DNA from: Myxococcota bacterium | GTDB taxonomy: Bacteria > Myxococcota_A > UBA9160 > PR03 | Assembly: GCA_041611735.1 (NCBI GenBank) | Contig: JBFIML010000005.1 | Coordinates: 7,525-71,524 of the forward strand | Reading direction: 5' to 3' | DNA length: 64,000 bases | In this document: positions 1-64,000 of the stretch, one piece after another | Numbering within the stretch: the stretch's first letter is position 1 | How the letters are laid out: each line of letters opens with the position of its first letter | Translations under genes and position numbers: made by a program | The notes under the pieces: generated by a model | Told to the model about the DNA's origin: nothing | Database searches by the model: none | Seen by the model: the letters and a program-made list of their open reading frames with translations, nothing else

Positions 1-2
1 AT

Positions 3-194
3 CGCATCAGGTTACACATCTACAACGTGAACCTCGGCACCAAGTCGGGTGACATCACCGCCTTGGGCGCCCTGAATTCCGGCGCGCCCATACCCGAGCC
101 GGGTACGGCCCTGTTGCTCGTTCTCGGACTGATCGTACTGCGCCTGGCAGCCATCCAAAGGCGCTGGGCTGATGCGACTGCTGATTGGCGTTGA
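3..194 (+). CDS. PEP-CTERM sorting-signal protein, C-terminal end only (5' part lies outside the window)
   Basis: Frame 3 reads ...LNSGAPIPEPGTALLLVLGLIVLRLAAIQRRWADATADWR, then TGA at 192-194. The P-E-P motif, hydrophobic helix and basic RR cluster form a canonical PEP-CTERM tail. Confidence 0.7.
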   Translation, partial: RIRLHIYNVNLGTKSGDITALGALNSGAPIPEPGTALLLVLGLIVLRLAAIQRRWADATADWR

Positions 195-635
195 GCCAGG
201 CCGCGTTAAGCCGAGGGATCCCCTCGACTCCGATATTGTTGAGGTGTCGCTCTTAGGAGTTGGGTGGCGTCAAGTATGGCCATTTTGGGCGACGGCTTTC
301 CCATGATTACGACGTACGGCTAATTTTCGGAGTCCTATGTGGCGACACCCTAAGAATCGAGGTGTGCGCCACCTGGGCAATCGATGGGGATGGGATGCCG
401 CGCCTCCCTCGCGCTGCTGAACGGTGCGCACCAGCTGCGGCAGGTCTCGATCGACATTGGGGGGCGCCAAACGCGATCCGATCGTGGCGCCGCTCACGTA
501 CGGCGACTTCCTCGCCGGTGCGGCGCGGTCGCCTTCGCGCTCATGCGCCTGTTCCTTCCCTGAAAAGTCGCTACCGCTTTCCCCCGCCCCCGGGTTAGGC
601 TGCGCTCTCGCAATCGAACGGAAGGAGCCTTGAGG

Positions 636-1052
636 ATGACGACCCCGCTCTGGTGCCTGCTGGGATTCGCGGCCTGGGCCTTGTTCCTGACCTTTCTTCT
701 TCTCGTCGTGCGCTCGTCGCAGGTGTTGAGCGGAAAGAAGAAGTCGAACGAGTTTCCGAGCGGCCTCCAGCACGGAAGCGATGCGGAGTGGCGACTCAAC
801 CGCGCCCAGATCAACACGCTCGAGTACCTGCCGCTGTTCGGCGCCCTGGTTTGCGTCGGCGCGTTGGCCGGCCTCAGCCACTCGACCTTCGAGACCGCCT
901 CGCTGGCAGCACTCGTCGGTCGCGTGGGCCAGTCGACGACGCACCTGATCTCGACCAGCGTGATGGCGGTGAACGTTCGCGTGACGTTCTTCGGCGTCCA
1001 GCTGATCGCGTGGACGGCGATGGCCGTGATCCTCGTGCGCGCGTACGCTTAA
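636..1052 (+). CDS. MAPEG-family small integral membrane protein
   Basis: ~138 aa with 3-4 hydrophobic helices. Contains an R..RAQ.N.LE.LP.F-type motif (WRLNRAQINTLEYLPLF). ATG at 636 is preceded by GAAGGAG at 621-627. The track ORF starts at TTG 630. Confidence 0.65.
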   Translation: MTTPLWCLLGFAAWALFLTFLLLVVRSSQVLSGKKKSNEFPSGLQHGSDAEWRLNRAQINTLEYLPLFGALVCVGALAGLSHSTFETASLAALVGRVGQSTTHLISTSVMAVNVRVTFFGVQLIAWTAMAVILVRAYA

Positions 1053-1188
1053 CGGTCGCCCTGCTCTGGAATCGGTACGCCCATGCGGTGCTGACCACAG
1101 CGCCCGCTGGCCGACATCACCATCAGGGTGACGACGGCGAGAACGACGGCCAAGACCAGCGCCAAACGCATTCCGCAACGGTACTTTC

Positions 1189-2733
1189 TTGAGCGTGTCC
1201 ACGCGCGGCGGAGAGATAGAGCGGTCCCCTCTCGCCTGGCGCTGGTTGCTCGCGCTCACGGGGGCTCGGCTGGCCGTGTACGCGTTTGCGAACGGCTCGC
1301 GCGCGTACGGCTTCATGACGGACGAGTACTACTACCTCGACTGCACGGAGCATCTCGCGCTCGGTTACGTCGACCATCCGCCTCTGTCCATCTGGCTGCT
1401 CTGGCTCGTGCGGGCGACGCTCGGCGACTCGATCGAGGCAGTGCGCTTGCTTCCCGCGCTTGCCCATTGCGTGACGCTGGTGCTCGCCGGCTGGCTCGCG
1501 CGCGAGCTCGGCGGTGGACGCCGGGCTCAGGCGTTCGCGGCCCTCATGACACTCACGTCTCCGCTGATTTTCGGCGTGACGGCTACGTACTCGATGAACT
1601 CACTCGAGTTCGTCCTATGGATGGCGGCCGCTGTGGTGATCGCGAAGCTGCTGCGCGGCACGACGACGTCCCGTTGGCTGAGCTTGGGGGCGATTCTCGG
1701 CCTCGGCCTGTTGAACAAGCTCAGCATGCTGTGGTTCGGTCTCGGATTCGCGGTGGGCCTGCTGGCGACCGATGCGCGTCGCCAGATCGCAACGCCCGGC
1801 CCGTGGCTCGCAGCGGCTCTGGCGGCATTGATCTTTCTCCCGAATCTCTTCTGGCAGCACTCGAACGGCTGGGCGACCGCAGAGTTCATGCGCGCCACGG
1901 CAGTCGAGAAACAGCTGACGTACACGTCCCCGGTCGAGTTCCTGCTCGTGCAGCTCTTCATAAACGGGGTCCCCTTCTGGCCAATGGGGCTCGTCTGGTA
2001 CTTCCGCGTGGCCGGCCGGCGACATCGGCTGCTCGGCTGGCTGTTCGGGACGGTCTTCGTCCTTCTGCTCGTCAGCGGCTCCGCGAAGCCCTACTACGCG
2101 GCTCCGGTCTATCCGATCGTCTTTGCCGCAGCGGGTGTCTGGTTCGAGGGTGTCGCGCGCATGCGTGTCTGGCTCGCTCCCGTCGCGGCCGCTGCGCTGG
2201 TCGGGATGGCCGTCCTCCTCGCACCGCTCGGGTTCTCTCTCGTACCGCCCGAACGCCTGGCTCGCGCGCTGGAGGAGCTGGGGGTCGGCGGTCTCACGGT
2301 CGACGTCACCGAGGCATCGCCTCTGCCCCAGCACTTCGCTCAGATGTTTCACGGTGAGGCGGTCGTGCGCGCCGTCGAGGAGGCCGCGACCACGCTGTCC
2401 GCGGACGAGCGGAAGAAGGCGTTCGTGCTCGCCGGACACTTCGGTGAAGCGGGGCCGATCAACTTTCACCGTCGCGAGCTGGACCTTCCGCCGGCGGTCG
2501 GAGGTCACACCGGCTACTGGCTCTGGGGCCCTGGCGACGCCACCGCCGACGTGATGATCGTCGTCGCCGAGCCGGGCTCGGCGCTCCTCGAGAACTGGAG
2601 GGAGGTGGTTCGTGTTTCCGCCATCGACTGCCTCTGGTGCATGCCGTATCTGACGGATAAGTCCCTCTACGTCGTGCGAGGACCCGAGCGATCCATCGAT
2701 GAGATCTGGCCCGAGCTGAGGGACTTCGAATGA
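1189..2733 (+). CDS. ArnT/PMT-like (GT39/GT83-type) membrane glycosyltransferase
   Basis: 514 aa and polytopic. N-terminal DEYYY...YVDHPPL motif, followed by many TM helices and a soluble C-terminal domain. The start is TTG 1189 or GTG 1195. Confidence 0.7.
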   Translation: MSVSTRGGEIERSPLAWRWLLALTGARLAVYAFANGSRAYGFMTDEYYYLDCTEHLALGYVDHPPLSIWLLWLVRATLGDSIEAVRLLPALAHCVTLVLAGWLARELGGGRRAQAFAALMTLTSPLIFGVTATYSMNSLEFVLWMAAAVVIAKLLRGTTTSRWLSLGAILGLGLLNKLSMLWFGLGFAVGLLATDARRQIATPGPWLAAALAALIFLPNLFWQHSNGWATAEFMRATAVEKQLTYTSPVEFLLVQLFINGVPFWPMGLVWYFRVAGRRHRLLGWLFGTVFVLLLVSGSAKPYYAAPVYPIVFAAAGVWFEGVARMRVWLAPVAAAALVGMAVLLAPLGFSLVPPERLARALEELGVGGLTVDVTEASPLPQHFAQMFHGEAVVRAVEEAATTLSADERKKAFVLAGHFGEAGPINFHRRELDLPPAVGGHTGYWLWGPGDATADVMIVVAEPGSALLENWREVVRVSAIDCLWCMPYLTDKSLYVVRGPERSIDEIWPELRDFE

Positions 2734-2794
2734 CCGAGGAGCTTGGGTTGCGTGCCAGCGAGCGTTCAGGTGAGGTCGGGGCGCTCCTCGAGCG

Positions 2795-2860
2795 GCCGCC
2801 TACGGCCCGCCCAGCCCGATCTCCCCCGGGGAGTTGTCACTTCGGGGCTTGTCGGACCTC
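2795..2860 (+). repeat. 66-bp direct repeat, copy 1 (partner at 5230-5295)
   Basis: gccgcctacggcccgcccagcccgatctccc[c]cgggga[gt]tgtcacttcggggcttgtcgga[c]ctcg. There are 3 mismatches to copy 2, and both copies have the same orientation. Confidence 0.9.
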
Positions 2861-3010
2861 GCTGGCCCGGAAGTTTGCCGAGCGCGTAAGCACGAAAGGA
2901 AAGCTTTCTATTTCGCCGAGGTCGCTCGCGGTCCGCTACGGGCCGATCCTGACGTCGCCGCGTCCCGATGGGAGGCCGGGGTAGGGCTGCTCCCCGCTCT
3001 GGGAGCCACG

Positions 3011-3208
3011 GGCGCAGCCGGACTCGCGGAGCAGACCAAGCATGACCATGCTCGCCTGCGCGATCTCGTGCGCGGCGCGTGGTCGAAGCACACGGTGGCC
3101 CAGCTCGGCGAGCTTCTCGAGAAGCACGTGCGCTTCGAGGAGCGCGTGCTCTCTCCGAGAGCGGAAGCGCTGCTGTTGGTGGCCGAGCTGAACTGGATCC
3201 GCGACGCC
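3011..3208 (+). pseudogene. Hemerythrin-like (HHE cation-binding) C-terminal fragment; no clean start or stop
   Basis: The translation ...HDHARLRDLV...LGELLEKHVRFEERVLSPRAEALL resembles the second half of hemerythrin-domain proteins (H...EE..LFP pattern). The ORF then runs on into Arg/Pro-rich read-through that overlaps the next gene. Confidence 0.3.
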
Positions 3209-3290
3209 ACCCCGAAGCCAGAAGGTCGCCGTGGGGCAGCCGCCGATGAAAGGACGGAACCGCAAGGCGGACACCCGCCGGCAGAGAGCG

Positions 3291-4625
3291 TCAGTTGCCG
3301 TCGGTCCGGCCCCCCAGCCCGTCCTCCGGTCCAGGCGCCGGCTTCAAGAGCCGTTCATAGACGGTCTTCGCAACGAACCGGTGGCCCTCGCTGTTCCAGT
3401 GCGTATCATCGTGCCACCACAGCAGCCGGTTGGAATTCAAGTACAGATCGTTCGCGGCTATCGTCATGGTCGGCGTCAAGTCCAGGAATTCGATAGCGCG
3501 CGACCGGCAGAATCTCTCGACGATCCGCGAGAACCCCGAAGGCTGCGTCGCCGTGCTTTCTGGCGCGGTGTTATCGATCACCCAGCGATAGATCTCTTCT
3601 TTGGACGGGATCAGAAGCACCTTGAACGTGGCCTTGTGTCGATCGGAAAGCTCCTTGATGGCTTCGAGCGTCAACAGGAGATTGGGGTAATTCTCGTGGC
3701 CGAGAAGTGCCTGCTCGGAGCGGCCGGCTCTCTTGTTGTAGGGTCCGTAGAACAAGATCTTCTTCCCGTCCCCGAGCTCCCTGACCAGAACCTTGTGCGA
3801 TTCATCGCCCTGAATGAGCCGTTTAGACAATTGCGCGATCACGGAGCGCTTCCGATAGTTCGACAGCTTGACCGACTGGACACCGACGAAACTTGCAACG
3901 CGCAAGTCCGCAGTATCGAAAGAGGGTCCGTAGGCTTCATCCAGGTCGTTGCCGGGGAAGAGTGCGAGTACGATGATCGGGTTGGCCTCGTCGAGACGGG
4001 GCATTTCCATCGCCAGGTTGATGTAGCTTTGCCAGGGGCTGCCGGGAATCGCGAGGTTGTATACGTGCAAGTGATACTCGCTTTCGAGCAGGCTGGCCCA
4101 GGTATGGTCCTGGGTCGTGCCGGTTCCCACGGCGAACGAGTCCCCGATCAGCAAGACGTCATAGGCCGCCTTGCCCGAACGCGACGGTTTGTTTCGGAAT
4201 CCGTAGGGGTCCGTGACGAACACGATGTTCCGTGGCTGCCGGAGGCTCGGGTCGGTCGACATCGCGGCCAGATCGCCAAAGGTCTGACGGATCACTTGCG
4301 CATTGGGTTTGTAGCGGGAAACCAGGGGTAAGTATGGCCATCGTTCGATGAGCATCTCGTGCGGTCGATAATACAGTCGCTCTTGGTAGAAGTTTCTCGA
4401 GACAAGATCCGCGAAGACGCCACACGAGCCCACGGAAACGATGAGCAGCATGATGTTTTCGATCAGGACCGGCTTTCCGGACCGGACATAGCGCCACGCG
4501 ACTGGCGCGATCAGTACTAGGATCACGAAGGCGACGAGTAGTGAGATGATTCCGATGACGAACAATCCGCCCAGCGCGAGCAGGGCAGCAGCACAAAGGG
4601 AAATCCGGTGCCCATTTCTCTTCAT
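3291..4625 (-). CDS. SGNH/GDSL-fold AlgX/AlgJ-type O-acyltransferase/esterase with N-terminal membrane anchor
   Basis: Begins MKRNGHRISLCAAALLALGGLFVIGIISLLVAFVILVLI (TM anchor). Block I is LLIGDSFAVG, and the C-terminal motif WWHDDTHWNSEGH matches the DTHW signature of AlgJ/AlgX-like enzymes. G+C is visibly lower than the surroundings. ATG at 4625 is chosen over the upstream Arg-rich extension to 4871. Confidence 0.7.
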   Translation of the reverse strand: MKRNGHRISLCAAALLALGGLFVIGIISLLVAFVILVLIAPVAWRYVRSGKPVLIENIMLLIVSVGSCGVFADLVSRNFYQERLYYRPHEMLIERWPYLPLVSRYKPNAQVIRQTFGDLAAMSTDPSLRQPRNIVFVTDPYGFRNKPSRSGKAAYDVLLIGDSFAVGTGTTQDHTWASLLESEYHLHVYNLAIPGSPWQSYINLAMEMPRLDEANPIIVLALFPGNDLDEAYGPSFDTADLRVASFVGVQSVKLSNYRKRSVIAQLSKRLIQGDESHKVLVRELGDGKKILFYGPYNKRAGRSEQALLGHENYPNLLLTLEAIKELSDRHKATFKVLLIPSKEEIYRWVIDNTAPESTATQPSGFSRIVERFCRSRAIEFLDLTPTMTIAANDLYLNSNRLLWWHDDTHWNSEGHRFVAKTVYERLLKPAPGPEDGLGGRTDGN

Positions 4626-4893
4626 GGCGCTTCGTTGTGGCTGTTGCGGGTTGGGAGCGCGTGGCCTGTCCCGGCGGTCTCTTCGCCCGTGGCGCCATCG
4701 ACGGATGGTTGATCGTCGGCAGTTCCCGGTGCGCCGCCCGGACGAATAGGATATTCCACAATCGCGACACCGGCTGGGCGCCGCCTGGGGTCGAACCTCC
4801 CCAGGAATTTGTCTGCACCGCGGGCACGAGGTCCCCGACGGGATCGAGTCCCGTCCGCCCCGCTGTCGCAAGAGGGCGCGCTCGCTCCGGGCG

Positions 4894-5262
4894 CTAGCGT
4901 GCGGAGAACACTCCTACGACATGGTTCACCCACATCGGGATCAGGGTCGCCCAATAGGCGACCATCCAGGTGAGGCCGACGAGACCGTCCCACGCGTCGG
5001 CGTCACGCGCCCGGTTCCTCAGGTGGAAGCTGAGCCTGCTCTTCGCCAGCGTGTATCTGCCGTGGCAGCTCATTCACCTGAGCGTTCTGCGTTCGGATGC
5101 GAGGACGAGCGCTGAGACGGCCGAACCCGGCACGGGGGTGACCTGGAAGCGGCTGGCGAGAGGCCTGCGTCGATCCAGGAGGAGGACTTCCCTGCCAGCG
5201 AGCGTATCGACGGTCCCGTAGAGATAGGCGCCGCCTACGGCCCGCCCAGCCCGATCTCCCAC
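4894..5262 (-). pseudogene. Interrupted ORF of unknown family with an in-frame TGA at 5074-5076; the distal part has a predicted TM helix
   Basis: The same frame reads ...GGAYLYGTVDTLAGREVLLLDRRRPLASRFQVTP...RTLR-TGA-MSCHGRYTLAKSRLSFHLRNRARDADAWDGLVGLTWMVAYWATLIPMWVNHVVGVFSAR, with stop TAG at 4894-4896. Its 5' end lies inside repeat copy 2. Confidence 0.35.
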
Positions 5263-5295
5263 GGGGAGCTGTCACTTCGGGGCTTGTCGGATCTC
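5230..5295 (+). repeat. 66-bp direct repeat, copy 2 (partner at 2795-2860)
   Basis: See copy 1. The two copies are spaced 2435 bp apart. Confidence 0.9.
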
Positions 5296-5379
5296 GGAAG
5301 CCTGCTTATTCGCCCTAGCCGCCGCAGCCCCCGCAACCCGACGAAGACCCAGGCCATCGAGCGTCGCCACTCTAGGATC

Positions 5380-5682
5380 TCAGGCCGTCGCCTTGAGCTC
5401 GACCCTCAGACGAAATCCCAGCGCGTCGAGAAGCGCCTCCAGGCTACGCAGCTCCGGGTTGCCGTCCTCGGACAGCATGCGGTAGAGGTGCTCCCGATTG
5501 AGCTGGGCAATCTCTGCCAGGCCCGCCAGTCCGCCCTCGCGGGCGCGAGCTACGTCGCGGAGCCCCAGGAGGAAGACCTCCGGATTTTCTTCTCCGAGCG
5601 CGGCGTTGAGGTAGGCGACCGCTTCCGCGTCGTCCTTGAGAACCTCGTCCAGATGGTCTCGGTAGTCTCTAGCTCTTGCCAT
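5380..5682 (-). CDS. HigA-type addiction-module antidote protein (HTH antitoxin)
   Basis: 100 aa: MARARDYRDHLDEVLKDDAEAVAYLNAALGEENPEVFLLGLRDVARAREGGLAGLAEIAQLNREHLYRMLSEDGNPELRSLEALLDALGFRLRVE. This matches the 'putative addiction module antidote protein' family pattern (AYLNAAL..., RE.LY..LS..GNP). Confidence 0.8.
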   Translation of the reverse strand: MARARDYRDHLDEVLKDDAEAVAYLNAALGEENPEVFLLGLRDVARAREGGLAGLAEIAQLNREHLYRMLSEDGNPELRSLEALLDALGFRLRVELKATA

Positions 5683-5945
5683 GGTCTTGACTCCGATAGT
5701 CGCGCCAGTACCGCGTCGGCGCGCTCGATGTCTCTCGCCTGCGATCGCTTGTCTCCGCCACAGAGCAGGATCACGACGGTGTCGCCTTCTCGCCCGAAGT
5801 AGACTCGGTAGCCCCCGCTTCGAGTCGCCGGGGTTGCCGAGGCGGAGCCGACCGATCCGAGCCCGGATCCTGGCCCGCGCCGCCCCGGTCTCTGAGTTTC
5901 CTTTCCTACTCGACGTAGGGCTCGGCGCCGTCCGGGCGGGCATAG
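5669..5945 (-). pseudogene. Eroded RelE/HigB-type addiction-module killer gene (in-frame stop, frameshifts, internal deletion)
   Basis: Toxin-family pieces are spread over three frames. These are ..EPYVE followed by TAG, then AARARIRARIGRLRLGNPGDSKR, then GGYRVYFGREGDTVVILLCGGDKRSQARDIERA, then a DYRSQDHGKS-stop tail overlapping the antitoxin start. The usual VG.GV.ELR.. segment between GD and GYRVYF is missing. Confidence 0.65.
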
Positions 5946-6077
5946 GCACCCGCGAAGGGTCGCCTTAAAGCTACAAGCCGCCACAGGGTCTTCGGCCCAG
6001 CGTAGGCGCACGTTGGCGACAAACCGGCGACAAGGCGTCACGCTCCGGAGTCCTTGTCTTCGGGGTCGTTAGGCCGC

Positions 6078-6111
6078 TCGCGGCCGGGTTCGATTCCCGC
6101 CGCCTCCACAA
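6078..6111 (+). other. Fossil 3' end of a tRNA-Ala or tmRNA-like gene (T-arm plus acceptor strand, no CCA)
   Basis: Reads ccggg-ttcgatt-cccgc-cgcctcc-a-caa. There is a T-loop consensus, and the 3' acceptor strand CGCCTCC would pair with GGGGGCG including a G3:U70 wobble. No matching 5' half occurs upstream, and the first T-stem pair is mismatched. Confidence 0.45.
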
Positions 6112-6635
6112 AATTTCGAAGCGGTTTCGAGGGCTTCCACCCCTCCCTCCGCCTGACGACGCCGAGGTCGGGCGAGTGGTGGGCCAGGTCGCCCGGCGCA
6201 TCGCCCGGCTCCTCGAGCGCCGAGGACTCGGCCCCGAATCGGATCCCGTTGTCGGCAGCGCTCGAAACTGGCTGCCTAACACGCCAGCTTCAGATCCGTC
6301 TGCGTCTGGAGCGGGTAGTTTCGCGCCCAGCGGCGCTCGCTCTGCGGCCATTGTCCGACAAGATGCTCGCCCTTGGCGATCGAGACTGTCGCCCCTTGAC
6401 CTCTTCCTCGTAGGCGTGAGATAACGTTTGACGAAGAGCCGTGGGCCGGCTCAGATGAACTCAGTTCGCGGGGCGGAGTCGAAGCGAATCGCAGCTTGCG
6501 TGAGAAGGGGGATGGATGCGCGTTCCCTCTTCCCTGTGCCCGGGCATGCGCAGCGGGCAGCGCGGTCGATGCGAGGACGGCTGAGACAACGATGAACCCC
6601 TTGAAACCGCGCAGTCGAAGAAGCGCGAGCAGCTG

Positions 6636-7622
6636 TTGGAGATGGGGGCTTTTCTGAACGAAACCAGGGGCAAGAACGCGCCCCCGGGCCTGGAACGTCT
6701 GCAACAGCGCACGGGAGAGATCCGGGGCCGTTCGAGGGCCGAGCGTGCCGTTGGTTCTCGGAACGCGACCGCAAGCGGCGAGAATGCAGGCGGCGCGCAA
6801 ACCGACGCAGATGGATTGGATCTCTACTTCCCGGTGAAGGCACACCGTGAGAAGTGGAAGGGAGACGGGAATCTGCTCGTAGCCTTTGCTCCGATGGGCG
6901 ACGAGGTAGACGTTTCCGAGATCGTGGCCTACTCGGTAAAGAACGGGAAAAGAATTAGGCTCGATCCCGCAAGAGAGCCCGATCAGGCCGTGCTAGTGAT
7001 CGCCATGGAAGAGCACGGCAGCCACGAAGCAGTCGCGCCTACGAAACAGGACGAACCCCAGGCCGCGGAGCGCGAGAAGCCCAACTTCGAAGGTGGCAAC
7101 CCGCTTCAACCCGAGCGGGAGGCGATACCGAGCAACTCCGTGCATGGAATCAAGTATCTCAAGATCTTCGATGGCAAGGAGCCCTGGTACAAGGGAGATC
7201 CAGAGATCTACCTGCTCTTTGGACGGGCGCAGGGCAACAGCTGCGTCGTCGGGCGCTACGAATGCGCCGCCGTCAACGACGAGAATCGTTGGTACGACCT
7301 CGACAGGTGGCATAAGTGCAAACCGCAACAGGTCGACGAGCGCCAGAGCGCTCTTTGGCCGGTACTGGACCCAAAGCGCGACAAGCTCGTTGTGTTCATC
7401 TTCGAAGATGATTCACGCTATTCGGATCGCGATGGTGTCTTCCTGGACCATTTCTATCCGGGAATCACCTGTGCCTGGCACAATGGCATCGTCCCATCTG
7501 CCCCCGACCGTGGCGACGATCTGGTCCAGCTGATCTGGACCTTTCGAAGTCTCTACCCGTACGGCTCCGACTACTATCACCGGGTCGGAAACGCGTATTT
7601 GGTCTGGCGCAAGGATCCCTGA
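6636..7622 (+). CDS. Hypothetical protein, no family recognised, no signal peptide seen
   Basis: The C-terminal two-thirds has ordinary protein composition (K/E/D/Y/W/F-rich, e.g. IKYLKIFDGKEPWYKGDPEIYLLF...YPYGSDYYHRVGNAYLVWRKDP) and lower G+C than the flanks. The start is uncertain: TTG 6636, ATG 6642, GTG 6834 or ATG 6894. Confidence 0.55.
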   Translation: MEMGAFLNETRGKNAPPGLERLQQRTGEIRGRSRAERAVGSRNATASGENAGGAQTDADGLDLYFPVKAHREKWKGDGNLLVAFAPMGDEVDVSEIVAYSVKNGKRIRLDPAREPDQAVLVIAMEEHGSHEAVAPTKQDEPQAAEREKPNFEGGNPLQPEREAIPSNSVHGIKYLKIFDGKEPWYKGDPEIYLLFGRAQGNSCVVGRYECAAVNDENRWYDLDRWHKCKPQQVDERQSALWPVLDPKRDKLVVFIFEDDSRYSDRDGVFLDHFYPGITCAWHNGIVPSAPDRGDDLVQLIWTFRSLYPYGSDYYHRVGNAYLVWRKDP

Positions 7623-7698
7623 GCTCCAGCCGGGAAGCGCTCTCGGCGGCGATTCGCTCGATTGTTGGAGAAATCGCTGAGTCACCATTGGAGGAAGT

Positions 7699-8811
7699 AT
7701 GAATCCCGACTCGATCTGCCGGCAGTCTCTCCTCGCCCATGGCACCGCAATCGTTCTCCTCGGCGCGATACAGTTGCTTGGGGCGTCGCAGGCTTCCGCA
7801 CAAGAAGCCGACGCGTCGATGACCTACGAGTACTCGGAGCATCAGCCTGAGACGGCGGCCACCGAGTCCCAGGTTGCCACGCGGGGCGACGCGATCTTCT
7901 TCAAGTCCTCGACGGACCAACTGAGGGCCTATACCGGGGCTTTCCTGGGCAGAGCCGAAGGTGGCAACCAGTCGGGGCTCCTATTCGAGCATACCAATCC
8001 TCCCGGTCAGAATCAGAACGCGGTGATGACAGTCGTCGGAGACGGGGTCCAGATCGGCGCGTTCATCAAGGCTCCCTTCCACCCAAAGACGCGAACGAAG
8101 ACGGGCCAGCCGAAGCTCACGATCTTCAATTTCGAAGACGGGGCCGGATGTAGAGACACGGCCTGCAGGCGCAATACCCAGGCACTCTATCTGGAAAGCC
8201 AGGGTCCCTGGGCCACAGCCCACATGCAGAACAACAAGGGCAACGACGTCCTCTACGTCGCGAAGACCGCTGGCGCGGGCCGATACATCAACGCCAGGGA
8301 CGAATCGAAGAAGCGCGATGTCTTCACCGTGGCGGGCGACGGCACGACGAAGGTGCTCGTCCTGGAGGTGATGGGAGGCGCTGACCTCGCAGAAGACTTC
8401 GCCGTCGCCACGCAGGGAGTAGATTCCGCGGCGGATCCGAAACCGGGGATGGTCGTGTCGATCGATCCGTCGAACGAGGGCAACATCCAGCTGAGCGGCG
8501 AAGCCTACGATCGTCGCGTCGCTGGCGTGGTCAGCGGTGCGGGGGGGCTGGCGGCGGGTCTCCTGCTCGGAGTCCAAGAAGGCATGCGGGAGAACCAGCG
8601 CTCCGTCGCGCTGAGCGGTCGCGTGCACGTGCGTTGCAACGCGTCGAGCGGAGCCATCCGCCCGGGCGACTTGCTCACCACTTCCGATCAGCCGGGCCAT
8701 TGCATGAAGGTCACCGACCACGTACGCGCCCAGGGCGCCGTACTGGGCAAGGCCATGGGAACCCTCGAGGAGGGCAGCGGGCTCATCCTCGCGCTCGTTA
8801 CGTTGCAGTGA
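7699..8811 (+). CDS. Secreted hypothetical protein with a conserved-looking C-terminal module
   Basis: ATG is preceded by GGAGGA. The signal peptide ends ...LLGASQASAQE. The C-terminal ~140 aa read GGADLAEDF...PGMVVSIDP...YDRRVAGVVSGAGG...VALSGRVHVRCNASSGAIRPGDLLTTSDQPGHCMKV...GAVLGKAMG...GLILALVTLQ. Confidence 0.7.
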   Translation: MNPDSICRQSLLAHGTAIVLLGAIQLLGASQASAQEADASMTYEYSEHQPETAATESQVATRGDAIFFKSSTDQLRAYTGAFLGRAEGGNQSGLLFEHTNPPGQNQNAVMTVVGDGVQIGAFIKAPFHPKTRTKTGQPKLTIFNFEDGAGCRDTACRRNTQALYLESQGPWATAHMQNNKGNDVLYVAKTAGAGRYINARDESKKRDVFTVAGDGTTKVLVLEVMGGADLAEDFAVATQGVDSAADPKPGMVVSIDPSNEGNIQLSGEAYDRRVAGVVSGAGGLAAGLLLGVQEGMRENQRSVALSGRVHVRCNASSGAIRPGDLLTTSDQPGHCMKVTDHVRAQGAVLGKAMGTLEEGSGLILALVTLQ

Positions 8812-10175
8812 TGCGTGAGTGGATGCTTCCGGCGGCACTCGGCCGGCTCGCTTCCCGCTGTTCGCTGCTCTTCCTCGCCATCCTGTTGCCCTTGGAGGCC
8901 GCGGCGCAGGAGGCCTGGGCGGCAGGTCGCAGCCCCGTTCGAGCCGGCTACCAGGCTCCCTACCTCTACCTCGGCAACAGCGCGGCCGACGACGACCGCG
9001 GGGGGCACTACGACCTGCTTCAGGGCATCGCCAACGGCCCCCGTCACTGGTACTTCTCGCGATACGACGAGCACCAGGGCTATCTCTACCGGGTTTCGTA
9101 CAGTGAGCATCTGGGCCACAAGTTCAGCTTCGACAGGCTCGAACTGACGGCCGCCGTGGATCTCGGTCGGTACCCGGATTGCAATCCAGTTCGCGATTCT
9201 GGCGACTTCCGCGTTTCCTGCCTCCACCCTGGCGACATCGACTACCACGAGCAGGATGGTCGCGGATGGATCGTCGTTGCTCACGAGTGCGAGGTGTGGG
9301 AGAGCGGAAGGGGATCGTCGAAGATCCGGGATACGGCGTTGCTCGGCTTCTATCCCGACGACGCTTTCGGCACGCCCGCCGAGGCCATCGAGCCCCACGC
9401 CTTCGCGGTTCTGGACGGCTGGCAGCACAAGCTACCCGCTGTCGCGGTACGGAAGAACGGGGTGGTGGTTACCACGAACGGTGGCTCGAAGAGCCGAGAC
9501 CTGATGCTGGAGTACGAGATTCCGTGGCGGGCGGTCGCCGCAGGCGGCTGCCTGAACGGTGAAGTCACGAGGATGAACCCGGCCGGCCCCAAAGAGATCC
9601 GGCTCGTGCGTGAGGACGGTGCGAGTCCATTTCTTGCCGACGACTGGCGGCAGGGTTTCGACCTCAGCGACGACGAATCCCTGCTGTTTCTCCTCACGGG
9701 GAAGAGCTGCATGGTGCAGAGCTGCGACGCCGCCAGGCTCAACGTGTTCGAGGCGGCCGGCGGGACGTGGAAGTTTCTGAGGAGATCGAGTCATCACGAT
9801 CGACCCTTCTGGTTCAAGGTCGAGTGTTGTGGACAGGAGCCGGAGGGCGTCTCTTACTACGACCTCAGCAATGTCACCGACCTGCACCCGCAGATGAAAC
9901 GTGGACAGCTGCACGCCATCCTGTTGGGGAACAAATACGTCGGCGGAAAGCTGGCCGGCGCCAAAGACTCCGTCTGGATCAAGCATTTCACGAGCATCGT
10001 CGAGGTCGCGCGGGGCGAGACGCTTGCCGACGTGGTGAATCGAAAGTGGAAAAGAGAGGGCGTCTGGGACGGCTCCGTCCTCGCCCTGGAACGCGGCGTC
10101 TATTCTGGGCCGGTGACGCTCCGCAAGCGAGTTCGTGTCGTGACCCGGGACGGCCCAGCACTGATCGGCCGCTAG
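8811..10175 (+). CDS. Secreted hypothetical protein, paralog A (shares motifs with 10221-11462)
   Basis: ATG 8811 overlaps the upstream TGA (TGATG). The signal peptide ends ...LLPLEAAAQE. Motifs: HWYFS, YLYRVSYSEHL, QEPEGVSYYDL, KRGQLHAILL, VWIKHFTS. Confidence 0.7.
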   Translation: MREWMLPAALGRLASRCSLLFLAILLPLEAAAQEAWAAGRSPVRAGYQAPYLYLGNSAADDDRGGHYDLLQGIANGPRHWYFSRYDEHQGYLYRVSYSEHLGHKFSFDRLELTAAVDLGRYPDCNPVRDSGDFRVSCLHPGDIDYHEQDGRGWIVVAHECEVWESGRGSSKIRDTALLGFYPDDAFGTPAEAIEPHAFAVLDGWQHKLPAVAVRKNGVVVTTNGGSKSRDLMLEYEIPWRAVAAGGCLNGEVTRMNPAGPKEIRLVREDGASPFLADDWRQGFDLSDDESLLFLLTGKSCMVQSCDAARLNVFEAAGGTWKFLRRSSHHDRPFWFKVECCGQEPEGVSYYDLSNVTDLHPQMKRGQLHAILLGNKYVGGKLAGAKDSVWIKHFTSIVEVARGETLADVVNRKWKREGVWDGSVLALERGVYSGPVTLRKRVRVVTRDGPALIGR

Positions 10176-10220
10176 CGCTCGGGCGTTGGGTCATGGGACG
10201 CATCAAAGCAGGAGGGGTCC

Positions 10221-11462
10221 ATGCTCTTCGGCGTGAAGATGGCCGCGATTCTGTTCGCCGCAGCCGTGGCTTTCGAGGCGAGCGCGCAGTCCGCTAGGTT
10301 TCCCACGAATGAAGCCTTTACGAGGTACCTGGGCGACAACCCGAGGGGCTTCGAGACGGATTGGAGCGAGGGGTTCAACGGCGTTTCCCACGACGAGACG
10401 CACTGGTATCTCACGCAGAGGAGATACCTCTATCGAACGCCGCTTTCGGAGCCTCTCAATCGAGATCTGAAGAAGACTCACTATGCGCGTCTGAGGGAGA
10501 TTTCCGAGCTCGAGGGCTACGACCACTTCGGCGACATCTCTGTCTATCCCACCACGGGGGCTGCGAAGTACGTCCTCGTCCCGGTCGATGGGGCGCCCAA
10601 GCGGGAGGCCAGGCTGGCTCTGTTCAGTGCGGACGAGAGGCTGAGGTTCCTGGGATCGGCGGGCTTTCCCGGGCAGCTGCACGAGAACGGAGACGGGCAG
10701 GCGGGCTTCGTCGCGGTGGATCCCGACGGACGCGTTTACAGCATGCGAAACAACGGTCTCTGCGAAAAGTACGCCGCCTCGCCAGAGGATCCGGGACGTG
10801 GCTCGTGTCTGCGCGCCTATCGGCCAACTTGGAGTCGAGTGGGAAGGGAAACGTTCGAGCTACACGTCGATCCGGAGATCCCGCTGCTCGACGAAGTTGG
10901 GAAGCCGATCTTCCTGGAGAACCTGCAGGGGGGTGCCATCACGCCGAGCGGCCGCGTGATCTATCTCTTGAACGGGTTGACTTGCCGTACGTCCAATCGA
11001 GGCCTTCACGCATTCGACCTCGAGACCGGCCGCCGGCTCGCGAGTTCGCGCACGGTGGAGCAGTTCAAGTTCGATTACGATTGCGAGGGAGACCTCGGGA
11101 GCAGCACGGACGTAAGCTTGTTGTCCAATCAGGAGCCGGAGGGCATGACCGTCTGGGACCTCGATGTGCTGCCCAACCCGGGCGGGATGCGAGGCCAGTT
11201 GCACGTCATGCTGATGGAGAACGAACCCTTCGATCGCAACTCGGACAAGCTCTGGTTCAAGCACTACACGAATCGCATCTACGTGGACGCCAAGCGATCG
11301 GGCGGGGACGGCAGCTACGACTCGGCCTACGGAGACCTTTCCGAAGCCGCCGCTCGCGCCTGGGACGGTTCGACCGTCGTGATCCGGGGGCGCTACGACC
11401 GCCGCGCTCGCGTGAATCCGCGCCAGCCGATTCGGATCGAGTCCCAGCCGGGGTCACGCTAG
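10221..11462 (+). CDS. Secreted hypothetical protein, paralog B
   Basis: AGGAGG lies 6 nt upstream of the ATG. The signal peptide ends ...AVAFEASAQS. Motifs: HWYLT, YLYRTPLSEPL, QEPEGMTVWDL, MRGQLHVMLM, LWFKHYTN. The C-terminal DGSYDSAYGDLSEAAARAWDGSTVVIRGRY resembles the lead-in of right-handed beta-helix proteins. Confidence 0.75.
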   Translation: MLFGVKMAAILFAAAVAFEASAQSARFPTNEAFTRYLGDNPRGFETDWSEGFNGVSHDETHWYLTQRRYLYRTPLSEPLNRDLKKTHYARLREISELEGYDHFGDISVYPTTGAAKYVLVPVDGAPKREARLALFSADERLRFLGSAGFPGQLHENGDGQAGFVAVDPDGRVYSMRNNGLCEKYAASPEDPGRGSCLRAYRPTWSRVGRETFELHVDPEIPLLDEVGKPIFLENLQGGAITPSGRVIYLLNGLTCRTSNRGLHAFDLETGRRLASSRTVEQFKFDYDCEGDLGSSTDVSLLSNQEPEGMTVWDLDVLPNPGGMRGQLHVMLMENEPFDRNSDKLWFKHYTNRIYVDAKRSGGDGSYDSAYGDLSEAAARAWDGSTVVIRGRYDRRARVNPRQPIRIESQPGSR

Positions 11463-11697
11463 GCCTCACGTCCAGGATCGATGATCGTGATGCGCGCTGG
11501 GCCCCCCACAAACCAGAGCGGTCAACCGCCTACACAGATGATCCGCATTGCTTCGTGCGGGGCAACTTTTGAGTCGGCAGCATACACGACCTCAGCCCGG
11601 CTCAATACGATGAGTGTATCTGCTCGCTCGATGCGATTGCCGCGGCGGACGGCGTAGCCTGCCCCAACTAGTCTGGGCAAACTCACGACGCTCGCCC

Positions 11698-14600
11698 TCA
11701 TCCTGAAAGCTTTCGCCATCCTACACAAGATGTCGTGCAGCCGTACGGGAGCGGAGGCAAGCTGCCGCAGGTCGTGCCGGGTTTCGTCCCCGGCGCCTGC
11801 GGGCAGGGGTCGCATGCGTCGCCCATGCCATCTGCATCCGTGTCGATGGCCAGTGGGTCCTGCTGGCAGGTGTCCATCAGCACACCCCACACGGGGTTCG
11901 ACAGGGCGATCCGGTCACCGCAGTGGCCCAGTCTCAGCGAAGACTCCGGACAACTCCCATTCGCACCCTCGAAGACGAAGGCATCGTAGTTGTTGGACGC
12001 CGCTCGCGCTGCGGCGCGCACGTAGAATCGCTCGCTCCCCGGTTTGATGCCGAACTGTTCCGGGTCCAGCAGGAAGCTGCCGACGCCGTGATACATCGCC
12101 TGTGAGTTGGCGACGGGCAAGCGCAGTCCAGGCCAGGGCCCGGTCGGCCAGCCGGTTGTCGGCCGGCGGAAGTAGCCCGGCGCAAGATGCCCATCTGGCG
12201 CGAAGGTTTCGTTCCGGTTTCCGACGTACAGATCGACGCGTTGGATCGGGCCGAACTCCGGAGTGGACCACCACTCGACGAGCACTGGGATTTTTTCTCC
12301 CGGGTAGAGGTGAAAGGTGGTCCCCATCTGGAAGTCTGTATCATCGATGAGGCCGTTGCGGTTGCGATCGATCGCCACCCGCAGCGCTGGTCCGTCGGTC
12401 ACGCTGAAGTGCCCTCGCTCGAGCGCATCGATGATCTGCCGGTTCGTATAACGCTTGACACCGGGGAGCTGCGCCGAGGGTGCTCCCTGTGGCGGTCCGA
12501 CGAAGACGAGATTGCGTGGCTTGCCGATCGCCGTGTCCGTGACCGGGTTGTCCGTCCACTGCTCGAAGCGTCCCCGTATCTCCGCCACGCCCGCACCGAA
12601 GATTCCTCCCGATGCGGACGAGGGGTCGAGATCGGGGCGCCCGTGGCGGCGGTAGTTCAAGTCGCCGTGGCTGTCTGAGCCGCCTGCTGCGAACCACTTG
12701 CGTGGCTCGCCCGGTTGCAGCCAGGCAAGCCCCCGGGTCTGGTGGGGATCCAGTCCTTTGCGGAGGTAGACATCCCAGATGTAGGTGCCGTGGTACAGCT
12801 CCTCCCACAGGTGATTCGCCTTGCGCTCCACCGTCGGCCAGAACCAACCGGTGGGCCAGCGCTCGTACTCGCCGACGCGCGCCGGAAAACCGAACGGAAC
12901 ACGGTAGTTGAAGGTGTTGGTGTTGGCTCCTCCGACCGGTGCAGAGCCCCCGTGATGGTACGAGTTGCGAAGCAGGCGATCGTTCTCGTTCCACAGCTGG
13001 AGTCCGAGGATCCCGGGCGACGCCCAGGCCTGGTCCAGTGACACGCGTGAGTAGGGGACCATGTTCGGACCGGCACCGTTCGGCTTGCGCCCGCTGACCG
13101 GATGCGCGAGGAAGGCGCGGCCCTTGCCCGGGATCTCGCCAGCGAGGCTGCCGATTGTGCGCTGCCCGCCACCGAACTTCCCCGTCGCGGCGTCCAACCA
13201 GCCAGCCGCGTTGTTCGGCTGCGCGTCGAAGGGGAAGTAGACGAGATGCTGTCGGGACGAGTACCGGCCAGACCCTTCGACCTCGAAGCTTCCGATGACC
13301 GAGGAGAGGAACTCGACGGTGTCCTCGATGACGCCGCCGTACACGGGAACCTTTTCCTCGATCGGCGCGCCCTGCTCGTCCAGGACGAGAAAGCGCCAGT
13401 CGATGCCCAGTGTCGAGCCCCTCTTCGAGATCTTGAGCGGCTTGCTCACGCGGAATCGCTGTCGCAAAGGAGCATCGACGATGAAGACCTGGTGGGGCCG
13501 CGCCCGGTCGACGCACTCCTGTACAGGGATCCCGCCGCACCCCGAGAAGGCACCACCGTCGGCCTCCGGGTGCCAAGCCGAATAGAGTGACTTGCACGCA
13601 GTGCCCTTGTCGGCCCAGCATCCCTCGACGTCCGCCCATGGGTAGCTCGCGCCTGCCCCGAAGGCGATCGCGTTGGCGCGCTGCTCTTCGTACGACATCT
13701 CGGGCCACGAGTCGATCTCTACGCCCATGAACACCTGGGGAAGAAAGCCTGCCTTGGGCCGCGCAAGGCCGAACTCGACCGCCTCCTTCACGATCGCCTC
13801 GTTGGCTCCGTCACCCGCATAGAGCGACTGCTTCGCAGCCTGGAAGCGCCGGATGTTGAGATCCCTGGCCTCTATCCCCTTGCGCCCACCCGCCTCGACG
13901 GCTCCGTCGATCTGCACGCCGCCGGACCCGTGATCGGTGGCGAAGACGAAGTCGAGCCCGCTCGCACCGAGGGCACGTGCGACGTTGCGGTAGGTATACG
14001 CAGACTCGCCTTCGTTGTCGGTCATCTGGGAGTGGTAGTGAAGGTCCCCGTAGAGCCAGTGCTCCGAGAAGCGCGGGAGCGGAGCCTCGCCCGCATGCAC
14101 GACGAGCTGGTTGATCCAGCGCCGCTTTTCGCCTCCGTACTCGGTCTCGACGGTTATGCGGAGCTGGATGTCCCGGCCCGGTGCAACGGGTCCGCGTGGC
14201 TTGTACCACAGCGCTGCGTGCCACTCCGCCGTACCCGAGATGTCCAGCCTGCAGCGGCTCACATCCACATTCGGAGTGCAGCGGTGCATGGGCGGCTCTT
14301 CGTCGACCGTCGAGATCCAGTCCTTCCACTCGATTTCGCGCAGCTGGGTTGGCGCGAACTGGGAAACCCACTTCCCGCGCTGGAGATCGGACTCCTCCAC
14401 CTCGACGCGCACGAGCGAGCCCACATGTATGCGTTTCAGGAACACTGCCGCCTTGGTCGATCGGTGGTGATCAAAGATCGCGTCGTGGAAGGCGATCGTG
14501 ATCGGTATCCATCCGTATTCGAGCCCGCCTGTGCCGTGAACCGGCTCGATGCGCCACGGCGCGTCGATGGCGAACTCGAGCCCCACCTGTCCACCGATCG

Positions 14601-14772
14601 CGGAGGCGTCAGTGGCGACGAAGCCCAGGGCCAGGACAGCCACGCACACTGTTCCTGCCAGGCCCGCGGCCCGCTTCCGCGTGCGGCCCCGTGCCAGCGA
14701 TGGCTCGCCATTCGAGATTCTCACTGCCCGCCTACGGTCGTCGTAGCCTGAGATCCCCCGGGGATTGGTCAT
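11698..14772 (-). CDS. Large secreted PHP-domain metallohydrolase-like protein with C-terminal thrombospondin type-3 (Ca-binding) repeat
   Basis: 1024 aa from ATG 14772 (the track starts at TTG 14790). The signal/anchor is AGLAGTVCVAVLALGFVATDASA. PHP-type metal motifs are GDLHYHSQMTDNEG, FATDHGSGG and GGSDSHGD. The C-terminal DTDADGMGDACDPCP is a TSP3-like repeat. Confidence 0.7.
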   Translation of the reverse strand: MTNPRGISGYDDRRRAVRISNGEPSLARGRTRKRAAGLAGTVCVAVLALGFVATDASAIGGQVGLEFAIDAPWRIEPVHGTGGLEYGWIPITIAFHDAIFDHHRSTKAAVFLKRIHVGSLVRVEVEESDLQRGKWVSQFAPTQLREIEWKDWISTVDEEPPMHRCTPNVDVSRCRLDISGTAEWHAALWYKPRGPVAPGRDIQLRITVETEYGGEKRRWINQLVVHAGEAPLPRFSEHWLYGDLHYHSQMTDNEGESAYTYRNVARALGASGLDFVFATDHGSGGVQIDGAVEAGGRKGIEARDLNIRRFQAAKQSLYAGDGANEAIVKEAVEFGLARPKAGFLPQVFMGVEIDSWPEMSYEEQRANAIAFGAGASYPWADVEGCWADKGTACKSLYSAWHPEADGGAFSGCGGIPVQECVDRARPHQVFIVDAPLRQRFRVSKPLKISKRGSTLGIDWRFLVLDEQGAPIEEKVPVYGGVIEDTVEFLSSVIGSFEVEGSGRYSSRQHLVYFPFDAQPNNAAGWLDAATGKFGGGQRTIGSLAGEIPGKGRAFLAHPVSGRKPNGAGPNMVPYSRVSLDQAWASPGILGLQLWNENDRLLRNSYHHGGSAPVGGANTNTFNYRVPFGFPARVGEYERWPTGWFWPTVERKANHLWEELYHGTYIWDVYLRKGLDPHQTRGLAWLQPGEPRKWFAAGGSDSHGDLNYRRHGRPDLDPSSASGGIFGAGVAEIRGRFEQWTDNPVTDTAIGKPRNLVFVGPPQGAPSAQLPGVKRYTNRQIIDALERGHFSVTDGPALRVAIDRNRNGLIDDTDFQMGTTFHLYPGEKIPVLVEWWSTPEFGPIQRVDLYVGNRNETFAPDGHLAPGYFRRPTTGWPTGPWPGLRLPVANSQAMYHGVGSFLLDPEQFGIKPGSERFYVRAAARAASNNYDAFVFEGANGSCPESSLRLGHCGDRIALSNPVWGVLMDTCQQDPLAIDTDADGMGDACDPCPQAPGTKPGTTCGSLPPLPYGCTTSCVGWRKLSG

Positions 14773-14876
14773 AGCTGGAGGTTCCCTCAAAAGCCCGCTT
14801 GGATCTACTATCCGTCGCTGCTTATCGCGTGTATGTCGCCGATTTCGACGCCGGAGACGAGAGCGCCGAAGCCCCC

Positions 14877-15054
14877 CATGCCCTCCGACACACCCGGGCG
14901 AGCCTGCACATGGCCCACGGGACCCCGATCAAGTGGATCCAGGGGCAGGGTGGCTGGGCCTCCGCGAAGATGCTCCTGGACGTATACGGCCCCTTCCTCA
15001 GGGTCGAGAGGCGCGGGTTCGCCGATGTGCTCGCGCGGCCCGGCGACTCCGGGC
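14877..15054 (+). pseudogene. Tyrosine-recombinase (phage integrase) C-terminal remnant
   Basis: HALRHTRASLHMAHGTPIKWIQGQGGWASAKMLLDVYGPFL corresponds to the H-x-x-R...Y catalytic tail of integrases. There is no N-terminal or core domain upstream, and the ORF reads on through the tRNA fragment. Confidence 0.6.
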
Positions 15055-15140
15055 GTCTCTTTACGTCTCCGCCGGAGAAACGGGTGGCCAATGCCGAGCC
15101 CATCTTGCTGCGTAGGTCCCCGCGCCAGCGGGAGAATCGG

Positions 15141-15187
15141 TGGAGCCGACGGCCGGATTCGAACCGGCGACCTGCTGATTGCGAATC
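15141..15187 (-). repeat. tRNA-Thr 3'-half copy (att repeat; partner at 34210-34256)
   Basis: tggagccgacggccggattcgaaccggcgacctgct is identical to the 3' end of the intact tRNA at 34210. The next 11 nt have 2 mismatches, and similarity is lost after that. No D-arm or 5' acceptor strand is present. Confidence 0.85.
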
Positions 15188-15287
15188 TGAGCGTCGCCTC
15201 TACTCCCGCGGACGCCCCCTTTCTCCAACCTGCTAGAATCGCTCTCGAATCGGCGTTTTCCGTTGAGCCTCGAACTACGCCTGCTTA

Positions 15288-15336
15288 TGCTTCCGGAAGC
15301 CCCGATTTGCTTCCGGATGCTTCCGACCTGCTTCCG
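15288..15336 (+). repeat. Four phased TGCTTCCG octamers (candidate integrase/excisionase arm-type sites)
   Basis: Copies lie at 15288-15295, 15308-15315, 15318-15325 and 15329-15336 (spacings 20, 10 and 11 nt), between the att repeat and the integrase start. Two more copies lie at the other island end. Confidence 0.6.
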
Positions 15337-15376
15337 AAATCCGAGGTCAGAGCGTCGCGGGGCGGAGGCGCCCGGA

Positions 15377-16561
15377 ATGGCGAAGCTCAACAAGCGCAGC
15401 GTGGACGCGGCCGCGCCGGGCCCGGGCGAGCGCTTCCTGTGGGACGAGGAGCTGCGCGGCTTCGGCCTGCGCGTCTTCCCCTCCGGCCGCAAGACCTTCT
15501 TCGTCCAGTACCGCGATCGCGTCCACGGCCGCACCCGCCGCTACGTGCTCGGCACCTACGGCGTCCTCACCCCCGCCGAGGCCCGCGCCCTGGCCGTGGA
15601 GGCGCTCGCCGAGGTCCAGAAGGGCGGCGCCCCCTCCGAGACCCGCCGCCAGGCCGCACAGGCCCCGACCGTGGCCGACCTCTGCGAGCGCTACGTCGCC
15701 GACTACGCCAAGGCCCGCAAGAAGCCCCGCAGCCTCGCCGAGGACGAGCGCCTGATCGACGACTTCATCAAGCCGGTCCTCGGCCGCCGCAAGGTGGCCT
15801 CCGTGAAGCGCCCGGACGTCGTGCGCCTCCACAACGCCATGGCGGGCACCCCCTACCAGGCCAACCGCGCGCTGGCCGTGCTCTCGAAGATGTTCAACCT
15901 GGCCGAGCGCTGGGGCCTGCGGTCCGACGGCAGCAACCCCGTGCGCCAGGTCGATCGCTTCCGGGAGCGCAAGCGCGAGCGCTTCCTCAGCAAGACCGAG
16001 CTCGCCCGGCTGGGCAAGCACCTGGCCGAGGCCGAGGCCGCCGGCACCGAGAAGGCCCCCACCCTCGCCGCCATCCGGCTGCTCTTCTTCACGGGCTGTC
16101 GTCTCAGCGAGATCCTGGGCCTGCGCTGGGCGGACGTGGACTTCGAGCGGCGCTGCCTGCGGCTCGCCGACTCGAAGACCGGCGCCCGGGTCGTCCCCCT
16201 GAACGCCCCGGCCCTCAAGGTCCTCGCCGACCTCGAGCCAGACGACTCGCCCTGGGTGATCCGCGGCCGCCGGCGCGGCGCCCCGCTGGTGAACCTCGGC
16301 AAGCCCTGGCGCCGCATCCGCGAGGCCACCAAGCTCGGCGACGTCCGCATCCATGACCTGCGCCACTCCTTCGCCAGCGTCGCCGCCGGCTCGGGGCACT
16401 CCCTGGTCGTGATCGGGGCGCTCCTCGGCCACCGCCAGGCCACCACCACGCACCGCTACGCCCACCTGTCGGACGACCCGGTGCGCACGGCCACGGAGGT
16501 GGTTGGAGCGCGGATCGAGGCCGCCATGGCGCGGCGAGATGCAGGCGACGGCGACGAGTAA
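15377..16561 (+). CDS. P4-type tyrosine integrase (DUF4102 arm-binding N-terminus plus catalytic domain)
   Basis: MAKLNKRSVDAA...FLWDEELRGFGLRVFPSGRKTFFVQYR...GRTRRYVLGTYGVLTPAEAR is the DUF4102-type N-terminus. The C-terminal part has RIHDLRHSFAS and HRYAH catalytic motifs. Confidence 0.85.
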   Translation: MAKLNKRSVDAAAPGPGERFLWDEELRGFGLRVFPSGRKTFFVQYRDRVHGRTRRYVLGTYGVLTPAEARALAVEALAEVQKGGAPSETRRQAAQAPTVADLCERYVADYAKARKKPRSLAEDERLIDDFIKPVLGRRKVASVKRPDVVRLHNAMAGTPYQANRALAVLSKMFNLAERWGLRSDGSNPVRQVDRFRERKRERFLSKTELARLGKHLAEAEAAGTEKAPTLAAIRLLFFTGCRLSEILGLRWADVDFERRCLRLADSKTGARVVPLNAPALKVLADLEPDDSPWVIRGRRRGAPLVNLGKPWRRIREATKLGDVRIHDLRHSFASVAAGSGHSLVVIGALLGHRQATTTHRYAHLSDDPVRTATEVVGARIEAAMARRDAGDGDE

Positions 16562-16699
16562 GACGCCGCGGAGGCGCGGGTTCGGCAGCCGGGCGGTTGA
16601 AGGACTGACGCTTCGCTGGCAGGGGCTTGGCCGGGCGACGGAAGCTGGATCGGCCAAGGCTTGGGCCGCTCGATCCCTAGTCCTGCCTCGAGTCGATCG

Positions 16700-18100
16700 G
16701 ATCCCCGGCGGGATCGCTTACGGCATCTATGAGTTCGTCAAGGACCTCGGCAACGAGTTGCCATGGCTCGGGTTTCTCCCGTGGTGGTCAGTTGGTTTCG
16801 TTCCGCATGCGCGTGAGCGCGGCGCGGCTTCGCTTGGCAGCGCGCTTCTCGCCGGCGCATCGAGCGTGAACCCGGCCTCGGCGTAGACGTCGTCGAGGTT
16901 GCGCGGTGCCCGCGCGGCGCGATGTCGCTCGTGCTTCTGGAGCTTGCGCAGCTTGAGCCGCGTGCGCTCCACGGCGGCGTAGCGGTACGGCTGCTGGGTG
17001 GTGAGGATGTGCCAGACGATCACGATCAGCTTGCGCGCCAGCGCAGTGACCGCGATCTGATCGCCCTTGCGGCGTCGGATGCGGTGGTAGGTCGCCGCCA
17101 GCGGCGAGCTGCTCCGCGCGATCGTGTGGGCCGCCTCGATCGCCAGCCAGCGGGCGTTGCGCGAGCCGGTCTTGGTGATGTGGCCGTAGTAGGCGGTGCC
17201 GCCGGACTGGCGGATCTTCGGTACCAGGCCGAAGTAGGCGGCCAGCTTCTGGGGGCTCGGGAAGCGGTCGATCGAGCCGATCGCGGCGAGGAAGCCCATG
17301 GCGACGACGACATCGACGCCCGGGATGGTGACCAGGAGCTTCGCGTCCGGATGGAGGCGGGCCTGCTCGAGGAGCTCGCGATCGAGGGCCTGGAGGCTCT
17401 CTTGAACGTGGCGCAGGAGCGCGGCCTGGTGATCCAGCACCAGGCGCTCGGCAGGCGGTAGCTCGAGCTCCGCGAGCCAACGGTAGCCCTTCTGGCTGAA
17501 CAGGAACCTCCCCGGGTAGCGCTGGAGGCTGCGGTTCAGCACGGCGTGGATGGTGTTCTTGGTGGCGACGGATTGGCGCCGCAGCTGGCGCCGATGGGCC
17601 ATGAGCTGGCGCACGGCCCAGGTCTCCCGGCTCGGCATCGCGACCTCCGGCAGGAAGTCGAGCCGCAGGAGCTGCGCCAGGATGTGGGCGTCCACCTTGT
17701 CCGTCTTGATCCGCGCGTAGGCGATCGCCTTGAGCGGCGCCGGCTCGGCGACCACCACGCGGTCGACGTAGCGCTCCAGGATCTGGACCAGGGCCCAGGT
17801 GTGGAAGGTCGCCTCCAGGGCGACCTCGTCGCCGCGCTCCAAGCCCCGGGCGAAGGCCTCGACGGCCTCCGGCCGGCCGCCGACGCGGAAGTCCCGGCGC
17901 TCCTGACCGTCCTCGGCCAGGCCGCAGACCTGGAGGAACTCCTTGTGGACATCGAGTCCGTAGAACATGCACACTCTCCTGCGGAGAGCCTCGGCGAAGG
18001 GTAATTGGGAAGAACGACACGTATCTATTCGCGCTCACAGCGCAGCCGCCCGAGTCGAGGGGGGAACCCAGGTAAGACATCGAGCTCGAAGCTCATGCGT
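16700..18100 (-). mobile_element. IS110-family insertion sequence (ends not determinable by eye; IS110 elements lack clear inverted repeats)
   Basis: Transposase CDS plus flanking non-coding DNA. The boundaries are approximate. Confidence 0.45.
16727..17968 (-). CDS. IS110-family (DEDD) transposase
   Basis: MFYGLDVHKEF... is the DEDD_Tnp_IS110-type N-terminus. LVTIPGVDVVVAMGFLAAIGSIDRFPSPQKLAAYFGLVPKIRQSGG matches the Transposase_20 domain pattern. The Arg-rich C-terminal tail may be read-through. Confidence 0.85.
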   Translation of the reverse strand: MFYGLDVHKEFLQVCGLAEDGQERRDFRVGGRPEAVEAFARGLERGDEVALEATFHTWALVQILERYVDRVVVAEPAPLKAIAYARIKTDKVDAHILAQLLRLDFLPEVAMPSRETWAVRQLMAHRRQLRRQSVATKNTIHAVLNRSLQRYPGRFLFSQKGYRWLAELELPPAERLVLDHQAALLRHVQESLQALDRELLEQARLHPDAKLLVTIPGVDVVVAMGFLAAIGSIDRFPSPQKLAAYFGLVPKIRQSGGTAYYGHITKTGSRNARWLAIEAAHTIARSSSPLAATYHRIRRRKGDQIAVTALARKLIVIVWHILTTQQPYRYAAVERTRLKLRKLQKHERHRAARAPRNLDDVYAEAGFTLDAPARSALPSEAAPRSRACGTKPTDHHGRNPSHGNSLPRSLTNS

Positions 18101-18250
18101 TAGTCGGCCGTCCCCACAGATCCTCGGCGTCCGAGGCTCTCCCATTCGTCCTTCGCTTCCGCCGCTGACCTGCGCCCCGTGGCCGGCGCCGAGAGGATGA
18201 CCCCGCGGCGCTCAGCGCACGAAGTGCGCGCAACCGGCGGGAAACATCAT
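17975..18250 (-). ncRNA. Candidate IS110 guide ('bridge') RNA region upstream of the transposase
   Basis: This is a non-coding leader with short perfect hairpins (ctctcc-tgc-ggagag near 17973-17987; cctcgg-cgt-ccgagg near 18121-18135). The assignment rests on family knowledge, not on a recognised fold. Confidence 0.25.
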
Positions 18251-18554
18251 GCGCGGCAACATAAGGGCAAGTCACAGTCGCGCTATGCGTCCGGAATCCC
18301 CACGGTTTTCGTGAATGGTTCCGCGCCCGGCGCTTCACTTGTGACTTGGATCCGATTGCTCATCAACCGGGATCGATTCGGCCGTCTCCCGACCGCCCGT
18401 TGACCACCTTGGTGACCGAGACGACGCCAAACCTTTCAAAGCACGTCCTCCGGCCGTCACCGCGGGCGTTGGGCTTCTCGGCCGGATGCGTTGCGCGGGC
18501 GCTCCTGGAAACCTCTCCTCATCGACCGGTCGGAGAGGTGACGCGGGCGTCCTC

Positions 18555-19268
18555 TCACCTGGAAGGGCGAGTCGAAGAGACGAGTACCAGCATGCCGAGT
18601 GCGCCAGCCACCACCGATCCGCCGAGGACTCCGGCCTTGGCGGCTTCGAGGCTCGCTCCTTCGAGGGCCAGGCCGGAGATGAAGAGCGCCATGGTGAATC
18701 CGATGCCGGCGAGGAGCCCGCCTGCGAGGAGCATCCCCCAGGTCACGCCACTTGGGAGGGTTGCGATCCCCGTCCGAACGACGAGGAAGCTCGCCACGAG
18801 GATTCCGACGGGTTTGCCCACGCAGAGGCCTACCGCTACGGCGATGGCGACGTCGTCCAGGCGCCGTGCCCGCCTCGCCACCCCCGCCCGCCACTTGCGC
18901 TGGTGGCGCAGGTAGCCGCGATCGCAGACGACGAGAGACGCGTCCTTGGCGAGCTCGAGGGCCACCGTATCGGGACGGCCTCGCCGCAGCACCAGCTTGA
19001 TCCCCCTCTCAGCCAGCGCCTCCGCCGTCTCCGCCAGGCCTTCGAGCAGGAACGCGAATGCACGCTCGCTGGCGTCGGGATAGCGATCGTAGAGGCCGAA
19101 TCCAACCACCACGGACTGGTCGCGTTCGTTCGCCAGCCGCACGGCGTGCTCCAGCGCCGGGTTGTGAAAGGCCCGCTGCGACTGCTGCATCCAATAGAGG
19201 ACGTACGAGCCCGAGTCGTCCGGAGGCTCGTCGCTCAAGCTGCGGATGCTTGGCTCTTCGACGCTCAC
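18555..19268 (-). pseudogene. Chimeric ORF: class II photolyase N-terminal fragment fused in frame to an NhaA antiporter C-terminal fragment
   Basis: Residues 1-~135 (YVLYWMQQSQRAFHNPALEHAVRLANE...LVVCDRGYLRHQRKWR) match the class II CPD photolyase N-terminal alpha/beta domain. Residues ~145-237 (VGLCVGKPVGILVASFLVVRTGIATLPSGVTWGMLLAGGLLAGIGFTMALFISGLAL...) match the last TM helices of NhaA. The junction lies near 18840-18865. Confidence 0.7.
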
Positions 19269-19355
19269 GGCCAGGTGTTCTTCTTCAGCTCGACCTTCGA
19301 TCGGATCGCCCAGATCAGATGCCGCGGTTTTGTCTCCGACGAGGCCGACATGGTG

Positions 19356-19769
19356 CTAGCGGGAGCCCTTGAATGGGAGCCGCATCGCCAGCTCCTGAAG
19401 TCGCGCCTCCGCCACCTCGCCTGCGCCATCCGAGGCGACCACGAGAAGATCCGGTCCGCCGAGCTCGAGCGCGACCTGGAGGCACGCGCCGCACGGCCAG
19501 GTGAGCTTGCCAGCAGTGCGCGGGGAGACGAGCGCCAGCAGCTCCGGACGGCCCAAGCCCTGGGCAACGACCGAGAAGAGGGCGGCGCGCTCCGAGCACA
19601 TCGCGAGACCCAGCGAGACGTTCTCGACCAGTGCCCCGGGGACGACCGCGCCACGATCTGTCACGACCGCCGCACCCATCTTGAAGCGGGAGTACGGGGA
19701 ATAGGCTCGTTCGAGCGCTTGCTCGGCCTGCTTCAGCGCCTCTCGGGCGCGCGCGTCTCGGACTTGCAT
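19356..19769 (-). CDS. cdd: Cytidine deaminase
   Basis: 137 aa with YSPYSRFKMGAAV, MCSERAA and WPCGACLQ zinc-ligand motifs. Confidence 0.8.
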   Translation of the reverse strand: MQVRDARAREALKQAEQALERAYSPYSRFKMGAAVVTDRGAVVPGALVENVSLGLAMCSERAALFSVVAQGLGRPELLALVSPRTAGKLTWPCGACLQVALELGGPDLLVVASDGAGEVAEARLQELAMRLPFKGSR

Positions 19770-19855
19770 GGGCGGAATACTACTAGAACGAGCCGGGCGC
19801 TGCGAAGACAGGCTATGTTGGTGCCACGGCGCGTCGCTCGACATCGAAGCCAGGG

Positions 19856-19875
19856 GATCTACTTTCCCGTAGATC
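19856..19875. promoter_or_regulatory. Perfect 7-6-7 inverted repeat GATCTAC-TTTCCC-GTAGATC upstream of dps (candidate operator)
   Basis: Lies 24 nt upstream of the dps ATG, in the cdd/dps divergent intergenic region. Confidence 0.35.
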
Positions 19876-19898
19876 TTCACAACCATGGAGAGATCTCG

Positions 19899-20342
19899 AT
19901 GAGTTCCAACGATCAGGTCGTGACGGCTCTGTCCAAGCTTCTCGCCGATACCGACACGGTCTACCTCAAGACCCACAACTACCACTGGAACGTGACAGGA
20001 CCGATGTTCAACACGCTCCACACGCTCTTCGAGACCCAGTACACGGAGTACGCGCTGGCCGTGGACGAGATCGCCGAACGCATCCGGGCAGTGGGGGCAC
20101 GCGCTCCGGGCAGCTACAGCGAATTCGCTGAGATCGCGTCCGTGAAGGAAGATCGTGGGTCGCCCCCGGCGATGCAGATGGTCGAGAACCTGGCCGCCGA
20201 TCAGAAGACGATCGTCATGGCGGCGCGCTCCGTCGTGGAGGCGCCCGAGACCATTGGCGACCAGGCGTCCGCCGACCTCGGCGCTCGTCGCATCCAGGTC
20301 CACGAGAAGAATGCCTGGATGCTGCGCAGCCACCTCGAGTAG
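19899..20342 (+). CDS. dps: Dps-family DNA-protecting ferritin-like protein
   Basis: 147 aa with LLADTDTVYLKTHNYHWNVTGPMFNTLHTLFETQYTE...VDEIAERI, the canonical Dps ferroxidase-site region. Confidence 0.85.
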   Translation: MSSNDQVVTALSKLLADTDTVYLKTHNYHWNVTGPMFNTLHTLFETQYTEYALAVDEIAERIRAVGARAPGSYSEFAEIASVKEDRGSPPAMQMVENLAADQKTIVMAARSVVEAPETIGDQASADLGARRIQVHEKNAWMLRSHLE

Positions 20343-20426
20343 CCCCAACACGCCGTTGCGATCGTCGATCGCGCAACGTCGCGTGGGCCTCGACCGCTAC
20401 GAGAAGGCTCGAAGCAGGGGGCGTCG

Positions 20427-21397
20427 ATGAGGAGCGGGCTGTGGCGCGACGACGCGACCCTTCGGGTGGGCATCTCCACCTGCCTCCTCGGGGAGGAGGT
20501 GCGCTGGGACGGTGGACACAAACGCCACCGCTTCCTCACGGACCTGCTCGCCGACTACGTGGAATGGGTCCCGGTCTGCCCGGAGGTCGAGATCGGCATG
20601 GGGATCCCCCGGGAGCCGGTGCACCTGATGCGACGTGAAGGGAAGATTCGCCTGCTCGGCACCAGGAGCGGGAACGACTGGACCAGCCGCATGGAGTCCT
20701 GGTCGGTGCGCCGGGTACGCGAGCTGGAGGCGCTCGACCTGTGCGGCTACGTGCTCAAGAAGGACTCGTCGAGCTGCGGCATGGAGCGGGTCAAGGTGCG
20801 CAGCGAGAAGGGCATGCCGAAGAAGGAGGGCCGCGGGGTCTTTGCCGGAACGCTCCAGGACCACGCCCCGGCGCTCCCCGTGGAAGAGGAGGGGCGACTC
20901 AACGACCCCGCGCTCCGCGAGAACTTCATCGAGCGGATCTTCGCCTACCGGCGCCTGCGCTCGCTCTTCGCGGAGCGCTGGAGCCGGGGGCGCCTCGTGG
21001 CCTTCCACACCGCCCACAAGCTCCAGCTGATGGCACACTCGCCCGAAGCCTATCGGTCCCTGGGCCGTCTGGTGGCGTCGGCGAAGGGGATTCCCCCGAA
21101 GGCGTTCCGCGCGCGCTACGAGAGCGAGTTCATGGCGGCGCTCCAGCATCGCGCGACCGCCCGCCGACACGTGACGTGCTCCAGCACTGCGTGGGCCACT
21201 TTCGCAAGCAGCTCGAGCGGGAGGCTCGGGCCGAGCTCGGCGAGCTCATTGCCGACTACCGCGCCGGGCTCGTCCCCCTGATCGTGCCCGTCACCCTGAT
21301 CCGTCACTACGTCCGGCACCTTCGGGTCGAGTATCTCGCGGGCCAGGTCTATCTCGAGCCCCACCCGAAGGAGCTCATGCTGCGAAACCATGTCTGA
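20427..21397 (+). pseudogene. YbgA-like DUF523+DUF1722 gene with an apparent frameshift near 21168-21180
   Basis: The DUF523 part is intact (VGISTCLLGEEVRWDGGHK...CPEVEIGMGIPRE). The DUF1722 part continues in another frame after ...ATARRHV (DVLQHCVGHFRKQLEREARAELGELIADYRAGLVPLIVPVTLIRHYV...PKELMLRNHV). This is either a sequencing error or decay. Confidence 0.65.
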
Positions 21398-22883
21398 GGG
21401 TCCGGAGGTCGGAGCGAGCGATGGCGGCAGCGTTGATTCCCCCGCGAAGAGGCGCCTCACCATCGCCATCGCCGGCGCCACGGGCTTCGTGGGAGAGGCC
21501 CTGTGCCGGGCCCTCGTGCCCGATCACCGCGTGATCGGGCTCACGCGCTCGCGAGAGCGCGCCGAGAGCTCGCAGCGCGACGGAGTCACCTGGCGTCGCT
21601 GCGACCTCTTCTCCCTGCGCGAGCTCGAGCTCGCCCTCGAGGGCGCGGACTACGCGATCTACCTGGTCCACTCGATGCTTCCCTCGGCGCGCCTCACCCA
21701 GGCCAGCTTCGCCGATCTCGACCTGCTGCTGGCCGACAACTTCGCGCGCGCCGCGCAGCGCTGCGGGGTGGGCCAGATCCTCTACGTCGGCGGTCTCACG
21801 CCTCCCGAGGGGCCGCTCTCGCCCCATCTCGCCAGCCGGCTCGAGGTGGAGCAGACCCTCGGCTCCCACGGCGTGCCCCTCACGGCGCTGCGGGCCGGGC
21901 TGATCGTAGGGCCCGGCGGGTCCTCGCTCTCGATCCTCGTGAACCTGGTTCGGCGGCTCCCGGCCATGATCCTGCCCCGCTGGACCGAGTCTCGGACACA
22001 GCCCATCGCGCTGGCGGACGTGGTGCGCGCTGCGCGGCACTGCGTCGGCAACCCGGAGACCTACGGGCGTAGCTTCGACATCGGCGGGCCCGACGTGATG
22101 ACCTACCGCAAGATGCTCACCCAGGTCGCGGAGGCCCTGGGGAAGCGGCGCTTCATGCTCGGGGTTCCGCTGTTCTCGCCGCGGCTTTCGCGCCTCTGGG
22201 TCACGGTCTTCAGCGGCGCTTCGGGGGCTCTCGTGAACCCACTGATCGAGACTCTTCGCCACGACATGGTCTGTGCCGAGAATCCCCTCCAGCGCTGGCT
22301 CGAGCCCGACGCCCAGGGTTTCGCGGCGTCTCTTGGTCGCTCGCTCGAGACGGGAGAGCTGGCCCCGCCGCCGCGCCACCGCCTGTTCCGGCTGGAGCGC
22401 GCCTCGCTACGGCGCACGAGCACGGTGCGTTCCGTCCAGCGGCTCGTGCTTCCGAAGGGCCGCGACGCACGCTGGGTCGCGGCGGAGTATCTGCGCTTCC
22501 TGCCGCGCTTCGTCGCCCCGCTCGTGGGCTGCCGGGTCGAGGGCGACCTCTGCCGCCTCACCCTGCGCGGTACGCCGCTGCTGCTGATGGAGATGCGCTT
22601 CGCGCCCGATCGCAGCAGCGACGATCGACAGATCTTCGACGTCGTGGGTGGGCTCCTGGTGCGCCGGGGCCCGGGCCCGCGCGGACGTCTCGAGTTCCGG
22701 GAGGTGCTAGAGCACCGCCACGTGGTCGCTGCCGTCCACGACTTCCAGCCGGCGCTGCCCTGGCCGATCTACAACCAGACCCACGCCAGGGTTCACCTGT
22801 GGGTCATGCGCGGGTTCGCGCGGCACCTGCGCCGGGTGGCTGAGGGCATGGCCGCGGCGATCCCCGCTAGTACCTCGGACTAG
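21390..22883 (+). CDS. NAD(P)H-binding (NmrA/atypical SDR-like) protein with DUF2867-like C-terminal domain
   Basis: The N-terminal Rossmann motif is IAIAGATGFVGEAL. 497 aa. The C-terminal half has no catalytic motif recognised. Confidence 0.6.
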   Translation: MSEGPEVGASDGGSVDSPAKRRLTIAIAGATGFVGEALCRALVPDHRVIGLTRSRERAESSQRDGVTWRRCDLFSLRELELALEGADYAIYLVHSMLPSARLTQASFADLDLLLADNFARAAQRCGVGQILYVGGLTPPEGPLSPHLASRLEVEQTLGSHGVPLTALRAGLIVGPGGSSLSILVNLVRRLPAMILPRWTESRTQPIALADVVRAARHCVGNPETYGRSFDIGGPDVMTYRKMLTQVAEALGKRRFMLGVPLFSPRLSRLWVTVFSGASGALVNPLIETLRHDMVCAENPLQRWLEPDAQGFAASLGRSLETGELAPPPRHRLFRLERASLRRTSTVRSVQRLVLPKGRDARWVAAEYLRFLPRFVAPLVGCRVEGDLCRLTLRGTPLLLMEMRFAPDRSSDDRQIFDVVGGLLVRRGPGPRGRLEFREVLEHRHVVAAVHDFQPALPWPIYNQTHARVHLWVMRGFARHLRRVAEGMAAAIPASTSD

Positions 22884-22914
22884 CGCGCGTTCACCCTGCG
22901 GTGAGGGTAGCTCG

Positions 22915-23442
22915 CTAGGACGCCGGCTTCTGGAGGGTCCGCTCCAACGGGGCGAGGTCGTAGCCCTTCGCCCGGATGCGAGTCAGTATCCTCTGGTATA
23001 GCGCCTCGTCCAGGGTCGGTGTGCGTGAGAGGATCCAGAGGTACTCGCGCGCCGGGTGGCCCACCACGGCCCAGCGATAGTCGGGGTCGAGCTCGATGAT
23101 CCAGTAGTGGCCCCAGAACGGCCAGAAGAACTGGACGCGAAGCCTGGCGTTGTTCGGGTCGCCCTCCGCGACCCAGGCCACACCCTCGGCGCGGCGCACG
23201 TCGCCATCCAGGGATCCGTCGCGGCACTGGTTCTCCACACGGATCCGGCCGTCCTCGCGGCGCGAGTACTCGGCCTGCGTCGCGACGCAGCCTCGCTGGA
23301 AGTACTGAGGAAAGCTCGCGATCTCGTACCAGCGCCCGAGGTAGCGATCGAGGTCCACGTCCTCGACCACCATCAGGTTGGAGGAAGCCGTCTGGCAGCC
23401 AAGAAGGACAGCAACGAGCGCCAAGGGCGCAAGCCACCGCAT
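22915..23442 (-). CDS. blc: Bacterial lipocalin (Blc-type outer-membrane lipoprotein)
   Basis: Lipobox LLGC, then DLDRYLGRWYEIASFPQYFQRGC...RVENQC, the Blc signature. Confidence 0.8.
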   Translation of the reverse strand: MRWLAPLALVAVLLGCQTASSNLMVVEDVDLDRYLGRWYEIASFPQYFQRGCVATQAEYSRREDGRIRVENQCRDGSLDGDVRRAEGVAWVAEGDPNNARLRVQFFWPFWGHYWIIELDPDYRWAVVGHPAREYLWILSRTPTLDEALYQRILTRIRAKGYDLAPLERTLQKPAS

Positions 23443-23968
23443 CGGGATACCTCCGGTCCCGTTTCGCAACGGCCCGAATCGCCGACGCCGGCACGCCCGG
23501 TGAGACACAGGCGGTTGCGGGCGAAGGGTTGGCACGGGGCGTCGGGGCCCTTGCGCAGGCTGGGCCAGTGCGTCGGGACAGTCGCCGTCGGACAGGACTG
23601 CTATCTCCGCGGGAATTCGCGTCATCCAGCCACCTCGAGTCCAAACAGCGTAACCTGCTGCTCCAGGGCTTCCAGGCTCGGGATGCAGTGCCTCAGCGCC
23701 AGGGAGTCATTTCGGGACCGCTCCGCCGCGGGCAGCTCCGCTCCTGCGCTCCCCGCGACCGTCTAGCGCTGCCTGGCGGTCCCCAGCTCCCAGATCCTGC
23801 CGCGCCTCAACGGAGTTCATCTTCCGGTTGGATGGAGAAGAGGCACCAGGTAGGCTCCGCTCGCGGAGTAGAAGGCTTCTTCCAGTTTTCCCGACTTTCA
23901 TTGCAGTCAGGACGCTGCGGAGGGCCGCCAAGTTCACATGTTCCTTCCCCAGTGAACGAGGGGTGCCG

Positions 23969-24613
23969 ATGTCCATGCAGAGCGGACCACAGGAACCCGG
24001 CTACGCGATCGGCACGGTCGCCGGCCTGACCGGCCTGGATCCCCACACCATCCGGGCCTGGGAGCGCCGCTACGGAGCCGTGAGTTTTCACAGGGACCCG
24101 CGCGGCGTGCGCCGCTATGACGATGCCGCGGTGGTGCGTCTGCAGCTCCTCAAGGCGGTCACGAATTGTGGCGGATCCATCGGCTCCATCGTGCGCCTCC
24201 CGGACGCGACCCTGCGCGAGCGCCTGGGTCGGCTCGCCTGCATGGCGGCCGACGCAGCCGTGGCTCCGGGAGGCCGCCCGAGCACCTTGGCTCTTTTCGC
24301 TCCGGGCCTCTCCTCCCAGCTTGGCGCCGGAAGGTCCCTGGGTGGCCTCCAGGTCACCGTTTCGGAGACCGACGTCGCCGGCATTCCTCGAGAAGCTCTC
24401 GGACGCGGCGTCTTGAGGTCGTCGTGGCGGATCTCCTCCGCCTCGGCTGCGAGCCTCTGCGATGCCGCGCTGCACCGCTACCTGGGCGCGGCCTCCGCCT
24501 GCGTCCGACACGAGCTCGAGACGATGCTCGAGCGCGTCTGCGAGCACGAGGGCATCCGCGTATGGCGAGGAAGCTCGATTTGGAGACCGTCTGGATCTTC
24601 GGCGATCAGCTGA
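23969..24613 (+). CDS. MerR-family transcriptional regulator (LitR/PplR1-like context; no B12-binding motif seen)
   Basis: The N-terminal HTH is YAIGTVAGLTGLDPHTIRAWERRYGAVSFHRDPRGVRRYDDAAVVRLQLL. The 3' end overlaps the next gene by 52 nt, so the true stop or C-terminus is uncertain. Confidence 0.7.
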   Translation: MSMQSGPQEPGYAIGTVAGLTGLDPHTIRAWERRYGAVSFHRDPRGVRRYDDAAVVRLQLLKAVTNCGGSIGSIVRLPDATLRERLGRLACMAADAAVAPGGRPSTLALFAPGLSSQLGAGRSLGGLQVTVSETDVAGIPREALGRGVLRSSWRISSASAASLCDAALHRYLGAASACVRHELETMLERVCEHEGIRVWRGSSIWRPSGSSAIS

Positions 24614-26067
24614 ACCGCGACATCGCGAGCCTCGAGGGCGTGGAGCCCGGGGAGGCTCGCGTCCTCATGGTGGAGAGTCAGAGCAAGCTGCGCTCGAGGC
24701 GCTGGCACCACCAGCGCCTGCATTTGGTCGTTACCGCCATGCGTCGCTTCGCCGCCGAGCTCGAGGGGGCGGGCTTCGAGGTCGACTACCGGAAGGCGGC
24801 GACCCTGGAGAAGGGCCTCGCCTCCCACCGGCGCCGCTTCCGGTCGCCGAAGGTGCGCGCCATGGAGCCCAACGGCTTTGACCTGCGGCGGCGTCTCGAG
24901 GACCTCGACGTGGAGCTCGTGCGCTCGAATCTGTTCCTCTGCCACTACGAGGACTTCGCCGGGTGGGCCAAGGGTCAGAAGCGCCTGCGCATGGAGGACT
25001 TCTATCGCTGGCAGCGGACCCGCCTGGGCTACCTGATGGAGGACGGAAAGCCCGCCGGGGGCCGCTGGAACTTCGACGCCGACAATCGCGAGCCCCCGCC
25101 CCAGGGCGAGCCGCCCTGGAGCGCCCCGCCAAGGTCGAAGCTCGACGAGCTCGACGCTGCGGTCGTCGCGGCGCAACACCAGGATCTCATGGGCGAGGCG
25201 CCCAAGGGCCTCTGGGCCACCTCGCGGCGCTCGGCCCTCGCGCGCCTGCGGCGCTTCGTGAGCCAGGAGCTTCCCCGCTTCGGCCCCCACGAGGACGCGA
25301 TGACGCGGCGCTCCTGGCATCTCGCCCACTCGCTCCTCAGCCCCTATCTGAACCTCGGTCTACTTCGGCCCGGCGAGGTCTGCGACGCCGTCCAGGCCGC
25401 CTACGACGAGGGTCGCGTTCCCATCGCTTCGGCGGAGGGATTCGTGCGCCAGGTGATCGGCTGGCGCGAGTACGTGTGGGGTGTCTACTGGCTCTGGATG
25501 CCCGAATACCGCGAGGAGAACGCCCTGGGCGCGAAGCGCGGCCTGCCGCCCGCCTTCCAGGACTCGAGTCGGACCCGAATGCGCTGTGTGGCCGAGACCG
25601 TGCGCGGCATCGAGGAGCACGGCTACGCCCACCACATCCAGCGTCTCATGGTGCTGGGCAACTTGTCGCTCCTCGCCGGCATCGAGCCCATGCAGGTCGT
25701 GGACTGGATGTGGGCCTCCTTCGTCGATGGAGCCGAGTGGGTGATGCTCCCGAACGTGCTCTCCATGGCGCTCTACGCGGACGGCGGCCGCATGACGACG
25801 AAGCCCTACGCGTCCGGCGGGGCCTACATCTCCCGCATGAGCGACTACTGCGGGGCCTGTCCCTACGATCCCAAGCAGCGCGTGGGGGACGAGGCGTGCC
25901 CCTTCACCACGCTCTACTGGGACTTCCTCGCCCGCCACGAGAAGCGCCTCGCCGCGAACCCCCGGGTCGCTCGCCAGGTCCACGCCCTGAAGCGCCTGAG
26001 AGACCTGCCGGTGGTGCGCAAGCGAGCGCGAGAGATGCTCGAGCAGCTCGATCGAGGCGGGCTCTGA
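24562..26067 (+). CDS. Fe-S bacterial cryptochrome/photolyase family protein (PhrB/CryB-type, (6-4) photolyase-like)
   Basis: 501 aa. The family pattern runs throughout (WIFGDQLN, HHQRLHLVVTAMRRFA, GGRWNFDADNRE). The four-Cys set typical of the [4Fe-4S] site is present (MRCVAE...DYCGACPYDPKQRVGDEACPF). Confidence 0.8.
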   Translation: MARKLDLETVWIFGDQLNRDIASLEGVEPGEARVLMVESQSKLRSRRWHHQRLHLVVTAMRRFAAELEGAGFEVDYRKAATLEKGLASHRRRFRSPKVRAMEPNGFDLRRRLEDLDVELVRSNLFLCHYEDFAGWAKGQKRLRMEDFYRWQRTRLGYLMEDGKPAGGRWNFDADNREPPPQGEPPWSAPPRSKLDELDAAVVAAQHQDLMGEAPKGLWATSRRSALARLRRFVSQELPRFGPHEDAMTRRSWHLAHSLLSPYLNLGLLRPGEVCDAVQAAYDEGRVPIASAEGFVRQVIGWREYVWGVYWLWMPEYREENALGAKRGLPPAFQDSSRTRMRCVAETVRGIEEHGYAHHIQRLMVLGNLSLLAGIEPMQVVDWMWASFVDGAEWVMLPNVLSMALYADGGRMTTKPYASGGAYISRMSDYCGACPYDPKQRVGDEACPFTTLYWDFLARHEKRLAANPRVARQVHALKRLRDLPVVRKRAREMLEQLDRGGL

Positions 26068-26069
26068 GA

Positions 26070-26371
26070 GCCCCATCCCCAGGGCGCCTCGACGGCTGGT
26101 ACGCCTACCGCGCATCGAAAGCCGCCCAGAACATGTTCACGCGTACGCTCGCCGTCGAGCTCGCACGGCCGGCGCAGAGCGCGATCTGCGTGGCGCTGCA
26201 TCCGGGCACCGTCGACACGGATCTCTCGCGTCCCTTCCAGCGCAGCGTCGCGCCCGTACGACTGTTCGATCCCGACCGGCCGCGCGCCAGCTCCTGGCGG
26301 TGAACGACGGCCTGACGCTCGAGCAAAGCGGGAGCTTCCTGGCCTGGGACGGCGCGCCGATCCCCTGGTAG
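26070..26371 (+). pseudogene. Short-chain dehydrogenase remnant (C-terminal half only, plus a frameshift near 26285)
   Basis: YRASKAAQNMFTRTLAVELAR...CVALHPGTVDTDLSRPF carries the SDR YxxxK active-site region but has no Rossmann N-terminus. The tail QLLAVNDGLTLEQSGSFLAWDGAPIPW-stop lies in another frame. Confidence 0.6.
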
Positions 26372-26398
26372 GACGAAGGGACGGGTAGGTCCCCTGGG

Positions 26399-27631
26399 TC
26401 AGCGCGCTGACAGCAGGCGCACGCGGCTCAGGCGAACCCAGGAGGACGGCGACCTCAAAGCAGGCCAGGCCAGCTGACGCGCGGCCCGGTGAAGACGCCG
26501 TGCAGCGGCGGGGGCGGCGTCCCGCACGGACCGCCGGTCGATCTGCGCCATCACCAGCTCGAACACCCCCTCTTTTGCGGCCGACAGCGGTGGCCCTGCC
26601 AGGGCGAGCTGCCCGGCGACCAGAAAGCAGGAGAGGTCGCCGAAGGAGACCAGGGTGGGCTTGCCGGCGGGGCGGAAAGGCCGCAGCGAGCTCGGGTCGA
26701 GAAGCCGGCGGACGTTTCGGGCGGCGTGACGTCCCATGTCGAGCGCATGGTAGGCCTGCTTCTCGAGAGGCGAGGGGAGCTCCGCGGCGTCGCCCGCGAC
26801 GAAGACCTCCGGAGCGACCGCGCTCCTCAACGACGCTTCGACCGGCGCCCAGGCTCCCGGCTTCGGGGCGAGCCCGGAGGCGGCCAGCACGGGGGGCGCC
26901 GTGGGACCGCCCGTCCAGATCGTGGCCGCCGAGGGGAGGATCCGCCCCCCGGCAAGCGCCACGGCGCCGGCTTGGACCTTCGAGACGGCCGCGCCCGTGT
27001 GGAAGTGAACGTCGAAGCCTCGGCACAGGCGCCGCACGTGCCGATCCAGGCTCGGAGGCGCTTCCGGCAGCAGGCGAGCCCGAGCCTCGACGAGGTGGAT
27101 CCGGAATGCGCTGCTCTGGCGCCAGCGCCTCAGCATCTCTCCCAACGCCTCGACGCCCTCCAGGCCCCCTCCCACGATCACGACCTCGTGCGGCCCGTCC
27201 TCGGTAGCCAGCTCCTCGAGCCGTCGGCCGATCCGTGCGCATTCGTCCACGGACTTGAAGAGGAGGGCATGGGTCTCGACACCCGGGACGCCATGGGTGG
27301 CGTTCACGCCGCCGAGGGCCACGATGAGCGCGTCGTAGGGGAGCGGCCGGCGATCCTCGAGGTGGACGCGCCGCTCGGCGAGGTCGATGCCTTCGACTCC
27401 GGCCCGCACGAAGCGGTGACCGGCATCGCGCACGATGCGATCGCGGGGGAGCCGGAGCAGGCGAGGCGTCTTCACGCCCGACACGAGCTCGTGGATGTTC
27501 GGCAGGAACTCGAAGTGGCGGGTACGGTCGACGAGCGTGACACGCCATTCAGCGGGTAGCTCGGCCGCGGCGGCGAGACCGGCGAAGCCGCCGCCGAGGA
27601 CCACGACGCGGGGGGACGCGAGGCGTGTCAC
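26399..27631 (-). CDS. NDH-2-like FAD-dependent pyridine nucleotide-disulfide oxidoreductase
   Basis: VVVLGGGFAGLAAA and VVIVGGGLEGVE are the dinucleotide-binding motifs, and VFVAGDAA is also present. The GTG start at 27631 overlaps the upstream stop (GTGA). The long Arg-rich N-terminal extension in the track is rejected. Confidence 0.7.
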   Translation of the reverse strand: MTRLASPRVVVLGGGFAGLAAAAELPAEWRVTLVDRTRHFEFLPNIHELVSGVKTPRLLRLPRDRIVRDAGHRFVRAGVEGIDLAERRVHLEDRRPLPYDALIVALGGVNATHGVPGVETHALLFKSVDECARIGRRLEELATEDGPHEVVIVGGGLEGVEALGEMLRRWRQSSAFRIHLVEARARLLPEAPPSLDRHVRRLCRGFDVHFHTGAAVSKVQAGAVALAGGRILPSAATIWTGGPTAPPVLAASGLAPKPGAWAPVEASLRSAVAPEVFVAGDAAELPSPLEKQAYHALDMGRHAARNVRRLLDPSSLRPFRPAGKPTLVSFGDLSCFLVAGQLALAGPPLSAAKEGVFELVMAQIDRRSVRDAAPAAARRLHRAARQLAWPALRSPSSWVRLSRVRLLSAR

Positions 27632-28620
27632 TCCGTGTCCCCGAGCATTCGTGCGCCCAGCGCGAGCCCACTGGTCCACGCGCTCTCGACCCGATCGCCC
27701 CCGCACCAGTCCCCGCAGGCGCCCAGGCCCGCGGCTTCGGCGTAGAGGTGCGAAGCGGGGAGCGGACGCGTGACGCGGGCGAAGCGCCAGCGCTGACCCG
27801 CCAGGTGCTTCACGGCGGGAAGTGGACGACCCAGTGTAGCCCCGAGGGCGGAGACGAGATCGCGCGCGAAGCTCTCCGGCTCGGTCTCGAGATAGGTCGC
27901 GCTCCAGCCGGCAGCCGCGTGCAGCACCCAACGTTCGCCTCCGCCTCGCTGGGGCTTGGAAGAGTCGCGGGCCACCCAGGAGAGCGGGCTGGCCTCGACG
28001 AACGCTCCGTCGAAGGCTGCCTCGACGTCGGCCTCGAAGCCGACCATGGCTGCCAGGCATGGCGCCATCTCGGCCTCGGAGGCGCGCGCGGCGAGCTCGG
28101 GCACTGGCGCGAGGAGCGGCCAAGCCTGGGGCGCCGGCGTGGCGACCGCCACGGCCCCGAACGGCCCGTGGGACTGCCCGTCCGCGTCGCGGAGCGACCA
28201 GCGCCCCGCTTCGCCTTCGAGCGCCTGGATGCGGACGCCGCAGCGCACATCGAGCGTGCGCGCCAGGTGCCGCGCCAGACTGCTCATTCGCGGAATGGCG
28301 ACGAACCGCTTCGCGCTCGACGGACGCACGGCGACGCTCCCGCCGGCGAGATCCACGATGCGACCGGTCCACGGGGCGACGACGCTCTCCCCGACCCAGC
28401 CGTGGGCGGTCTTCGCGAACTCCGGATCCCGGGCGGTGAAGTACTGGGCGCCGTGGTCGAAAGCGCCGGCATCGCTGCGACGTGTGGAGATGCGACCGCC
28501 CGGCGCTCGCGCCTTCTCGAAGACTACGACCGCCGCGCCGGCCCGGGCCAGGGTGCTCGCACAGGCGAGTCCGGCGACGCCCGCGCCAACGATCGCGACG
28601 CTTCGCGCCGTGCTCGTCAC
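27628..28620 (-). CDS. NAD/FAD-dependent oxidoreductase (renalase-like, COG3380-type)
   Basis: VAIVGAGVAGLACASTLARAGAAVVVFEKARAPGGR is the N-terminal FAD motif. 330 aa. The GTG start overlaps the upstream stop. Confidence 0.65.
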   Translation of the reverse strand: MTSTARSVAIVGAGVAGLACASTLARAGAAVVVFEKARAPGGRISTRRSDAGAFDHGAQYFTARDPEFAKTAHGWVGESVVAPWTGRIVDLAGGSVAVRPSSAKRFVAIPRMSSLARHLARTLDVRCGVRIQALEGEAGRWSLRDADGQSHGPFGAVAVATPAPQAWPLLAPVPELAARASEAEMAPCLAAMVGFEADVEAAFDGAFVEASPLSWVARDSSKPQRGGGERWVLHAAAGWSATYLETEPESFARDLVSALGATLGRPLPAVKHLAGQRWRFARVTRPLPASHLYAEAAGLGACGDWCGGDRVESAWTSGLALGARMLGDTE

Positions 28621-29402
28621 AAGGGGTTGCCGCAGACGCGCTCGTAGGCCCCGCGCACGTCGTAGCTGCCGCCGAGGGCGCCCAGGTGATCGTAGAGGGC
28701 GGCCAGGTAGCAGCCGAGGGCCAGGAAGTTCGGGTGGAGCGACGCGCCGGCGTCGCGGCAGCGAACGAACACGTCGTGGAAGGACGTCTGGAAGCTCTTC
28801 GGGTCGAACTGCACCTCGCGTTGGTCGCCGTCGCCGAAGTGGTGCCGGAAGGAATCCCGCGCGGGCTCGAGTCTGAGGTCGGCGAGGGCCGCGTCGAAGA
28901 GCTCGTCGTCGCCGGAGTAGAAGCCGGCGTAGACCCGGCGTATCGCGTCGAGGAAGGACGCGTCCCAGCGGATCCAGTAGGGCCCTGGGTGCCAGACCAG
29001 GGTCTCACCGCCGCCCAGGAAGCGGTCGAGGCGCAGGTCGATCACGGCCGACTCGTGGGCCACGAGCTGCCCGAAGTAGATCTCCAGCACGCGCTGCCCG
29101 CGGGCTCGACGTCCGGAGTCGTCCAGGTCGCGGTGCGCATCGGGCTCGGCCGCCTCGCCCCCCGCGTAGAGCTCCACCGCCACGCCTCGTCGCTCGAGCG
29201 CGGCCTCGACCTCCTCGGCGAGGTCGCGAAAGCCGGACCGGTCGGAGGCGTTGCCGAGCAGCTCGCGCCCCTGACGCAGCAGCGCCCGGGCGGGCATCAC
29301 GTCGAAGAAGGAGGGCGACACGAAATCCGCGAGCTGCTTCCACTCCGCACCGCCCAGCGTGCGGCGGATCAGACCCTCGGCGCTGCGAGCCCAGCGGAAC
29401 AC
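28617..29402 (-). CDS. Hypothetical protein, first gene of a three-gene overlapping operon; family not recognised
   Basis: Ordinary protein composition (e.g. RVLEIYFGQLVAHESAVIDLRLDRFLGGGETLVWHPGPYWIRWDASFLDAIRRVYAGFYSGDDELF). A candidate GTG start at 29402 has GGAGGA upstream, and ATG alternatives lie further in. Confidence 0.5.
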   Translation of the reverse strand: MFRWARSAEGLIRRTLGGAEWKQLADFVSPSFFDVMPARALLRQGRELLGNASDRSGFRDLAEEVEAALERRGVAVELYAGGEAAEPDAHRDLDDSGRRARGQRVLEIYFGQLVAHESAVIDLRLDRFLGGGETLVWHPGPYWIRWDASFLDAIRRVYAGFYSGDDELFDAALADLRLEPARDSFRHHFGDGDQREVQFDPKSFQTSFHDVFVRCRDAGASLHPNFLALGCYLAALYDHLGALGGSYDVRGAYERVCGNPL

Positions 29403-29462
29403 ACCAACGAGGGTTCCTCCGGGTCGACCCCCCGTCAAGGTCTGGACAGCTATGTTCTTCTG

Positions 29463-30422
29463 GTGCCCAGGGAGCCGCAAGTCAGACGCGAGGCGGACCG
29501 TGTTGCCGCGGCCGTCGCCGGTCGCAGAGCCGAGCGCTGCTGCAAGTTCGAGCGCACGAGCCGCCTCGTGCTGGCTACACTCATCGGCGTCGCTTGCCTG
29601 GCGGCCTACGCGGACGACGTCGCCCGAGGTGACGCGGCGTGGGCCGGCCGCGCGGAGGGCGAGCGGGAAGGGCGCCCGATGCCCGGGCCCATCCGCGAGG
29701 CCGTGCGCGCTTACGAGAGCGCGCTCGCGGCGAGCCCCGAGAGCCTGGAAGCGCGCTGGAAGCTGCTTCGCGCGCTCCACTTCGAGGGAGAGTTCGCCGC
29801 GCAGGAAGCGGAGGACAAGCGCACGGTCTTCGGTCGAGCCCGGGAGGTCTCCGAAGAAGGGCTGGGCCTGCTGGCAGACCAGGTCGGCGCCGGCGTGCGG
29901 CTCGACGACCTGGAGACCGGGGACGTCGCGAGTCGCCTCGCGGCCTCGGGCTTGCCGCCGACCGGGGTGGCACGGCTCTACTTCTGGTCGGCGATCAACT
30001 GGGGAGCCTGGAGCCAGCAAGTCGGCCTGCTCCGGGCGGTCCGGCAGGGAGTGGCGAATCGGCTGTACCGGTACACGGAGATCGCGATCGCGCTCGAGCC
30101 CGACTACGACGAGGGAGGCGCCCTGCGTCTCCTGGGCCGGTTGCACGCCGAGCTGCCCCGGGTGCCCTTCGTATCGGGCTGGGTCGACCGGAGGCAGGCG
30201 CTTCCGCTGATCGAGCGAGCCCACGCCCTGGCCCCGAACAATCCCGGCAACCGCCTGCTCCTGGCCCTCACCCTCCTCGACCTCGCTCCCGAGCGGCGCG
30301 CCGAGGCGCTGGGGCTCCTGGAGCAGGTCCAGGAGCTGACGCCCCGTGCCTCCATGCGCGTCGAGGACCTCGCCATGCGCCGGGAGGCCCGGGAACGCCT
30401 CGCCACAGAGCGGGGCGGCTGA
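29463..30422 (+). CDS. Secreted helical-repeat (TPR-like, possibly TatT-like) protein
   Basis: The hydrophobic signal is LVLATLIGVACLAAYADD, followed by helical repeats (LEARWKLLRALHFEG..., YFWSAINWGAWSQQVG..., LLLALTLLDLAPERRAEALGLLEQV). The GTG start at 29463 is inferred because there is no in-frame ATG upstream of the signal peptide. Confidence 0.5.
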   Translation: MPREPQVRREADRVAAAVAGRRAERCCKFERTSRLVLATLIGVACLAAYADDVARGDAAWAGRAEGEREGRPMPGPIREAVRAYESALAASPESLEARWKLLRALHFEGEFAAQEAEDKRTVFGRAREVSEEGLGLLADQVGAGVRLDDLETGDVASRLAASGLPPTGVARLYFWSAINWGAWSQQVGLLRAVRQGVANRLYRYTEIAIALEPDYDEGGALRLLGRLHAELPRVPFVSGWVDRRQALPLIERAHALAPNNPGNRLLLALTLLDLAPERRAEALGLLEQVQELTPRASMRVEDLAMRREARERLATERGG

Positions 30423-30436
30423 GCTAGACCTATCCC

Positions 30437-31312
30437 ATGAAGAAGGCCACGGCCCAGGCCGTCCTCTCGATCCCGGTGATCCTGCTGGTCGCGGCCGCCG
30501 TGGGCTGGGCGGGGAGCCAGGGCGGGCAGCGGTTCGGGGCGGTGCCGGTCTTCGCGCTGTGCGGCGCCTTTTGCTTCGCCCTGAACTGGCTGGTCTTCGT
30601 TCCCTCCTACGCCGCCCACACGGAGCGTTACTTCGACCTCACCGGCAGCCTCACCTACCTCGGAGCCATCGCCTGCGGGGTCGCCCTGGGAAGCCGTGAT
30701 CCGCGCGCGCTGCTGCTGGCGGTGCTGGTCGGTGTCTGGGCGCTACGCCTCGGCAGCTTCCTGTTCCGGCGCATCCGCCGCGACGGCGTGGACCGTCGCT
30801 TCGACGCGCTCAAGGTCGACTTCACGCGCTTCCTTTTGACCTGGACGCTCCAGGGCCTGTGGGTCTTCCTCACCGTCTCGTGCGCGCTCGCCGCCATCAC
30901 GGCAGCGGTGCCGACGCCCCTGGGCCCGACGGCGGCGCTGGGAGCCGCCGTCTGGATCGTCGGCTTCGCGATCGAGGCCATCGCCGACCGCCAGAAGGCA
31001 GCCTTCCGGGGGGATCCGGCGAACCGCGACCGCTTCATCGCCACGGGTCTGTGGGCCTGGTCGCGCCATCCCAACTACTGCGGGGAGATCCTGCTCTGGA
31101 TCGGGGTGGCGCTGATCGCCGTCCCTGCGCTCTCGGGCTGGCAGCTAGTGACGCTGATCTCCCCGGTCTTCGTGTACGTCCTGCTGACCCGCATCAGCGG
31201 GATCCCGCTTCTCGAGTCGCGGTCCGATGCCAAGTGGGGCGACGACCCGGACTACCAGGCCTACAAGGCACGCACGCCCGTGCTGTGGCTCCGGCCCCCG
31301 GCCTCGAGTTGA
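30437..31312 (+). CDS. DUF1295 (steroid 5-alpha-reductase/ICMT-like) membrane protein
   Basis: Polytopic, with the family motif GLWAWSRHPNYCGEILLWIG. Confidence 0.75.
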   Translation: MKKATAQAVLSIPVILLVAAAVGWAGSQGGQRFGAVPVFALCGAFCFALNWLVFVPSYAAHTERYFDLTGSLTYLGAIACGVALGSRDPRALLLAVLVGVWALRLGSFLFRRIRRDGVDRRFDALKVDFTRFLLTWTLQGLWVFLTVSCALAAITAAVPTPLGPTAALGAAVWIVGFAIEAIADRQKAAFRGDPANRDRFIATGLWAWSRHPNYCGEILLWIGVALIAVPALSGWQLVTLISPVFVYVLLTRISGIPLLESRSDAKWGDDPDYQAYKARTPVLWLRPPASS

Positions 31313-32652
31313 GCCCGACGACCGTCCGCCATCCCCCTCTCCGGCTCGCCACCTATGCGCTTCCCTCCCTGGTCAGCTCCGTGGCCGCGCTGCCCCTGGC
31401 GCTCTTCGTCCCGGCGTTCTACGCCGACGACCTCGGCGTGCCGCTGGCGGCCGTCGGCATGGCGATCGCCGCCTCGCGCCTGCTCGACGTCGTCACGGAC
31501 CCGCTGATCGGCATCGCCAGCGATCGGCTGGCGCTCGGCTGGGGGCGGCGCAAGCCGTGGATGGTGCTCGGGACGCCGCTCTTCGCCGTGGCGCTGTGGC
31601 AGATCTTCGTGCCGGGCGAGACCGCGAGTGCGGGCAGCCTGCTCGGCTGGTCGGCGCTCCTCTACCTCGGCTTTACGCTGATCGACCTGCCCCACAAGGC
31701 CTGGGGCGCCGAGCTCTCCCCCGACTACGACGAGCGCTCCCGCATCACGAGCTGGCGAGAGGGCCTCTCGGCCGTCGGCCAGGTGGCGCTCCTCGCCGTC
31801 CTCGTGGCGTGGGCCGCCGGAGGAGTCAGCGACGCAGCCGAGCAGCTGCGGGGCATCGCGCTGGTGGTCGTGATCGCGCTGCCGCTGCTGGTGGCCGCGG
31901 CAGTGATGGGTGTTCCGGAGGGCCCACGAGAGGGCTTCGCCCACGAGCGCCGTGGCATCTTCGAAGGTCTTCGCCTGGTCGCCCGCAACCCGGCCTTCCG
32001 CCGCATGATCGGCTGCGTGGTCTTCTTCGTATCCGGGATCGCGATCCAGGGCACCCTGCATCGCCTCGTCCTCGCCGATGTGATGCACGACGAGGGGCGC
32101 TTCCCGCTGATGCTCCTAGTCGAGAATCTCGCCACCCTCGCCGCGGTGCCGGTCTGGCTGCGCACCTCGCTCGCAACGGGCAAGCACCGCGCGCTGGTGG
32201 CGGCCGCGCTGTGGCTCGCGGTCTTCAGCGTCCCCCTCGTCTTCCTGCGCGAGGGCGACACGGCGGCGTTGATCGTCCTCATCGCGATCCGGGGCTCGAG
32301 CTTCGCCTCGATCCTGTTCCTCGCGAACTCCATCGCTGCAGACGTGATCGACCTGGACACGCTCGCGTCGGGCGAGCAGCGCTCGGGCCTCTTCTTCGCA
32401 GTCTGGGGCATGACCACGAAGCTGTCCCTGGCCCTCGGCGTCCTGCTCGGGACGGCTCTGCCGGCAGCGTTCGGCTACGACCCGTCCGTGGAAGGCGCAG
32501 CGCCCGCCGTCCAGGCCCGACTGATGGCGTTCTATGGCGGGGTCCCCGCGCTGCTCATGACGATCGGGGCGCTCTTCCTGCGCGGCTTTCCGGTCACCCG
32601 CGAGCGTCACGCCGCCGTGCGGGCTGAGATCGCGAGACGCACGGGCTCCTAG
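31309..32652 (+). CDS. MFS transporter, glycoside-pentoside-hexuronide (MelB-like) type
   Basis: RLLDVVTDPLIGIASDRLALGWGRRKPWMVLG is the GPH signature, with 12 hydrophobic segments. The TTG start overlaps the upstream TGA (TTGA). Confidence 0.7.
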   Translation: MSPTTVRHPPLRLATYALPSLVSSVAALPLALFVPAFYADDLGVPLAAVGMAIAASRLLDVVTDPLIGIASDRLALGWGRRKPWMVLGTPLFAVALWQIFVPGETASAGSLLGWSALLYLGFTLIDLPHKAWGAELSPDYDERSRITSWREGLSAVGQVALLAVLVAWAAGGVSDAAEQLRGIALVVVIALPLLVAAAVMGVPEGPREGFAHERRGIFEGLRLVARNPAFRRMIGCVVFFVSGIAIQGTLHRLVLADVMHDEGRFPLMLLVENLATLAAVPVWLRTSLATGKHRALVAAALWLAVFSVPLVFLREGDTAALIVLIAIRGSSFASILFLANSIAADVIDLDTLASGEQRSGLFFAVWGMTTKLSLALGVLLGTALPAAFGYDPSVEGAAPAVQARLMAFYGGVPALLMTIGALFLRGFPVTRERHAAVRAEIARRTGS

Positions 32653-32741
32653 ACAAGCCGGTCGCCGTGTCTCGCTTCGAGCTTCGCGCGATAGTCGAGG
32701 TCTAGCGCTCGCGCCCCGCCCGGCGGCGCGAGCGGGCCGGC

Positions 32742-33149
32742 CTAGCGCGGATCCAGCCTGAGGAACTGTCTCGGCGCGAAGCCGGTGAAGACGTAGCCGA
32801 CCAGCGGAAACCCCGACTCGTCGAGAAGGCGTCTGCGTTCCTCCTCGCTGACAGGGATTGCGCGGTAGTCAGTGATCTCGCCCCTGCGGGTCACACTGAC
32901 ATCTGGATTCTTGAGCGCGCGGTGGTACCACGCGCGCGGCCAGTGGTTCGCAGAGACGTAGAGCCGACCGTCGTGGTCGAGGGGCGATAGGACCCGCTCG
33001 TAGGACTTCCCGTCCGTGCCGGTCGTGGTGATGACGATCGTCTCCACCCCGATGTTCTCCGGCTGAAACACGACTAACGCGGTTATGCAGCCGGTGTGAG
33101 CAGCCGCGAGAATGCAAAGGCTCAGGGTGGCAACGTATCGGAGGTGCAT
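32742..33149 (-). CDS. Small lipoprotein-like protein with weak DUF385/split-barrel (deazaflavin-dependent nitroreductase-like) resemblance
   Basis: The signal with Cys is LSLCILAAAHTGC. The DGRLYVSANHWPRAWYHRALKNPDVSVTRRGEI..AIPVSEEERRRL pattern is similar to DUF385 proteins. Confidence 0.4.
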   Translation of the reverse strand: MHLRYVATLSLCILAAAHTGCITALVVFQPENIGVETIVITTTGTDGKSYERVLSPLDHDGRLYVSANHWPRAWYHRALKNPDVSVTRRGEITDYRAIPVSEEERRRLLDESGFPLVGYVFTGFAPRQFLRLDPR

Positions 33150-33281
33150 GGTGCCTCTTGTGGTCCCGCCACAGTCTACCGCTCCGCCCCTGGGCGTTCT
33201 TCTATTGCGACGCGACCGTGGCTTGGCGAGCCGAGGCGAGGCCCAGCGCAGCGTTGGACGGGTGTCGGGATCGAGCTCGGT

Positions 33282-33473
33282 CTAGAAGCGCCTCTCGACG
33301 CCCAGGATGGGGGTGCGCTCGGGCTCGCTCTCCGCATCCTGTCCGGACGAGCGCCGGGCCGACCTGGCCGCTGCGTCGAAGCCGGCGAGCACCTGCCGGG
33401 TAAGCTGCTCCGTCCTCCCCGCCCGATAGGTCGCGGTTCCGGGGACGGCCATCGCCTTGCTGGGCTTCGGCAT
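33282..33473 (-). pseudogene. Outer-membrane beta-barrel / TonB-dependent-receptor-like C-terminal fragment
   Basis: Ends ...[24 protein letters not shown]...ILGVERRF-stop. The terminal aromatic residue after an alternating pattern is typical of OMP C-termini, and no upstream body is present. Confidence 0.4.
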
Positions 33474-33703
33474 GCGCTCCTGGCGCTATTCGATGCTCGT
33501 GAACGACGGCAAGATTGAGAAGATGTTCGTGGAGCCTCTGCGCATCATGGACATCATCGAGGCCAGCGGGACCGGCTTTGCCTTCCCCTCCCAGACGCTC
33601 TTTCTCGGCCGGGACGAGGCCCCGGCGAAGCAGCGCGCGGGGGAGATCGCCGACGAGGTCAGGGCCTGGCGCGAGCGCAACGAGCTCTACCTCCCGGTCT
33701 TCC
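33469..33703 (+). pseudogene. Two fused gene fragments: peroxiredoxin-5-type C-terminus, then MscS-family channel C-terminus
   Basis: [23 protein letters not shown] is the Prx5-type motif. It is followed directly by [28 protein letters not shown]...[15 protein letters not shown], the typical end of MscS-like proteins. Confidence 0.55.
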
Positions 33704-33755
33704 GGCGGCTCGGATCGCGGCGCTCGAGAACACGGTCCGGTTCCCTCCTCAGGGA

Positions 33756-34016
33756 TCACCGGACCACAGAGCCGGCTGACGCTCGGGCGGGAGCTCCCGG
33801 ATCGGAGGTCGAGCGCCGGCGCGCGGCCTCGACGTACTGCTCCAGGTCCTCCGGGTCGTAGCGGACCGCGCCTCCCAGCTTGAGGAAGGGCGGTCCGTTG
33901 CCCTGGAGTCGCCACTTCTGCAGCGTGCGGACGCTCAGCCCCAGCCGCTGGGAGGCGTCGCGTTCGGTCAGCAGCTCCGCCATGCCCGAGGCCATCGCAA
34001 GCCCCGTGCCGCGCAA
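33756..34016 (-). CDS. Excisionase/AlpA-type helix-turn-helix DNA-binding protein
   Basis: [49 protein letters not shown] matches the excisionase-family HTH pattern. The true start is probably an internal ATG (about 33983). Confidence 0.7.
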
Positions 34017-34147
34017 AGCCTGGGCGACAGCGGCGGAGGCGTCGCCGCAGCCCGGTTCGGGCCGATCCTGGCTGCCGCTGGCGCGGGCAGCGGCACCAAG
34101 GCGGCTTCGATTCGGGGCCCTTCCGCGCGTCCCAAGAGGCCGCCGAT

Positions 34148-34166
34148 TGCTTCCGCCCTGCTTCCG
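34148..34166 (+). repeat. Two TGCTTCCG octamers 11 nt apart (same motif and strand as 15288-15336)
   Basis: Copies lie at 34148-34155 and 34159-34166, between the excisionase-like gene and the tRNA. Confidence 0.55.
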
Positions 34167-34209
34167 GGCTCTGTGTCGCGAAATCGCGCCCGCGTAACTA
34201 GGCGAAATG

Positions 34210-34285
34210 TGGAGCCGACGGCCGGATTCGAACCGGCGACCTGCTAATTACGAATCAGCTGCTCTACCAGCTGAGCTACGTCGGC
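34210..34285 (-). tRNA. tRNA-Thr (anticodon CGU), 76 nt with encoded CCA
   Basis: The reverse complement folds as GCCGACG-TA-GCTC-AGCTGGTA-GAGC-A-GCTGA-TTCGTAA-TTAGC-AGGTC-GCCGG-TTCGAAT-CCGGC-CGTCGGC-T-CCA. This is a complete cloverleaf with an anticodon loop TT-CGT-AA. Confidence 0.9.
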
Positions 34286-34407
34286 TTGGGACGCGTCGGA
34301 CGACGCGGTCGCGAAGTCTAGCCGCGGGCCCGGGGCGCGCCAAGCAGCCGCCCCGGACCCCGCCGCCCGGGCCGGCAGCCCGGGCGGCGCGTGATACCTT
34401 CCGCCGC

Positions 34408-35355
34408 GTGGCGACCACGGAGCGACGCATCTGGATCGACGGCGAGCTCGTGCCCTGGGACCAGGCCACGGTGCACGTGCTCTCCCACAGCCTGCAACGC
34501 GGCTCCCTGGTCTTCGACTACATGAGCGTGCACGAGACCCCGCGGGGGGCGGCCGTGTTCCGCCTGGACGACCACCTGGCGCGCTTCTTCCACTCGGTGC
34601 ATCTCGTAGGCCTGCCCCTGCACGCCGACGCCGAGCGCCTGCGCGCCGGGATCCTGGCCAGCGTGCGCGCCAACCCCGGCGCCAGCGCCGTCAAGATCTG
34701 CGCCTACCTGCCCTCGGTGGAGGTGGAGCTCGTGCCCCTCGACGAGCGCGTGCGGGTGGCCATCGCCGCCTACGATCCCCTGGGCGACGTGATCCAGCCG
34801 AAGGGCGTGACGCACCGCTTCCCGGAAGCCCTGCGCGTGCGCATCGAGCGGGTACGTCGCAAGCTCGACGCGGTGCTCCCGCCCCAGGCCAAGGCGGCGG
34901 CCAGCTACCTGGGCCCCATGAGCGCCAAGTGGGCGGCGCGCCGGGCCGGCTACGACGAGATCCTGCTGGTGGACGCGGCGGGCAACCTGGCCGAGGGGCC
35001 CACCACCAACGTCTTCCTGGTGGACCGGGCGGGCACGCTGCTGACGCCGCCGGTGGGCGGGATCCTGGAGGGGGTCACGCGCCGCTCGGTGCTGGAGATC
35101 GCCAAGCACGACGGCCGCCCGGCCCGGGAGCAGACCCTCCCCCCCGCGGCGCTCTTCGAGGCGGCCGAGGCCTTCCTGACCGGGACCACCGCGGGCGTCT
35201 GGCCGATCGCCACCGTGGACGACCGGCCGGTCGGGGACGGCCGGGTCGGGCCCGTCACCCGGGCGCTCCAGGAGCGCTTCCGCGCCGTGGTCTCCGGGTG
35301 CGACCCGGACTTCGCCCACTGGCTCACGCCCGCCGCCGCAGGACCAACCGGGTGA
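34408..35355 (+). CDS. Class IV (branched-chain amino acid / D-amino acid) aminotransferase
   Basis: IWIDGELVPWDQATVHVLSHSLQRGSLVFDYM... and EGPTTNVFLV, ILEGVTRRSVLEIA are fold-type IV PLP enzyme patterns. GTG start at 34408. Confidence 0.75.
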   Translation: MATTERRIWIDGELVPWDQATVHVLSHSLQRGSLVFDYMSVHETPRGAAVFRLDDHLARFFHSVHLVGLPLHADAERLRAGILASVRANPGASAVKICAYLPSVEVELVPLDERVRVAIAAYDPLGDVIQPKGVTHRFPEALRVRIERVRRKLDAVLPPQAKAAASYLGPMSAKWAARRAGYDEILLVDAAGNLAEGPTTNVFLVDRAGTLLTPPVGGILEGVTRRSVLEIAKHDGRPAREQTLPPAALFEAAEAFLTGTTAGVWPIATVDDRPVGDGRVGPVTRALQERFRAVVSGCDPDFAHWLTPAAAGPTG

Positions 35356-35374
35356 GAGATCCGGCCTAGCACCG

Positions 35375-36346
35375 ATGCGCGTCCTCTCCGGCACGCAGCC
35401 CTCGGGCGAGCTGCACATCGGCAACTACTTCGGGGCGCTGCGCCAGTACCTGGCCTTCCAGGAGCAGCACGAGGCGATCTACTTCATCGCCGACTACCAC
35501 TCCATGACGAGCGTGCGCGAGGCTGCCGAGCGCCGCCGCCTGACCCACGACGTGGCGCTGGACTATCTGGCCCTGGGGCTCGACCCGGAGCGGGCCGTCC
35601 TCTACCGGCAGTCGGACCTCCCGGAGGTGTGCGAGCTGGCCTGGCTGCTCACCACGGTGACGCCCATGGGGCTCTTGGAGCGGGCCCACGCCTACAAGGA
35701 CAAGGTGGCCCAGGGTCTGCCGGTGGATCACGGGCTCTTCGCCTACCCGGTCCTGATGGCGGCGGACATCCTGATCTTCAACGCGGACCTCGTCCCGGTG
35801 GGCCAGGACCAGAAGCAGCACCTGGAGATGACCCGCGACATCGCGGCCCGCTTCAACCACGTCTACGCGCGCGAGGTCTTCAAGCTGCCGGACGCCCACA
35901 TCCTGGACGACGTGGCGGTGGTCCCGGGCACCGACGGGCGCAAGATGAGCAAGTCCTACGACAACACGATCGGCATGTTCGCGGCGGAGAAGGCGCTCAA
36001 GAAGGCCATCATGGGCATCGTCACCGACTCGACGCCCGTCGAGGACCCCAAGGACCCCCAGCAGGCGCTCTTCCAGCTCTGGAACCTGTTCGCCTCGGAA
36101 TCCGAACGCAAGGAGATGGAGGCGCGCGCCCGGGAGGGCGGGCTCGGCTACGGCGATCTGAAGAAGGACCTCCTGCGGCGTCTGCTCGAGCACTTCGGGC
36201 CGATGCGCGAGCGGCGCACGGCCCTGGCCCGACGCCCCGAGGCGGTGGAGGCGCTGCTCGCCGAGGGGGCGCGCCGCGCGCGGGAGCTGGCGCGGCCCGT
36301 GGTGGCGGCGGCGCGGGAGGCGGCGGGGCTCGGCCCGAGACGGTGA
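35375..36346 (+). CDS. trpS: Tryptophan--tRNA ligase
   Basis: GELHIGNYFG (HIGH-type) and KMSKS motifs; 323 aa. Confidence 0.9.
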   Translation: MRVLSGTQPSGELHIGNYFGALRQYLAFQEQHEAIYFIADYHSMTSVREAAERRRLTHDVALDYLALGLDPERAVLYRQSDLPEVCELAWLLTTVTPMGLLERAHAYKDKVAQGLPVDHGLFAYPVLMAADILIFNADLVPVGQDQKQHLEMTRDIAARFNHVYAREVFKLPDAHILDDVAVVPGTDGRKMSKSYDNTIGMFAAEKALKKAIMGIVTDSTPVEDPKDPQQALFQLWNLFASESERKEMEARAREGGLGYGDLKKDLLRRLLEHFGPMRERRTALARRPEAVEALLAEGARRARELARPVVAAAREAAGLGPRR

Positions 36347-36939
36347 CGCCGCGCCCCTTCGTGACGCTGGTCTCGGGCCTGCCGCGCTCCGGGACCTCCC
36401 TGATGATGCAGATGCTGCGCGCCGGGGGGCTCCCGGTCCTGAACGACGACCTGCGCCCGCCGGACGCGCACAACCCGCGCGGCTACCTGGAGTACGAGCC
36501 CGTGAAGCGCAGCGCCCGGGACGCCTCCTGGGTGGCACGCGCCGTGGGCCGGGCCGTGAAGGTGGTGCACCTGCTGCTGCCGGCACTGCCCGCGGACCGG
36601 GAGTACCGGGTGATCCTGATGCGGCGCCCCATCGAGGAGGTGATGGCCTCCCAGCTCGCCATGCTGGAGGGGAGCGGCCGCTCCAGCGACACGGAGGGCG
36701 ACGAGCTCGGCGGGCTCTTCGAGCGCCAGATGGCGGAGACCGAGTCCTGGCTGCGGGAGGCCTCCCACTGCCGGGTGCTCGTGGTGGACTACCCGGAGCT
36801 CGTGCGCGACCCGGCTCCCTGGGCCGCCCGCATCGATCGCTTCCTGGGCGGCGGCCTCGACACGAGGGCCATGGTGGCCGCCGTGGATCCGCTACTGCAC
36901 CGCCAGCGCCTGCACGCGCTCCGCGTCCGCGACCCGTAG
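36343..36939 (+). CDS. Sulfotransferase-family protein
   Basis: VSGLPRSGTSLMMQML is the 5'-PSB P-loop of sulfotransferases. The GTG start overlaps the trpS stop (GTGA). Confidence 0.6.
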   Translation: MTPRPFVTLVSGLPRSGTSLMMQMLRAGGLPVLNDDLRPPDAHNPRGYLEYEPVKRSARDASWVARAVGRAVKVVHLLLPALPADREYRVILMRRPIEEVMASQLAMLEGSGRSSDTEGDELGGLFERQMAETESWLREASHCRVLVVDYPELVRDPAPWAARIDRFLGGGLDTRAMVAAVDPLLHRQRLHALRVRDP

Positions 36940-38919
36940 CGCCTCCCAGGTCCACACCACCTCCTGCAGGGCGGCCTGCTTCTCCTCGCGCGGGATGCGC
37001 AGCCGCTCCCCGTCCGGGCCCGTGATCTGGAGCCCGCCGCTGTGCAGGTCGTAGACCACGCTGCGGTCGAGGCGGCGCAGCCCCACGAGTTGCGGTTGCT
37101 CCATGCGGGGCACGTACTGGAAGATCGCCCGGGACGGGTCTGGCACGAAGCGCGCCCGCGGCCTCCCGGCGCCCGCGCCCACGTCCAGGTGGCGCCACAG
37201 GAGACCGCGCAGCTCGCCCAGCCCCAGGGGCTCCGGCCATTCACCGCCGAGGCCCCACAGGATGAGCGGCACCGCGGTCTGGTGCTCGTCCAGGGCCTGA
37301 CCGTGACCCAGGAAGCCCGTTTCGTAGAAGGACTGTCCGTGATCGGCGGTCACCAGGATCACGCTGCGTCGTGACCCGAGGTGCGCCCACCACGCCTCCA
37401 CCAGCGCCTCCACGGCGTGGTCCACGTTGGCGGCGGTGTTCAGGTAGGTCTCCCACAGGCGCCCGGTCTGGCCGGCCCGGATCCGGCTGCGCGGGATCGG
37501 GTCGACGCCGAGCAGGTCGTCGATCTCCCGGTGGTGGTACGGGAAGTGGGTGTCCACCACGTTCACGTACAGGAAGAGCGGCACTTCGGGGTCGTGGCCG
37601 TGGAGGAAGGCGAGGGCGCGCTCGTTCAGCTGCTTCCAGGAGACCTGCAGGCTACCGGGGCTCGTGGAGCGGGAGGTGCGCCGCGCCAGGTCCTGGCGCG
37701 CGTCGTAGAAGACGTCTGCCTCCGCGGTGCCGAGCAGCGGCTCGCTCTGACCGAAGGAGTCGTCCTGGCCCGAGAACCACCCGACCCGATAGCCCCGGCC
37801 CTTGAAGTCGTGCACCAGCGTCCGCTGGCCGGGGTGCGGGACCAGGGTGCCGCCCAGGAGCTGGGCCCGGGAGGGCACCGTGAAGGGGCTGTGCACGTAG
37901 GCGCGGCGGGAAAGGGACCCCTCCCGGGCGAGGCGGTTCAGGAAGGGCGTCACCTCGCGGCCGCGGAAGCGGGCGTCGAGCAGGTCGGTGCGGAAGCTCT
38001 CCAGGAAGATCAGCAAGACGTGGGGCGAGCCGGTGGCGCTGGCCACGGCGGGCGGGATCGTCCCGGGCGGCGCGAAGTCCGCCGGCAGGTCCCCACCGAT
38101 CCCGTCCTCGTCGATCCCGTTGCCGGGCCGCTCCAGGGCAAAGGGCGCGATGCCCGCGTCGAAGGGGGCCGGGTCCCGCGGCCGCGAGAGGAGCCCGTAG
38201 CCGTCCCGGTCCACGTCGCTGAGCCGCTGCACGACCTCCGTCAGCAGCACGCCGCTCGGCCGGTTCACGAGGCCATAGCGGATGCGGTCCAGCCGGAACG
38301 TCGCCACCAGCAGGATCCCGATGGCCGCCAGGGTGGTGACTGCGAAGCCCGCCCAGATGCGCCGCGCGGGCGGGGGGGCGAAGCGCCGGGGGTCCGTCGC
38401 CACGTGACGCTCGAGCCAGCCGGCCCCCGCCCAGACCCCCAGGACCCCGATCGCCCCGATCCCGGCCACGACCGCCAGCGGCGAGAGATACCCGGCCGCG
38501 TGGGAGGCCACCTCCGCGGAGCTGCGTCCGGAGACCTCCCAGAGCAGGCTGGCGCCCACCATGCGTCCCAGGATCGAGAGGATCTGGTAGCGCACCAGGT
38601 CGAACAGGAACGGCACCGCCAGGGTGACGAGCCCCGTCAGGCAGAAGACCTGGAGATGCCCGAGCGGGAGCACTCGCAGGGTCGGCACCAGCACGCTCCA
38701 GATGGCGAGGGCCAGGGCCGCGTCGAGGATCGCGCCGGTCACGAAGAAGCCGCCGATCACCGCCGGCGAGTCCAGGGAGACCGCGTTGTAGCCGCTCGTG
38801 AAATAGCTGGTGGTGAGCTCCAGGAGCGTCGCCTCGGTGAGGGCGGCGGCAGCCAGGCAGACGAGCAGCAGCACCGACCAGGGGCTCGCCCCGTCTCGCG
38901 TCCCGAAGCGATGCCTCAC
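36892..38919 (-). CDS. Membrane-anchored sulfatase / LTA-synthase-like (alkaline-phosphatase superfamily) protein
   Basis: An N-terminal multi-TM region is followed by a sulfatase-type domain (HVLLIFLESFRTD, VDTHFPY, ILVTADHGQSF). The GTG start at 38919 overlaps the EpsI stop (GTGA). The track's 863-aa version has an Arg/Pro-rich artefactual N-terminus. Confidence 0.7.
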   Translation of the reverse strand: MRHRFGTRDGASPWSVLLLVCLAAAALTEATLLELTTSYFTSGYNAVSLDSPAVIGGFFVTGAILDAALALAIWSVLVPTLRVLPLGHLQVFCLTGLVTLAVPFLFDLVRYQILSILGRMVGASLLWEVSGRSSAEVASHAAGYLSPLAVVAGIGAIGVLGVWAGAGWLERHVATDPRRFAPPPARRIWAGFAVTTLAAIGILLVATFRLDRIRYGLVNRPSGVLLTEVVQRLSDVDRDGYGLLSRPRDPAPFDAGIAPFALERPGNGIDEDGIGGDLPADFAPPGTIPPAVASATGSPHVLLIFLESFRTDLLDARFRGREVTPFLNRLAREGSLSRRAYVHSPFTVPSRAQLLGGTLVPHPGQRTLVHDFKGRGYRVGWFSGQDDSFGQSEPLLGTAEADVFYDARQDLARRTSRSTSPGSLQVSWKQLNERALAFLHGHDPEVPLFLYVNVVDTHFPYHHREIDDLLGVDPIPRSRIRAGQTGRLWETYLNTAANVDHAVEALVEAWWAHLGSRRSVILVTADHGQSFYETGFLGHGQALDEHQTAVPLILWGLGGEWPEPLGLGELRGLLWRHLDVGAGAGRPRARFVPDPSRAIFQYVPRMEQPQLVGLRRLDRSVVYDLHSGGLQITGPDGERLRIPREEKQAALQEVVWTWEALRVADAERVQALAVQ

Positions 38920-39554
38920 GGCGTGCAGGCCGCCTCGTGGTGGCGCCAGGCGGCGGCGAGCCAGGCGCGGGCAGCCTCCCGGGCGTCCTCGACCTGCACG
39001 GGCTCCACCTCGCCGTGGACGAGGAGCAGCGTCATCGGTTGCGTCCCGGACCGGATCTGCGCCACGGCGGACGTGAGCTGGGCCAGCCAGGGCCGGGCCA
39101 CCGGTCGCCCTTCGTACACGAAGAGGTAGCCCGCCAGCTGCACCCGGCGACGGGTCTCGTCGGAGATCCAGTGGATCGGGAGCGGCTCCCCGTCGGTCGC
39201 AAGCCACTCGAGCTCGTGGCGCTCGGGCTCCATGGCGCCGGAGACGAAGTTGGCGGGCCGCACGTAGAGTCGAGCCGGGTCGAAGGAGCGCAGCACCGTG
39301 AACTCGAGCCGGGGGGCGGTGGGCCCGCGGGGCGAAACGCGCCCCTCGGTCCACTGCACCACGTGCCGCCCCAGCTTCTCGCCCCGCTCGCGGACGCTCC
39401 CGGCGCCGGGAAGCCCGAAGGGATCCAGGCGATGACCCGTCCCGGCGCAGGTCTCCGGCTGGCGACGGTCGCCCGCATGCCACGCCACGGGCACGAGGGC
39501 CACGCTCAGCAGGGCGGCCAGCGGCCAGGCGTAGCGGTCCGAGAGGCGGATCAC
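38916..39554 (-). CDS. Exosortase-associated EpsI-family protein
   Basis: ~212 aa. An N-terminal helix (WPLAALLSVALVPVAW) is followed by a periplasmic domain. It sits directly downstream of exosortase with a GTGA overlap, as is typical for EpsI. Confidence 0.6.
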   Translation of the reverse strand: MIRLSDRYAWPLAALLSVALVPVAWHAGDRRQPETCAGTGHRLDPFGLPGAGSVRERGEKLGRHVVQWTEGRVSPRGPTAPRLEFTVLRSFDPARLYVRPANFVSGAMEPERHELEWLATDGEPLPIHWISDETRRRVQLAGYLFVYEGRPVARPWLAQLTSAVAQIRSGTQPMTLLLVHGEVEPVQVEDAREAARAWLAAAWRHHEAACTP

Positions 39555-40552
39555 GCGGCAGCCCTCCGGACGCGGCCGGGGTCCGCGATCAGGAACAGCA
39601 GGATCAGGACCGCCCAGAAGGTGGCCAGCCCCGAGGCCTCGTGGATCGGCGTGTCGAGCAGGCCGCTTCCGAAGCGATCCACCAGCAGCAGCAGCAGCAG
39701 GACGCGTACCGCGTTGCAAGCCAGGGCGAGGGGGACGGCGGCCACCAGCACGGTGACGCGCCGGGGCACGGAGGGAGCGTAGAAGCCCAACACGATGGCC
39801 ACCGCGATGGCGGCGTACAGGGTCGCGAAGCCGCTGCAGGCGTCGGAGATCACGAAGGTGCCCGACGCGAGCTCCATGGCGGTGCCGCGGCGGAAGGCGC
39901 TGTAGCCGAGCAGGAAGAGCAGGGGCTCCACGGCGGCGGTGGTCAGGCTGCGCAGGTAGAGCTGCGTGGCCACCGCATTCGGAATGGGAATCATGAACAG
40001 CCCCACCAGGAGCGGCACGGCCAGGGCGCGCGTGCGCCGGGGTCCGAGCCAGAGCAGCGAGAGCCCCGGCAGGCAGAGCACGAGACCGGCCGCCGCCAGG
40101 TACCGGGTGTGGATGGCGCTGTCCAGCACCGTGAGGCCGAGCCCAGCCCCGAGGAAGGCGAAGCCCCAGGCGCTGCTCTCCTCGGCACCCGCCGCCGGGT
40201 CGCGCCGCAAGGCCAGCCAGCCCAGGTAGCCCATCACGAAGGGGACGAAGATGCCGTGGGCGTTGATCCAGATGCTGGTCGTCCAGGAGCGGTAGAGCCA
40301 GGCGACGGTCGGGGCGAAGAGGGCCACGAAGAGCGCCGCCGTGATCCAGACCGCGAGCGACGGCATGGCCACGCGGGCCGATGGCGCTCCCGCCTGGCTC
40401 GGCTGCCCGCGACGCCACAGGAACACGCCCGTCGCCACCACCGCGCCCGCCAGCACCGACGGCCCCCACTCGTTGGGCGTGAAGGGGCTGACGGCGACCA
40501 GCGCGCCGATCAGGAGGGCGAGCCCGAGGTTGTTCCGGGTGGCGCGGGTCAC
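39551..40552 (-). CDS. Exosortase (Xrt-family transpeptidase)
   Basis: Polytopic, 333 aa, with the active-site motif VISDACSGFATLY, a downstream conserved Arg (NAVRVLLL) and His (IHEASG). Confidence 0.8.
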   Translation of the reverse strand: MTRATRNNLGLALLIGALVAVSPFTPNEWGPSVLAGAVVATGVFLWRRGQPSQAGAPSARVAMPSLAVWITAALFVALFAPTVAWLYRSWTTSIWINAHGIFVPFVMGYLGWLALRRDPAAGAEESSAWGFAFLGAGLGLTVLDSAIHTRYLAAAGLVLCLPGLSLLWLGPRRTRALAVPLLVGLFMIPIPNAVATQLYLRSLTTAAVEPLLFLLGYSAFRRGTAMELASGTFVISDACSGFATLYAAIAVAIVLGFYAPSVPRRVTVLVAAVPLALACNAVRVLLLLLLVDRFGSGLLDTPIHEASGLATFWAVLILLFLIADPGRVRRAAA

Positions 40553-40586
40553 GAGGGAGTCTTCTGCTGAACGGGGGTCGGCTCCC

Positions 40587-40621
40587 GGGGGCTGCCGGTC
40601 GGGGGGCAGAGCGGAGCCCCC
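40587..40621. terminator. GC-rich hairpin between clpB stop and exosortase start
   Basis: The outer stem gggggct...agccccc encloses an inner stem ctgcc...ggcag. No T-tract is present, so function is uncertain. Confidence 0.3.
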
Positions 40622-40703
40622 GGCCCTAGATGACCCGGGAGGCTAGCGCAGGCCGACCGGCGGACGGGCGAAACCCGCCGAAATCCCCTCGGGGCCCCTG
40701 GGG

Positions 40704-43295
<2,592 letters not shown>

Positions 43296-43356
43296 GGCGG
43301 AGCAAGACTAAGCACCTGCCCCGCCCGGGCAAGGCCCCCCAGGGTGCGCAGCCGCG

Positions 43357-44733
43357 TCAGGGCTCCCCGGTGCGGCCCGCAAAGGCCTCTAGCAGCTCCC
43401 GGTCCTCCCCCTCGCGCAGCCGCGCCAGCGCCCGCGCCTCGAGCTGCCGTGCCCGCTCGCGCGAGATCGAGAGCTTCTGCCCGATCTCCTCCAGGGTGTG
43501 CTCACGCTCGCCCTGGAGCCCGAAGCGCCAGCGCAGGATGCGCCGCTCCCGCTCCTCCAGGCGCTCCAGGGAGCGCGCGGCCACCTGCTCGAGGCGCATG
43601 CGGTCGTAGGCCTCGAAGCCGGCGATCGCCTCCGCATCCTCCACGAAGTCCTCGAGCCGCTTGCCCTTGCCCGAGTCGCTGCCGCGCACCTGCGCTTCGA
43701 AGCTCACCGGCTCCGTCACCAGGCTGGCGAGCTCCTCGGCGCGCTCCACCGGAACGTCCATCTCGGCGGCGATCTCCGCGGCGGTCGGCTCGCGCTCGAG
43801 GCGCGTCTCCAGGGCGTCGCGCGTCTGGTAGTACCAGCGCAAGGCGTCGTGATGATGGCTCGGCAGGCGGATCGTGCGCGAATGGTTCTGGATCGCCCGG
43901 ATCAGGGCCTGGCGGATCCACCACACCGCGTAGGTCGAGAACTTGAAGCCGCGCCGCCACTCGAACTTCTCCACGGCGCGCATCAGGCCCGCGTTGCCCT
44001 CCTGGATCAGGTCCGAGAAGGAGAGGCCCAGGTTGCGGAACACCTTGGCCATCACGACCACGAGCTTCAGGTTGTGCCACACGAAGCGGTTCTTGTGCTC
44101 CGTGAGCCGGTCGAAGGCCGCGTCCACGCCCGCCACGCGCTCGAGGAAGCGCGGCGCCGCGAGGCCCAGCTCGGCTTCGAGCTCGACCCGGGAGGCGCGG
44201 CTGCGGCGGCCCTCGCCCATGAGCCGCTCGAGCTTCTGGCGCCGGGCCCGCAGACGCCGGCGCAGGTCGTCCAGGAGCCGGATGGAGAGGTCCGCCTCGG
44301 CGAGGCGCTCCGCTGCGCGGCGGTCCAGTCGCTCCAGCGCCGCGTCGTCGCGAGGCACGACCCGGGCCAGCCGCTCCCGCCGGCGCACCAGCCGCTCCAC
44401 CGTGGCCAGGCGGGCATCCACCCGGGCCTCCACCTCCGCCGAGCCGCTCCCGAACCCCTCGGACATCCTGCCGGTAGCCCGGTCCGCGGCCTTCAGGCGT
44501 CGCCAGGTGCGCACCAGCTCCCGGGCGGTCCAGGGGATCGAGAGCAGGGCGGTCCGGTACTCGCGGGCGGCCGCCTCGATCTCCTTGGCGAGCAGGGTCT
44601 CCTCCTCGCGCGAGAGCGTGGGGATCGGCGCGATGTCCGCGAAGTAGGCGGCCAGGGGCTCGCGTTCCCGGGGCGCACGCTCCCCGATCTCGGGTCGCGC
44701 CTTTCCCTGGCTCTCGAAATCCTTCCAGGCCAT
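43357..44733 (-). CDS. Sigma-70 family RNA polymerase sigma factor (RpoD-like, with insert between regions 1.2 and 2)
   Basis: Region 2 is [37 protein letters not shown] and region 4.2 is [27 protein letters not shown] 44733 is chosen (MAWKDFES...). Confidence 0.8.
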
Positions 44734-44945
44734 GTCACTCCGTCCCAGGGCCACCCAGGTGCCCCCACACCACACTCTCTTCGTCTGACGAAGGGGCCCG
44801 CCCGGACCTTCGTTCGGGAGACGCCTCCCGCCGGCGGCGTGCTCCCGGGGGGCTCGGGTCACTGGGGCTCTCGTTGGATGCCGCACAGGCGGTCCGGTTG
44901 CAGGCGGGCTGCCGGGGAGAGATGGCCCCGAGGGGCTTCCGGGGG

Positions 44946-46460
<1,515 letters not shown>

Positions 46461-46538
46461 CTCGTTCCCGATCCCCCCAGGGTTGCCGCGCCGCTCGGGG
46501 CGCCCGGTCGCCGCCTCCCGTGGCTCACGACGAGTGGC

Positions 46539-47888
46539 TCACGACAGCGGGACCTGCACATGGTACCGGGCCGGGCCCCGTTGAACCACGAGCAGGGCCC
46601 GGGAGCGTCCCCGCAGCTCGAGCACCGAGCTGCGCAGGGTCTCCTCGCCGGCCACGGCGCGGCCGTTGATGCCGAGCAGGCGGTCGCCGGCCCGCAGGCC
46701 GATGCGCTCCGCGCCGCTTCCGGGGCGCACCTTGGTGACCTGGAAGCCGCCGTGCGGATGCCCGGCGAGCCCGAGTCCGAGCAGGCGCTCTCCCAGGCGC
46801 AGGACCTCCGCTGGCGGAATCTCCAGGGCGCGCACGCGCAGCGTCCGGCGCGCACCCTCCCGCCACAGCTCGAGCGCCATCTCCTGGCCCGTGGTCGCTC
46901 GCTCCAGGATCTCGTAGAGCTCGCGCGGCGTACGGATGGGATGGCCGTCGAGGCCCACCACCAGGTCGCCTCGACGCACCCCGGCCCGGGCCGCCGGCGT
47001 GTCCGGGGCCACCCCGGCCACCAGGGCTCCGCGCAGCCCGGCGGGCAGCTCGAGCACGTCCTCCAGCGACGCGTCGAGACTCTGGAGCTCGAGCCCGAGC
47101 CAGACCGGCGCCACCTGGCCATGGGCGATGAGCTGCTCCACCACGCGGCGGGCGGTGTCGATCGGGATCGCGAAGCCGATGCCCTGGCCGTGGGCGTAGA
47201 TGGCGGTGTTGATGCCGATCAGCCGACCGGTGGCGTCGAGCAGCGGCCCGCCGGAGTTGCCGGGGTTGATGGAGGCGTCGGTCTGGAGGAAGCCGTGGAA
47301 GACGCGGTCGTCGCTCCGGATCGAGCGGTCGAGGGCGGAGATCACGCCCGTCGTGACGGTGCTCGACAGGCCGAACGGGTTGCCGATCGCGATCACCGGC
47401 TCCCCCACCATGAGGTCCGCGGAGCTTCCCGGTGCCGTCCAGGGCAGGGACTCCTCGCTCTGCACGCGCAGCACGGCCAGATCGTTGTTCGGGTCGGCGC
47501 CGACGAGCTCGGCGTCGTATTTCCGTCCGTCGGCGAGCGCCACCCGGATGCGGCTCGCCCGGGCCACCACGTGCTCGTTGGTGAGCACGTGGCGGGCGGC
47601 GTCGATGATCACGCCGGAGCCCAGGCTCTGGACCCGCCGCGAGACCCGGGGCTCGAAGAAGTCGCGGAAGAAGCGCTCGAAGAGCGGATCGCCTTCGAAG
47701 GGCGAGCGGAACGGCTGGCGCGCGGCCATCACCCGCTCGGTGGTGATGTTGACCACCGAGGGCCCCACCCGGCTCACCGCCTCGACGGCCGCCGTGCGGC
47801 GCAGGAAGGGATCCGCTCCATGGGCTGCGGGCGGGACAGGGTTGGCGAGCCCACCGAGCAGGATGCCCATGGCGACGAGGCCCCGCAT
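46539..47888 (-). CDS. HtrA/DegP-family serine endoprotease, paralog 2
   Basis: TNEHVV, DLAVLRV and GNSGGPLL, plus two PDZ-like repeats. Start ATG 47888 (MRGLVAMGILLGG signal), with an alternative at ATG 47945. Confidence 0.8.
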   Translation of the reverse strand: MRGLVAMGILLGGLANPVPPAAHGADPFLRRTAAVEAVSRVGPSVVNITTERVMAARQPFRSPFEGDPLFERFFRDFFEPRVSRRVQSLGSGVIIDAARHVLTNEHVVARASRIRVALADGRKYDAELVGADPNNDLAVLRVQSEESLPWTAPGSSADLMVGEPVIAIGNPFGLSSTVTTGVISALDRSIRSDDRVFHGFLQTDASINPGNSGGPLLDATGRLIGINTAIYAHGQGIGFAIPIDTARRVVEQLIAHGQVAPVWLGLELQSLDASLEDVLELPAGLRGALVAGVAPDTPAARAGVRRGDLVVGLDGHPIRTPRELYEILERATTGQEMALELWREGARRTLRVRALEIPPAEVLRLGERLLGLGLAGHPHGGFQVTKVRPGSGAERIGLRAGDRLLGINGRAVAGEETLRSSVLELRGRSRALLVVQRGPARYHVQVPLS

Positions 47889-48057
47889 GGCCTTGCGAGA
47901 GACGGGGATCGATGCGAAGGGATTCACCGTCCGGTCGGTCGCCATCGGCCCGGCCGGGGCGCATCCCGGCGCGCGGGCCGGCATGGGCGGTGAAAGGTAC
48001 GACGCCGTCCGGCGTGCGGCAACGGCTCCGGACGAGGGCCCGCGAGAAGGGGAGCGG

Positions 48058-49224
48058 ATGCTCGATGCGGCGGCGACCTGGCTGCGGGAGCGGCTCGGGC
48101 GGGAGCCGGAGCTGGCAGTCCGGGCGCCGGGCCGGGTCAACCTGATCGGCGAGCACACGGACTACAACCAGGGGCTCGTGCTGCCCTGCGCCATCGACCT
48201 GGAGCTGGTGGCCGTGGGGGCGCGCCGGGCCGACGGCCGCTTCCGGGTGGCCTCCCGCCAGGTGGGCGAGCCGGCGGAGTTCGACGCCGCGGCCCCGACC
48301 CGGGGCCGCGGCTGGCTGGACTACGTGCAGGGCGTGGTGGCCGCCTTCCGCGCCGCCGGGCTTCCCATCGTGGGTCTGGACCTGGCGCTGGTGAGCTCGC
48401 TGCCGCGCGAGGCCGGCCTCTCGAGCTCGGCGGCCCTCGAGCTGGCGGTGGCCACCGCCCTGGCGGAGGCCGCCGGCCTGGGTCTGGACGGCGCCGCCCG
48501 GGCGCGTCTCGCCCATCGGGCCGAGACGGACTTCGTGGGGGTTCCCTGCGGGCGCATGGACCAGCTGGCCTGCGCCCTCGGGCGCCGGGACCACGCGCTC
48601 CGCATCGACTGCCGCGACGACACGGTGGAGGCGATCCCGTTGCCGGGCCACCGCCTGGGGCTGCTGATCGCCGCTTCGGGTGTGCGACGCCAGCTGGCCA
48701 GTGGCGCCTACGCGCGCCGCCGGACCGAGTGCGCGGAGGGCCTGGCCCGGGCGCGGCAGGCGGGTGCGCTCCCGGGGGCGGCGCGCGCCTGGCGCGACGC
48801 CGGATCCGAGCAGCTCCCGGTCCTCCAGCGGGCTCTCGATCCCGTGCGCTTCCGGCGCGCGCGCCACGTGATCCGCGAGAACCAACGGGTGGAGGAGACC
48901 TGCGCCGCGCTCCGCACCGGCGACCTCCCGCGCGTCGGCGCGCTGCTGCGCGAGGGCATGGCCAGCCTGCGCGACGACTTCGAGGTCAGCGTCCCCGAGC
49001 TCGACCTGCTCTGCGAGCTCGGCGACGCGACGCCGGGCTGCTTCGGGTCGCGCCTGACCGGCGCCGGCTTCGGCGGCTGCACCGTGCACCTGGTGGCACC
49101 GGCCCGGGCCGAAGCCGTGGCCGATGCGCTGCGCGCCGGCTTCGCGCGCCGCTTCGGGCGCGAGCCGCCGGTCTGGCCCGTGGTCGCGGCCGACGGCGCG
49201 GCGCCCCTTCCGCTGCCGTCCTAG
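48058..49224 (+). CDS. galK: Galactokinase
   Basis: GRVNLIGEHTDYNQGLVLP and GAGFGGCTV are GHMP kinase/galactokinase signatures. Confidence 0.85.
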   Translation: MLDAAATWLRERLGREPELAVRAPGRVNLIGEHTDYNQGLVLPCAIDLELVAVGARRADGRFRVASRQVGEPAEFDAAAPTRGRGWLDYVQGVVAAFRAAGLPIVGLDLALVSSLPREAGLSSSAALELAVATALAEAAGLGLDGAARARLAHRAETDFVGVPCGRMDQLACALGRRDHALRIDCRDDTVEAIPLPGHRLGLLIAASGVRRQLASGAYARRRTECAEGLARARQAGALPGAARAWRDAGSEQLPVLQRALDPVRFRRARHVIRENQRVEETCAALRTGDLPRVGALLREGMASLRDDFEVSVPELDLLCELGDATPGCFGSRLTGAGFGGCTVHLVAPARAEAVADALRAGFARRFGREPPVWPVVAADGAAPLPLPS

Positions 49225-50609
49225 GGCGCCGGAGGGGCGGGCGCCGGTCGGGCGTGGGACGCCTCGCCGGCCCCGTCGCCTTCGGAGGCGGCCGGGGGCG
49301 ACGGGGAGGCGCCGCGCTTCACCAGCAGGTACTTGGTCTCCTCGCCGCGCTGGGTCTCGATCAGGAAGCGGGCGCGGTCGGCCGCCCCGTCGATGGCCTT
49401 CCGGAAGTCCTCGAGGTCGTCCACGCCCTGGGTCTCGATGCGGCGGATCACGTCGCCGGGCAGCAGCCCCGCCTCCGCCGCCGGCGAGCCCCCGGCCACG
49501 AACGAGACGTAGGCCCCGAGCCGCGTGCCGAGCCGCTGGGTGCGGTAGACGTGCTCGGTGATCTCCTGGACGTGGAAGCCCACGTCCGTCTCCTGCTCGG
49601 CGGGGTCCACTTCGGGCTGCACGGCGAGGCGCACGCGCACCTCCTTGGGCTTTGCGTCGCGCAGCAGGGTGACGCCCGCTTCCTGGCCCGGCGGCACGCC
49701 GGCCACCAGGCGCTGGAAGCTGCCCAGGTCCTCGTCCTTCTCCGCCTCGACGCCCACTGCGTTGAAGTGGGTGATCACGTCGCCCGCCCGCAGCCCGGCC
49801 TTGGCCGCCGGCGAGTCCGGTGTGACGCTGTTCACGATCACCCCGCTCGCCTTGGGAATGCGGAAGTACTCGGCCAGGTCGCGGTCCAGGGGTTGCATGG
49901 TGATGCCGAGCCAGCCGCGCTCGATGCCGCCCTCCTCGAGCTGGCGCATCACGTCCAGGGCCGTGTCCACCGGGATCGTGAAGCCGATGCCGCGGCCCTG
50001 GCCGCGGGAATTGATTCCGATCACGCGGCCCTCGAGATCCACCAGCGGCCCGCCGGAGGAGCCGCGGTCGATCATGGCGTCGGTCTGGATGAAGTCGTTC
50101 AGCAGCTCGGGGATCTCGAGGTTGCGTCCCTTGGCGGAGACGATCCCGAACGAGACGGTGCCGTCCAGGCCGTAGGGGTTGCCCACCGCCAGGACCCACT
50201 GCCCCACCTGCACCTCGTCCACGTGCCCGAAGCTCGCTGCCGGGAGCGCGAAGTCCGGCTCGATGCGCAGCAGCGCGATATCGGTCTGCTTGTCGGTGCC
50301 CACCACCCGCGCCGGGTACTTCCGCTTCCGGCCGGGCACCGAGACGCTCACCTTCTCCGCCTTCTCCACCACGTGCTGGTTGGTGAGGATGCGCCCGTCC
50401 GGGCTGGCGATCAGGCCGGAGCCCGTCACCTTGTTGCGGCGGTCGTTCACCTTGACGATCGCCTCCACGTGCACGACCGACGGGATCACGCGCTCCGAGA
50501 TCTCGATGATGCGCTGCTGGAGCGTCTCCAGCTCCCCGGCGCTGGCGGCCGCGCGGGCGGCCCCCGGGAGCGTGACGAGGCAGGCCAGCAGGAGGACGAG
50601 GCGCCGCAT
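49221..50609 (-). CDS. HtrA/DegP-family serine endoprotease, paralog 3 (GSSGG variant of the serine motif)
   Basis: Signal peptide LLLACLVTLPGAARA; TNQHVV, DIALLRI, DRGSSGGPLV; two PDZ-like repeats. Confidence 0.8.
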   Translation of the reverse strand: MRRLVLLLACLVTLPGAARAAASAGELETLQQRIIEISERVIPSVVHVEAIVKVNDRRNKVTGSGLIASPDGRILTNQHVVEKAEKVSVSVPGRKRKYPARVVGTDKQTDIALLRIEPDFALPAASFGHVDEVQVGQWVLAVGNPYGLDGTVSFGIVSAKGRNLEIPELLNDFIQTDAMIDRGSSGGPLVDLEGRVIGINSRGQGRGIGFTIPVDTALDVMRQLEEGGIERGWLGITMQPLDRDLAEYFRIPKASGVIVNSVTPDSPAAKAGLRAGDVITHFNAVGVEAEKDEDLGSFQRLVAGVPPGQEAGVTLLRDAKPKEVRVRLAVQPEVDPAEQETDVGFHVQEITEHVYRTQRLGTRLGAYVSFVAGGSPAAEAGLLPGDVIRRIETQGVDDLEDFRKAIDGAADRARFLIETQRGEETKYLLVKRGASPSPPAASEGDGAGEASHARPAPAPPAP

Positions 50610-50619
50610 GGGGTCTCCT

Positions 50620-51273
50620 TCAGCCCGCGGCGTCGAGGGCGGCCCGCAGGGCCGCCGCCGCCGCGCCGGGATCGTCGCTGCCCAGGATCGCTCCGGTCAC
50701 GGCCACGCCCGCCGCGCCCGCAGCCAGCGCCTGGGCGGCGTTGCTGGCGTCGATGCCGCCCTGGGCGAGCACGGGGATGACCGCCCCACACGCCGCCGCC
50801 AGCGCGGCCAGGCCGAGCGGGGGGCGGGTGGCCGGCTTCGAGAGCGGGGCGAAGATCGGCGCGAGGTGTGCGTAGCCGGCGCCGGCGTCCGCCGCCGCCT
50901 GGACCTCCTGCGCGTCGTGGGCCGAGACGCCCACCCGCGCCGCCGCCGGCAGCAGCCCCCGCGCCGTCTCCGGCGCCAGGGCGTCGAAGCCCAGATGGAC
51001 GCCGTCGGTCTCGGCCGCGAGGGCCACGTCGATGCGGCGATTCATCAAGATGCAGACTTTCCGTCCGCGTGCTTCGGCGGCCCGGCGCGCCGCCTTGACG
51101 ACGCGGTCCGTGACGGCGAGCAACGCCCCGCCCGCCAGGTCCCGCTCCCGGATCTGTACCCAGTCCACCCCCGCTGCCACCGCCGCCGCCACCGCCTCCT
51201 CGAGGGGAGTGGGCGTCGCGTGGCGGTCCGTGACGAGGCAGAGCAGGGGGCGCGCGCGTTCAGAAGCTCGCAA
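50620..51273 (-). CDS. thiE: Thiamine-phosphate synthase
   Basis: 217 aa with the TIM-barrel ThiE pattern (LCLVTD..., [23 protein letters not shown]-like, GGI). Confidence 0.75.
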
Positions 51274-52033
51274 GTCCGTCCAACGGGCTCGAGGCCGAGG
51301 CGTAGAGCCGGCGCGGGATGCGGCCCGCCTCGTAGGCGAGCCGGCCCGCCTCCACGGCCAGGCGCATGGCGCGGGCCATCTTGACCGGCTCCTTGGCGCC
51401 GGCGATGCCGGTGTTCATGAGCACCGCTGCGCAGCCGAGCTCCATGGCCTCCGAGGCGTCGCTCGCCGTGCCGACGCCCGCGTCCACGATCACCGGCACC
51501 TCCACGGTCTCCAGGATGATGCGCAGGTTGGCCGGATTGCGGATGCCGAGTCCGGAGCCGATGGGCGCTGCCAGGGGCATCACCGCCGCGCAGCCTAGCT
51601 CCGCGAGCCGCTGGCAGGCGACCGGGTCGTCGTTCACGTAGGGCAGCACCGTGAAGCCCTCGTCCACCAGCTGGCGCGCCGCCTGCAGGGTCGCGGGTAC
51701 GTCGGGGAACAGGGTGCGGTCGTCCCCGATCACCTCGAGCTTGACGAGGCCGTGGCCGAAGAGCTCGCGCCCCAGGCGGGCGGTGCCGACCGCGTCCTCC
51801 ACGGTCTTGCAACCGGCGGTGTTGGGCAGCACGGTCGTCCCTTCCGGCAGGAAGTCGAGCACCCCCTGGCCGCGCGGCGCCTTCAGGTCCAGGCGGCGCA
51901 GGGCCACGGTCACGAGCTGGGCGCCGCTCGCCTCCACGGCCGCGCGCTGCACGTCCAGGGACGGGTACTTTCCCGAGCCGACGATCAGGCGCGACGTGAA
52001 GCTGCGGCTACCGAGGTTGTAGGAGCCGGACAC
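51260..52033 (-). CDS. thiG: Thiazole synthase
   Basis: [10 protein letters not shown]..., [14 protein letters not shown] and KLEVIGD are ThiG signatures. Confidence 0.9.
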
Positions 52034-52036
52034 CGA

Positions 52037-52264
52037 TCAGCCTCCTCCGACGGCTTCCAGGATCTCGACGCGGTCGCCCGCCGCCAGGCGCCGGGAGCCA
52101 AACGCCGAGCGGGGCACGACCTCGCGGTTCACCGCCACGGCGATGCGGGCGCCCGCCACCCCGAGCTGGCGGACCAGGGCCGCCACGGTGCAGCCCGCGG
52201 CGACGCGCCGGGGCTCGCCGTTCACCCGCAGCTCCAGTTCGGGAAGGCCTTCGAGGTTGGACAC
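52037..52264 (-). CDS. thiS: Sulfur-carrier protein ThiS
   Basis: 75 aa ending ...ILEAVGGG (C-terminal GG), immediately upstream of thiG. Confidence 0.8.
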   Translation of the reverse strand: MSNLEGLPELELRVNGEPRRVAAGCTVAALVRQLGVAGARIAVAVNREVVPRSAFGSRRLAAGDRVEILEAVGGG

Positions 52265-52308
52265 GGTAGGCGTCAGGCTCGCGCGCGGAACTGCCGAAAG
52301 CTACCGGA

Positions 52309-52342
52309 GGAGCCCGGGAGGGTCAAATCGGGCTCCCGATTT
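52309..52342 (-). promoter_or_regulatory. Mutually exclusive hairpins in the thiS leader
   Basis: Stem A pairs 52309-52316 (ggagcccg) with 52329-52336 (cgggctcc). Stem B pairs 52325-52331 (aaatcgg) with 52336-52342 (ccgattt). The two stems share nucleotides, so they cannot form together. Confidence 0.3.
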
Positions 52343-52450
52343 CGGCCAGATTTCCAAGGGGTTGGATGCGGCGGGCCGGGGCCGGGGAGGGCGGGTGAGC
52401 CGGCGAGAAGCGAGGCGGGCCGGGGAGCGGGCGCCGCGGGAGGCTCTCCC

Positions 52451-53233
52451 GTGAGCGTGGCCGCCGCGGTCGGGCGCGTGGGTGGCATGGCCCTCGACGC
52501 GGTGCGGGGCTTCGGCGGGGGCACCCTGCTCCTCGGGCAAACCCTGGGCCGGCTCCTGCGGCCACCCTTCGTGGCGCCCCGCGGCCTGCTCGAGCAGTGC
52601 CTGCGGGTGGGCGTCGAGTCGGTCCCCGTGGTGCTGGTGACGGGCGCCTTCACGGGCATGGTGCTGGCCTTCGAGTCCGCCATCGCCTTCCGGCGCTTCG
52701 GCTCCGAGGACCTGATCGCCACGGTCGTCGCCCTGGCCGTGACCCGCGAGCTCGGCCCCGTGCTCACCGGCGTCATGGTGGCCGGGCGGGTCGGGTCCGC
52801 CATGGCCGCCGAGCTCGGCAGCATGCGCATCACCGAGCAGATCGATGCGCTCGTGACCCTCGCCACGGACCCCGTGCGCTTCCTGGTGGTGCCGCGCGTC
52901 CTGGCGGCCACCCTGATGCTCCCCTGTCTGGTGCTCTTCGCCGACGCCATCGGCATCGTGGGTGGCTGGCTCGTGGGCGTGAAGGCGCTCGGCAACAACC
53001 CGGTCCTCTACGAGAAGCGCACGCTCCAGTACCTGGAGCTCGCGGACGTGAGCGTGGGTCTGGCCAAGGCGGCCGTCTTCGGCGCGACCCTCGCCCTGGT
53101 GGGCTGCTATCTGGGCTACACCGTGCGCGGCGGCGCGCGGGAGGTGGGCGTCGCGGTCACCCGCTCGGTGGTGGTCTCGCTGATCCTGATCCTGGTGTTC
53201 GACTACCTGCTCACCGCCTGGTTCTTCGGATGA
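52451..53233 (+). CDS. mlaE: MlaE-type ABC transporter permease
   Basis: The MlaE pattern is present (VTRELGPVLTGVMVAGRVGSAMAAELGSMRITEQIDAL). The start is GTG 52451 or ATG 52487. Confidence 0.8.
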   Translation: MSVAAAVGRVGGMALDAVRGFGGGTLLLGQTLGRLLRPPFVAPRGLLEQCLRVGVESVPVVLVTGAFTGMVLAFESAIAFRRFGSEDLIATVVALAVTRELGPVLTGVMVAGRVGSAMAAELGSMRITEQIDALVTLATDPVRFLVVPRVLAATLMLPCLVLFADAIGIVGGWLVGVKALGNNPVLYEKRTLQYLELADVSVGLAKAAVFGATLALVGCYLGYTVRGGAREVGVAVTRSVVVSLILILVFDYLLTAWFFG

Positions 53234-54009
53234 GCGCGCCGGCCGCGGCGCCCGCGGCCTCGGAGGCGGCGAGCTTCCTCCAGGTCCGCAAGGCGTACGG
53301 GGAGCGCCAGGTGCTCGACGGGCTGAGCCTCGTCGTCCCCGCCCAGCGCATCCTGGTGGTGATGGGGAGCAGCGGCGTGGGCAAGTCGACCCTGTTGCGG
53401 CTGCTGCTCGGGCTCGAGCCCTACGACGCGGGCTCCCTGCGCCTGCTCGGCCACGAGGTGGCCCGCCTCGGCCCCGAGGCCCACGCCCGTCTCATGCTGC
53501 GCGTCGGCATGCTGTTCCAGTTCGGCGCGTTGTTCGACTCGATGACGGTGGGCGAGAACGTGGGCTTCGCGCTCTCCCACGTGCGTCGCCTGCCTCGGTC
53601 CGAGACGCGTCGCATCGTGCGGGAGACGCTGCTGCTGGTCGGCCTCAAGAACGTGGAGCAGCTGCGTCCCTCCGAGATCTCGGGCGGCATGCGCAAGCGG
53701 GTGGCCCTGGCACGGGCCATTGCCCACCGGCCCGAGGTGCTGCTGGTGGACGAGCCCACCAGCGGGCTCGACCCGGTGACGGCCGACGCCATCGGGCAGC
53801 TGATCGTCCAGCTGCGCAACCGCCTCGGCGTCAGCGTGCTGGCCATCAGCCACGACGTTCAGCTCGCCTTCCGGATCGCCGATCGGATCTCGATGCTGCA
53901 CCGCGGCCGGATCGTGGCGGAGGGGGCACCGGAGGAGATGAGGAGCTCGCCCAACGAGGTGGTGCGGCAGTTCCTGGCCGGACGGGCCCACGGCCCGATC
54001 CCGGTCTGA
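53230..54009 (+). CDS. mlaF: MlaF-type ABC transporter ATP-binding protein
   Basis: Walker A GSSGVGKST, signature SGGMRKRVALARA, Walker B LLVDEPTSGLD. The ATG overlaps the mlaE stop (ATGA). Confidence 0.85.
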   Translation: MSAPAAAPAASEAASFLQVRKAYGERQVLDGLSLVVPAQRILVVMGSSGVGKSTLLRLLLGLEPYDAGSLRLLGHEVARLGPEAHARLMLRVGMLFQFGALFDSMTVGENVGFALSHVRRLPRSETRRIVRETLLLVGLKNVEQLRPSEISGGMRKRVALARAIAHRPEVLLVDEPTSGLDPVTADAIGQLIVQLRNRLGVSVLAISHDVQLAFRIADRISMLHRGRIVAEGAPEEMRSSPNEVVRQFLAGRAHGPIPV

Positions 54010-54018
54010 GGAGGCGGC

Positions 54019-54936
54019 ATGGGGGAACAGCGCGCCGAGCTCTGGGTGGGGGCCACCGTCCTGGCCGCCCTGGCGCTCTTCCTCTACGCCACCTTCCGGG
54101 TCGGCGGCTGCGCGTGGGTGGAGGTCCCGGGCCGCCGCCTGGTGGCGCGCTTCGACGACGCGGCCGGGGTCGAGCTGCGCACCGAGGTGACCGTGGCGGG
54201 CGTGCGCGTCGGCGAGGTGGAGTCCGTGCGCCTCGATGGCGGCCGCGCCCGCGTGACGCTCCGCATCGAGGAAACGGGCCTGGAGCTGCCGGTGGACTCC
54301 GTGGCGCGCATCCGCTCCCGGGGCCTGCTCGGCGAGCGCCAGGTGGAGATCGTCCCCGGCGGCTCGCAGCAGCTGCTGGGCGACGGCGACGTGCTGACCC
54401 GGACCGTGGATGCCGCCAACGTGGACCGGCTGCTGGACCAGCTGGCGGGGGTGGCCGACGACGTGAAGACCGTGACTCGCACCTTGCGCCTGGTCCTGGG
54501 CGGCTCGGAGGGGGAGGCCCACCTGGCGGAGATCGTCCAGAACGTGCACGCCGTCTCCCAGGAGCTGCGTGGCTTCGTGGAGGACAACCGCGGCCAGCTG
54601 GCGGGCGCCATCGCGAGCTTCGACCGCTTCGCCGCCGAGCTGGCGCGCCTCACCGAGGAGAATGGGCAGACCCTCGACCAGATGCTGGGCCGCTTCGCCC
54701 GGGTCTCCGGGGAGATGGAGACGGCGGTCGGGCGTCTCGCCGCGGTGAGCGAGCGCGTGGAGCGCGGCGAGGGGAGCCTGGGCAAGCTCCTGAACGACGA
54801 GGAGCTCTACGACTCCGCGCGCGACTCCCTGGCCGAACTGCGGGAAGCCCTGCGGGAGGTGCGTCGCGCGGCCGAGGACGCCCAGGAGCAGCTCCCGGTC
54901 ACCGTGCTGGGCTCGATGGTCGGGACGCTCTTCTGA
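54019..54936 (+). CDS. mlaD: MlaD/MCE-domain protein
   Basis: An N-terminal TM helix is followed by an MCE domain ([43 protein letters not shown]) and a helical C-terminus. Confidence 0.8.
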
Positions 54937-56351
54937 TGGAGGGGCCCGCCCGGCGGCTCGTACCCCTGGTGGCGGGCCTGCTGGCGGTGCTCGCCCCGGG
55001 CGGCCCGGCCGCGGGCTTCGAGCTCTGGCCCCTGGTCGTCGGCGACGAGCGTCCCGTGGCCGGGATCGCGCGCCGGCGCGCCGCCGGCCCGCTCTTCGAG
55101 TCCTTCGAGCTGGCGGACGGGACGCGCGGCTGGATGCTGCGGCCGCTGCTGGGCGGGCTCGAGGCGGGTGGGCGCTCCCGGCTCGAGTTCCTCTACCCGC
55201 TCGGCGCCTTCCAGCGCGGCGAGCCGGGCTGGAGCCTGCGCGTGACCCCGCTCCTCGACATCCAGGGGGGCGGCGGCGACGGACCGGAAGCGGCCGACGG
55301 TACCGGGACGCGCCGCTCCGCCTGGACGGTCGGGCCCGCCTTCGGCGGCCGCACTCCGCAGGGGCAGCGCTACGGCGGCCTCTTCCCGCTGGGTGGCGTG
55401 GCCCGCGAGCGCTTCGGCCTGGCGCGCCTCGACTTCTGGCTGTTCCCCCTCTTCGCCCGCGCCCGCCATCGCGACGGGTTCGAGCGCACCTATCTGTTGT
55501 GGCCGTTCCTCTCCTGGGGCCACGGCGGCGGTCGCCGCCTGCTGCGCATCTGGCCCTTCTACGGCCACGACGTGAAGCAGGACCGCTTCGAGCGTCGCTT
55601 CGCAATCTGGCCCCTGGTGCACTGGCGCAACGAGGACCCGGGCGGACCGGGCCAGCGGCAGGTGCGGCTTTTCCTGCCCTTCTACGGCGAGAGCCGTTCC
55701 GCCCGCGCCCGCTCGCAGTTCGTGCTGGGTCCCCTCCACCTGGCCAGCGAGAACCAGCAGACCGGCGAGCGCTCCCGGGCCTGGTTGTGGCCGCTGGTTC
55801 GCTTCGCCCGGCGGCCGGCCCGCGACGGCTTCGCCGGGTCGCGGGAGCTGCGCGTCGAGCCCTTCGTGCGCCGGGTGAAGACGCCCGGCAGCACGCGCAC
55901 GCGGTTCGCCCTGGGCGCCGTCGAGCGGTACGTGGCCGAGGACGACGACGGCACTCGCAGCGGCTGGCGCCTGCTCTGGATCTCACGCTTCGCCCACGAG
56001 CGGCGCGCCGACGCGAGCGAGGGCTGGAAGCGCGACCTCTGGCCCGTGTTCCGATACCGCGCCGAGCACCCCGCCGACGCGCCGCCCCGGGGCCGCCTGG
56101 CGATCCCCTGGCTGCTGCCCGTGGGCGGGGAGGGCTTCCAGCGCCACTGGCTCGACGCCGTCACGGTCTACGAGCGTCGCTGGAGCGACGCAGAGTCCCG
56201 CAACGACTGGCTGTGGGGACTCGTGCGCAGCCAGGCGACTCCGTCCGGGGTCTTCCACGACGTGGCCGGCGTGCTGCGCTGGGAGCGGCCGCGCGCGGAC
56301 GCTGGAGCCGTCGTCGGCGGCCCCTCCGCCCCGCAAGCGCAGGTCGATTGA
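54936..56351 (+). CDS. Hypothetical secreted repeat protein (recurrent W-P-[LF] beta-hairpin-like motifs), translationally coupled to mlaD
   Basis: The ATG overlaps the mlaD stop (TGATG). The signal-like N-terminus is [20 protein letters not shown]. Repeats include [69 protein letters not shown] and LWPVFRY. Confidence 0.6.
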
Positions 56352-56402
56352 CGCGAACCGGGGCCGCCGGTACACCTGCCTCGTCCCATCGAGGAGGTTG
56401 CG

Positions 56403-57977
56403 ATGGCCCCCCGGACCCCGCCGCGCCGCGTGGCGCGCGCGCTGCTCTCGGTCTCCGACAAGATGGGCCTCGTGGAGTTCGCCCGGGGTCTTGCCAAGCT
56501 CGGCGTCGAGCTGGTGGCCTCCGGCGGGACCGCCCAGACCCTGCGCGGGGCGGGCCTTGCGGTGGTGGACGTGGCGGAGCTGACCGGGAGCCCCGAGATG
56601 CTGGGCGGGCGGGTCAAGACCCTTCATCCGCGGGTGCACGGCGGCATCCTGGCCCGGCGCGACCACGACGGCGACCGCGGCGACGTGGAGGCCCAGGGTC
56701 TGCGCCCCATCGATCTGGTGGTGGTGAACCTCTACCCCTTCGAGGCGACCGTGGCGCGCCCCGGCGTCTCCGTGGCGGAGGCCATCGAGAAGATCGACAT
56801 CGGTGGCCCCAGCATGATCCGCTCCGCCGCCAAGAACCACGCCTGGGTGGCCGTGGTGGTGGATCCGGCCGACTACGCGGCGGTGCTGGCGGAGCTCCAG
56901 GCAAACGACGGCACGCTCGGCGACGCCACGCGCCGCCGCCTGGCGCTGCGCGCCTTCGCGCGTACCGCCCACTACGACGCAGCCATCGAGGCCTGGCTGG
57001 CGGGCGTCGTGGAGGGAGCCCCGCCGGAGCGGCTCCCGGTCCGCCTGCAGGTCGATCTGCCCCGCGCCCGGTCCCTGCGCTACGGCGAGAACCCGCACCA
57101 GCACGCGGCGCTCTACGGCGGCTTCCTGGACCTGGCCGAGCCGCTGCACGGCAAGGAGCTCTCCTTCAACAACGTGGTGGACGTCCAGGCGGCCCTGGCG
57201 CTGGTTCTCGAGTTCGACCCGGCCGAGTCGGCGGCCGTCGGCATCCTGAAGCACAACACCCCCTGCGGCGTCGGGACCGGCGCGGCCCCCGTCGAGGCCT
57301 GGCGGCACGCCTTTGCCACGGACCCGGACTCACCCTTCGGCGGCATCGTGGTGGTGAACCGCCCCTGCGACCTCCCGCTGGCCGAGGAGGTGGACCGCAT
57401 CTTCACCGAGGTGCTGATCGCGCCGGACTTCAGCCCGGAGGCCCTGGCGCTGCTGCGCAAGAAGAAGAACCGGCGCCTGCTCCGCTTCCGGCCCCAGCGC
57501 ATCGACCGCGCCCAGCTCGATTGGAAACGGGTCTACGGGGGCGTGCTGGTGCAGGAGTCCGACGCGGGCATCGAGGACCTGGCCTCGGCCCGGGTGGCCA
57601 CCGCCCGCAAGCCCACGGAGGCGGAGCTGCGCGCGCTGGCCTTCGCCTGGAAGGTGGTGAAGCACGTGAAGAGCAACGCGATCGTCTTCGCCGCGGCGGA
57701 CCGCACCCTGGCCGTGGCCGGGGGGCAGACCTCGCGCGTCGACGCGGTGCACGGGGCGCGCGAGAAGGCGGCCCGGGTCGGCATCTCCCTGGCCGGCTCG
57801 GCCCTGGCGAGCGACGCCTTCTTCCCGTTCCCGGACGGTCTCGAGGTGGCGGTGGCGGCCGGGGCGACGGCCTGCGTGCAGCCCGGCGGCTCCACCCGCG
57901 ACGACGAGGTGATCGCCGCCGCGGACCGGCTCGGCATCACCATGCTGCTCACCGGTGTGCGCCACTTCCGCCACTAG
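56403..57977 (+). CDS. purH: Bifunctional AICAR formyltransferase / IMP cyclohydrolase
   Basis: ALLSVSDK...GGTA...[14 protein letters not shown] and the C-terminal AICARFT region are present; 524 aa. Confidence 0.95.
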
Positions 57978-58249
57978 CGCGCAGGAGGTGCGCGAGCCAG
58001 ACCAGCGCTCCCGCGGCGGCGACGGCGCCGAAGAGCCGCCGCTCGTAGCGGGCGAGGTCCCCGAGCAGGGCCTGCATGGCGTTGCCCAGCGCGTAGCCCG
58101 CCAGGCCGATGGTTCGAGCGTCCTGGGTTCTCGGGGGCGGCGAAGGCGTCGATACAGCGTTTGTGCGCGAGGGTCGCGGAGCGTGCGGAGCCCTGGCGAG
58201 GCCGGGAGCCGGACGGCATCATCGGCCGGATGCCGACGGAGGCGCTGGG

Positions 58250-59530
58250 GTGCGGATCCTGATCGTCGGCTCGGGCGGGCGCGAGCACGCCCTGGCCTGG
58301 AAGATCGCCCGGAGCCCGCGCGTCGAGCGCGTGCTCGCCGCGCCCGGGAGCGACGGCATGGCGCCCGTGGCGAGCTCGTTTCCCGCCGTGCGCGCGGACG
58401 ATGCGGACGCGCTCCGCACCCTGGCGCGCGAAGAGCGCGTGGACCTGGTGGTGGTGGGGCCGGAGGCGCCGCTGGCCGCCGGCCTGGCGGACCGTCTGCG
58501 TGAGGCGGGCGTCGCGGTGTTCGGCCCCTCGGCCGCGGCGGCGCGTCTCGAGGCGAGCAAGGCGTTCGCCAAGCACTTCATGGCGCGTCACGGCGTGCCC
58601 ACGGCGGACTTCCGCGTCTTCGACGCCTTCGAGCCGGCCCGCGCCCACGCGCGATCCCTGGCCGGGGGCTGCGTGGTGAAGGCGGACGGCCTCGCCGCCG
58701 GCAAGGGCGTCTTCGTGTGCGACGAGCCCGGCGCTGCCGAGCGGGCGCTCCAGGAGATCATGGGCGCGCGCCGCTTCGGCGCGGCCGGCGCGCGGGTCGT
58801 GATCGAGGAGCGGCTCGAGGGCGAGGAGGTCTCCTACTACGCCGTCAGCGACGGCGAGCAGGTGGCCCCCCTGGCCGCCGCCCAGGACCACAAGCGCGCC
58901 CTGGACGGCGACCGGGGCGAGAACACCGGCGGCATGGGCGCCTACTCGCCGACGCCCTTCCTGACCGGCGCGGTGGAGAAGCGCGTCCTCGAGGAGGTCG
59001 TCCACCCGACGGTGCGCGGGCTGGCGGCCGAGGGGACGCCCTACCGTGGCGTGCTCTACGTGGGGCTGATGGTGGACCGCCAGGGCGCACCGCGGGTGGT
59101 GGAGTTCAACGTCCGCTTCGGGGACCCGGAGACCCAGCCGCTCATGGTGCGCATGCAGGGGGATCTCGTCCCGTTGCTCGCGGGAGCCGCCCGCGGCCGC
59201 CTCGACCCGGCCTCGGGCCTCGACTGGCGCGACGCGGCGGTGTGCGTGGTGCTGGCGTCGGGCGGCTACCCGCGCGACTACGAGACGGGCAAGCGCATCG
59301 AAGGGCTCGAAGCCGCCGAGGCCGTGGCGGGTGTGACCGTGTTCCACGCCGGGACCCGGCGGGCTCCCGACGGCGGCTTCGTCAGCGCCGGGGGCCGCGT
59401 GCTCGGCGTGACCGCCCGGGGCGCCAGCGTGGCGGAGGCGCGCGAGCGCGCCTACCGCGCCTGCGACTGCATCCGCTTCGAAGGCCTGCACCGGCGCAGC
59501 GACATCGCGGCGCGCGCGCTCCCCGCGTGA
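58250..59530 (+). CDS. purD: Phosphoribosylamine--glycine ligase
   Basis: VRILIVGSGGREHALAWK..., an ATP-grasp body, and GPRVLGVTA-like C-terminus. GTG start at 58250. Confidence 0.9.
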   Translation: MRILIVGSGGREHALAWKIARSPRVERVLAAPGSDGMAPVASSFPAVRADDADALRTLAREERVDLVVVGPEAPLAAGLADRLREAGVAVFGPSAAAARLEASKAFAKHFMARHGVPTADFRVFDAFEPARAHARSLAGGCVVKADGLAAGKGVFVCDEPGAAERALQEIMGARRFGAAGARVVIEERLEGEEVSYYAVSDGEQVAPLAAAQDHKRALDGDRGENTGGMGAYSPTPFLTGAVEKRVLEEVVHPTVRGLAAEGTPYRGVLYVGLMVDRQGAPRVVEFNVRFGDPETQPLMVRMQGDLVPLLAGAARGRLDPASGLDWRDAAVCVVLASGGYPRDYETGKRIEGLEAAEAVAGVTVFHAGTRRAPDGGFVSAGGRVLGVTARGASVAEARERAYRACDCIRFEGLHRRSDIAARALPA

Positions 59531-60189
59531 CCGCCGCGCGCCCGCTGGGCGACTTCCTGGACGAGGCCGTGGCGCGGCTGCGGGCGGGCGCTCTCGTCGC
59601 CTACCCGACCGAGACCGTCTGGGGCCTCGGCGCCGACGCCGACTCCGAGGCGGCGGTGGATCGCCTGCGCGCCTGGAAGGGGCGCGAGGCGGACCAGCCC
59701 ATCTCGCTCCTGGTGGACGACGCTGCCTCCCTGGCGGACCTGGGCATCCGGCTCACCCCGCTCGGCCGCCGGCTGGTGGCGGCCTTCTGGCCCGGTCCCC
59801 TCACCCTGGTGGTGCCCTGCGCGCACGGCTTCGCGCCCGGCGTGGCACGCTCCGACGGAGCGGTGGGCGTGCGCTGCTCTCCCCATCCGCTGGCCGCGGC
59901 CCTCGCACGCCGGCTGCACGAGGTCGGCGTCGGGCCGGTCACCGCCACCAGCCTGAATCGCCACGGAGAGCCTCCGGCGCGCAACGAGGCGGAGGCCCGG
60001 GCCCTGTGCGGGAGCGCCGGGGACCCCGGCGCGCCGACCCTGGTGGCGGCGGGGGGACCCGACGCGGGCGGGTCCGCGACCAGCACCGTCGTGGACCTGA
60101 CCGGTGCGACGCCCCGGGTGCTGCGCCAGGGCGCCCTCGGCGCCGAGGCGCTCGAGCCCTGGCTCGGCCCCGAGCGGGCGCGCGCGTGA
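59527..60189 (+). CDS. tsaC: L-threonylcarbamoyladenylate synthase (YrdC/TsaC family)
   Basis: VAYPTETVWGLGADA, KGREADQPISLLV and FWPGPLTLVV. The GTG overlaps the purD stop (GTGA). Confidence 0.75.
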   Translation: MTAARPLGDFLDEAVARLRAGALVAYPTETVWGLGADADSEAAVDRLRAWKGREADQPISLLVDDAASLADLGIRLTPLGRRLVAAFWPGPLTLVVPCAHGFAPGVARSDGAVGVRCSPHPLAAALARRLHEVGVGPVTATSLNRHGEPPARNEAEARALCGSAGDPGAPTLVAAGGPDAGGSATSTVVDLTGATPRVLRQGALGAEALEPWLGPERARA

Positions 60190-61466
60190 GCGACGTGCGC
60201 GCCTTTCGCGCGCTCCGCTACGACCCGAGCCGCGTCGAGCTGGAACGGGTGCTGGCGCCCCCCTACGACGTGGTGACCCACGAGGAGCGCGCCAGCCTCT
60301 GGGAGCGCGACGTCCACAACGCGATCCGTCTCGAGCTCACCCGCGACGAGCGCGAGGAGGCCGAGGCGGACTACGCAGAGGTGACGCGACGCCTGGGGGC
60401 GTGGCGGCGGGAAGGCGTGCTGCGCCGCGACCCGCGGCCCGCCCTGTATCTGCTGCGCCAGCGCTTCGCGGGCCCGGACGGTGCCCGCCGGGTGCGCGAC
60501 GGCTTCTTCGCCCTGCTACGGCTCGAGGACTACGCGCGCCGCGTGGTGCGCCCCCACGAACGCACGCTTTCCGGCCCGAAGGTTGATCGGCTCAAGCTGT
60601 TGCGGGCGACGCGTGCCAACCTGTCGCCGGTCTTCCTGCTCTTCGAGGACCGGGAGGACGAGCTGGCGGCGCGGCTCGCGCCGTGGTGGGAGGGGGAGCC
60701 GGCGGCGGAGGCGCGCGATGCGGCGGACGTGGAGAACCGGCTCCTGGTGGTCGAGCACCCGCGCCCCATCGAGGCGGTGGAGAGCTTCCTGGCCAAGCGT
60801 CCGGTGGTGATCGCCGACGGCCACCACCGCTACGAGACGGCCTTGACGTATCGGGAGCAACGCCGCGCCGCGGAGCCCGGGGCGGGCCCCGACGCCCCCT
60901 TCGAGTGGGTGCTCGCCTACTTCGCGAATGCCTTCGCGCCGGGCAACCGGCTGCTGCCCATCCACCGGGTGGTGCGCCGCGGCCCGGCCCCGGACGCGAA
61001 GGCCTGGTCGGCCCGCCTGCCCGGCTGGAGCGCCACGGCGCTTCCGGCAGCGCACCTGGAGGACGTGCCGCGGCTGCTGGCCGAGCGCCTCGGGCCGCTG
61101 CGCAGCCAGGTGGCGTGCGTGGCCGACGACGGCTCCGGGACCCTGCGCCTGCTGCGGCGCGAGCGATCGCCGGTGGAGGACGAGCTTCCGATCCGCGTGA
61201 TCCATCGCGAGATATTGGGCGGCGTCTTCGGCCTGGACGAGGCGGCGGTGCGCGAGGGAGCGGTGGCGTTCCCAAAGAGCGTCCTCGAAGCGGGCCGCGC
61301 GGTGCGGGAGGGGCGCGGCGCCGTGGCGCTCTACCTGAACCCGCTCAGCCCGGAGGACGTCTTCCGGGTGACGAGCGCCGGCGAGCTGCTGCCCCAGAAG
61401 TCCACCTTCTTCGCACCGAAGCTCCCGACGGGTCTGGTCTTCCGCCTGCTGGAGGACGACGCGTGA
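60186..61466 (+). CDS. DUF1015-family protein
   Basis: The N-terminal FRALRYDP...VLAPPYDV and ADGHHRYETAL motifs are present. The GTG overlaps the upstream stop. Confidence 0.75.
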   Translation: MSDVRAFRALRYDPSRVELERVLAPPYDVVTHEERASLWERDVHNAIRLELTRDEREEAEADYAEVTRRLGAWRREGVLRRDPRPALYLLRQRFAGPDGARRVRDGFFALLRLEDYARRVVRPHERTLSGPKVDRLKLLRATRANLSPVFLLFEDREDELAARLAPWWEGEPAAEARDAADVENRLLVVEHPRPIEAVESFLAKRPVVIADGHHRYETALTYREQRRAAEPGAGPDAPFEWVLAYFANAFAPGNRLLPIHRVVRRGPAPDAKAWSARLPGWSATALPAAHLEDVPRLLAERLGPLRSQVACVADDGSGTLRLLRRERSPVEDELPIRVIHREILGGVFGLDEAAVREGAVAFPKSVLEAGRAVREGRGAVALYLNPLSPEDVFRVTSAGELLPQKSTFFAPKLPTGLVFRLLEDDA

Positions 61467-61768
61467 GGAACCGCCGCCGCAGCCAGCCCACGGCGCTGGG
61501 GTCCCTGGTACCCCGCGTGCTGGGCGAGCTCGGCTTCGCGGGCACCGAGGCGGTGCTCCGGATCGTGGAGCGCTGGGAGGCGGCGGTGGGCCCCGAGGTG
61601 GCCCGCCACTGCCGTCCGACGGCCCTGCGCGGGCGCGTGCTGGAGGCGACGGTGGACTCGAGCGTCTGGTGCCAGCAGCTCCAGCTCCGGCGCGGCGAGA
61701 TCCTGGCCGCGTTGCAGCGGGAGCTCGGGGACGAGGCCCCGGCAGAGCTGTGGCTGCGGGTCGGCTAG
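61463..61768 (+). CDS. DUF721 (DciA-like) protein
   Basis: ~101 aa: LGSLVPRVLGELGF...VERWEAAVGPEVARHCRP.ALRGRVLEATVDSSVWCQQLQ is the typical DUF721 pattern. The GTG overlaps the upstream stop. Confidence 0.65.
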   Translation: MRNRRRSQPTALGSLVPRVLGELGFAGTEAVLRIVERWEAAVGPEVARHCRPTALRGRVLEATVDSSVWCQQLQLRRGEILAALQRELGDEAPAELWLRVG

Positions 61769-61778
61769 ACTGGCGCCC

Positions 61779-61991
61779 ATGGCCGAGGGGACTCCGGACG
61801 AGCCGGGCGTGTCGACGGGCGGGGGCCCGGGGGCGCCCCTGCGTTGCGACTTCTGCGGCGAGCCCGCCGGAAGCCTGCGGCGGGTGGTCCTCGACGGGGA
61901 CTACGAGCGGCTCCGCACCCCGCACCGGGAGCTGTACGCCTGCCCGCCCTGCTCGGACCGCAAGGAACGCACCCGGCTCGGGCTCGGTTGA
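61779..61991 (+). CDS. Small hypothetical protein with CxxC...CxxC (zinc-ribbon-like)
   Basis: 70 aa: ...LRCDFCGEPAGSL...ELYACPPCSDRKER. Coding status is unproven. Confidence 0.35.
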   Translation: MAEGTPDEPGVSTGGGPGAPLRCDFCGEPAGSLRRVVLDGDYERLRTPHRELYACPPCSDRKERTRLGLG

Positions 61992-62065
61992 CCCCCCGTC
62001 GGGGCTTTCCTAGCCTCCCTGGCCGCTTCGACTGCGCCTGGACCGCTGGTCAGGAGGCCTTCGCC

Positions 62066-62341
62066 ATGGTCAAGATCCGGCTGCTGCGCGCCGGAACCAA
62101 GAAGCGTCCCTTCTACCGCATCGTCGCCATCGACGAGCGGCGGCGGCGCAACGGGCGTCCGCTCGAGTACCTGGGCACCTACGATCCGGTGGCCCGGCCC
62201 GAGCGCCTCGATCTCCACGGCGAGCGGCTGGAGGCCTGGCGCGTCCAGGGTGCCCAGGTGACCGACGCGGTGCGGGCCCTGGCGCGTCGGGCGGCCCGCA
62301 CGCCGGCGGCCGCGCCTCCGGCGCGTCCCGAGGCCTCCTGA
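62066..62341 (+). CDS. rpsP: 30S ribosomal protein S16
   Basis: MVKIRLLRAGTKKRPFYRIVAIDERRRRNGRPLEYLGTYDP. Confidence 0.95.
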   Translation: MVKIRLLRAGTKKRPFYRIVAIDERRRRNGRPLEYLGTYDPVARPERLDLHGERLEAWRVQGAQVTDAVRALARRAARTPAAAPPARPEAS

Positions 62342-62342
62342 C

Positions 62343-62579
62343 GTGGCCGCGCCCGGTTCGCCTGCCGACCTGGTGGAGTTCATTGCCCGCGCCATCGTGA
62401 CGGAGCCGGACCAGGTGCGGGTGCGCGAGAATCGAAGCGAACGCATGATCGAGCTGGAGACCGCCCAGGTGGATCGCGGGCGCGTGATCGGCCGGCAGGG
62501 GCGCATCGCCAAGGCCATGCGGGTGGTGCTCGCCTGCTCGCGGGAGGGGGCGAATCACCGGCTCGACATCGTCGACTAG
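62343..62579 (+). CDS. KH-domain RNA-binding protein (UPF0109/YlqC-like)
   Basis: 78 aa with LVEFIARAIVTEPDQVRV...GRVIGRQGRIAKAMRVVL (GxxG KH motif), in the conserved position between rpsP and rimM. Confidence 0.85.
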   Translation: MAAPGSPADLVEFIARAIVTEPDQVRVRENRSERMIELETAQVDRGRVIGRQGRIAKAMRVVLACSREGANHRLDIVD

Positions 62580-62613
62580 CCGTGCAGGCGCCACCGCCCG
62601 GGGTGGCTCCCGG

Positions 62614-63132
62614 GTGGTGTTCGGCTGCGTGGCGGGAGCGCACGGGCTCGAAGGCCGGATCCGCGTGCGCTGCTTCGGCGACGGGCCGGACAACCTGCTG
62701 CGCCTCGGCGAGGTCTGGCTCGGGGCGGGGCCGCAGGACGCTTCGGCCACGCCCTTCGCCGTGCGCCAGGGGAGCCCCGGGCCGCGCGGCGAGGTACTCC
62801 TCGCCCTGGCGGGGGTCTCCAGCCGGGAGGCGGCCGCAGCGCTGCGTGGACGGCTCGTCCTCGGCGACGCCAGCGTGCTGCCGTCCTTGCCCGAGGGGGA
62901 GTTCTACTGGTTCGAGCTGGTGGGCTGCCGGGTGGAGGACACCGGCGGCCGTCCGATCGGGACGGTGCGGGAGCTGTGGGATCCGGGCGCCCACGACCTG
63001 CTGGTCGTGGTGGATGAGGACGGACGCGAGATCCTGATTCCGGCGGTGGCGGATCTGCTGCGAACGGTGGACGTCGAGGAGGGCCGCATCGTCGTCGAGG
63101 TGATTCCGGGGCTGCTCGATTCGGCGCCCTAG
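62614..63132 (+). CDS. rimM: 16S rRNA processing protein RimM
   Basis: [16 protein letters not shown]..., [14 protein letters not shown] and DLLVV are RimM patterns. Confidence 0.85.
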
Positions 63133-63149
63133 ACCCACGAGGGAGCAAA

Positions 63150-63851
63150 GTGCTCCGGATCGACGTCATCACGATCTTTCCGGAGCTCTTCGAGCCGTTC
63201 CTCTCGCTCTCCACCGTGGGGATTGCCCGACGCGAAGGCCTCCTGGAGGTGGCGGTGCACGACCTGCGCGCTTGGACGAAGGATCGCCACCGCAGCGTGG
63301 ACGATGCGCCCTACGGCGGCGGACCGGGGATGGTGATGAAGCCGGAACCCCTGGTGGCGGCGGTCGAGACGGTGGCGGGCCCCAAAGGTGCCGGCCGGGA
63401 GTCCCACGTGGTACTCCTCTCGCCCCAGGGGCGTCGCCTGGACCAGGGACGGGTGGCCGAGCTGGGGCGCAAGCGCCGCCTCGCGCTGGTGTGCGGGCGC
63501 TACGAGGGCGTGGACCAGCGCGCGATCGATCTGGCCATCGACGAGGAGGTCTCGATCGGGGACTACGTGCTCTCGGGCGGCGAGGTGCCGGCCATGGTGA
63601 TGATCGAGGCGGTGGCGCGTCTCGTGCCCGGCGTGCTCGGCAACCCGGAGTCCATGCACCAGGAGTCCTTCGAGAATGGGCTGCTCGAAGGCCCCCAGTA
63701 CACGCGCCCGGCCGTGTTCCGGGGCCTGGCCGTGCCCGAGGTGCTGCGCTCCGGCGACCACCAGGCCATCGCGCGCTGGCGGGCCGCCCGCGCCCAGGAG
63801 ATCACGCAACGGCGCCGCCCCGACCTGGCGGCGGGAGAGGACGAGCGATGA
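63150..63851 (+). CDS. trmD: tRNA (guanine37-N1)-methyltransferase
   Basis: [42 protein letters not shown] and [11 protein letters not shown]. Confidence 0.95.
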
Positions 63852-64000
63852 ATCCGCTGGACGGGATCGAGAAGGCGTCTCTGCGCCGGGATCTGCCTCC
63901 CTTCCGACCGGGAGACACCCTGCGCGTCCACGTGAAGGTGCGCGAGGGCGACAAGGAACGCATCCAGGTGTTCGAGGGTGTCGTGCTGCGGCGACGCGGG
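63848..64000 (+). CDS. rplS: 50S ribosomal protein L19 (3' part outside the window)
   Basis: [46 protein letters not shown]. The ATG overlaps the trmD stop (ATGA). Confidence 0.9.

What the first reader, a model, noticed from the sequence alone, without database searches (positions are those of the whole stretch)
6636..14772. Lower-G+C cluster of unrecognised secreted proteins facing a giant PHP/TSP3 exoprotein
Four co-directional genes (6636-7622, 7699-8811, 8811-10175, 10221-11462) are closely packed, with gaps of 76, -1 and 45 nt. Two have strong Shine-Dalgarno sites. They differ by eye from the flanks in composition (more A/T, and K/E/Y/W-rich proteins). Three products have signal peptides ending in the same A-x-A-Q junction (SQASAQE, EAAAQE, EASAQS). 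The first product has none. Converging on them is a ~1024-aa secreted protein with PHP-type metal motifs and a thrombospondin type-3 repeat. I cannot assign a family to any of the four, and the set may form an uncharacterised extracellular system. Any function is speculative.
Basis: partly seen in the sequence, partly recalled or inferred. Interest (0 to 1): 0.65.

Follow-up and report, generated by a model that had tools for sequence, protein, structure and literature searches.

The report
Phage-like fibre gene with tagged exoenzymes
Three of the five genes form a widespread but unnamed bacterial cassette: a secreted protein ending in a phage tail-spike-type domain, followed by secreted enzymes that all end in the same 60-residue tag. 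The other two genes are unrelated neighbours.

Summary
The described ORFs, spacing, Shine-Dalgarno sites, lower G+C and A-x-A|Q signal-peptide junctions are all present. The five genes are not one system.

g2, g3 and g4 (7699-11462) are one copy of a gene cassette that recurs across at least six phyla.
- g2 ends in a ~175-aa domain with no Pfam model. Its predicted fold matches trimeric beta-tulip phage cement proteins and the phi29 gp12 C-terminal auto-chaperone, and it carries a D-x-x-E-x-F motif that aligns with the gp12 cleavage site.
- g3 and g4 are paralogous beta-propellers of an unnamed family of about 2000 clusters.
- Both propellers end in a ~60-aa C-terminal module (CTM).

In other genomes the same CTM ends trypsin-like, reprolysin, M36-like and GH42-like enzymes encoded directly downstream of g2-type genes. 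This holds for 30 of 49 g2-type genes, against 1 of 42 upstream.

g1 (partial DUF3103, no signal peptide) and g5 (PHP-type metallohydrolase family) never co-occur with the cassette.

The stretch looks foreign in composition and lies beside a tRNA-Thr island.

Best guess, inferred only: the g2 trimer is a hub or processing partner for CTM-tagged exoenzymes.

The parts
7699..8811 (+). g2: Sec-exported 370-aa protein with a variable, poorly modelled N-terminal part and a conserved C-terminal domain. First gene of the cassette.
   Evidence: ORF with a GGAGGA Shine-Dalgarno site. More than 1462 relatives match through the C-terminal ~170 aa only, and none carries a Pfam domain over it. AlphaFold pLDDT is below 50 for residues 1-133 and 85-97 for the C-domain.
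7699..7800 (+). Predicted g2 signal peptide (aa 1-34), cleavage SQASA|QE.
   Evidence: Read from the sequence and reproduced by the crude script. No SignalP was available.
8284..8808 (+). g2 C-terminal beta-tulip / gp12-auto-chaperone-like domain (aa 196-370).
   Evidence: Foldseek against PDB: phage cement proteins (8hdt_G, E 7e-5) and the phi29 gp12 C-terminal fragment (3gqh_A, E 6e-4, TM 0.55). Foldseek against BFVD: tail-fibre, collagen-like and uncharacterised phage proteins, E down to 3e-12. Three of 68 homologs give weak Pfam hits to XM1_gp53_minor_capsid or Phage_cement_2.
8374..8400 (+). GGA|DLAEDF motif (aa 226-234). D229, E232 and F234 are invariant in the family. It aligns with the phi29 gp12 S691|D692-F-A-E695-Y-F auto-cleavage site.
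   Evidence: Invariant columns. hmmsearch and hhalign alignments to gp12 (weak statistics). Mature gp12* ends at residue 691 (PMC6542822).
8811..10175 (+). g3: Sec-exported 454-aa divergent beta-propeller, paralog of g4. Its start overlaps the g2 stop (TGATG).
   Evidence: BLASTP against g4: 28% identity over 210 aa, E 1e-10. Match to the g4-family HMM, E 8e-92; g3 was one of the sequences used to build that model. g3 lacks the near-invariant H-D of blade 1.
10008..10169 (+). C-terminal module (CTM) of g3 (aa 400-453).
   Evidence: CTM HMM. The same module ends unrelated enzymes in other loci.
10221..11462 (+). g4: Sec-exported 413-aa beta-propeller of an unnamed family.
   Evidence: AlphaFold pLDDT 86.6, pTM 0.87. 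Foldseek gives only generic propellers, with PON1 TM at most 0.49. The family has 2038 representative clusters at E <= 1e-3. Invariant residues are Q236 G237 F282 E305 E307 G308 G325 H328 H348.
11274..11453 (+). C-terminal module (CTM) of g4 (aa 352-411).
   Evidence: CTM HMM. pLDDT is about 87-95 and the module is a small strand-helix-hairpin unit. Presence of the CTM in g4 homologs tracks the presence of a g2-type neighbour: 24/30 against 6/37, Fisher p = 1.5e-7.
6642..7622 (+). g1: partial or divergent DUF3103 protein with no signal peptide. A neighbour, not part of the conserved cassette.
   Evidence: Pfam DUF3103, 35 bits, covering profile positions 71-207 of 351. No relative in 148 related loci or in the metagenome scan.
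11698..14772 (-). g5: secreted 1024-aa PHP-superfamily (CehA/McbA-like) metallohydrolase family member. Convergent neighbour, not linked to the cassette.
   Evidence: NCBIfam NF038032, 36 bits, below the cut-off. 39 of 40 homologs give the same sub-threshold hit. D249/H251/H253, H287, H563 and D706/H708 are invariant. The family has 169 relatives, all annotated as hypothetical, in unrelated contexts.
14850..14987 (+). Remnant of the C-terminus of a tyrosine recombinase.
   Evidence: Pfam Phage_integrase, profile positions 121-165 of 172, E 1.8e-4. Unrelated to the intact integrase next door.
15140..15187 (-). Copy of the 3' half of tRNA-Thr(CGU). Direct repeat of 34209-34256 and distal att site of a 19-kb integrase-bearing island that starts here.
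   Evidence: the repeat finder family D3, 96% identity. tRNA-Thr at 34210-34285. Integrase at 15263-16561.
6062..6111 (+). tRNA-like or tmRNA-like 3' fragment (T-arm plus acceptor end) at the left edge of the cluster.
   Evidence: Rfam tmRNA, 25 bits, E 8e-7, below gathering. Sequence read directly.

Best explanation
Window 7699-11462 is a three-gene operon. It is one instance of a widespread, unannotated cellular cassette in which a gene for a secreted beta-tulip-tailed protein is followed by one to four genes for secreted enzymes that share a C-terminal tag.

Shown:
- g2 is exported and consists of a variable N-terminal part and a conserved C-terminal domain.
- The predicted fold of that domain matches the trimeric beta-tulip fold of phage cement proteins and of the phi29 gp12 C-terminal auto-chaperone.
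- The domain starts with an invariant D-x-x-E-x-F motif that aligns with the gp12 self-cleavage site.
- g3 and g4 are exported paralogous beta-propellers with an invariant set of His, Glu and Gln residues.
- Each propeller ends in a ~60-residue module (CTM).
- In other genomes the same CTM ends trypsin-like, reprolysin, M36-like and GH42-like proteins encoded directly downstream of g2-type genes.

Inferred:
- g2 trimerises through its C-terminal domain and may cut itself at A228|D229.
- The CTM is the handle by which the downstream exoenzymes are recruited to, assembled on or matured by the g2 trimer. That would give a surface or extracellular multi-enzyme complex whose payload varies between lineages.
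- The g3/g4 propellers are the payload here and are probably hydrolases.

g1 (a DUF3103 fragment) and g5 (a PHP metallohydrolase) are bystanders. The whole 3-15 kb stretch is compositionally foreign DNA next to a tRNA-Thr integration hot spot.
For: Linkage seen from the propeller side: of 67 independent g4-family loci, 30 have a g2-type gene within 3 kb. All 30 are on the same strand and 29 are upstream. The link tracks the presence of the CTM (24/30 against 6/37, p = 1.5e-7).

Linkage seen from the g2 side, in an independent metagenome sample: 30 of 49 g2-type genes with at least 2 kb of downstream sequence are followed by a CTM-terminated ORF. The corresponding figure upstream is 1 of 42, and none lies on the opposite strand. 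24 of the 30 begin within about 150 nt.

The CTM is shared by unrelated enzyme bodies.

Only the g4 family and the g2 C-domain family recur broadly in all-against-all clustering of neighbourhood ORFs.

Fold and motif evidence for g2.

Operon features: the TGATG overlap and the Shine-Dalgarno sites.

The g2 C-domain family is cellular: at least 495 metagenome relatives against one weak hit in 2.9 million viral contigs.

The pattern in which the conserved parts (g2 C-domain, CTM) flank variable parts (g2 N-terminus, enzyme bodies) is what is expected when the conserved parts are the interacting ones. This last point is inference.
Against: There is no direct evidence that the CTM and the g2 domain touch. 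No complex prediction could be run.

Six of 30 CTM-bearing propeller genes have no g2-type gene within 3 kb, and 19 of 49 g2-type genes have no CTM gene downstream.

Sequence-level support for homology with gp12 is weak (hhalign E 0.05; no Pfam Peptidase_G2 hit).

If the g2 domain is cleaved off as in phi29, a hub role is less obvious.

Astacin genes lie between the g2-type gene and the propeller gene in two loci without a detectable CTM.

The propeller has no specific structural relative, so 'hydrolase' is a guess. Signal peptides were judged without a dedicated predictor.
Confidence: 0.55

Rival explanations
1. The CTM is a C-terminal sorting or secretion signal read by machinery encoded elsewhere, in the manner of T9SS CTDs or PEP-CTERM. 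g2 would then be a co-exported anchor, usher or first cargo and not a direct binding partner.
For: The CTM sits at the extreme C-terminus of many unrelated Sec-exported enzymes. Some CTM proteins lack a nearby g2-type gene. One g2-type protein itself ends in a CTM (L047). Some g4-family members carry a T9SS Por_Secre_tail in place of the CTM.
Against: No known sorting-tag model matches the CTM. No candidate sorting enzyme or transporter recurs in the neighbourhoods. The strict g2-then-CTM gene order and immediate adjacency point to a dedicated partner. The cassette occurs in phyla with very different envelopes.
Confidence: 0.2
2. g2 is an ordinary self-processing fibre or adhesin whose C-terminal domain only chaperones its own trimerisation and is then discarded. 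The downstream enzymes would be functionally related, acting on the substrate the fibre binds, but not physically attached. The CTM would be a fold-stabilising or substrate-binding module.
For: The gp12-like motif at the domain boundary. IMC domains of phage fibres are conserved while their passenger regions vary. By eye, the CTM resembles the N-terminal cap of right-handed beta-helix proteins, and the CTM HMM also hits N-terminal or internal sites in large ORFs.
Against: This does not explain why presence of the CTM, and not the enzyme class, predicts the g2-type neighbour. The CTM HMM does not match the gp12 beta-helix cap.
Confidence: 0.15
3. All five genes (g1-g5) form one extracellular system.
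For: Physical clustering, shared lower G+C and shared export signals for four of the five genes. The same five-gene block is seen on every contig from this population.
Against: No g1 or g5 relative was found in 148 loci holding g4-family or g2-type genes. g5-family loci hold none of g1-g4. The five-gene block is seen only in one near-identical population.
Confidence: 0.05
4. The cluster is a decayed prophage or tailocin remnant: a tail-fibre gene plus accessory genes.
For: The g2 C-domain has a phage fold. Integrase remnants and att-like repeats lie nearby.
Against: No PHROG hits. No phage structural genes in more than 140 related loci. The proteins carry Sec signal peptides. The family is nearly absent from viral contigs. 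The neighbouring island carries stress and repair cargo, not phage genes.
Confidence: 0.03

Closest known systems
phi29 gp12 (pre-neck appendage / tail spike) C-terminal auto-chaperone, Pfam Peptidase_G2 (PF11962), PDB 3GQH/3SUC
   Same: The domain is C-terminal and the predicted fold matches (Foldseek E 6e-4, TM 0.55). The motif at the start of the domain, [S/A]|D-x-x-E-x-F, aligns with the S691|D692 cleavage site. In phi29 the domain is trimeric and drives assembly of the upstream part (PMC3357383).
   Different: There is no Pfam Peptidase_G2 match for g2 or for 68 homologs. The protein is Sec-exported and cellular, not a virion part. The upstream passenger is short and is not a recognisable beta-helix. 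Cleavage is untested. No gp12 counterpart exists for the linked CTM-tagged enzyme genes.
Beta-tulip phage decoration (cement) proteins: lambda gpD, P74-26 gp87, TW1 gp56, Pam3 and XM1 cement proteins
   Same: These are the best structural matches (8hdt_G E 7e-5; Sf11, TW1, XM1, T1). They have a trimeric beta-tulip fold and bind partner proteins through extended arms. A few homologs give weak Pfam hits to XM1_gp53_minor_capsid or Phage_cement_2.
   Different: g2 is not encoded in a phage and has no capsid to bind. Its domain is fused behind a variable secreted N-terminal region. The review cited (PMC7602432) regards the fold as almost exclusively viral, whereas this family is abundant in cellular metagenomes.
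Tag-and-partner systems for secreted enzymes: dockerin-cohesin (cellulosome), T9SS C-terminal domain, PEP-CTERM/exosortase. This is a functional analogy drawn from general knowledge.
   Same: A short conserved module sits at the extreme C-terminus of many unrelated secreted hydrolases, and it is genetically tied to one conserved partner gene.
   Different: No sequence match to any of those tags or partners. The partner here is a phage-type beta-tulip domain. Neither binding nor sorting has been shown.
Six-bladed propeller hydrolases such as serum paraoxonase PON1, and generic WD40/PROPPIN propellers
   Same: g4 is predicted with confidence to be a beta-propeller. PON1 gives the best TM-scores (0.40-0.49).
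   Different: There is no sequence similarity and TM stays below 0.5. The family's own invariant motifs (HD, DHFGD, QGG, EEPEG, GQLH, KHY) are not those of PON1. The number of blades (5-6) and the active site could not be settled.
CehA/McbA-family PHP metallohydrolases (NCBIfam NF038032); applies to g5 only
   Same: The H-x-H, H, H and D-x-H metal-ligand motifs are invariant in the g5 family. 39 of 40 homologs hit the model.
   Different: Scores lie well below the curated cut-off (36 against 80 bits). The protein is about 1000 aa with large unassigned regions. There is no PDB sequence match.

Membership tests
Peptidase_G2 / phi29 gp12 C-terminal intramolecular chaperone (PF11962) | Match to the Pfam model at or above its gathering score | tested here: not met
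   No hit for g2 even at E <= 10. None of 68 homologs hits at E <= 0.01. gp12 itself scores 296-325 bits.
Peptidase_G2 / phi29 gp12 C-terminal intramolecular chaperone (PF11962) | Fold of the gp12 C-terminal fragment | tested here: met
   Foldseek: 3gqh_A E 6.2e-4, TM (target) 0.55; 3suc E 8.2e-4. The g2 C-domain model has pLDDT 85-97.
Peptidase_G2 / phi29 gp12 C-terminal intramolecular chaperone (PF11962) | Acidic cleavage-site motif at the start of the domain (gp12 S691|D692-x-x-E695) | tested here: inconclusive
   g2 A228|D229-L-A-E232-D-F234 aligns with gp12 S|DFAEYF in both hmmsearch and hhalign. D, E and F are invariant in 68 homologs. The alignments themselves are weak (E 0.005 against a single target; hhalign E 0.05). 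That D and E are catalytic rests on my recollection of Xiang et al. 2009, which could not be opened.
Peptidase_G2 / phi29 gp12 C-terminal intramolecular chaperone (PF11962) | Autoproteolytic release of the domain after trimer assembly | not testable with these tools
   Needs protein chemistry, for example intact-mass or N-terminal sequencing of secreted g2.
Beta-tulip phage decoration/cement proteins | Beta-tulip fold | tested here: met
   Top PDB matches are cement proteins of Pam3, Sf11, XM1, TW1, BB1 and T1 (E 7e-5 to 3e-2, TM 0.45-0.58). lambda gpD and MoeA appear lower in the list. The fold is described in PMC7602432.
Beta-tulip phage decoration/cement proteins | Encoded in a phage genome and binds a capsid lattice | tested here: not met
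   No PHROG hit. No phage genes recur in the neighbourhoods. One weak relative in 2.9 million viral contigs against at least 495 in metagenomes. The protein has a Sec signal peptide.
Known C-terminal sorting or docking tags (dockerin, T9SS CTD, PEP-CTERM and similar) | Sequence match of the tag to a described model | tested here: not met
   Pfam and NCBIfam give nothing over the CTM of g3, g4 or of CTM-bearing proteases.
Known C-terminal sorting or docking tags (dockerin, T9SS CTD, PEP-CTERM and similar) | Extreme C-terminal position on diverse secreted enzymes, with a genetically linked partner | tested here: met
   88 CTM-terminated ORFs with at least five unrelated bodies. Partner linkage.
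Known C-terminal sorting or docking tags (dockerin, T9SS CTD, PEP-CTERM and similar) | Physical binding to, or processing by, the partner | not testable with these tools
Needs AlphaFold-Multimer or biochemistry.
PON1-like / WD40 beta-propellers (g3, g4) | Propeller fold | tested here: met
   AlphaFold pLDDT 86.6. 249 PDB matches at E <= 1e-3, all of them propellers.
PON1-like / WD40 beta-propellers (g3, g4) | Specific family membership (sequence match, TM > 0.5, shared catalytic residues) | tested here: not met
   No Pfam, NCBIfam or PDB sequence hit. The best query-normalised TM is 0.40.
CehA/McbA PHP metallohydrolase (g5) | NCBIfam NF038032 at or above 80 bits | tested here: not met
   36 bits for g5. 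39 of 40 homologs hit below threshold.
CehA/McbA PHP metallohydrolase (g5) | Conserved PHP metal-ligand motifs (H-x-H ... H ... H ... D-x-H) | tested here: met
   D249, H251, H253, H287, H563, D706 and H708 are invariant in 40 sequences.
Thrombospondin type-3 repeat (g5 C-terminus) | Match to Pfam TSP_3 or TSP3_bac | tested here: not met
   TSP_3 E = 5.5, 7 bits, one 12-residue stretch.
DUF3103 (g1) | Pfam PF11301 at or above 25 bits | tested here: met
   35 bits, E 1e-8, but only profile positions 71-207 of 351 and g1 residues 62-194 of 328.
tRNA-integrated genomic island (context) | Direct repeat of a tRNA 3' part plus an adjacent integrase | tested here: inconclusive
   Met for 15140-34256: a 48-nt repeat at 96% identity and the integrase at 15263. 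For the g1-g5 stretch itself there are only an integrase remnant, a tmRNA-like fragment in the opposite orientation and deviant G+C. No matching pair of repeats was found.

The most novel reading that the evidence does not exclude
The beta-tulip (gp12-auto-chaperone-like) domain and the ~60-aa CTM are the two halves of a previously unrecognised extracellular assembly system that spans several phyla. In this reading a trimeric hub derived from, or shared with, phage fibre and cement proteins captures up to three CTM-tagged hydrolases (propellers, reprolysins, trypsin-like and M36-like proteases, GH42-like enzymes) and displays them on a variable targeting stalk. That would be a protein-degrading counterpart of the cohesin-dockerin principle, built from unrelated parts.
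Probability: 0.3. Interest if true: 0.8.

Novelty: new variant of a known kind. Interest (0 to 1): 0.62.

Why it matters
Both families are large. The g2 C-domain has more than 1400 clusters at 90% identity, and the propeller family has about 2000 clusters at 50% identity. Neither has a Pfam or NCBIfam model, and every named relative is annotated 'hypothetical protein'.

A strict, directional gene pairing between them, mediated by a portable C-terminal tag on otherwise unrelated exoenzymes, gives a concrete and testable handle on thousands of unannotated secreted proteins. These occur in Planctomycetota, Acidobacteriota, Bacteroidota and other environmental phyla.

The finding also shows that the beta-tulip fold is widely used by cells outside any phage context. 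A 2020 review (PMC7602432) described that fold as almost exclusively viral.

If the tag proves to be a docking or sorting signal, it would be a new principle for organising extracellular proteolysis, and a potential tool for trimeric enzyme display.

Tried and rejected
Searches that returned nothing useful:
- Pfam, NCBIfam, PHROGs and PADLOC gave nothing for g2, g3 and g4. They gave only DUF3103 for g1 and a sub-threshold PHP hit for g5.
- PDB sequence searches with single proteins and with family profiles gave no significant hit.
- The metagenome scan for close g1 relatives found none.
- The viral-contig scan for the g2 domain found one weak hit.

Ideas tested and dropped:
- Anti-phage defence system: no PADLOC hit.
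- Prophage or tailocin remnant: no phage genes, and the neighbouring island carries ferritin, photolyase-related, DUF1295 and similar cargo.
- g4 as a glutaminyl cyclase acting on the N-terminal Gln of its neighbours: an idea only. It has no structural or sequence support and was not pursued.
- g4 as a GH43/GH32-type five-bladed glycosidase: supported only by a rank-47 Foldseek hit, an insignificant PDB profile hit (E 0.5) and one homolog with a GH43 Pfam hit of unknown position.
- CTM as the equivalent of the gp12 beta-helix N-terminal cap: the HMM finds no match, and the resemblance is by eye only.
- The integrase remnant at 14.8-15.0 kb as a duplicate of the adjacent integrase: no similarity.

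Correction: my first impression that the g4 family is tiny (19 hits in the word-indexed search) was wrong. The exhaustive profile search finds 2038 clusters.

Not achieved:
- The taxonomic origin of the window could not be established with the tools left.
- The primary phi29 gp12 paper (PMC2692858) could not be opened.

Full report
**Observation**

The ORFs are as described. Four lie on the + strand (6636/6642-7622, 7699-8811, 8811-10175, 10221-11462) with gaps of 76, -1 and 45 nt. A convergent ORF of 1024 aa (1030 aa from an upstream TTG) occupies 11698-14772/14790 on the - strand. g2 and g4 have GGAGGA and AGGAGG sites a few bases before their ATG, and g3 starts inside the g2 stop codon (TGATG).

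G+C is 62.9% over g1-g4 and 65.5% for g5, against 72.3% for 15.2-64 kb. GC3 is 0.71-0.80 against about 0.85-0.96. The deviant stretch begins near 3 kb and includes an SGNH/GDSL hydrolase gene.

g2, g3 and g4 begin with typical Sec signal peptides that end in A-x-A followed by Gln. g1 has no hydrophobic N-terminus in any frame. No dedicated signal-peptide predictor was available.

**What each product is**

- g1 hits Pfam DUF3103 above threshold, but over only about 40% of the model.
- g2, g3 and g4 hit nothing in Pfam, NCBIfam, PHROGs, PADLOC or PDB sequences.
- g5 gives a sub-threshold hit to the CehA/McbA PHP metallohydrolase model, and 39 of 40 homologs share it. The H-x-H, H, H and D-x-H ligands are invariant. 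Its 'TSP3 repeat' is one insignificant motif.
- g3 and g4 are paralogs.
- AlphaFold models g4 with confidence (pLDDT 86.6) as a beta-propeller followed by a small C-terminal unit. Foldseek finds only generic propellers, and PON1 is best with TM <= 0.49.
- An exhaustive profile search puts the g3/g4 family at 2038 clusters (E <= 1e-3). Members are fused to extracellular binding modules such as crystallin, PAN, ricin, PPC and the T9SS tail.

**The g2 C-terminal domain**

More than 1462 proteins share only the last ~170 residues of g2, behind variable N-termini that occasionally contain collagen repeats, SLH or CBM5/12. The domain is modelled at pLDDT 85-97, while the N-terminal 130 residues are not modelled.

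Structural matches:
- Its best PDB matches are trimeric phage cement proteins (Pam3, Sf11, XM1, TW1, T1) and the C-terminal auto-chaperone fragment of the phi29 tail spike gp12 (3gqh_A, E 6e-4).
- Among predicted viral structures it matches tail-fibre, collagen-like and uncharacterised phage proteins down to E 3e-12.
- A review notes that these cement proteins share the trimeric beta-tulip fold, that P74-26 gp87 is structurally homologous to phi29 gp12, and that the fold is almost exclusively viral (PMC7602432).

Cleavage-site motif: profile alignments place g2 'GGA|DLAEDF' on gp12 'TWS|DFAEYF'. Mature gp12* ends at residue 691, which is exactly that junction (PMC6542822). D229, E232 and F234 are invariant in the g2 family.

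Statistically these alignments are weak, and the Pfam Peptidase_G2 model does not match. I therefore treat g2 as resembling a gp12-type auto-chaperone. I do not treat it as a demonstrated member of that family.

**Conserved neighbourhood**

A scan of one genome per species found 61 loci with a g4 relative, in Planctomycetota (mostly Phycisphaerae), Acidobacteriota, Bacteroidota, Nitrospirota, Eisenbacteria, KSB1, Deltaproteobacteria and Firmicutes. Together with metagenome loci this gives 67 independent loci.
- 30 of the 67 have a g2-type gene within 3 kb. It is always on the same strand and is upstream in 29 of the 30.
- Several loci repeat the window's layout of one g2-type gene followed by two propeller genes (L020, L021, L030).
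- In all-against-all clustering of neighbourhood ORFs, only these two families recur broadly.
- g1 and g5 relatives are absent from every one of these loci, and g5-family loci hold none of g1-g4.

**The C-terminal module**

The link with g2 tracks the last ~60 residues of the propeller proteins: 24 of 30 genes with this tail have a g2-type neighbour, against 6 of 37 without it (p = 1.5e-7).

Genes lying between the g2-type gene and the propeller gene in other genomes encode trypsin-like proteases, reprolysins, astacins and an M43-like protein. The trypsin-like and reprolysin proteins match the propeller HMM only through that same tail, at their extreme C-terminus.

An HMM of the tail (CTM) finds 88 CTM-terminated ORFs with at least five unrelated bodies. 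These include M36-like and GH42-like proteins and several unknown families.

**Independent test from the g2 side**

A metagenome scan found at least 495 g2-type genes, and 80 loci were kept.
- Of 49 genes with at least 2 kb of downstream sequence, 30 are followed on the same strand by a CTM-terminated ORF, and 24 of those begin within about 150 nt.
- The corresponding figure upstream is 1 of 42, and none lies on the opposite strand.
- Only one of these downstream genes encodes a propeller.

The conserved unit is therefore 'g2-type gene, then CTM-tagged exoenzyme gene(s)'. The window carries a version with two propellers. The g2 family is essentially absent from 2.9 million viral contigs.

**Mechanism**

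Shown: the gene order, the shared tag, export signals, the fold of the g2 domain, and the conserved acidic motif.

Inferred: g2 trimerises through its beta-tulip domain and may cleave itself at A228|D229. The CTM is the handle by which the downstream enzymes are recruited to, or matured with, that trimer. The two conserved elements (g2 C-domain and CTM) flank the variable ones (g2 N-terminus and enzyme bodies), as in other tag-and-partner systems.

Rival readings:
- The CTM is a sorting signal for machinery encoded elsewhere.
- The g2 domain serves only its own folding.

I could not run a complex prediction, so the docking step carries roughly one-in-three confidence. That g2-g4 form a conserved functional unit is well supported.

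**Context**

A 48-nt copy of the 3' half of tRNA-Thr at 15140-15187 is 96% identical to 34209-34256 within the intact tRNA gene. The two copies bracket a 19-kb island that carries a tyrosine integrase (15263-16561), an IS110 transposase and stress or repair cargo, and no phage genes.

Just left of that repeat lie an unrelated integrase remnant (14850-14987) and then g5. At the left edge of the cluster lie a tmRNA-like 3' fragment (6062-6111) and a HigA-type antitoxin gene.

Contigs of the same population in public runs break near 5.6-5.7 kb and at about 15.17 kb. Together with the deviant G+C, this marks the stretch as horizontally acquired DNA at an integration hot spot. No clean pair of flanking repeats defines it as a discrete island.

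**Verdict**

Three of the five genes are an instance of a widespread, undescribed cassette built from a cellular relative of a phage beta-tulip/auto-chaperone domain and a portable C-terminal tag on secreted hydrolases.

I found no paper describing this pairing, and every named relative is annotated 'hypothetical protein'. I rate it a new variant of a known kind (tag-and-partner organisation of secreted enzymes; fibre with a phage-type C-terminal assembly domain). Interest is 0.62.

Noticed in passing
window 15140-34256: A 19-kb genomic island is bracketed by a 48-nt direct repeat of the 3' half of tRNA-Thr(CGU) (15140-15187 and 34209-34256, 96% identical). It carries a tyrosine integrase (15263-16561), an IS110 transposase (16727-17974) and cargo genes: ferritin-like, 2-thiouracil desulfurase-like, NAD epimerase, photolyase-related DPRP, pyridine-nucleotide oxidoreductase and DUF1295. 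It holds no phage genes.
   Followed up: partly
window 2795-2861 and 5230-5296: Two 67-nt direct repeats (96% identical), 2.4 kb apart, flank the low-G+C (60%) SGNH/GDSL hydrolase gene at 3291-4871. A second, weaker repeat pair lies beside them (2732-2765 and 5172-5205). This may be a small insertion or a duplication junction.
   Followed up: no
window 6062-6111 (+): A 50-nt fragment has a T-arm and acceptor 3' end (…GGGTTCGATTCCCGCCGCCTCCAC). Rfam scores it as a tmRNA end (25 bits, E 8e-7, below gathering). No intact tmRNA or tRNA gene is present here, so it may be an old att remnant at the left edge of the cluster.
   Followed up: partly
window 14850-14987 (+): A remnant of the C-terminal catalytic region of a tyrosine recombinase (…HALRHTRASLHMAHGTPIKWIQGQGGWASAKMLLDVYG…). 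It is unrelated to the intact integrase 300 nt further on, which suggests successive integrations at the same tRNA-Thr site.
   Followed up: partly
window 5380-6041 (-): A HigA-type antitoxin (Pfam dnstrm_HI1420, addiction-module antidote). The overlapping upstream ORF looks by eye like a RelE/HigB-type killer but has no Pfam hit. Contigs of the same population in public runs break inside this region.
   Followed up: partly
g2, g3, g4 N-termini; families P0001-P0139 and P0260-P0402: Gln is the commonest residue right after crudely predicted signal-peptide cleavage sites in the g4 family (36/129) and the g2 C-domain family (22/91), but not in the g5 family. This recalls, from memory and unchecked in the literature here, the pyroglutamate 'Q-rule' described for Bacteroidetes. 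It may reflect the phyla involved and not the cassette itself.
   Followed up: partly
L047 6599-8911 (Planctomycetales MAG): One stop-free reading frame contains a g2-type beta-tulip domain, then about 370 further residues, and ends in a CTM. This may be a natural fusion of the two halves of the cassette.
   Followed up: no
L024 8844-9905 and L040 7636-8730: Astacin (M12A) genes sit between the g2-type gene and the propeller gene, but no CTM was detected at their C-termini. This is an exception to the tag rule, or else a divergent tag.
   Followed up: no
L078 4532-11024: The g5 homolog lies next to another ~1024-aa ORF that shows no similarity to it. TIR-domain and SpvB/Tc-toxin genes are nearby. 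The contexts of the g5 family are highly variable.
   Followed up: no

Follow-up and report, generated by a model that had tools for sequence, protein, structure and literature searches.

Evidence for a 19-kb integrative element in the 3' half of tRNA-Thr(CGU) in an uncultured Myxococcota lineage

Introduction

How did 19 kb of DNA bounded by two copies of a tRNA-Thr 3' half come to lie beside housekeeping genes in an uncultured Myxococcota bacterium? A sequence-only reading of the window (the whole 64-kb stretch of DNA analysed here) had proposed that tRNA-Thr(CGU) houses an integrative island, equipped with a P4-type integrase and an excisionase-type gene and carrying decayed cargo as well as an IS110 element, a proposal that held on every test run. 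Our best explanation, to which we assign a probability of about 0.88, is that an integrative element of 19,069 bp inserted itself into tRNA-Thr(CGU), in the 3' half of the gene; this explanation includes its integration module, its degenerate state and prior use of the site.

Results

The boundaries of the island are a direct repeat of 48 nt with 2 mismatches (Table 1), the copies of which, at 15140-15187 and 34209-34256, bracket 19,069 bp. It had been described as 47 nt, of which 36 are identical (15141-15176 and 34210-34245) and the following 11 contain the mismatches (G versus A at 15177/34246 and again at 15181/34250); a matching base at 15140/34209 extends it by one. A 22-mer taken from the repeat core has exactly two occurrences in the window and none in 100 shuffles. 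ARAGORN identifies a single tRNA in the 64 kb, tRNA-Thr(CGT), which Rfam confirms with its tRNA model, and which shares 83-99% identity with its counterparts in relatives. Since this gene lies on the minus strand at 34210-34285, the right repeat copy is its 3' half, with 34210-34256, the attL core, spanning the anticodon loop to the CCA. The left copy, which begins 2 nt 5' of the anticodon loop and extends 1 nt beyond the CCA, lacks a 5' half and is called as a tRNA by neither ARAGORN nor Rfam, in agreement with its initial description as a 3' half only and against its being a second functional tRNA gene. The proposal that the two mismatches mark attP-derived inner bases of the left copy stands as to their number, but not as to a simple attP origin: at tRNA position 40 the fragment has the state found in every relative with the same GCTGA anticodon stem, whereas the functional tRNA-Thr has an unusual base there, which forms a G.U pair.

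Table 1. Features of the island and its flanks (window coordinates)
Feature	Position	Strand	Basis or remark
Left region, 64.3% G+C	1..14774	.	Mostly family-less ORFs, antitoxin-like gene, tmRNA 3' fragment
C-terminal relic of second, unrelated tyrosine recombinase, outside island	14850..15041	+	Pfam Phage_integrase profile 121-165/172, E 1.2e-4
Displaced tRNA-Thr 3' fragment; left repeat copy, attR core	15140..15187	-	46/48 identity to right copy
Four direct TGCTTCC repeats, candidate arm-type integrase binding sites (P' arm)	15288..15335	+	Between tRNA fragment and integrase start
Island integrase, 394 aa from ATG	15377..16561	+	Pfam domains; frame open from 15263
IS110-family transposase, full length	16727..17974	-	Pfam DEDD_Tnp_IS110 and Transposase_20; NCBIfam NF033542 255.8 bits, profile 1-343/343; transposase gene, not IS ends
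Two abutting fragments in one reading frame: photolyase N-terminal, NhaA C-terminal	18582..19202	-	Pfam, same translation
NhaA C-terminal piece	about 18582-18863	-	Pfam Na_H_antiport_1 profile 281-374/374
DNA photolyase N-terminal piece	about 18861-19202	-	Pfam DNA_photolyase profile 1-115/164
Cytidine-deaminase-like gene	19356-19799	-	
Ferritin/Dps-like gene	about 19926-20342	+	
TudS-DUF1722 (RudS-like), frameshifted near 21.1 kb	20427-21397	+	Pfam
SDR/NmrA	21390-22883	+	Pfam
Lipocalin	22915-23625	-	Pfam
MerR regulator	23828-24613	+	Pfam
Photolyase-related DPRP protein	about 24571-26067	+	Pfam
Pyr_redox_2 flavoprotein	26399-27640	-	
Renalase-like FAD amine oxidase, intact	27628-28620	-	
ORF without assigned function	28617 to about 29400	-	
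TPR protein	about 29400-30422	+	
DUF1295	30437-31312	+	
MFS_2 transporter	about 31354-32652	+	
Small F420H2_quin_red-like protein	32742-33149	-	
Two abutting fragments: peroxiredoxin-5-like piece, MscS/YnaI-type channel C-terminal end	33460..33645	+	PDB sequence search
HTH_17 (AlpA/Xis-type) gene, putative excisionase or regulator	33756..34016	-	Pfam HTH_17 2.7e-11
Two direct TGCTTCC repeats, candidate arm-type sites (P arm)	34148..34165	+	44 nt inside right repeat copy
tRNA-Thr(CGU), intact; integration target	34210..34285	-	ARAGORN; Rfam 71.5 bits

Just inside the left repeat, where a P4-type integrase had been predicted, Pfam finds one of P4-like architecture, i.e. with Arm-DNA-bind_3 (1.6e-16), Phage_int_SAM_3 (SAM_3) and Phage_integrase (1e-23) domains. 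Against a profile made from the window protein and 68 homologues, the protein gives a full-length match of 591 bits, and it keeps 68 of 71 near-invariant residues, including R242, K267, H326, R329, H352 and Y361; as judged from its sequence, the integrase appears intact. The excisionase-type gene expected just inside the right end is likewise present as an HTH_17 gene, the product of which scores 23.4 bits against TIGR01764 ('excise'), under the 28.8 cut-off; homologues of it are present in 17 of 80 integrase-homologue loci. Half of the 12 TGCTTCC copies in the window lie at the two island ends, and the motif pair is kept at the equivalent place in homologous loci.

The arrangement of these ends recurs elsewhere. 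At the loci of six metagenomic integrase homologues (L047, L048, L050, L053, L063 and L122) the same tRNA-Thr 3' half precedes the integrase by about 200 nt, in the same orientation, and another locus, L046, whose integrase is 58% identical to that of the island, is a complete 6.7-kb island of the same geometry in tRNA-Arg(TCT). Its 56-nt tRNA-Arg(TCT) repeat has the integrase just inside the distal copy and an HTH_17 gene near the tRNA, and a 22-nt arm-type repeat at both ends is the counterpart of the right-end TGCTTCC repeats of the window. The six tRNA-Thr-linked homologues, the L046 island and the TGCTTCC clusters at both ends thus support, as three independent lines, the presence of a real integration module. 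They also bear on two other readings of the repeat. Partial tRNA copies can arise by local duplication or as pseudogenes, with the integrase then a passenger of another element, and the near-native composition of the island would fit such an origin; however, the fragment has its limits exactly at the anticodon loop and the 3' terminus of the tRNA, like class A att sites (PMC4383910), the fragment-integrase geometry recurs in the six independent loci and again, at another tRNA, in L046, arm repeats lie at both ends, and homologous integrases are consistently associated with tRNA fragments, which together make this origin highly improbable. Scarcely more credible is a false island made by joining two contigs of a metagenome bin through a common 48-nt tRNA sequence: the source appears to be a metagenome assembly, since every related genome found is a MAG and the aminotransferase encoded here is on record on one 135.7-kb NCBI contig, but 48 nt is shorter than a normal read length, and a single false join would leave unexplained a second copy and the placing of integrase, arm repeats and excisionase gene at both ends in positions typical of the family.

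Right of the tRNA, genes for a class IV aminotransferase, Trp/Tyr-tRNA synthetase, ClpB and HtrA form the uninterrupted housekeeping stretch noted beforehand, which is syntenic with about 30 Myxococcota MAGs, and the right flank shows synteny in 33-43 relatives. Apart from integrase pieces, nothing of window 1-34.2 kb was found downstream of the relatives' tRNA-Thr; none has island genes there, so the island's gene order did not turn up in relatives free of the repeat and integrase. The empty site is seen only at family level, because the best host-gene homologue, on a 1.6-kb contig, is just 78% identical and comes from no close relative or strain variant. Composition lends the island weak support because its G+C and GC3 are near those of the host: G+C is 70.1% in the island and 73.7% right of the tRNA, but the profile does not set 15-34 kb sharply apart, the largest step being at the left edge of the island. 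The G+C minimum of the island covers the cytidine-deaminase-like and ferritin/Dps-like genes.

The sequence left of 15141 had been taken for the flank of an empty site, but it is not ordinary chromosomal DNA. Instead, a recombinase relic with no similarity to the island's own integrase spans box II (HxLRH) to the catalytic Tyr and stops some 100 nt short of the tRNA fragment, and beyond it lie about 15 kb of compositionally foreign DNA without synteny to relatives, probably older or other DNA acquired at the same hot spot. The relic is 54% identical to an integrase piece in L018 that abuts a full tRNA-Thr; L018 is colinear with window 14880-15187, the alignment stopping exactly at 15187. In L125 a relic-type integrase, tRNA-Thr, aminotransferase IV and TrpRS stand in a row, with no island. 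With a relic at the fragment, from a family that sits against intact tRNA-Thr in these relatives, and foreign, non-syntenic DNA beyond it, the tRNA-Thr is therefore a re-used hot spot, and the site was used before.

We lean slightly towards going further, such that integration after integration at tRNA-Thr would have built a larger composite (a tandem or accreted array) of at least 34 kb, of which the 19 kb is the unit nearest the tRNA, while the left repeat copy marks where an older island, reaching left of 15141 and beyond the window, once met the tRNA. The relic adjoins the fragment at the same spacing and in the same convergent orientation as at the intact tRNA-Thr in L018 and L125, 3 of about 24 relatives have integrases downstream of tRNA-Thr, and the left region, where an antitoxin-like gene occurs along with a 3' fragment of a tmRNA, differs from the core in G+C (64.3% versus 73.7%) and GC3 (0.72-0.89 versus 0.93-0.97). 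However, a third tRNA-Thr fragment, expected at the far end of the older island, is absent in 1-15.1 kb, where the best scores equal those of shuffles. In an Islander tandem array every unit has its own integrase and fragment (PMC4383910), and the older integrase, being a relic without box I, therefore falls outside that definition. The relic could also be an ancient, vertically inherited fossil, the divergence between window, L018 and L125 being about that of a neighbouring housekeeping gene, and the low-G+C DNA could have come by other routes. The composite refines the integration reading and does not replace it.

Between the repeats, the IS110 element was found as described, whereas five of the at least six broken genes reported were verified inside the island: NhaA, photolyase, TudS-DUF1722, peroxiredoxin and MscS/YnaI. 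The sixth, the integrase relic, lies just outside. In TudS-DUF1722, two different frames match DUF1722 profile positions 1-64 and 51-117, respectively, and the frame indicated by GC3 changes as well. Single frameshifts, such as that of the RudS-like gene, could stem from assembly errors. Residues 11-42 of the 33460..33645 product match 1nm3 residues 118-149 (E 2e-7), and residues 37-72 match YnaI residues 311-344 (E 0.003-0.02). No replication, transfer or virion genes were found in the island ORFs tested, and with its IS110 and five or more fragmentary or frameshifted genes the element looks degenerate. The genes at 20427..26067 are cargo of a light-response type, in which light regulation may be expected, and the island is now probably a fixed accessory region with a light/oxidative-stress gene set.

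Discussion

The integration reading implies that the element entered the 3' half of tRNA-Thr(CGU) through site-specific recombination by a tyrosine recombinase, with an attP that would have borne a tRNA copy from anticodon loop to 3' end; such an attP would have regenerated the tRNA at 34210-34285 and displaced the host's original 3' half to 15141-15187. Crossover may have occurred in or beside the anticodon loop, as in Islander class A. In an excised circle, the HTH_17 gene and integrase would be divergently transcribed across an attP region of about 315 nt, its tRNA-like core lying between two TGCTTCC repeats on the HTH_17 side and four on the integrase side. We infer that the HTH_17 protein acts as directionality factor and that the element may still be able to excise.

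Small elements with integrases 45-58% identical to that of the window (L046; L120, 54%; L119, 45%) are the nearest comparison. L046 and the island both have a tRNA 3' fragment just upstream of the integrase, arm-type end repeats and HTH_17 near the tRNA; in both L119 and L120 there is, 4-8 kb downstream of the integrase, a tRNA-Lys on the other strand. At 19 kb, the island exceeds the 6.7 kb of L046 and the integrase-to-tRNA spans of L119 (about 5.3 kb) and L120 (about 9.3 kb). In the small intact relatives a replication protein adjoins the HTH_17 gene; L046 encodes one of AAA_25 type and L119 has a weak, sub-threshold Rep/G2P-like match, whereas the island has no such gene and, unlike them, bears metabolic and stress cargo, IS110 and gene debris.

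The integrase of P4-like elements, such as the satellite phage P4 and cryptic islands of the E. coli CP4-57 type, combines an arm-binding DUF4102/Arm-DNA-bind_3 domain with a SAM-like and a catalytic one; its promoter region and 5' end lie beside attP, its partner gene is of AlpA/HTH_17 type, and its target is the 3' part of a tRNA, all of which is matched in the window. The best phage integrase matches are, however, only 38-40% identical, the match to the NCBIfam P4-like model PRK09692 is weak, and the island yielded no primase of P4 type and no genes for capsid size or helper exploitation. The orientation of attP, unlike that in P4-like elements, means that once integrated the element has its integrase and the tRNA far apart.

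With respect to cargo, RudS/LitR/photolyase operons have been described in Pseudomonas and others (PMC11417400), and the island likewise clusters RudS-type TudS-DUF1722, MerR and photolyase-family genes, with lipocalin, SDR and flavoprotein genes nearby. In contrast with those operons, its RudS-type gene is frameshifted and its photolyase relative is of DPRP type; its MerR protein is comparable to LitR at the level of family.

The closest class is that of the Islander tDNA-integrated genomic islands, class A of which has an anticodon-centred attP (Hudson, Lau & Williams 2015, PMC4383910). Both have an intact tRNA, a non-Xer tyrosine integrase inside, and downstream a 3' fragment displaced without change of orientation; in the window, too, this fragment reaches from the anticodon loop to the tRNA 3' terminus, and the size of the island is within the usual range. 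The integrase of the window lies at the tRNA-distal end, where it neighbours the fragment and not the tRNA gene itself, but nothing essential differs. The element is thus of an ordinary, well-understood kind, a 19-kb integrase-bearing island in a tRNA gene end, here in an uncultured Myxococcota lineage.

Borders of the island and its tRNA-Thr target

The ~19-kb island in tRNA-Thr(CGU) proposed in the sequence-only reading is real, and it is delimited by two copies of a 48-nt direct repeat that agree at 46 of 48 positions and start 19,069 bp apart. A shared G is followed by 36 identical nt, with the two mismatches (G against A at 15177/34246 and 15181/34250) beyond them; a 22-mer taken from the core is present two times in the window but in none of 100 dinucleotide-preserving shuffles. 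The only tRNA in the window, as called by ARAGORN and with Rfam in agreement, is a tRNA-Thr, and from these calls it follows that the right copy is the part of the tRNA which begins two bases 5' of the anticodon loop and ends with the CCA. The left copy lies downstream of the tRNA 3' end in the orientation of the right copy, has no 5' half and is called as a tRNA by neither ARAGORN nor Rfam; it is thus, as had been supposed, a 3' half only and not a second tRNA gene. An intact tRNA with a cognate 3' fragment in the same orientation downstream on the same replicon is the arrangement by which Islander recognizes islands.

Features of the window, from left to right, with the evidence for each
Feature	Position	Strand	Evidence or remark
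Addiction-module antidote-like protein	5380-5964	-	Pfam dnstrm_HI1420, 3.9e-11; just left of tmRNA fragment
tmRNA 3'-end fragment (...GGCCGGGTTCGATTCCCGCCGCCTCCAC)	6062-6111	+	Rfam tmRNA 25.4 bits, E 1.4e-6, under gathering score
Large ORFs of 345, 376, 596, 428 and 1030 codons	6585-14790		G+C 60-66%
Relic integrase	14850-15041	+	...HALRHT...GGWASAKMLLDVYG...; Pfam profile 121-165/172, E 1.2e-4
Direct repeat, left copy	15140-15187
TGCTTCC x4 (candidate arm sites)	15288-15335
Integrase	15377-16561	+	Pfam Arm-DNA-bind_3, SAM_3, Phage_integrase
IS110 transposase	16727-17974	-	DEDD and Transposase_20; NF033542 255.8 bits (cut-off 140), profile 1-343/343, full length
Photolyase N-terminal piece fused in frame to NhaA C-terminal piece	~18582-19202	-	Profiles 1-115/164 and 281-374/374
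Cytidine-deaminase-like gene; ferritin/Dps-like gene	next after the fusion
TudS-DUF1722 (RudS-type) gene	20427-21397	+	Frameshifted
SDR/NmrA gene; lipocalin (-); MerR regulator; DPRP photolyase-related protein	after TudS-DUF1722		Pfam
Pyr_redox_2 flavoprotein	after DPRP protein	-
Renalase-like FAD oxidase, 330 aa		-	Aligned with 336-aa bacterial renalase, PDB 3kkj
Unknown ORF; TPR protein; DUF1295; MFS_2 transporter; small F420H2_quin_red-like protein	after the FAD (amine) oxidase
143-codon frame			Residues 11-42 resemble a peroxiredoxin-5 domain, 37-72 the extreme C terminus of YnaI/MscS channels
HTH_17 gene	33756-34016	-	Pfam HTH_17 2.7e-11
TGCTTCC x2 (candidate arm sites)	34148-34165
Direct repeat, right copy	34209-34256
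tRNA-Thr(CGT)	34210-34285	-	ARAGORN; Rfam 71.5 bits
Class IV aminotransferase, Trp/Tyr-tRNA synthetase, sulfatase, exosortase, ClpB, two HtrA proteases	right flank, in this order

Integrase, excisionase candidate and attachment site

The integrase just inside the left repeat has the P4-like architecture attributed to it earlier, i.e. an N-terminal DUF4102/Arm-DNA-bind_3 domain, a SAM-like domain and a C-terminal catalytic domain with the R-K-H-R-H-Y residues. It matches a profile of 68 homologues plus the window protein over its full length (591 bits) and retains 68 of the 71 near-invariant positions, including R242, K267, H326, R329, H352 and Y361. The Xer and integron models score far under their cut-offs, such that the interval contains a tyrosine integrase of neither type. 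As to the P4 Int clade proper, the NCBIfam model PRK09692 gives 20.4 bits against a cut-off of 434 bits, and the best phage matches are 38-40% identical. The 69-sequence family profile found this one gene only, with no further P4-like integrase in the window. The excisionase-type gene reported just inside the right end is likewise present, 193 nt from the right repeat. Its homologues accompany the integrase in 17 loci and the curated excisionase model TIGR01764 scores 23.4 bits, under the 28.8 cut-off; being, as AlpA (HTH_17) proteins are, a small winged-helix HTH_17 protein near att and int within the element, its product is a putative excisionase.

Six of the 12 TGCTTCC copies in the 64 kb fall within the ~360 nt that would form attP. 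In an excised circle the HTH_17 and integrase genes would be transcribed divergently across an attP of ~315 nt, within which two arm repeats, a tRNA-like core and four arm repeats would follow one another. Judged by its sequence, the att/int/HTH_17 module is complete and typical of its family, and we infer that the element may still be able to leave the chromosome as a circle of 19,069 bp.

A metagenome scan yielded 80 loci with integrases 44-75% identical to that of the island. In six of these (L047, L048, L050, L053, L063 and L122) a tRNA-Thr 3' half lies ~200 nt upstream of the integrase in the orientation seen in the window, the tRNA similarity ends at the same base, and a pair of GCTTCC motifs stands between the fragment and the integrase start codon. 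In a further metagenomic locus, L046 (9768-16579), a complete island of 6.7 kb occupies tRNA-Arg(TCT) with the geometry of the window, and it is a good intact reference for the element family: its integrase (58% identical) lies just within the distal copy of a 56-nt tRNA-Arg(TCT) repeat, a 22-nt repeat (CTGCTTACCTCCTGCTTACCCG) occurs near both ends, and near the tRNA an HTH_17 gene is followed by a gene for a 641-aa AAA_25 replication-type protein. A repeated tRNA half might arise by duplication of the tRNA, and an interval of this kind by chimeric assembly, but the geometry is conserved at both ends, which makes both explanations unlikely. In two further loci (L119 and L120) the integrase is followed, 4-8 kb downstream, by a tRNA-Lys gene on the other strand; L119 also gives a weak Rep/G2P-like match (23 bits, under the Pfam cut-off). 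In another five (L052, L054, L058, L107 and L115) the integrase immediately follows an intact tRNA-Cys(GCA) encoded on its own strand, with an att orientation opposite to that of the tRNA-Thr and tRNA-Arg (and probably tRNA-Lys) members.

The identity block of the repeat runs from the anticodon loop to the tRNA 3' end and, on this pattern, the att site is of the Islander class A, i.e. anticodon-centred (PMC4383910); the recombination that integrated the element would have taken place within the anticodon loop or next to it. With the tRNA-Thr genes of 28 relatives aligned, every tRNA with a GCTGA anticodon-stem strand pairs it with TCAGC. The functional tRNA-Thr(CGU) of the window has TTAGC against GCTGA, with a G.U pair in the anticodon stem at tRNA position 40 (window 34246), a variant found in none of the 28. 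The displaced fragment retains the Watson-Crick TCAGC, and a C for T at anticodon position 36 occurs in the fragment alone. The earlier reading had correctly placed both mismatches and had ascribed the inner bases of the left copy to attP. That origin, which would put the crossover further 3', is inseparable from two others: drift after integration, and a reciprocal exchange in which attP had C36/T40, attB had T36/C40 and the crossover fell between 36 and 40, the product of which would equal the observed pattern. Since all three scenarios are equally costly, at two events each, the crossover position stays an inferred one, and use of the mismatches to locate it was dropped.

Cargo and decay

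Because the very high G+C content makes ORF lists noisy, frames were chosen with a GC3 frame plot and then searched against Pfam, NCBIfam and PDB sequences. The IS110 element carries a full-length recombinase with both characteristic domains. IS110 elements encode a guide (bridge) RNA in the non-coding stretch upstream of the transposase; the corresponding stretch here (17975-18340) has no Rfam match, and the window contains no second IS110 copy by which to fix the element ends. The DUF1722 part of the RudS-type gene is split over two frames (profile 1-64 and 51-117), and the GC3 frame changes near 21.1 kb; the frameshift could reflect a pseudogene or an assembly error. The 330-aa amine oxidase was considered as a truncated gene, a view rejected because its alignment with the renalase is end to end; the gene is thus intact. 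Where at least six broken genes had been counted, five broken or fragmentary genes were verified inside the interval; a sixth, an integrase relic, lies just outside it.

Among the island ORFs scanned with Pfam and NCBIfam (some small ORFs left out) there are no virion, conjugation, relaxase, replication or transfer genes, and therewith none of the genes that would make the element a prophage, ICE or IME. Together with the IS110 insertion and the gene debris, this suggests that the element is degenerate and non-autonomous, and is now an accessory region.

Flanking DNA and history of the site

A genome scan with the aminotransferase of the right flank returned 43 loci, all from uncultured Myxococcota-type MAGs, with full-length matches of 48-65% identity. 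In ~30 of the 43 the aminotransferase is closely preceded by a tRNA-Thr(CGU) gene on the other strand, and synteny with the right flank of the window extends to up to 33 loci. In the collections searched, no homologue of the host aminotransferase exceeds 78% identity, the best (78%) being on a 1.6-kb contig. Other than integrase pieces, nothing of the content of window 1-34.2 kb was found downstream of the relatives' tRNA-Thr. The relatives' downstream flanks are also unrelated among themselves, so that the 3' side of tRNA-Thr is variable across the lineage; an integrase occurs there in three of ~24 relatives. From the tRNA 5' end it is ~135 nt to the conserved aminotransferase start in the window (34286-34420); in relatives (L001, L125 and others) this gap is 0.7-1 kb and holds a small ORF (870-1178 in L125).

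The flank to the left of the island is not plain chromosome. It begins with the relic of a second tyrosine recombinase, followed by DNA of 64.3% G+C (the island has 70.1%, and the DNA right of the tRNA 73.7%). The relic, which is unrelated to the island's own integrase, is the end of a tyrosine recombinase from box II to the catalytic tyrosine; everything N-terminal of box II is absent, and a 1030-codon ORF on the other strand begins where the missing part should be. A protein search with the corresponding piece of the relative L018 gave 13 homologues. The L018 homologue ends at an equal distance from an intact tRNA-Thr, and window 14880-15187, spacer and tRNA 3' half included, aligns colinearly with L018 at the nucleotide level, the alignment breaking exactly at 15187, where L018 goes on with the tRNA 5' half. 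In a second relative (L125), which has one of the 13 homologues, the order is integrase (the relic homologue), tRNA-Thr(CGU), small ORF, aminotransferase IV and Trp/Tyr-tRNA synthetase, which is the configuration that would be expected before the 19-kb island arrived. The island is absent from the tRNA-Thr site in L125 and L018, both compared at family-level distance, and at that distance these two loci point to an insertion relative to the ancestral configuration.

The relic-type frame runs on without a stop into the tRNA-Thr 3' half, which lies on the other strand, in the window (14775-15233), L018 (2365-3138) and L125 (3-494). On this ground an Mx8-like arrangement, with attP inside int, was considered for the relic and dropped, there being no special similarity to Myxococcus phages; its best phage matches are mycobacteriophage integrases (~34%).

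Most ORFs of the left region belong to no family, and GC3 in the region is 0.72-0.89 compared with 0.93-0.97 for core genes. The large ORFs at 6585-14790 have essentially no counterpart in Pfam, NCBIfam or PADLOC, the exceptions being DUF3103 and a weak CehA/PHP-like stretch (1030-aa protein); defence-system and NCBIfam scans of the family-less ORFs at 5-14.8 kb gave nothing but this weak stretch. No third tRNA-Thr fragment stands above shuffles in 1-15.1 kb, the best-looking candidate having proved to be the tmRNA 3' fragment. ARAGORN calls no tmRNA gene there and no integrase was found beside it; the fragment may be an att remnant of an ssrA-targeting element in the low-G+C left region. An Islander tandem array calls for an integrase gene and a tDNA fragment in every unit; the left unit has the relic only and there is no third fragment, and the locus is hence a re-used site with a relic rather than a formal tandem array. 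It can be said that accessory DNA makes up at least 34 kb downstream of the tRNA, and that another integrase family had used the tRNA-Thr site earlier.

Relation to known systems

The main value of these results is in annotation: the borders of the island are now precise to the base, and an attP/int/xis module that looks functional has been identified together with its candidate arm sites. Little work has been done on the host lineage or on this subfamily of integrases; in this uncultured and poorly known Myxococcota lineage, tRNA-Thr(CGU) emerges as a hot spot that integrating elements have used repeatedly. The integrase family, whose members sit at tRNA-Thr, tRNA-Arg and probably tRNA-Lys, has modest potential where site-specific integrases are wanted for high-G+C bacteria. 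No current idea is challenged by the island.

RudS proteins, in which a TudS desulfidase is fused to DUF1722, de-modify tRNA 4-thiouridine, and light-responsive LitR operons combine genes of the RudS type with MerR and photolyase-family genes (PMC11417400). The cargo of the window has this association in common with them and, by analogy, may be light-regulated. It is in our view improbable that the island is an excision-competent, mobile 'light-stress' cassette which moves a MerR/LitR-type regulator, a photolyase relative, a RudS-type tRNA s4U desulfidase and flavoproteins among Myxococcota hosts, and whose integration swaps the 3' half of tRNA-Thr(CGU) for a G.U variant. The tRNA-Arg island of L046 has an AAA_25 replication-type gene, whereas no replication gene is present among the ORFs scanned in the window island. 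In its overall organization, the element of the window is a typical tDNA island, such as Islander catalogues by the thousand, with 3919 islands and 125 tandems listed (PMC4383910).

Follow-up and report, generated by a model that had tools for sequence, protein, structure and literature searches.

Phased octamers at both ends of a genomic island as predicted arm-type sites of its P4-like integrase

The tRNA-Thr(CGT) gene of a Myxococcota bacterium is occupied by a genomic island of approximately 19.1 kb (positions 15140-34256 of the 64,000-nucleotide stretch of DNA analysed here, referred to as the window). At both ends of the island, the octamer TGCTTCCG recurs at intervals close to a turn of the DNA helix. 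What protein reads these octamers, and to what effect? The initial annotation had proposed that they serve in the P and P' arms as arm-type sites for Int or as sites for Xis. The comparisons described below lead to the prediction that the six octamers are, in all likelihood, sites of the arm type (P and P') for the P4-like integrase that the island itself encodes. That prediction has direct support in the sites themselves, their rarity, their conservation in place and phase, the co-variation of their bases with the N-terminal domain of the integrase, and the identity of that domain.

The arrangement at the two ends is given in Table 1. All six copies, each on the + strand, were found exactly where they had been placed by the initial annotation, with the same spacings from start to start (20, 10, and 11 nt in the left cluster and 11 nt in the right). 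Their surroundings were also as described: four copies lie between the left att copy and the start codon of the integrase gene (int) and two between the gene encoding an Xis-like protein and the tRNA gene. (The true start of the Xis-like gene is probably an internal ATG, giving a protein that begins MASGMAELL.) The 48-nt att repeat corresponds to positions 29-76 of the tRNA. Joining the two ends gives an attP of about 258 bp in which all six octamers have the same orientation and the order is the divergent xis-like gene, two octamers, 42 nt, the core, 101 nt, four octamers, 40 nt, and int. Measured from the 48-nt core, two sites are thus at 61 and 50 nt on one side, and four sites are at 101 to 149 nt on the other. 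A short repeated motif, unrelated to the core and present on both sides of it within about 150 bp, is what is expected of arm-type sites of the lambda kind.

Table 1. Positions of the features at the ends of the island (numbering of the window)
Feature	Position	Strand	Basis or remark
Left att copy, 48 nt, 3' part of tRNA-Thr	15140..15187	+	37 nt exact, then 2 mismatches toward the island
Predicted arm-type site P'a, TGCTTCCG	15288..15295	+	Sequence; identical in related element G026:C125
Predicted arm-type site P'b, TGCTTCCG	15308..15315	+	Sequence; kept in G026:C125
Predicted arm-type site P'c, TGCTTCCG	15318..15325	+	Starts 10 nt past start of P'b; kept in G026:C125
Predicted arm-type site P'd, TGCTTCCG	15329..15336	+	11 nt past P'c; 40 nt short of int ATG; kept in G026:C125
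P4-like tyrosine integrase, 394 aa	15377..16561	+	Arm-DNA-bind_3, SAM-like core-binding, and catalytic domains
Xis-like HTH_17 protein, candidate recombination directionality factor	33756..34016	-	Divergent from att core
Predicted arm-type site Pa, TGCTTCCG	34148..34155	+	Other arm, 61 nt from att core; layout as in five homologous elements
Predicted arm-type site Pb, TGCTTCCG	34159..34166	+	11 nt past Pa; ends 42 nt short of att core
Right att copy, within intact tRNA-Thr gene	34209..34256	+	
tRNA-Thr(CGT), integration target	34210..34285	-	ARAGORN, one tRNA found

The DNA beyond the left end of the island may have a history of its own. Abutting the left att copy are the last 60 or so codons of another tyrosine recombinase (14799-15010, + strand; ..HALRHT..DVYGPF..; PF00589, E = 1.8e-4), and the DNA to the left of this fragment (1-15 kb) has a G+C content of 60-68%, as against 72-75% in the core genome. 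It appears that an older island once occupied this tRNA gene and left this remnant.

Perhaps the octamers are nothing more than a chance recurrence, or a short tandem repeat that arose by slippage and serves no function. Short G+C-rich words do recur in a genome with a G+C content of 72%, and one other pair of copies within 100 nt exists (on contig C27). However, the window contains eight copies of TGCTTCCG, where 2.8 +/- 1.6 are expected from shuffles that preserve dinucleotides, and none of 100 such shuffles reached eight. The two copies outside the clusters (8824 and 22447) are singletons, in line with the background. The initial annotation had allowed that the octamer might prove to be common throughout the genome, but over the whole assembly (118 contigs, 4,086,371 bases, 72% G+C) it is rare: 180 copies on the two strands, about one per 23 kb, compared to 511 of the reversed control word. 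Two or more copies fall within 100 nt of each other at just three places in the genome, namely the two island ends and C27:1481/1532, and the island ends are the only non-coding clusters. Since the octamer is rare genome-wide, its clustering at the ends of the island is not an effect of composition. Slippage fares no better, as the spacers between copies are unrelated to one another in sequence and a second cluster exists at the other end of the island. Conservation of the feature across phyla, with controls near zero (see below), adds to the case, and a functionless repeat is exceedingly improbable. The third cluster (G000:C27:1481-1539) was set aside as a chance occurrence: its copies are 51 nt apart, inside an open reading frame of 467 codons, with no att context. 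No phased pair of the motif was found in the interior of the island, hence there is no sign that Int controls cargo genes.

Two features of the left cluster are not accounted for by simple phased binding: the first spacing is 20 nt, and the first octamer is overlapped by a perfect 12-nt palindrome, GCTTCCGGAAGC (15289-15300). Elsewhere, a near-palindrome, GCTTCCGGGAAGC, is found at the last site upstream of an integrase that is 54% identical to that of the island (locus L023), and in the element G053, the direct pair is followed, before int, by two extra, inverted copies (TGGCAAGCA twice, 11 nt apart). Inversions of this sort near int may be a recurring extra feature.

The island's integrase has what is required of a protein that would read such sites. 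In addition to core-binding and catalytic domains (PF14659 and PF00589, Phage_integrase), it carries the N-terminal arm-binding domain that is characteristic of lambda-type systems, in this case Arm-DNA-bind_3 (PF13356, residues 4-93, E = 1.1e-16). Of the catalytic residues, R242, K267, R329, and Y361 do not vary across the family alignment, H352 hardly varies, and H326 is visible in HDLRH. An N-terminal DUF4102 domain, an intact R-K-H-R-H-Y set, and the 3' part of a tRNA gene as target together place the enzyme among the P4-like integrases of the IntSXT subgroup, in which DUF4102 is the arm-binding domain (PMC8138268).

A search of the PDB with the full-length protein gave relatives of the catalytic domain only, and relatives of the N-terminal domain were reached through profile and fold searches. 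An AlphaFold2 model of residues 1-100 (pLDDT 87.9, from an alignment of 59 sequences) contains four strands (19-22, 29-33, 39-46, and 53-61) followed by one helix (66-81). Foldseek, given this model, ranked 3JU0, 3JTZ, and 3RMP far above all other PDB entries (TM 0.78-0.84 on the target, rmsd 1.1-1.4 A, 23-30% identity), and the same three entries were recovered by the profile search. The title of 3JU0 is "arm-type binding domain of HAI7 integrase", and 3JTZ is the same domain of the HPI integrase.

If the octamers belong to the integrase, then related integrases should be accompanied by motifs of the same type. A six-frame search of 60 related genomes yielded 25 further integrase loci (37-85% identity), and a scan of one genome per species, using an alignment of six sequences as the query, yielded 80 more (41-56% identity), mostly from Alphaproteobacteria but also from delta-proteobacterial, Binatia, Elusimicrobia, and actinomycete MAGs. 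Upstream of int, nearly all of the 25 loci have two direct repeats spaced by 10-11 nt, or else three to four copies; these repeats precede the start codon by 15-120 nt and are separated from the tRNA-derived core by about 100-170 nt. The repeated word varies from element to element: TGCTTCC(G), GTGCTTGCCA, GTGCTTACC, TGGTTGC, CTGTGACCC, TGTTGCAC, and CTGCCCACAA. The exact variant TGCTTCCG is also found beside the integrases of Shimia (L102), two Rhodospirillaceae MAGs (L106 and L129), and others. Candidate pairs of arm sites in other genomes include TGGTCACA octamers and TAGGT(A/G)C boxes.

The initial annotation had suggested looking for the same motif next to homologous integrases, and counts bear out the expectation. 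A pair anchored as xTGnTwnCy, on the sense strand, precedes int in 59 of 94 homologous loci (37-85% identity, several phyla); by the same criterion it is absent from the other 35, about a third. The corresponding controls are 6 of 94 on the antisense strand upstream, none of 75 inside int, 1 of 69 downstream, and 3 of 470 in shuffled upstream sequences. The spacing is 11 nt in 59 of 61 anchored pairs, and the median position is -64 relative to the start codon. A search that presupposes no motif, for a perfect 9/9 repeat with a spacing of 10-12 nt within 250 nt, gave 25 of 75 upstream of int, as compared with 1 of 75 inside int, 1 of 69 downstream, and none of 375 in shuffled upstream sequences. 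Position and phase are kept, then, while the sequence tracks the integrase, as is expected of lambda-type arm sites.

A related element, G026:C125, comes from another family of the same order and has an integrase 82-85% identical to that of the island. A 57-nt block containing the four octamers and their spacers is 100% identical in the two elements, with flanks that are about 80-85% identical. Between the core and the first octamer are 100 nt (15188-15287), within which a block at about 15241-15282 is matched in G026:C125 at about 38 of 42 positions and includes GCTCTCGAATCG and GAGCCTCGAAC; this block is a candidate place for the binding of Xis or a host bending protein. The match to int in G026:C125 (1-2736; loci L011 and L032) is in two pieces (189-587 and 595-1362), with the end of the contig just upstream, and the split reflects either a frameshift or an assembly error.

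The genome from which this contig comes (G026) has ten matches to the island integrase (loci L023, L027-L034, L048, and L049) with at least four different arm motifs. Tandem arrays occur there at one tRNA gene, with three att copies on contig C37, and contig C53 has an extra partial att with its own pair of motifs. To judge from these sequences, the arrays suggest repeated accretion of such islands. Phages were also considered as possible examples of a contiguous attP. In Aeromonas phage ST4 (L133; OR261032.1, about 1140-1170), an integrase gene (40% identical) follows a complete tRNA-Lys gene on the opposite strand, with TTGCGCCCAAC and CTGCGCCCGG 11 nt apart and about 40 nt upstream of int and an inverted GGGCGCA nearby. 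No clear second arm was found in ST4, but by virtue of the pair upstream of int, the same arm-site grammar appears in a 90-kb phage. Ralstonia phage DU_RP_II was dropped as too distant to read.

Arm sites should be present on both sides of the core. The second att copy could be located by its direct repeat in five homologous elements, and each of the five has its own motif again, similarly oriented, at 43-88 nt from the far core. The far arm has a clean pair 11 nt apart in three cases: G053 (7.3 kb; CGTGCTTGCCATATGCTTGCCA, first copy 43 nt from the far core), G010 (6 kb; TGGTTGCAGTATGGTTGCAG, 77 nt), and G026C37 (16 kb; CTGCTTGCCGGGTGCTTGCC, 65 nt). In the other two, G036C9 (22 kb; CTGTGACCCGGACGTGACCC, 88 nt) and G036C8 (12 kb; TTGCTTCCATGGCGCTTCC, 74 nt), the second copy is mismatched. 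The two right-hand copies of the island fit this layout. Absence of the motif from the att arms of homologous elements would have told against the proposal of the initial annotation, but the arms contain either the octamer or a version of it that co-varies with the integrase.

That co-variation appears as a clear and less expected by-product of the sequence comparison, extending over about 70 elements. The N-terminal 110 residues of 68 integrases were aligned with the corresponding pairs of sites, and links between columns were sought by mutual information (residues are numbered here as in the island integrase). When the base following TG is C, residue 44 is Q in 32 of 38 cases and residue 53 is T or S in 34 of 38; when it is G, residue 44 is K in 13 of 15 and residue 53 is Q in 10 of 15 (z = 11-14 relative to shuffles that ignore kinship). 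When the base N in TGnTT[N]C is C, residue 55 is R or K in 35 of 36 cases, and when it is G, residue 55 is W, H, or I in 17 of 17 (z = 16, kinship again ignored). Finally, G following CC is accompanied by F or Y at residue 34 in 10 of 10 cases and C by R34 in 12 of 19 (z = 10, likewise with kinship ignored). Twelve other variable columns of the protein have no comparable link with the first DNA position.

Kinship was taken into account through a tree built from the C-terminal two-thirds of 64 proteins, with re-scoring of four of the eight traits. There are 7-14 changes of DNA state on this tree, and its supported branches provide 4-7 phylogenetically independent pairs per trait. Within these pairs, the residue shifts in the matching direction in almost all cases and in the opposite direction in none: 4.0 of 4 pairs match for G at position 6 and W/H/I55, 4.6 of 5 for C at position 3 and T/S53, 4.9 of 5 for G at position 8 and F/Y34, and 2.9 of 4 for G at position 3 and K44. 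The independent pairs are so few that no single sign test reaches 0.05 (the best is 0.0625). The direction is uniform across traits, though the traits are not fully independent of one another.

In the AlphaFold2 model, the co-varying residues are on the neighboring strands 2-4 or at their ends. By the register of the hairpin, residues 44 and 55 would be cross-strand neighbors, and the strand register, taken together with the titles of the PDB entries, suggests that the co-varying residues may face the DNA. Perhaps the arm domain reads its site by a simple code, transferable across a widespread clade of integrases, a notion to which we would assign even chances. By such a code, the base after TG would depend on residues 44 and 53 (Q with T or S giving C, K with Q giving G, and L53 giving A or T), the base in TT[N]C on residue 55 (R or K giving C or A; W, H, or I giving G), and the base after CC on residue 34 (F or Y giving G, R giving C). 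No family-wide rule relating residues to bases was found in the literature searched, though the structure entry 3RMP may cover part of it. If true, the code would make arm sites and the limits of attP predictable from the sequence of the integrase alone and would open arm specificity to re-design.

The co-variation also bears on the second half of the original proposal, that the octamers are sites of the Xis-like protein, which would oligomerise on phased repeats and bend the arms toward excision. There is something to be said for this. Among directionality factors of this type, binding to direct, phased repeats of att arms is known, the TorI sites overlapping PintS being an example (PMC2951348), the HTH_17 gene of the island is only about 130 nt from the two copies in the P arm, and Xis-like genes occur, at varying places, in most of the homologous elements examined. 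But the octamers are in both arms, in one orientation, and their variable bases follow residues in the N-terminal domain of the integrase. The sites of a directionality factor should follow its recognition helix and lie in one arm, and, so far as a small sample can tell, these do neither. The closest Xis proteins, those of G026C37 and G026C53 (65-75% identity), have an identical recognition helix, SVRTLQKWR (again a small sample), yet their elements use yGCTTGCC rather than TGCTTCCG, and residue 55 of Int is H there, R in the island. Conversely, paired sites occur in both arms of G036C9, an element in which no similar Xis gene was found at E <= 0.01. Furthermore, RdfS, the factor of ICEMlSymR7A, showed no consensus motif (PMC11963761). 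The Int part of the original proposal, supported by the relatives, the far arms, and the co-variation with the N-terminal domain, therefore stands, and the Xis part, given sites in both arms and an identical helix alongside a different motif, is disfavored: it is improbable that the octamers are Xis sites. Xis may well have sites of its own, for instance in the 100-nt interval that separates the first octamer from the core.

Alternatively, the octamers might be operators or promoter elements through which some other regulator, of the host or of the island, governs int and xis, with no part in recombination. Four copies are just upstream of int and two are upstream of the divergent xis-like gene, and site 1, with its 12-nt palindrome, would suit a dimeric regulator. 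However, what the motif changes with is the integrase and not the host, at least four different motifs being found within the single genome G026. Also, the two-sided layout is kept even where xis sits elsewhere, next to int, and the co-variation points to residues of Int. Control by another regulator is accordingly very unlikely.

Taking the octamers, then, as arm-type sites of the integrase, we infer that Int binds them, that an intasome is assembled on them, and that int is autoregulated. Upon excision, the ends of the island would join in the circle to form the attP of about 258 bp. The integrase would be heterobivalent, its catalytic and core-binding domains on the core and its N-terminal domain on the octamers. 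The latter, a four-stranded beta-sheet domain (residues 1-95), would read the octamers with the region of F34, Q44, T53, and R55 directed toward the variable bases, and the spacing of 10-11 nt would set neighboring N-terminal domains on one face of the helix. Bridging between arms and core, probably with the help of a host bending protein, would build an intasome able to cut and rejoin DNA in the tRNA-Thr gene, and for excision the Xis-like protein would be added.

Bound Int probably also represses its own gene. The core is separated from the int ATG by only 190 nt, and the octamers end 40 nt short of that codon. Beyond the left att copy the DNA does not belong to the element, so a promoter for int should be found within these same 190 nt, alongside the four P' sites. 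With those sites in the sole DNA available for an int promoter in the integrated state, self-repression is likely, by analogy with known systems. Scans of both arms for promoters and terminators found none, and as no sigma-70-type promoter was recognised in the P' arm, the case for autoregulation is one of geometry and precedent.

What follows from all this? The sites would delimit a functional attachment site of about 258 bp, and in combination with an integrase that is intact and a gene for an Xis-like protein, they suggest that excision and integration may still be open to the 19-kb island. More broadly, one grammar of arm sites is common to a large clade of integrases that target tRNA genes and occur in Alphaproteobacteria, in delta-proteobacterial and Binatia MAGs, and in others: pairs of GTGnTwnCC 11 nt apart, placed some 30-120 nt ahead of int, with a repetition in the other arm. 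The grammar should be useful in annotating attP and attL/attR in genomic islands, and the co-variation leads to testable predictions as to how the DUF4102 arm domain reads DNA. Our understanding of site-specific recombination is unchanged by these sites. Arm sites of P4-type integrases were already known, and the feature described here is real, conserved, and of the expected kind.

One system with a comparable arrangement is phage lambda. Its attP has arm sites P1, P2, and P'1-P'3 flanking the core within about 240 bp, with excisionase acting on one arm. The island would follow the logic of lambda, with a heterobivalent integrase, arm sites flanking the core, neighboring sites about one helical turn apart, and an excisionase at one arm, but the family of the N-terminal domain, the sequence of the sites, and the regulation of int are all different. 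In particular, DUF4102 has an extra strand and helix that are absent from lambda Int (PMC8138268).

[quoted passage not shown] 2009, J Biol Chem 284:31664, as cited in PMC8138268), to which the domain of the island integrase is likened by fold and family: both have four strands plus a helix and belong to Pfam PF13356. Those integrases come from enterobacterial islands, however, and have other arm sequences. The paper on another element, ICEKp1, does not mention arm sites (PMC13023037).

With respect to attP, a close parallel is ICEMlSymR7A, to which the island is likened by this region and not by the sequence of its integrase. The ICEMlSymR7A attP, as reported in PMC11963761 (citing Verdonk et al. 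2019, Plasmid 104:102416), is 283 bp in length, compared to about 258 bp here, and contains five P/arm-type motifs with the consensus TGKTGGTATC, all of them needed for integration. In both cases, several motifs of 8-10 nt flank the core, the island is beside a tRNA gene, and the int promoter is in an att arm (for the island, a prediction from geometry). IntS bound to attP has been proposed to block transcription of intS (PMC11963761). The island differs in having six sites rather than five and TGCTTCCG as its motif, though the ICEMlSymR7A consensus agrees with the family pattern GTGnTwnCy (compare GTGGTACC in loci L053, L073, and L081). It also differs in that its candidate directionality factor gene, of the HTH_17 type, is beside the other arm, whereas rdfS is far away in a transfer operon, and no conjugation genes were seen among the island genes examined.

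A precedent for regulation is the IntS-TorI module of KplE1 (CPS-53) and HK620 in E. coli (PMC2951348). There, as here, int reads away from att. In KplE1 the P' sites overlap a dedicated promoter, PintS, intS represses itself, and int and the directionality factor gene are transcribed separately; the island would share these features. The arm motif of KplE1 is a conserved TAAA and its target is argW, and its int is next to the intact tRNA gene, whereas that of the island is next to the partial copy. Negative autoregulation has been demonstrated in KplE1, and for the island's integrase, with four predicted sites in the short stretch before its gene, the same is likely.

Follow-up and report, generated by a model that had tools for sequence, protein, structure and literature searches.

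The window (the whole stretch of 64,000 nucleotides that was analysed) belongs to a 118-contig, MAG-like assembly and contains a 19.1-kb island (15140-34256) seated in a tRNA-Thr(CGU) gene. The island borders were located with blastn-short as a 48-bp direct repeat, identical at 46 of 48 positions between 15140-15187 and 34209-34256; the two mismatches fall in the anticodon-loop part of the tRNA, and the whole 4.09-Mb assembly contains these two copies and no others. The features of the island, with the evidence for each in brackets, are the following.

15140..15187, no strand: attL, displaced 3' half of tRNA-Thr (46/48 identical to 34209-34256)
15263..16561, (+): tyrosine integrase, P4-type, 432 aa, apparently intact (Pfam)
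16727..17974, (-): IS110-family transposase (Pfam DEDD_Tnp_IS110, Transposase_20)
18555..19268, (-): chimeric ORF, class II CPD-photolyase N-terminal domain and NhaA C-terminus (Pfam, PDB)
19356..19769, (-): cytidine deaminase, 137 aa (Pfam dCMP_cyt_deam_1)
19899..20342, (+): Dps, 147 aa, intact (Pfam Ferritin, 3-137/142)
20427..21397, (+): RudS-type gene (TudS/DUF523 + DUF1722), pseudogene (Pfam, split over two frames)
21390..22883, (+): NmrA/epimerase-like protein, 497 aa (Pfam; the C-terminal half matches no family)
22915..23442, (-): Blc lipocalin lipoprotein, 175 aa (Pfam Lipocalin_2, 1-145/146)
23969..24613, (+): degenerate LitR/CarH-like MerR gene (Pfam MerR_1; tblastn (P0006) and nucleotide alignment)
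24562..26067, (+): PhrB/CryB-type FeS-BCP of the (6-4) photolyase family, 501 aa, intact (Pfam DPRP, E 5.5e-53)
26085..26379, (+): SDR gene remnant, 3' end only (nucleotide identity)
26399..29402, (-): three-gene operon of unk28 and two flavoproteins (Pfam, NCBIfam)
26399-27640, (-): Pyr_redox_2 flavoprotein (Pfam, NCBIfam)
27628-28620, (-): NAD_binding_8/amine-oxidase-like flavoprotein (Pfam, NCBIfam)
about 28617-29402, (-): unk28, a gene of the three-gene operon
29568..30422, (+): TPR protein, alternative start 29463 (Pfam TPR_19)
30437..31312, (+): DUF1295 membrane protein, 291 aa (Pfam PF06966, E 2.4e-60)
31309..32652, (+): MFS_2 transporter, start uncertain, 31285-31381 (Pfam MFS_2, E 4e-71)
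32742..33149, (-): F420H2_quin_red-like small protein (Pfam PF04075, E 2.8e-6)
33457..33861, (+): ORF resembling joined remnants (weak; Pfam Redoxin, E 0.17 only)
33756..34016, (-): HTH_17 (AlpA/Xis-like) protein (Pfam PF12728, E 2.7e-11)
34209..34285, (-): tRNA-Thr(CGU), 34210-34285, with attR at 34209-34256 (ARAGORN, Rfam, repeat)

The integrase has a complete catalytic domain (Phage_integrase 2-170/172, E 9e-24) accompanied by Arm-DNA-bind_3 and SAM-like domains. Related integrases (61% amino acid identity in G022, 86% nucleotide identity in G026) are found next to half copies of tRNA-Thr or to contig ends that adjoin att sites, and are associated with other cargo. The HTH_17 gene shares 75-76% of its nucleotides with genes that adjoin related integrases (G026) or lie close to the tRNA end (G022), and its product is likely an excision factor. 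At the same site in five relatives, tRNA-Thr lies beside an aminotransferase IV gene with unrelated DNA beyond, and the island cargo is absent; the exception is G005, where only distant homologs of the NmrA-like and unk28 genes are found, about 12 kb from the tRNA-Thr site. The first-pass annotation had described an integrase-bounded, tRNA-targeted element, and the repeat, the integrase, the tRNA and the cargo-free sites of relatives agree with it: the element is a tRNA-targeted, integrase-bearing genomic island, the backbone of which looks excision-competent. Considering the anatomy of the island and established knowledge of such islands, the P4-type integrase would catalyse recombination between the element and the tRNA-Thr(CGU) 3' half, which would rebuild the tRNA and leave the displaced 48-bp copy at the far end. 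An Arm-DNA-binding integrase, a tRNA 3'-half repeat with a regenerated tRNA, an AlpA/Xis-like HTH gene and accessory cargo are all shared with tRNA-integrated P4-type islands, as is tandem accretion, here beside an older integrase stump. In contrast to the usual tRNA islands, this one carries a largely pseudogenised cargo with a photoprotection theme, has its integrase at the end distant from the tRNA, and contains no transfer genes.

The closest relatives of the cargo modules are distributed over other families of the order, at no fewer than five distinct loci. The RudS, TPR, NmrA-like, Blc, amine-oxidase-like and unk28 genes, a PhrB paralog and class II photolyase adjoin class I CarH/LitR and photolyase genes in these relatives, and the light/UV photoprotection theme proposed in the first-pass annotation is well founded in this respect. 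The best-matching locus, of the G165 type, is arranged as NmrA-like ... MerR ... photolyase, PhrB, SDR, HiPIP, then Pyr_redox, amine-oxidase-like, unk28; further modules are DUF1295-MFS, Blc, RudS with TPR, and Cda/Dps, and gene fragments mark the joints between them. Amino acid identities reach 72% for the NmrA-like protein (to a 489-aa protein in L093/G165), 77/65/75% for the trio of the three-gene operon (unk28, amine-oxidase-like, Pyr_redox_2) in G165, 85% for the cytidine deaminase (to a gene adjoining a PhrB paralog in G026) and 57% for the TPR protein (to the gene after RudS in a CarH-phr-rudS operon, G153:C18). The blc gene is 84% identical in nucleotides to G003:C108, where it follows a class II photolyase and an amine-oxidase-like gene. 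The DUF1295 protein shares 84% of both amino acids and nucleotides with G153:C31, and the MFS_2 transporter 89% of nucleotides with G165:C31 and 86% of amino acids with G153:C31. Both DUF1295-MFS (84-89% nucleotide identity) and PhrB (83%) exceed the core baseline, which is 70-80% when these genomes are compared. The NmrA-like gene and the three-gene operon are only 75-76% identical in nucleotides to G165, which equals the core baseline, and were considered of horizontal origin because of their position inside the island, not of sequence distance. By these comparisons the cargo is demonstrably, at the level of sequence, a patchwork of modules from chromosomal CarH/LitR-photolyase neighbourhoods. 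The proposal that the whole set is transferable as a block is contradicted by modules that trace to separate loci in different genomes, by the fragment joints and by several pseudogenes.

RudS, a TudS desulfidase fused to DUF1722 that removes the tRNA 4-thiouridine modification, is encoded in light-responsive operons (PMC11417400). The island copy has the same DUF523/TudS + DUF1722 architecture and a photolyase-type neighbourhood, and the two domains named for the YbgA-like gene in the first-pass annotation are confirmed; it differs in being frameshifted near 21172-21180, inside DUF1722 (tblastn with the intact native copy, G000:C6 86459-87415), and the two domains are not in one reading frame. 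In the chimeric ORF, matches to DNA_photolyase (1-115/164) and Na_H_antiport_1 (281-374/374) reveal two gene remnants. The best PDB matches are the class II photolyases 2XRY and 3UMV, and amino acid identity is 75% to an intact class II photolyase adjoining a PhrB paralog (G153:C31), but only the N-terminal profile positions 1-115 are left and the FAD-binding domain is absent. The SDR remnant is 79.5% identical in nucleotides to the final ~290 nt of an L093 adh_short gene, and 78% to G022, where an unk28 homolog sits right beside the stretch. The N-terminal 24 residues of the ORF at 33457..33861 weakly resemble a redoxin C-terminus, which probably represents a peroxiredoxin surviving as a fragment.

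The MerR gene was described as lying directly upstream of, and overlapping, phrB. The overlap of its 214-aa ORF is indeed 52 nt, but it exists because the MerR stop codon is lost, and the gene is not intact. The HTH and linker are preserved (23969-24379); frameshifts follow at ~24380 and ~24412, then at ~24461 a deletion of codons 166-291 (126 codons) of a ~325-aa parent, after which the native C-terminal 34 codons remain (24461-24562). Parent residues 139-291, the whole sensor region, are either frameshifted or deleted. The same allele is present in a second sample (P0005/L113). The HTH is very close to that of class I LitR (hhalign E 1.6e-34 over 88 columns, 61% profile-level identity), with 3whp and CarH 5c8d as best PDB matches and the CarH N-terminus as best NCBIfam match; in hhalign of the MerR family against class I LitR, homology ends by column 104. 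Homologs are 310-355 aa long and cover only ~60% of the island ORF. A Pfam B12 domain was detected in none of 47 full-length relatives; the parent family has instead a REC/flavodoxin-like domain and a helical Cys/His domain, with an invariant motif C-E-C-x2-H ... C ... H in the helical domain of the ~325-aa parents. Neither the class I B12-binding module nor the class II 4-helix bundle is found in the C-terminus of the island protein. The missing B12 motif seen in the first pass is thus a property of the family, which never had this domain, while the sensing mechanism then left open has a plain answer: no sensor domain is left. Full-length members adjoin Sdh-like operons in L093, L094, L116/L117 and probably L128, with photolyase genes nearby in L093 and L094; phrB was never seen to follow a full-length relative. 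Tentatively, the ~325-aa parents may form an undescribed class of LitR/CarH regulators, perhaps sensing redox state, metal or light in a new way, of which the island allele would be a natural sensor-less derivative leaving phrB constitutively expressed.

Known LitR/CarH light regulons include the class I B12-dependent CarH of Thermus and Myxococcus, and the class II PplR/PmlR regulators of Pseudomonas, which control phrB, ufaM, folE and cryB (PMC9758184). The island shares with class I LitR/CarH the MerR-type HTH and the photolyase, PhrB and RudS neighbourhood, whereas the parent family is devoid of B12-binding domains, the island copy has lost its sensor region, and neither an operator nor a LOV partner was found. 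In the intergenic region 23443-23968, where the first pass had suggested a search for MerR-type palindromes, neither a conserved operator nor a sigma-70-like promoter was found, and no LOV signature was found in the genome. The host has a native CarH(B12)-phr-rudS-P450 locus on C6, with an intact RudS after the CPD photolyase gene; its CarH box (TGTCAA-N11-GACA-N4-TTGAC), a motif that three genomes conserve, has one single occurrence in G000, and no match with up to 3 mismatches was found in the island. Island expression would no longer be light-gated by its own regulator, and the host B12-type CarH does not appear to control the island. In PmlR2, a class II LitR, the N-domain forms dimers on its own (PMC9758184). 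As the island MerR ORF is still open and its HTH intact, a truncated repressor could still bind DNA.

The first-pass annotation regarded the region as a working mobile light/UV regulon, in which MerR would control phrB and its neighbours by light and the set would move as one block. Its gene content does fit light regulons, the LitR-like HTH belongs to an open ORF that directly precedes phrB and persists as an allele in a second sample, and the backbone may still excise; yet this reading is unlikely, given a sole regulator with a destroyed sensor, the lack of operator, promoter, host CarH box and LOV partner, a frameshifted RudS with four or five other genes reduced to stumps, full-length MerR relatives that never precede phrB, and island neighbours shared by 0 of the 80 loci holding the closest public PhrB genes.

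PhrB aligns over its full length with PhrB of Agrobacterium (4DJA, E 1.8e-113, residues 8-497) and with CryB of Rhodobacter (3ZXS); the matches to 9hnk (the best chain), 4dja and 3zxs all have E<=1e-111. The DPRP domain and the four 4Fe-4S cysteines (mrCva, dyCgaC, eaCpf in the printed alignment to 9hnk) are shared with these proteins, and a photolyase is predicted. The island copy is 83% identical in amino acids to that of G165, with which it is paired in the tree (SH-aLRT 100) within a clade cutting across families of the order; its closest relatives are Acidimicrobiia-type sequences and a small clade in the host's order. This type was not found in the other 16 genomes of the family; across the order, 7 of 193 genomes have it, this genome counted. 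In the assembly, single-base frameshifts divide a native PhrB paralog on C60 between two frames. The island phrB would be the only intact FeS-BCP in this assembly, since the native paralog looks broken. PhrB-type genes are also carried by plasmids (90 records, 23 of them mobilizable or conjugative), as on Sphingobium baderi pDE3 (NZ_CP013267.1), where two IS21 copies flank the gene and no set of companion genes was seen. These are likewise FeS-BCP genes on mobile elements, but on plasmids or composite transposons and not in a tRNA island, and they are 43-46% identical to the island PhrB.

Dps, the lipocalin, PhrB/CryB, the SDR remnant, the two flavin oxidoreductases, DUF1295 and the class II photolyase remnant were all correctly named at first pass, according to HMM searches and alignments. 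For Dps and Blc, the NCBIfam models (Dps/DpsA, aligned end to end, and Blc) score under their cut-offs; Blc has a signal sequence with an LLGC lipobox, and a native Dps paralog on C50 is 63% identical to the island Dps. The NmrA/epimerase-like assignment holds, but DUF2867 (PF11066) has no match at E<=10 in the whole protein or its C-terminal half; the same family matches an L151 paralog, 35% identical to the island protein, at 1.7e-34. The three-gene operon is 89.9% identical in nucleotides to ENA scaffold L151 over 27886-29441; the limit at 27886 is the end of the scaffold, which falls within the flavoprotein gene, and at 29441 it is the similarity that breaks off. The unk28 family has 65 members among 5.8 billion proteins.

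That the island is a graveyard, with nothing expressed or useful and intact-looking ORFs merely not yet decayed, could be argued from the many lesions in 19 kb, the IS110 insertion and the presence of native RudS, Dps, DUF1295 and unk28 copies at other places in the genome. We consider it very unlikely, however, as at least 10 long ORFs keep a strong GC3 bias (0.85-0.95) like that of the host, together with full-length matches to domains, PhrB keeps its Fe-S cysteines, the operon is undisrupted where the environmental scaffold covers it, and the native FeS-BCP looks broken, so that the island copy would not be redundant. An assembly artefact, in which the contig would combine sequence from several populations and its fragments and frameshifts would be errors, might be expected of a 118-contig assembly but is extremely unlikely, as Logan contig L113, assembled independently from another run, is 99.8% identical over 21127-25470 (4.3 kb; 9 substitutions, zero gaps) and reproduces both the MerR lesions and the RudS frameshift, while att repeats frame the island next to the integrase and the composition stays like that of the host from one side of the junctions to the other.

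The sigmaE-ChrR singlet-oxygen regulon of Rhodobacter sphaeroides includes a photolyase and a CFA-synthase cluster with SDR and amine oxidase genes. Photolyase, SDR and amine-oxidase-like genes form a photo-oxidative stress set both there and in the island, but the island is without an ECF sigma/anti-sigma pair, CFA synthase and DUF1365.

The region is therefore probably the cargo of a 19.1-kb integrative island that forms a decaying photoprotection/oxidative-stress mosaic and not a self-contained light regulon. Decay is evident, as read from the DNA, in the lost MerR sensor, the frameshifted RudS and the class II photolyase, SDR and NhaA stumps. Judging by their intact frames, Dps could still serve DNA protection, Blc, DUF1295, MFS and the unk28-flavoenzyme operon could still work, and PhrB, with its conserved residues, could still use FAD and a 4Fe-4S cluster for photorepair of the (6-4) type. 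The element, a tRNA island with a photoprotection cargo, would add spare protective genes to its host, notably an intact FeS-BCP.

The gene set at 19899-31312 had been proposed to be a mobile light/UV and oxidative-stress regulon. The island that carries it (15140-34256, 19.1 kb) is instead a patchwork in decay, and does not amount to a regulon that is controlled by light and moves as one unit. Genes were called by frame plot combined with HMM scans (Pfam, NCBIfam), by which nearly every gene named in the first-pass annotation was borne out.

Main features of the island (strand given where it is minus; protein products assigned by HMM, the tRNA by ARAGORN and Rfam)
19899-20342, Dps
20427-21397, DUF523 + DUF1722
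21390-22883, NmrA/epimerase-like protein, 497 aa
22915-23442, minus strand, Blc lipoprotein
23969-24613, MerR-HTH ORF
24562-26067, PhrB/CryB-type FeS-BCP
26399-27640, minus strand, Pyr_redox_2 flavoprotein
27628-28620, minus strand, NAD_binding_8/amine-oxidase-like flavoprotein
30437-31312, DUF1295
34210-34285, minus strand, tRNA-Thr(CGU)

Two predicted remnants were also recovered: the region 26085-26379 matches, at 79.5% identity, the final ~290 nt of an adh_short (SDR) gene on a related contig, and 18555-19268, whose best solved relatives are the class II photolyases 2xry and 3umv, retains no more of the N-terminal domain than positions 1-115, joined to an NhaA tail. The DUF2867 domain ascribed to the NmrA-like protein was undetectable. 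The protein encoded at 28617-29402 (minus strand; hereafter unk28) has no Pfam or NCBIfam match and belongs to a family of just 65 members in a set of 5.8 billion proteins, the named ones coming from Polyangiales/Myxococcales-type MAGs.

The 3' 48 nt of tRNA-Thr(CGU), which was the sole match of the Rfam scan, are repeated at 15140-15187 (46/48 identical), and this repeat occurs in two copies only in the 4.09-Mb assembly. An intact tyrosine integrase of 432 aa with an Arm-DNA-binding domain lies just inside the left repeat (attL) and is followed by an IS110 transposase gene, and an HTH_17 (Xis/AlpA-like) gene lies just inside the right repeat. A second tyrosine integrase, reduced to a C-terminal stump (14799-15236), abuts attL from the left, and leftward of it stands a region of lower G+C content (62-66%); together they indicate that the tRNA site was used more than once, and suggest an older element at the same site. 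In G022, a complete genome, a related integrase with 61% identity has a ~50-nt half copy of tRNA-Thr next to it; the interval from this half copy to the intact tRNA-Thr (contig C1, 1040397-1153121; L130, L108) measures 112.6 kb, has a Xis-like gene near its tRNA end, and possibly represents one very large element belonging to the same family. In genome G026, an integrase with 86% nucleotide identity opens its contig exactly at the end of the att repeat, and the DNA downstream differs. Since both integrases share this habit, the backbone is that of a tRNA-Thr element family with variable cargo. In the empty-site comparison, the pairing of tRNA-Thr with an aminotransferase gene was conserved in the relatives compared; the left flank was non-syntenic at genus-level distances and no clean empty site was found. 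The mechanism of mobility is one that we infer.

The regulator had been described as a MerR protein encoded directly upstream of, and overlapping, phrB. Its ORF encodes 214 aa, while nearly all of the 120 relatives listed have 305-369 aa and most of them match only its first ~60%. To map the lesions, P0006 (325 aa), the best of the full-length relatives, was aligned to the island DNA. In P0006 numbering, the first frame holds residues 1-138 (23969-24379), a second frame 139-148 and a third 150-165; residues 166-291 are absent (junction at ~24461, at a short GAGCC repeat), and 292-325 return to the first frame. With the stop codon lost, the ORF enters phrB by 52 nt; the overlap is thus present as described, as a by-product of decay. 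The island copy is left without any sensor. The search of 23443-23968 for MerR-type palindromes returned only a perfect 6-bp inverted repeat, GTTCAC-N14-GTGAAC (23932-23957, 12 nt 5' of the MerR start), which occurs at chance-level frequency and is not shared with the upstream regions of full-length homologs. Light control appears to have been lost in the island.

Decay extends to other cargo genes. Among these, the DUF523-DUF1722 gene belongs to the RudS type, RudS being a tRNA s4U desulfidase (PMC11417400), and switches frame near 21172-21180. As a Logan contig from a separate run (SRR29257403) is 99.8% identical over 21127-25470 with no gaps, the MerR and RudS lesions are real alleles and not assembly errors. 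The ORF at 33457-33861 (plus strand) starts with a resemblance to the C-terminus of redoxin/peroxiredoxin (Pfam E 0.17) and continues into unrelated sequence; it may, on this weak match, be another joining of two gene remnants. In all, at least six genes are damaged in 19 kb, a count that includes the photolyase/NhaA chimera, the SDR stump and the possible redoxin stump (weak).

The alignments of PhrB to solved FeS-BCPs run end to end (9hnk, E 7e-125; PhrB 4dja, E 1.8e-113; CryB 3zxs, E 2.3e-111), and all four Fe-S cluster cysteines are conserved in the alignment to 9hnk. None of the 80 public loci carrying the nearest PhrB genes (55-68% identity, mostly Acidimicrobiia) has the island's neighbours. 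A 91-sequence PhrB tree places the island copy in a pair with that of genome G165 (SH-aLRT 100), within a seven-member clade that mixes four families of the order and lies among Actinomycetota sequences. No other genome of the 17-genome family was found to have this type, which was seen in 7 of the 193 genomes of the order. The host has a native paralog on contig C60 (~7150-9140, outside the window), ~40-47% identical to the island copy and beside a Dps-like gene; it is split over two reading frames, as either a pseudogene or a sequencing error, which leaves the island gene as the only intact copy in the assembly.

The nearest relative of the central cargo is a single locus of G165 (JANQFK010000046.1), from another family of the same order. 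This locus runs from NmrA-like through Sdh-like genes, a full-length MerR gene and four genes including a photolyase to PhrB, then through FtsH-like, SDR, HiPIP, Pyr_redox, amine-oxidase-like and unk28 genes. Amino acid identities with the island are 72% (NmrA-like), 75-88% (MerR), 82-83% (PhrB), 75% (Pyr_redox), 65% (amine-oxidase-like) and 77% (unk28), and the central part of the island resembles a condensed version of this kind of neighbourhood. The unk28 gene precedes the amine-oxidase-like flavoprotein gene in the island, in G165 and in an ENA scaffold (L151), and does not at its nearest homolog (G005). The scaffold is 89.9% identical at the nucleotide level over unk28 and the flavoprotein genes and ends inside a flavoprotein gene; at the other end the match runs out at 29441, beyond which the scaffold has a sigma-70 gene in place of the island's TPR gene. 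Other parts have their best matches elsewhere: DUF1295-MFS in G153 (contig C31, 84% nt) and, for MFS, in G165 (contig C31, 89% nt); Blc in G003 (contig C108, 84% nt); RudS and TPR in G153 (contig C18); Cda in G026; and Dps in G003. Core genes of the same related genomes are 70-80% identical to the host at the nucleotide level; by this baseline PhrB, DUF1295 and MFS, and these only, come out clearly closer than the core; the rest does not and is ambiguous by this measure.

The photoprotection theme is real on the evidence of the relatives' gene neighbourhoods. A class I CarH is divergent from phr-rudS-TPR-NmrA-like on G153 contig C18; contig C31 of the same genome carries a PhrB paralog, a class II photolyase and an NmrA-like gene; G003 contig C108 carries a class II photolyase, an amine-oxidase-like gene and Blc; and in G022 Blc adjoins CarH, with unk28 nearby. 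The host's own set, a canonical one, lies on contig C6: a B12-type CarH (ERHELG and W..EH motifs) divergent from genes for a CPD photolyase, RudS (intact) and a P450. Between CarH and phr, three genomes have TGTCAA-N11-GACA-N4-TTGAC in common, a candidate clade-specific CarH operator (host contig C6, 84902-84931, outside the window; also loci L148 and L144). Its exact form occurs once in the host genome, at the native CarH locus, and the island has no match at up to 3 mismatches. The LOV signature GxNCRFL had no match in the host genome, a relevant absence in that class II LitR proteins use a short LOV partner to sense light (PMC9758184).

In the parent family of the island MerR, no Pfam domain was found past the HTH among 47 aligned members, the C-terminal 240 residues being without a match, and NCBIfam, run on P0006 alone, matched the HTH part only. 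An AlphaFold model (pLDDT 87.8) comprises the HTH, a REC/flavodoxin-like alpha/beta domain and a helical C-terminal domain with an invariant motif C-E-C-x2-H...C...H (C262, E263, C264, H267, C285 and H296), and Foldseek matched this model to CarH and receiver domains. The profile match to class I LitR covers the first 88 columns only and is very strong there (E 1.6e-34, 61% identity); with the domain layout, this makes the family LitR/CarH-like in its DNA-binding domain and different in its sensor. Sdh-like operons adjoin the full-length members in L093 and L094, where photolyase genes are also nearby, in L116/L117 and probably in L128; the contexts in L114 and L115 have neither. No full-length member is directly followed by phrB. 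P0006-type genes (loci L093, L094, L116, L117, L127, L128) often lie beside a three-gene Sdh-like set with an SDR and a methyltransferase, and GTCTA/TAGAC repeats were seen upstream of some of these MerR genes.

Islands of stress-protection genes are familiar, and 90 plasmid records carry PhrB-type genes, so the concept is not new; on plasmid pDE3, such a gene lies between two IS21 copies. What the island adds is a case of photoprotection genes, a (6-4)-type Fe-S photolyase among them, carried on tRNA-targeted islands in a lineage that has been little studied and is Polyangiales-like (a label taken from the relatives' record names). The best lead is the uncharacterised CarH-like MerR family with its Cys/His C-terminal domain, and the second is the clade-specific CarH operator motif. 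In a host with its own CarH regulon, the redundant regulator, RudS and CPD photolyase of the cargo decay, and the non-redundant PhrB is intact.
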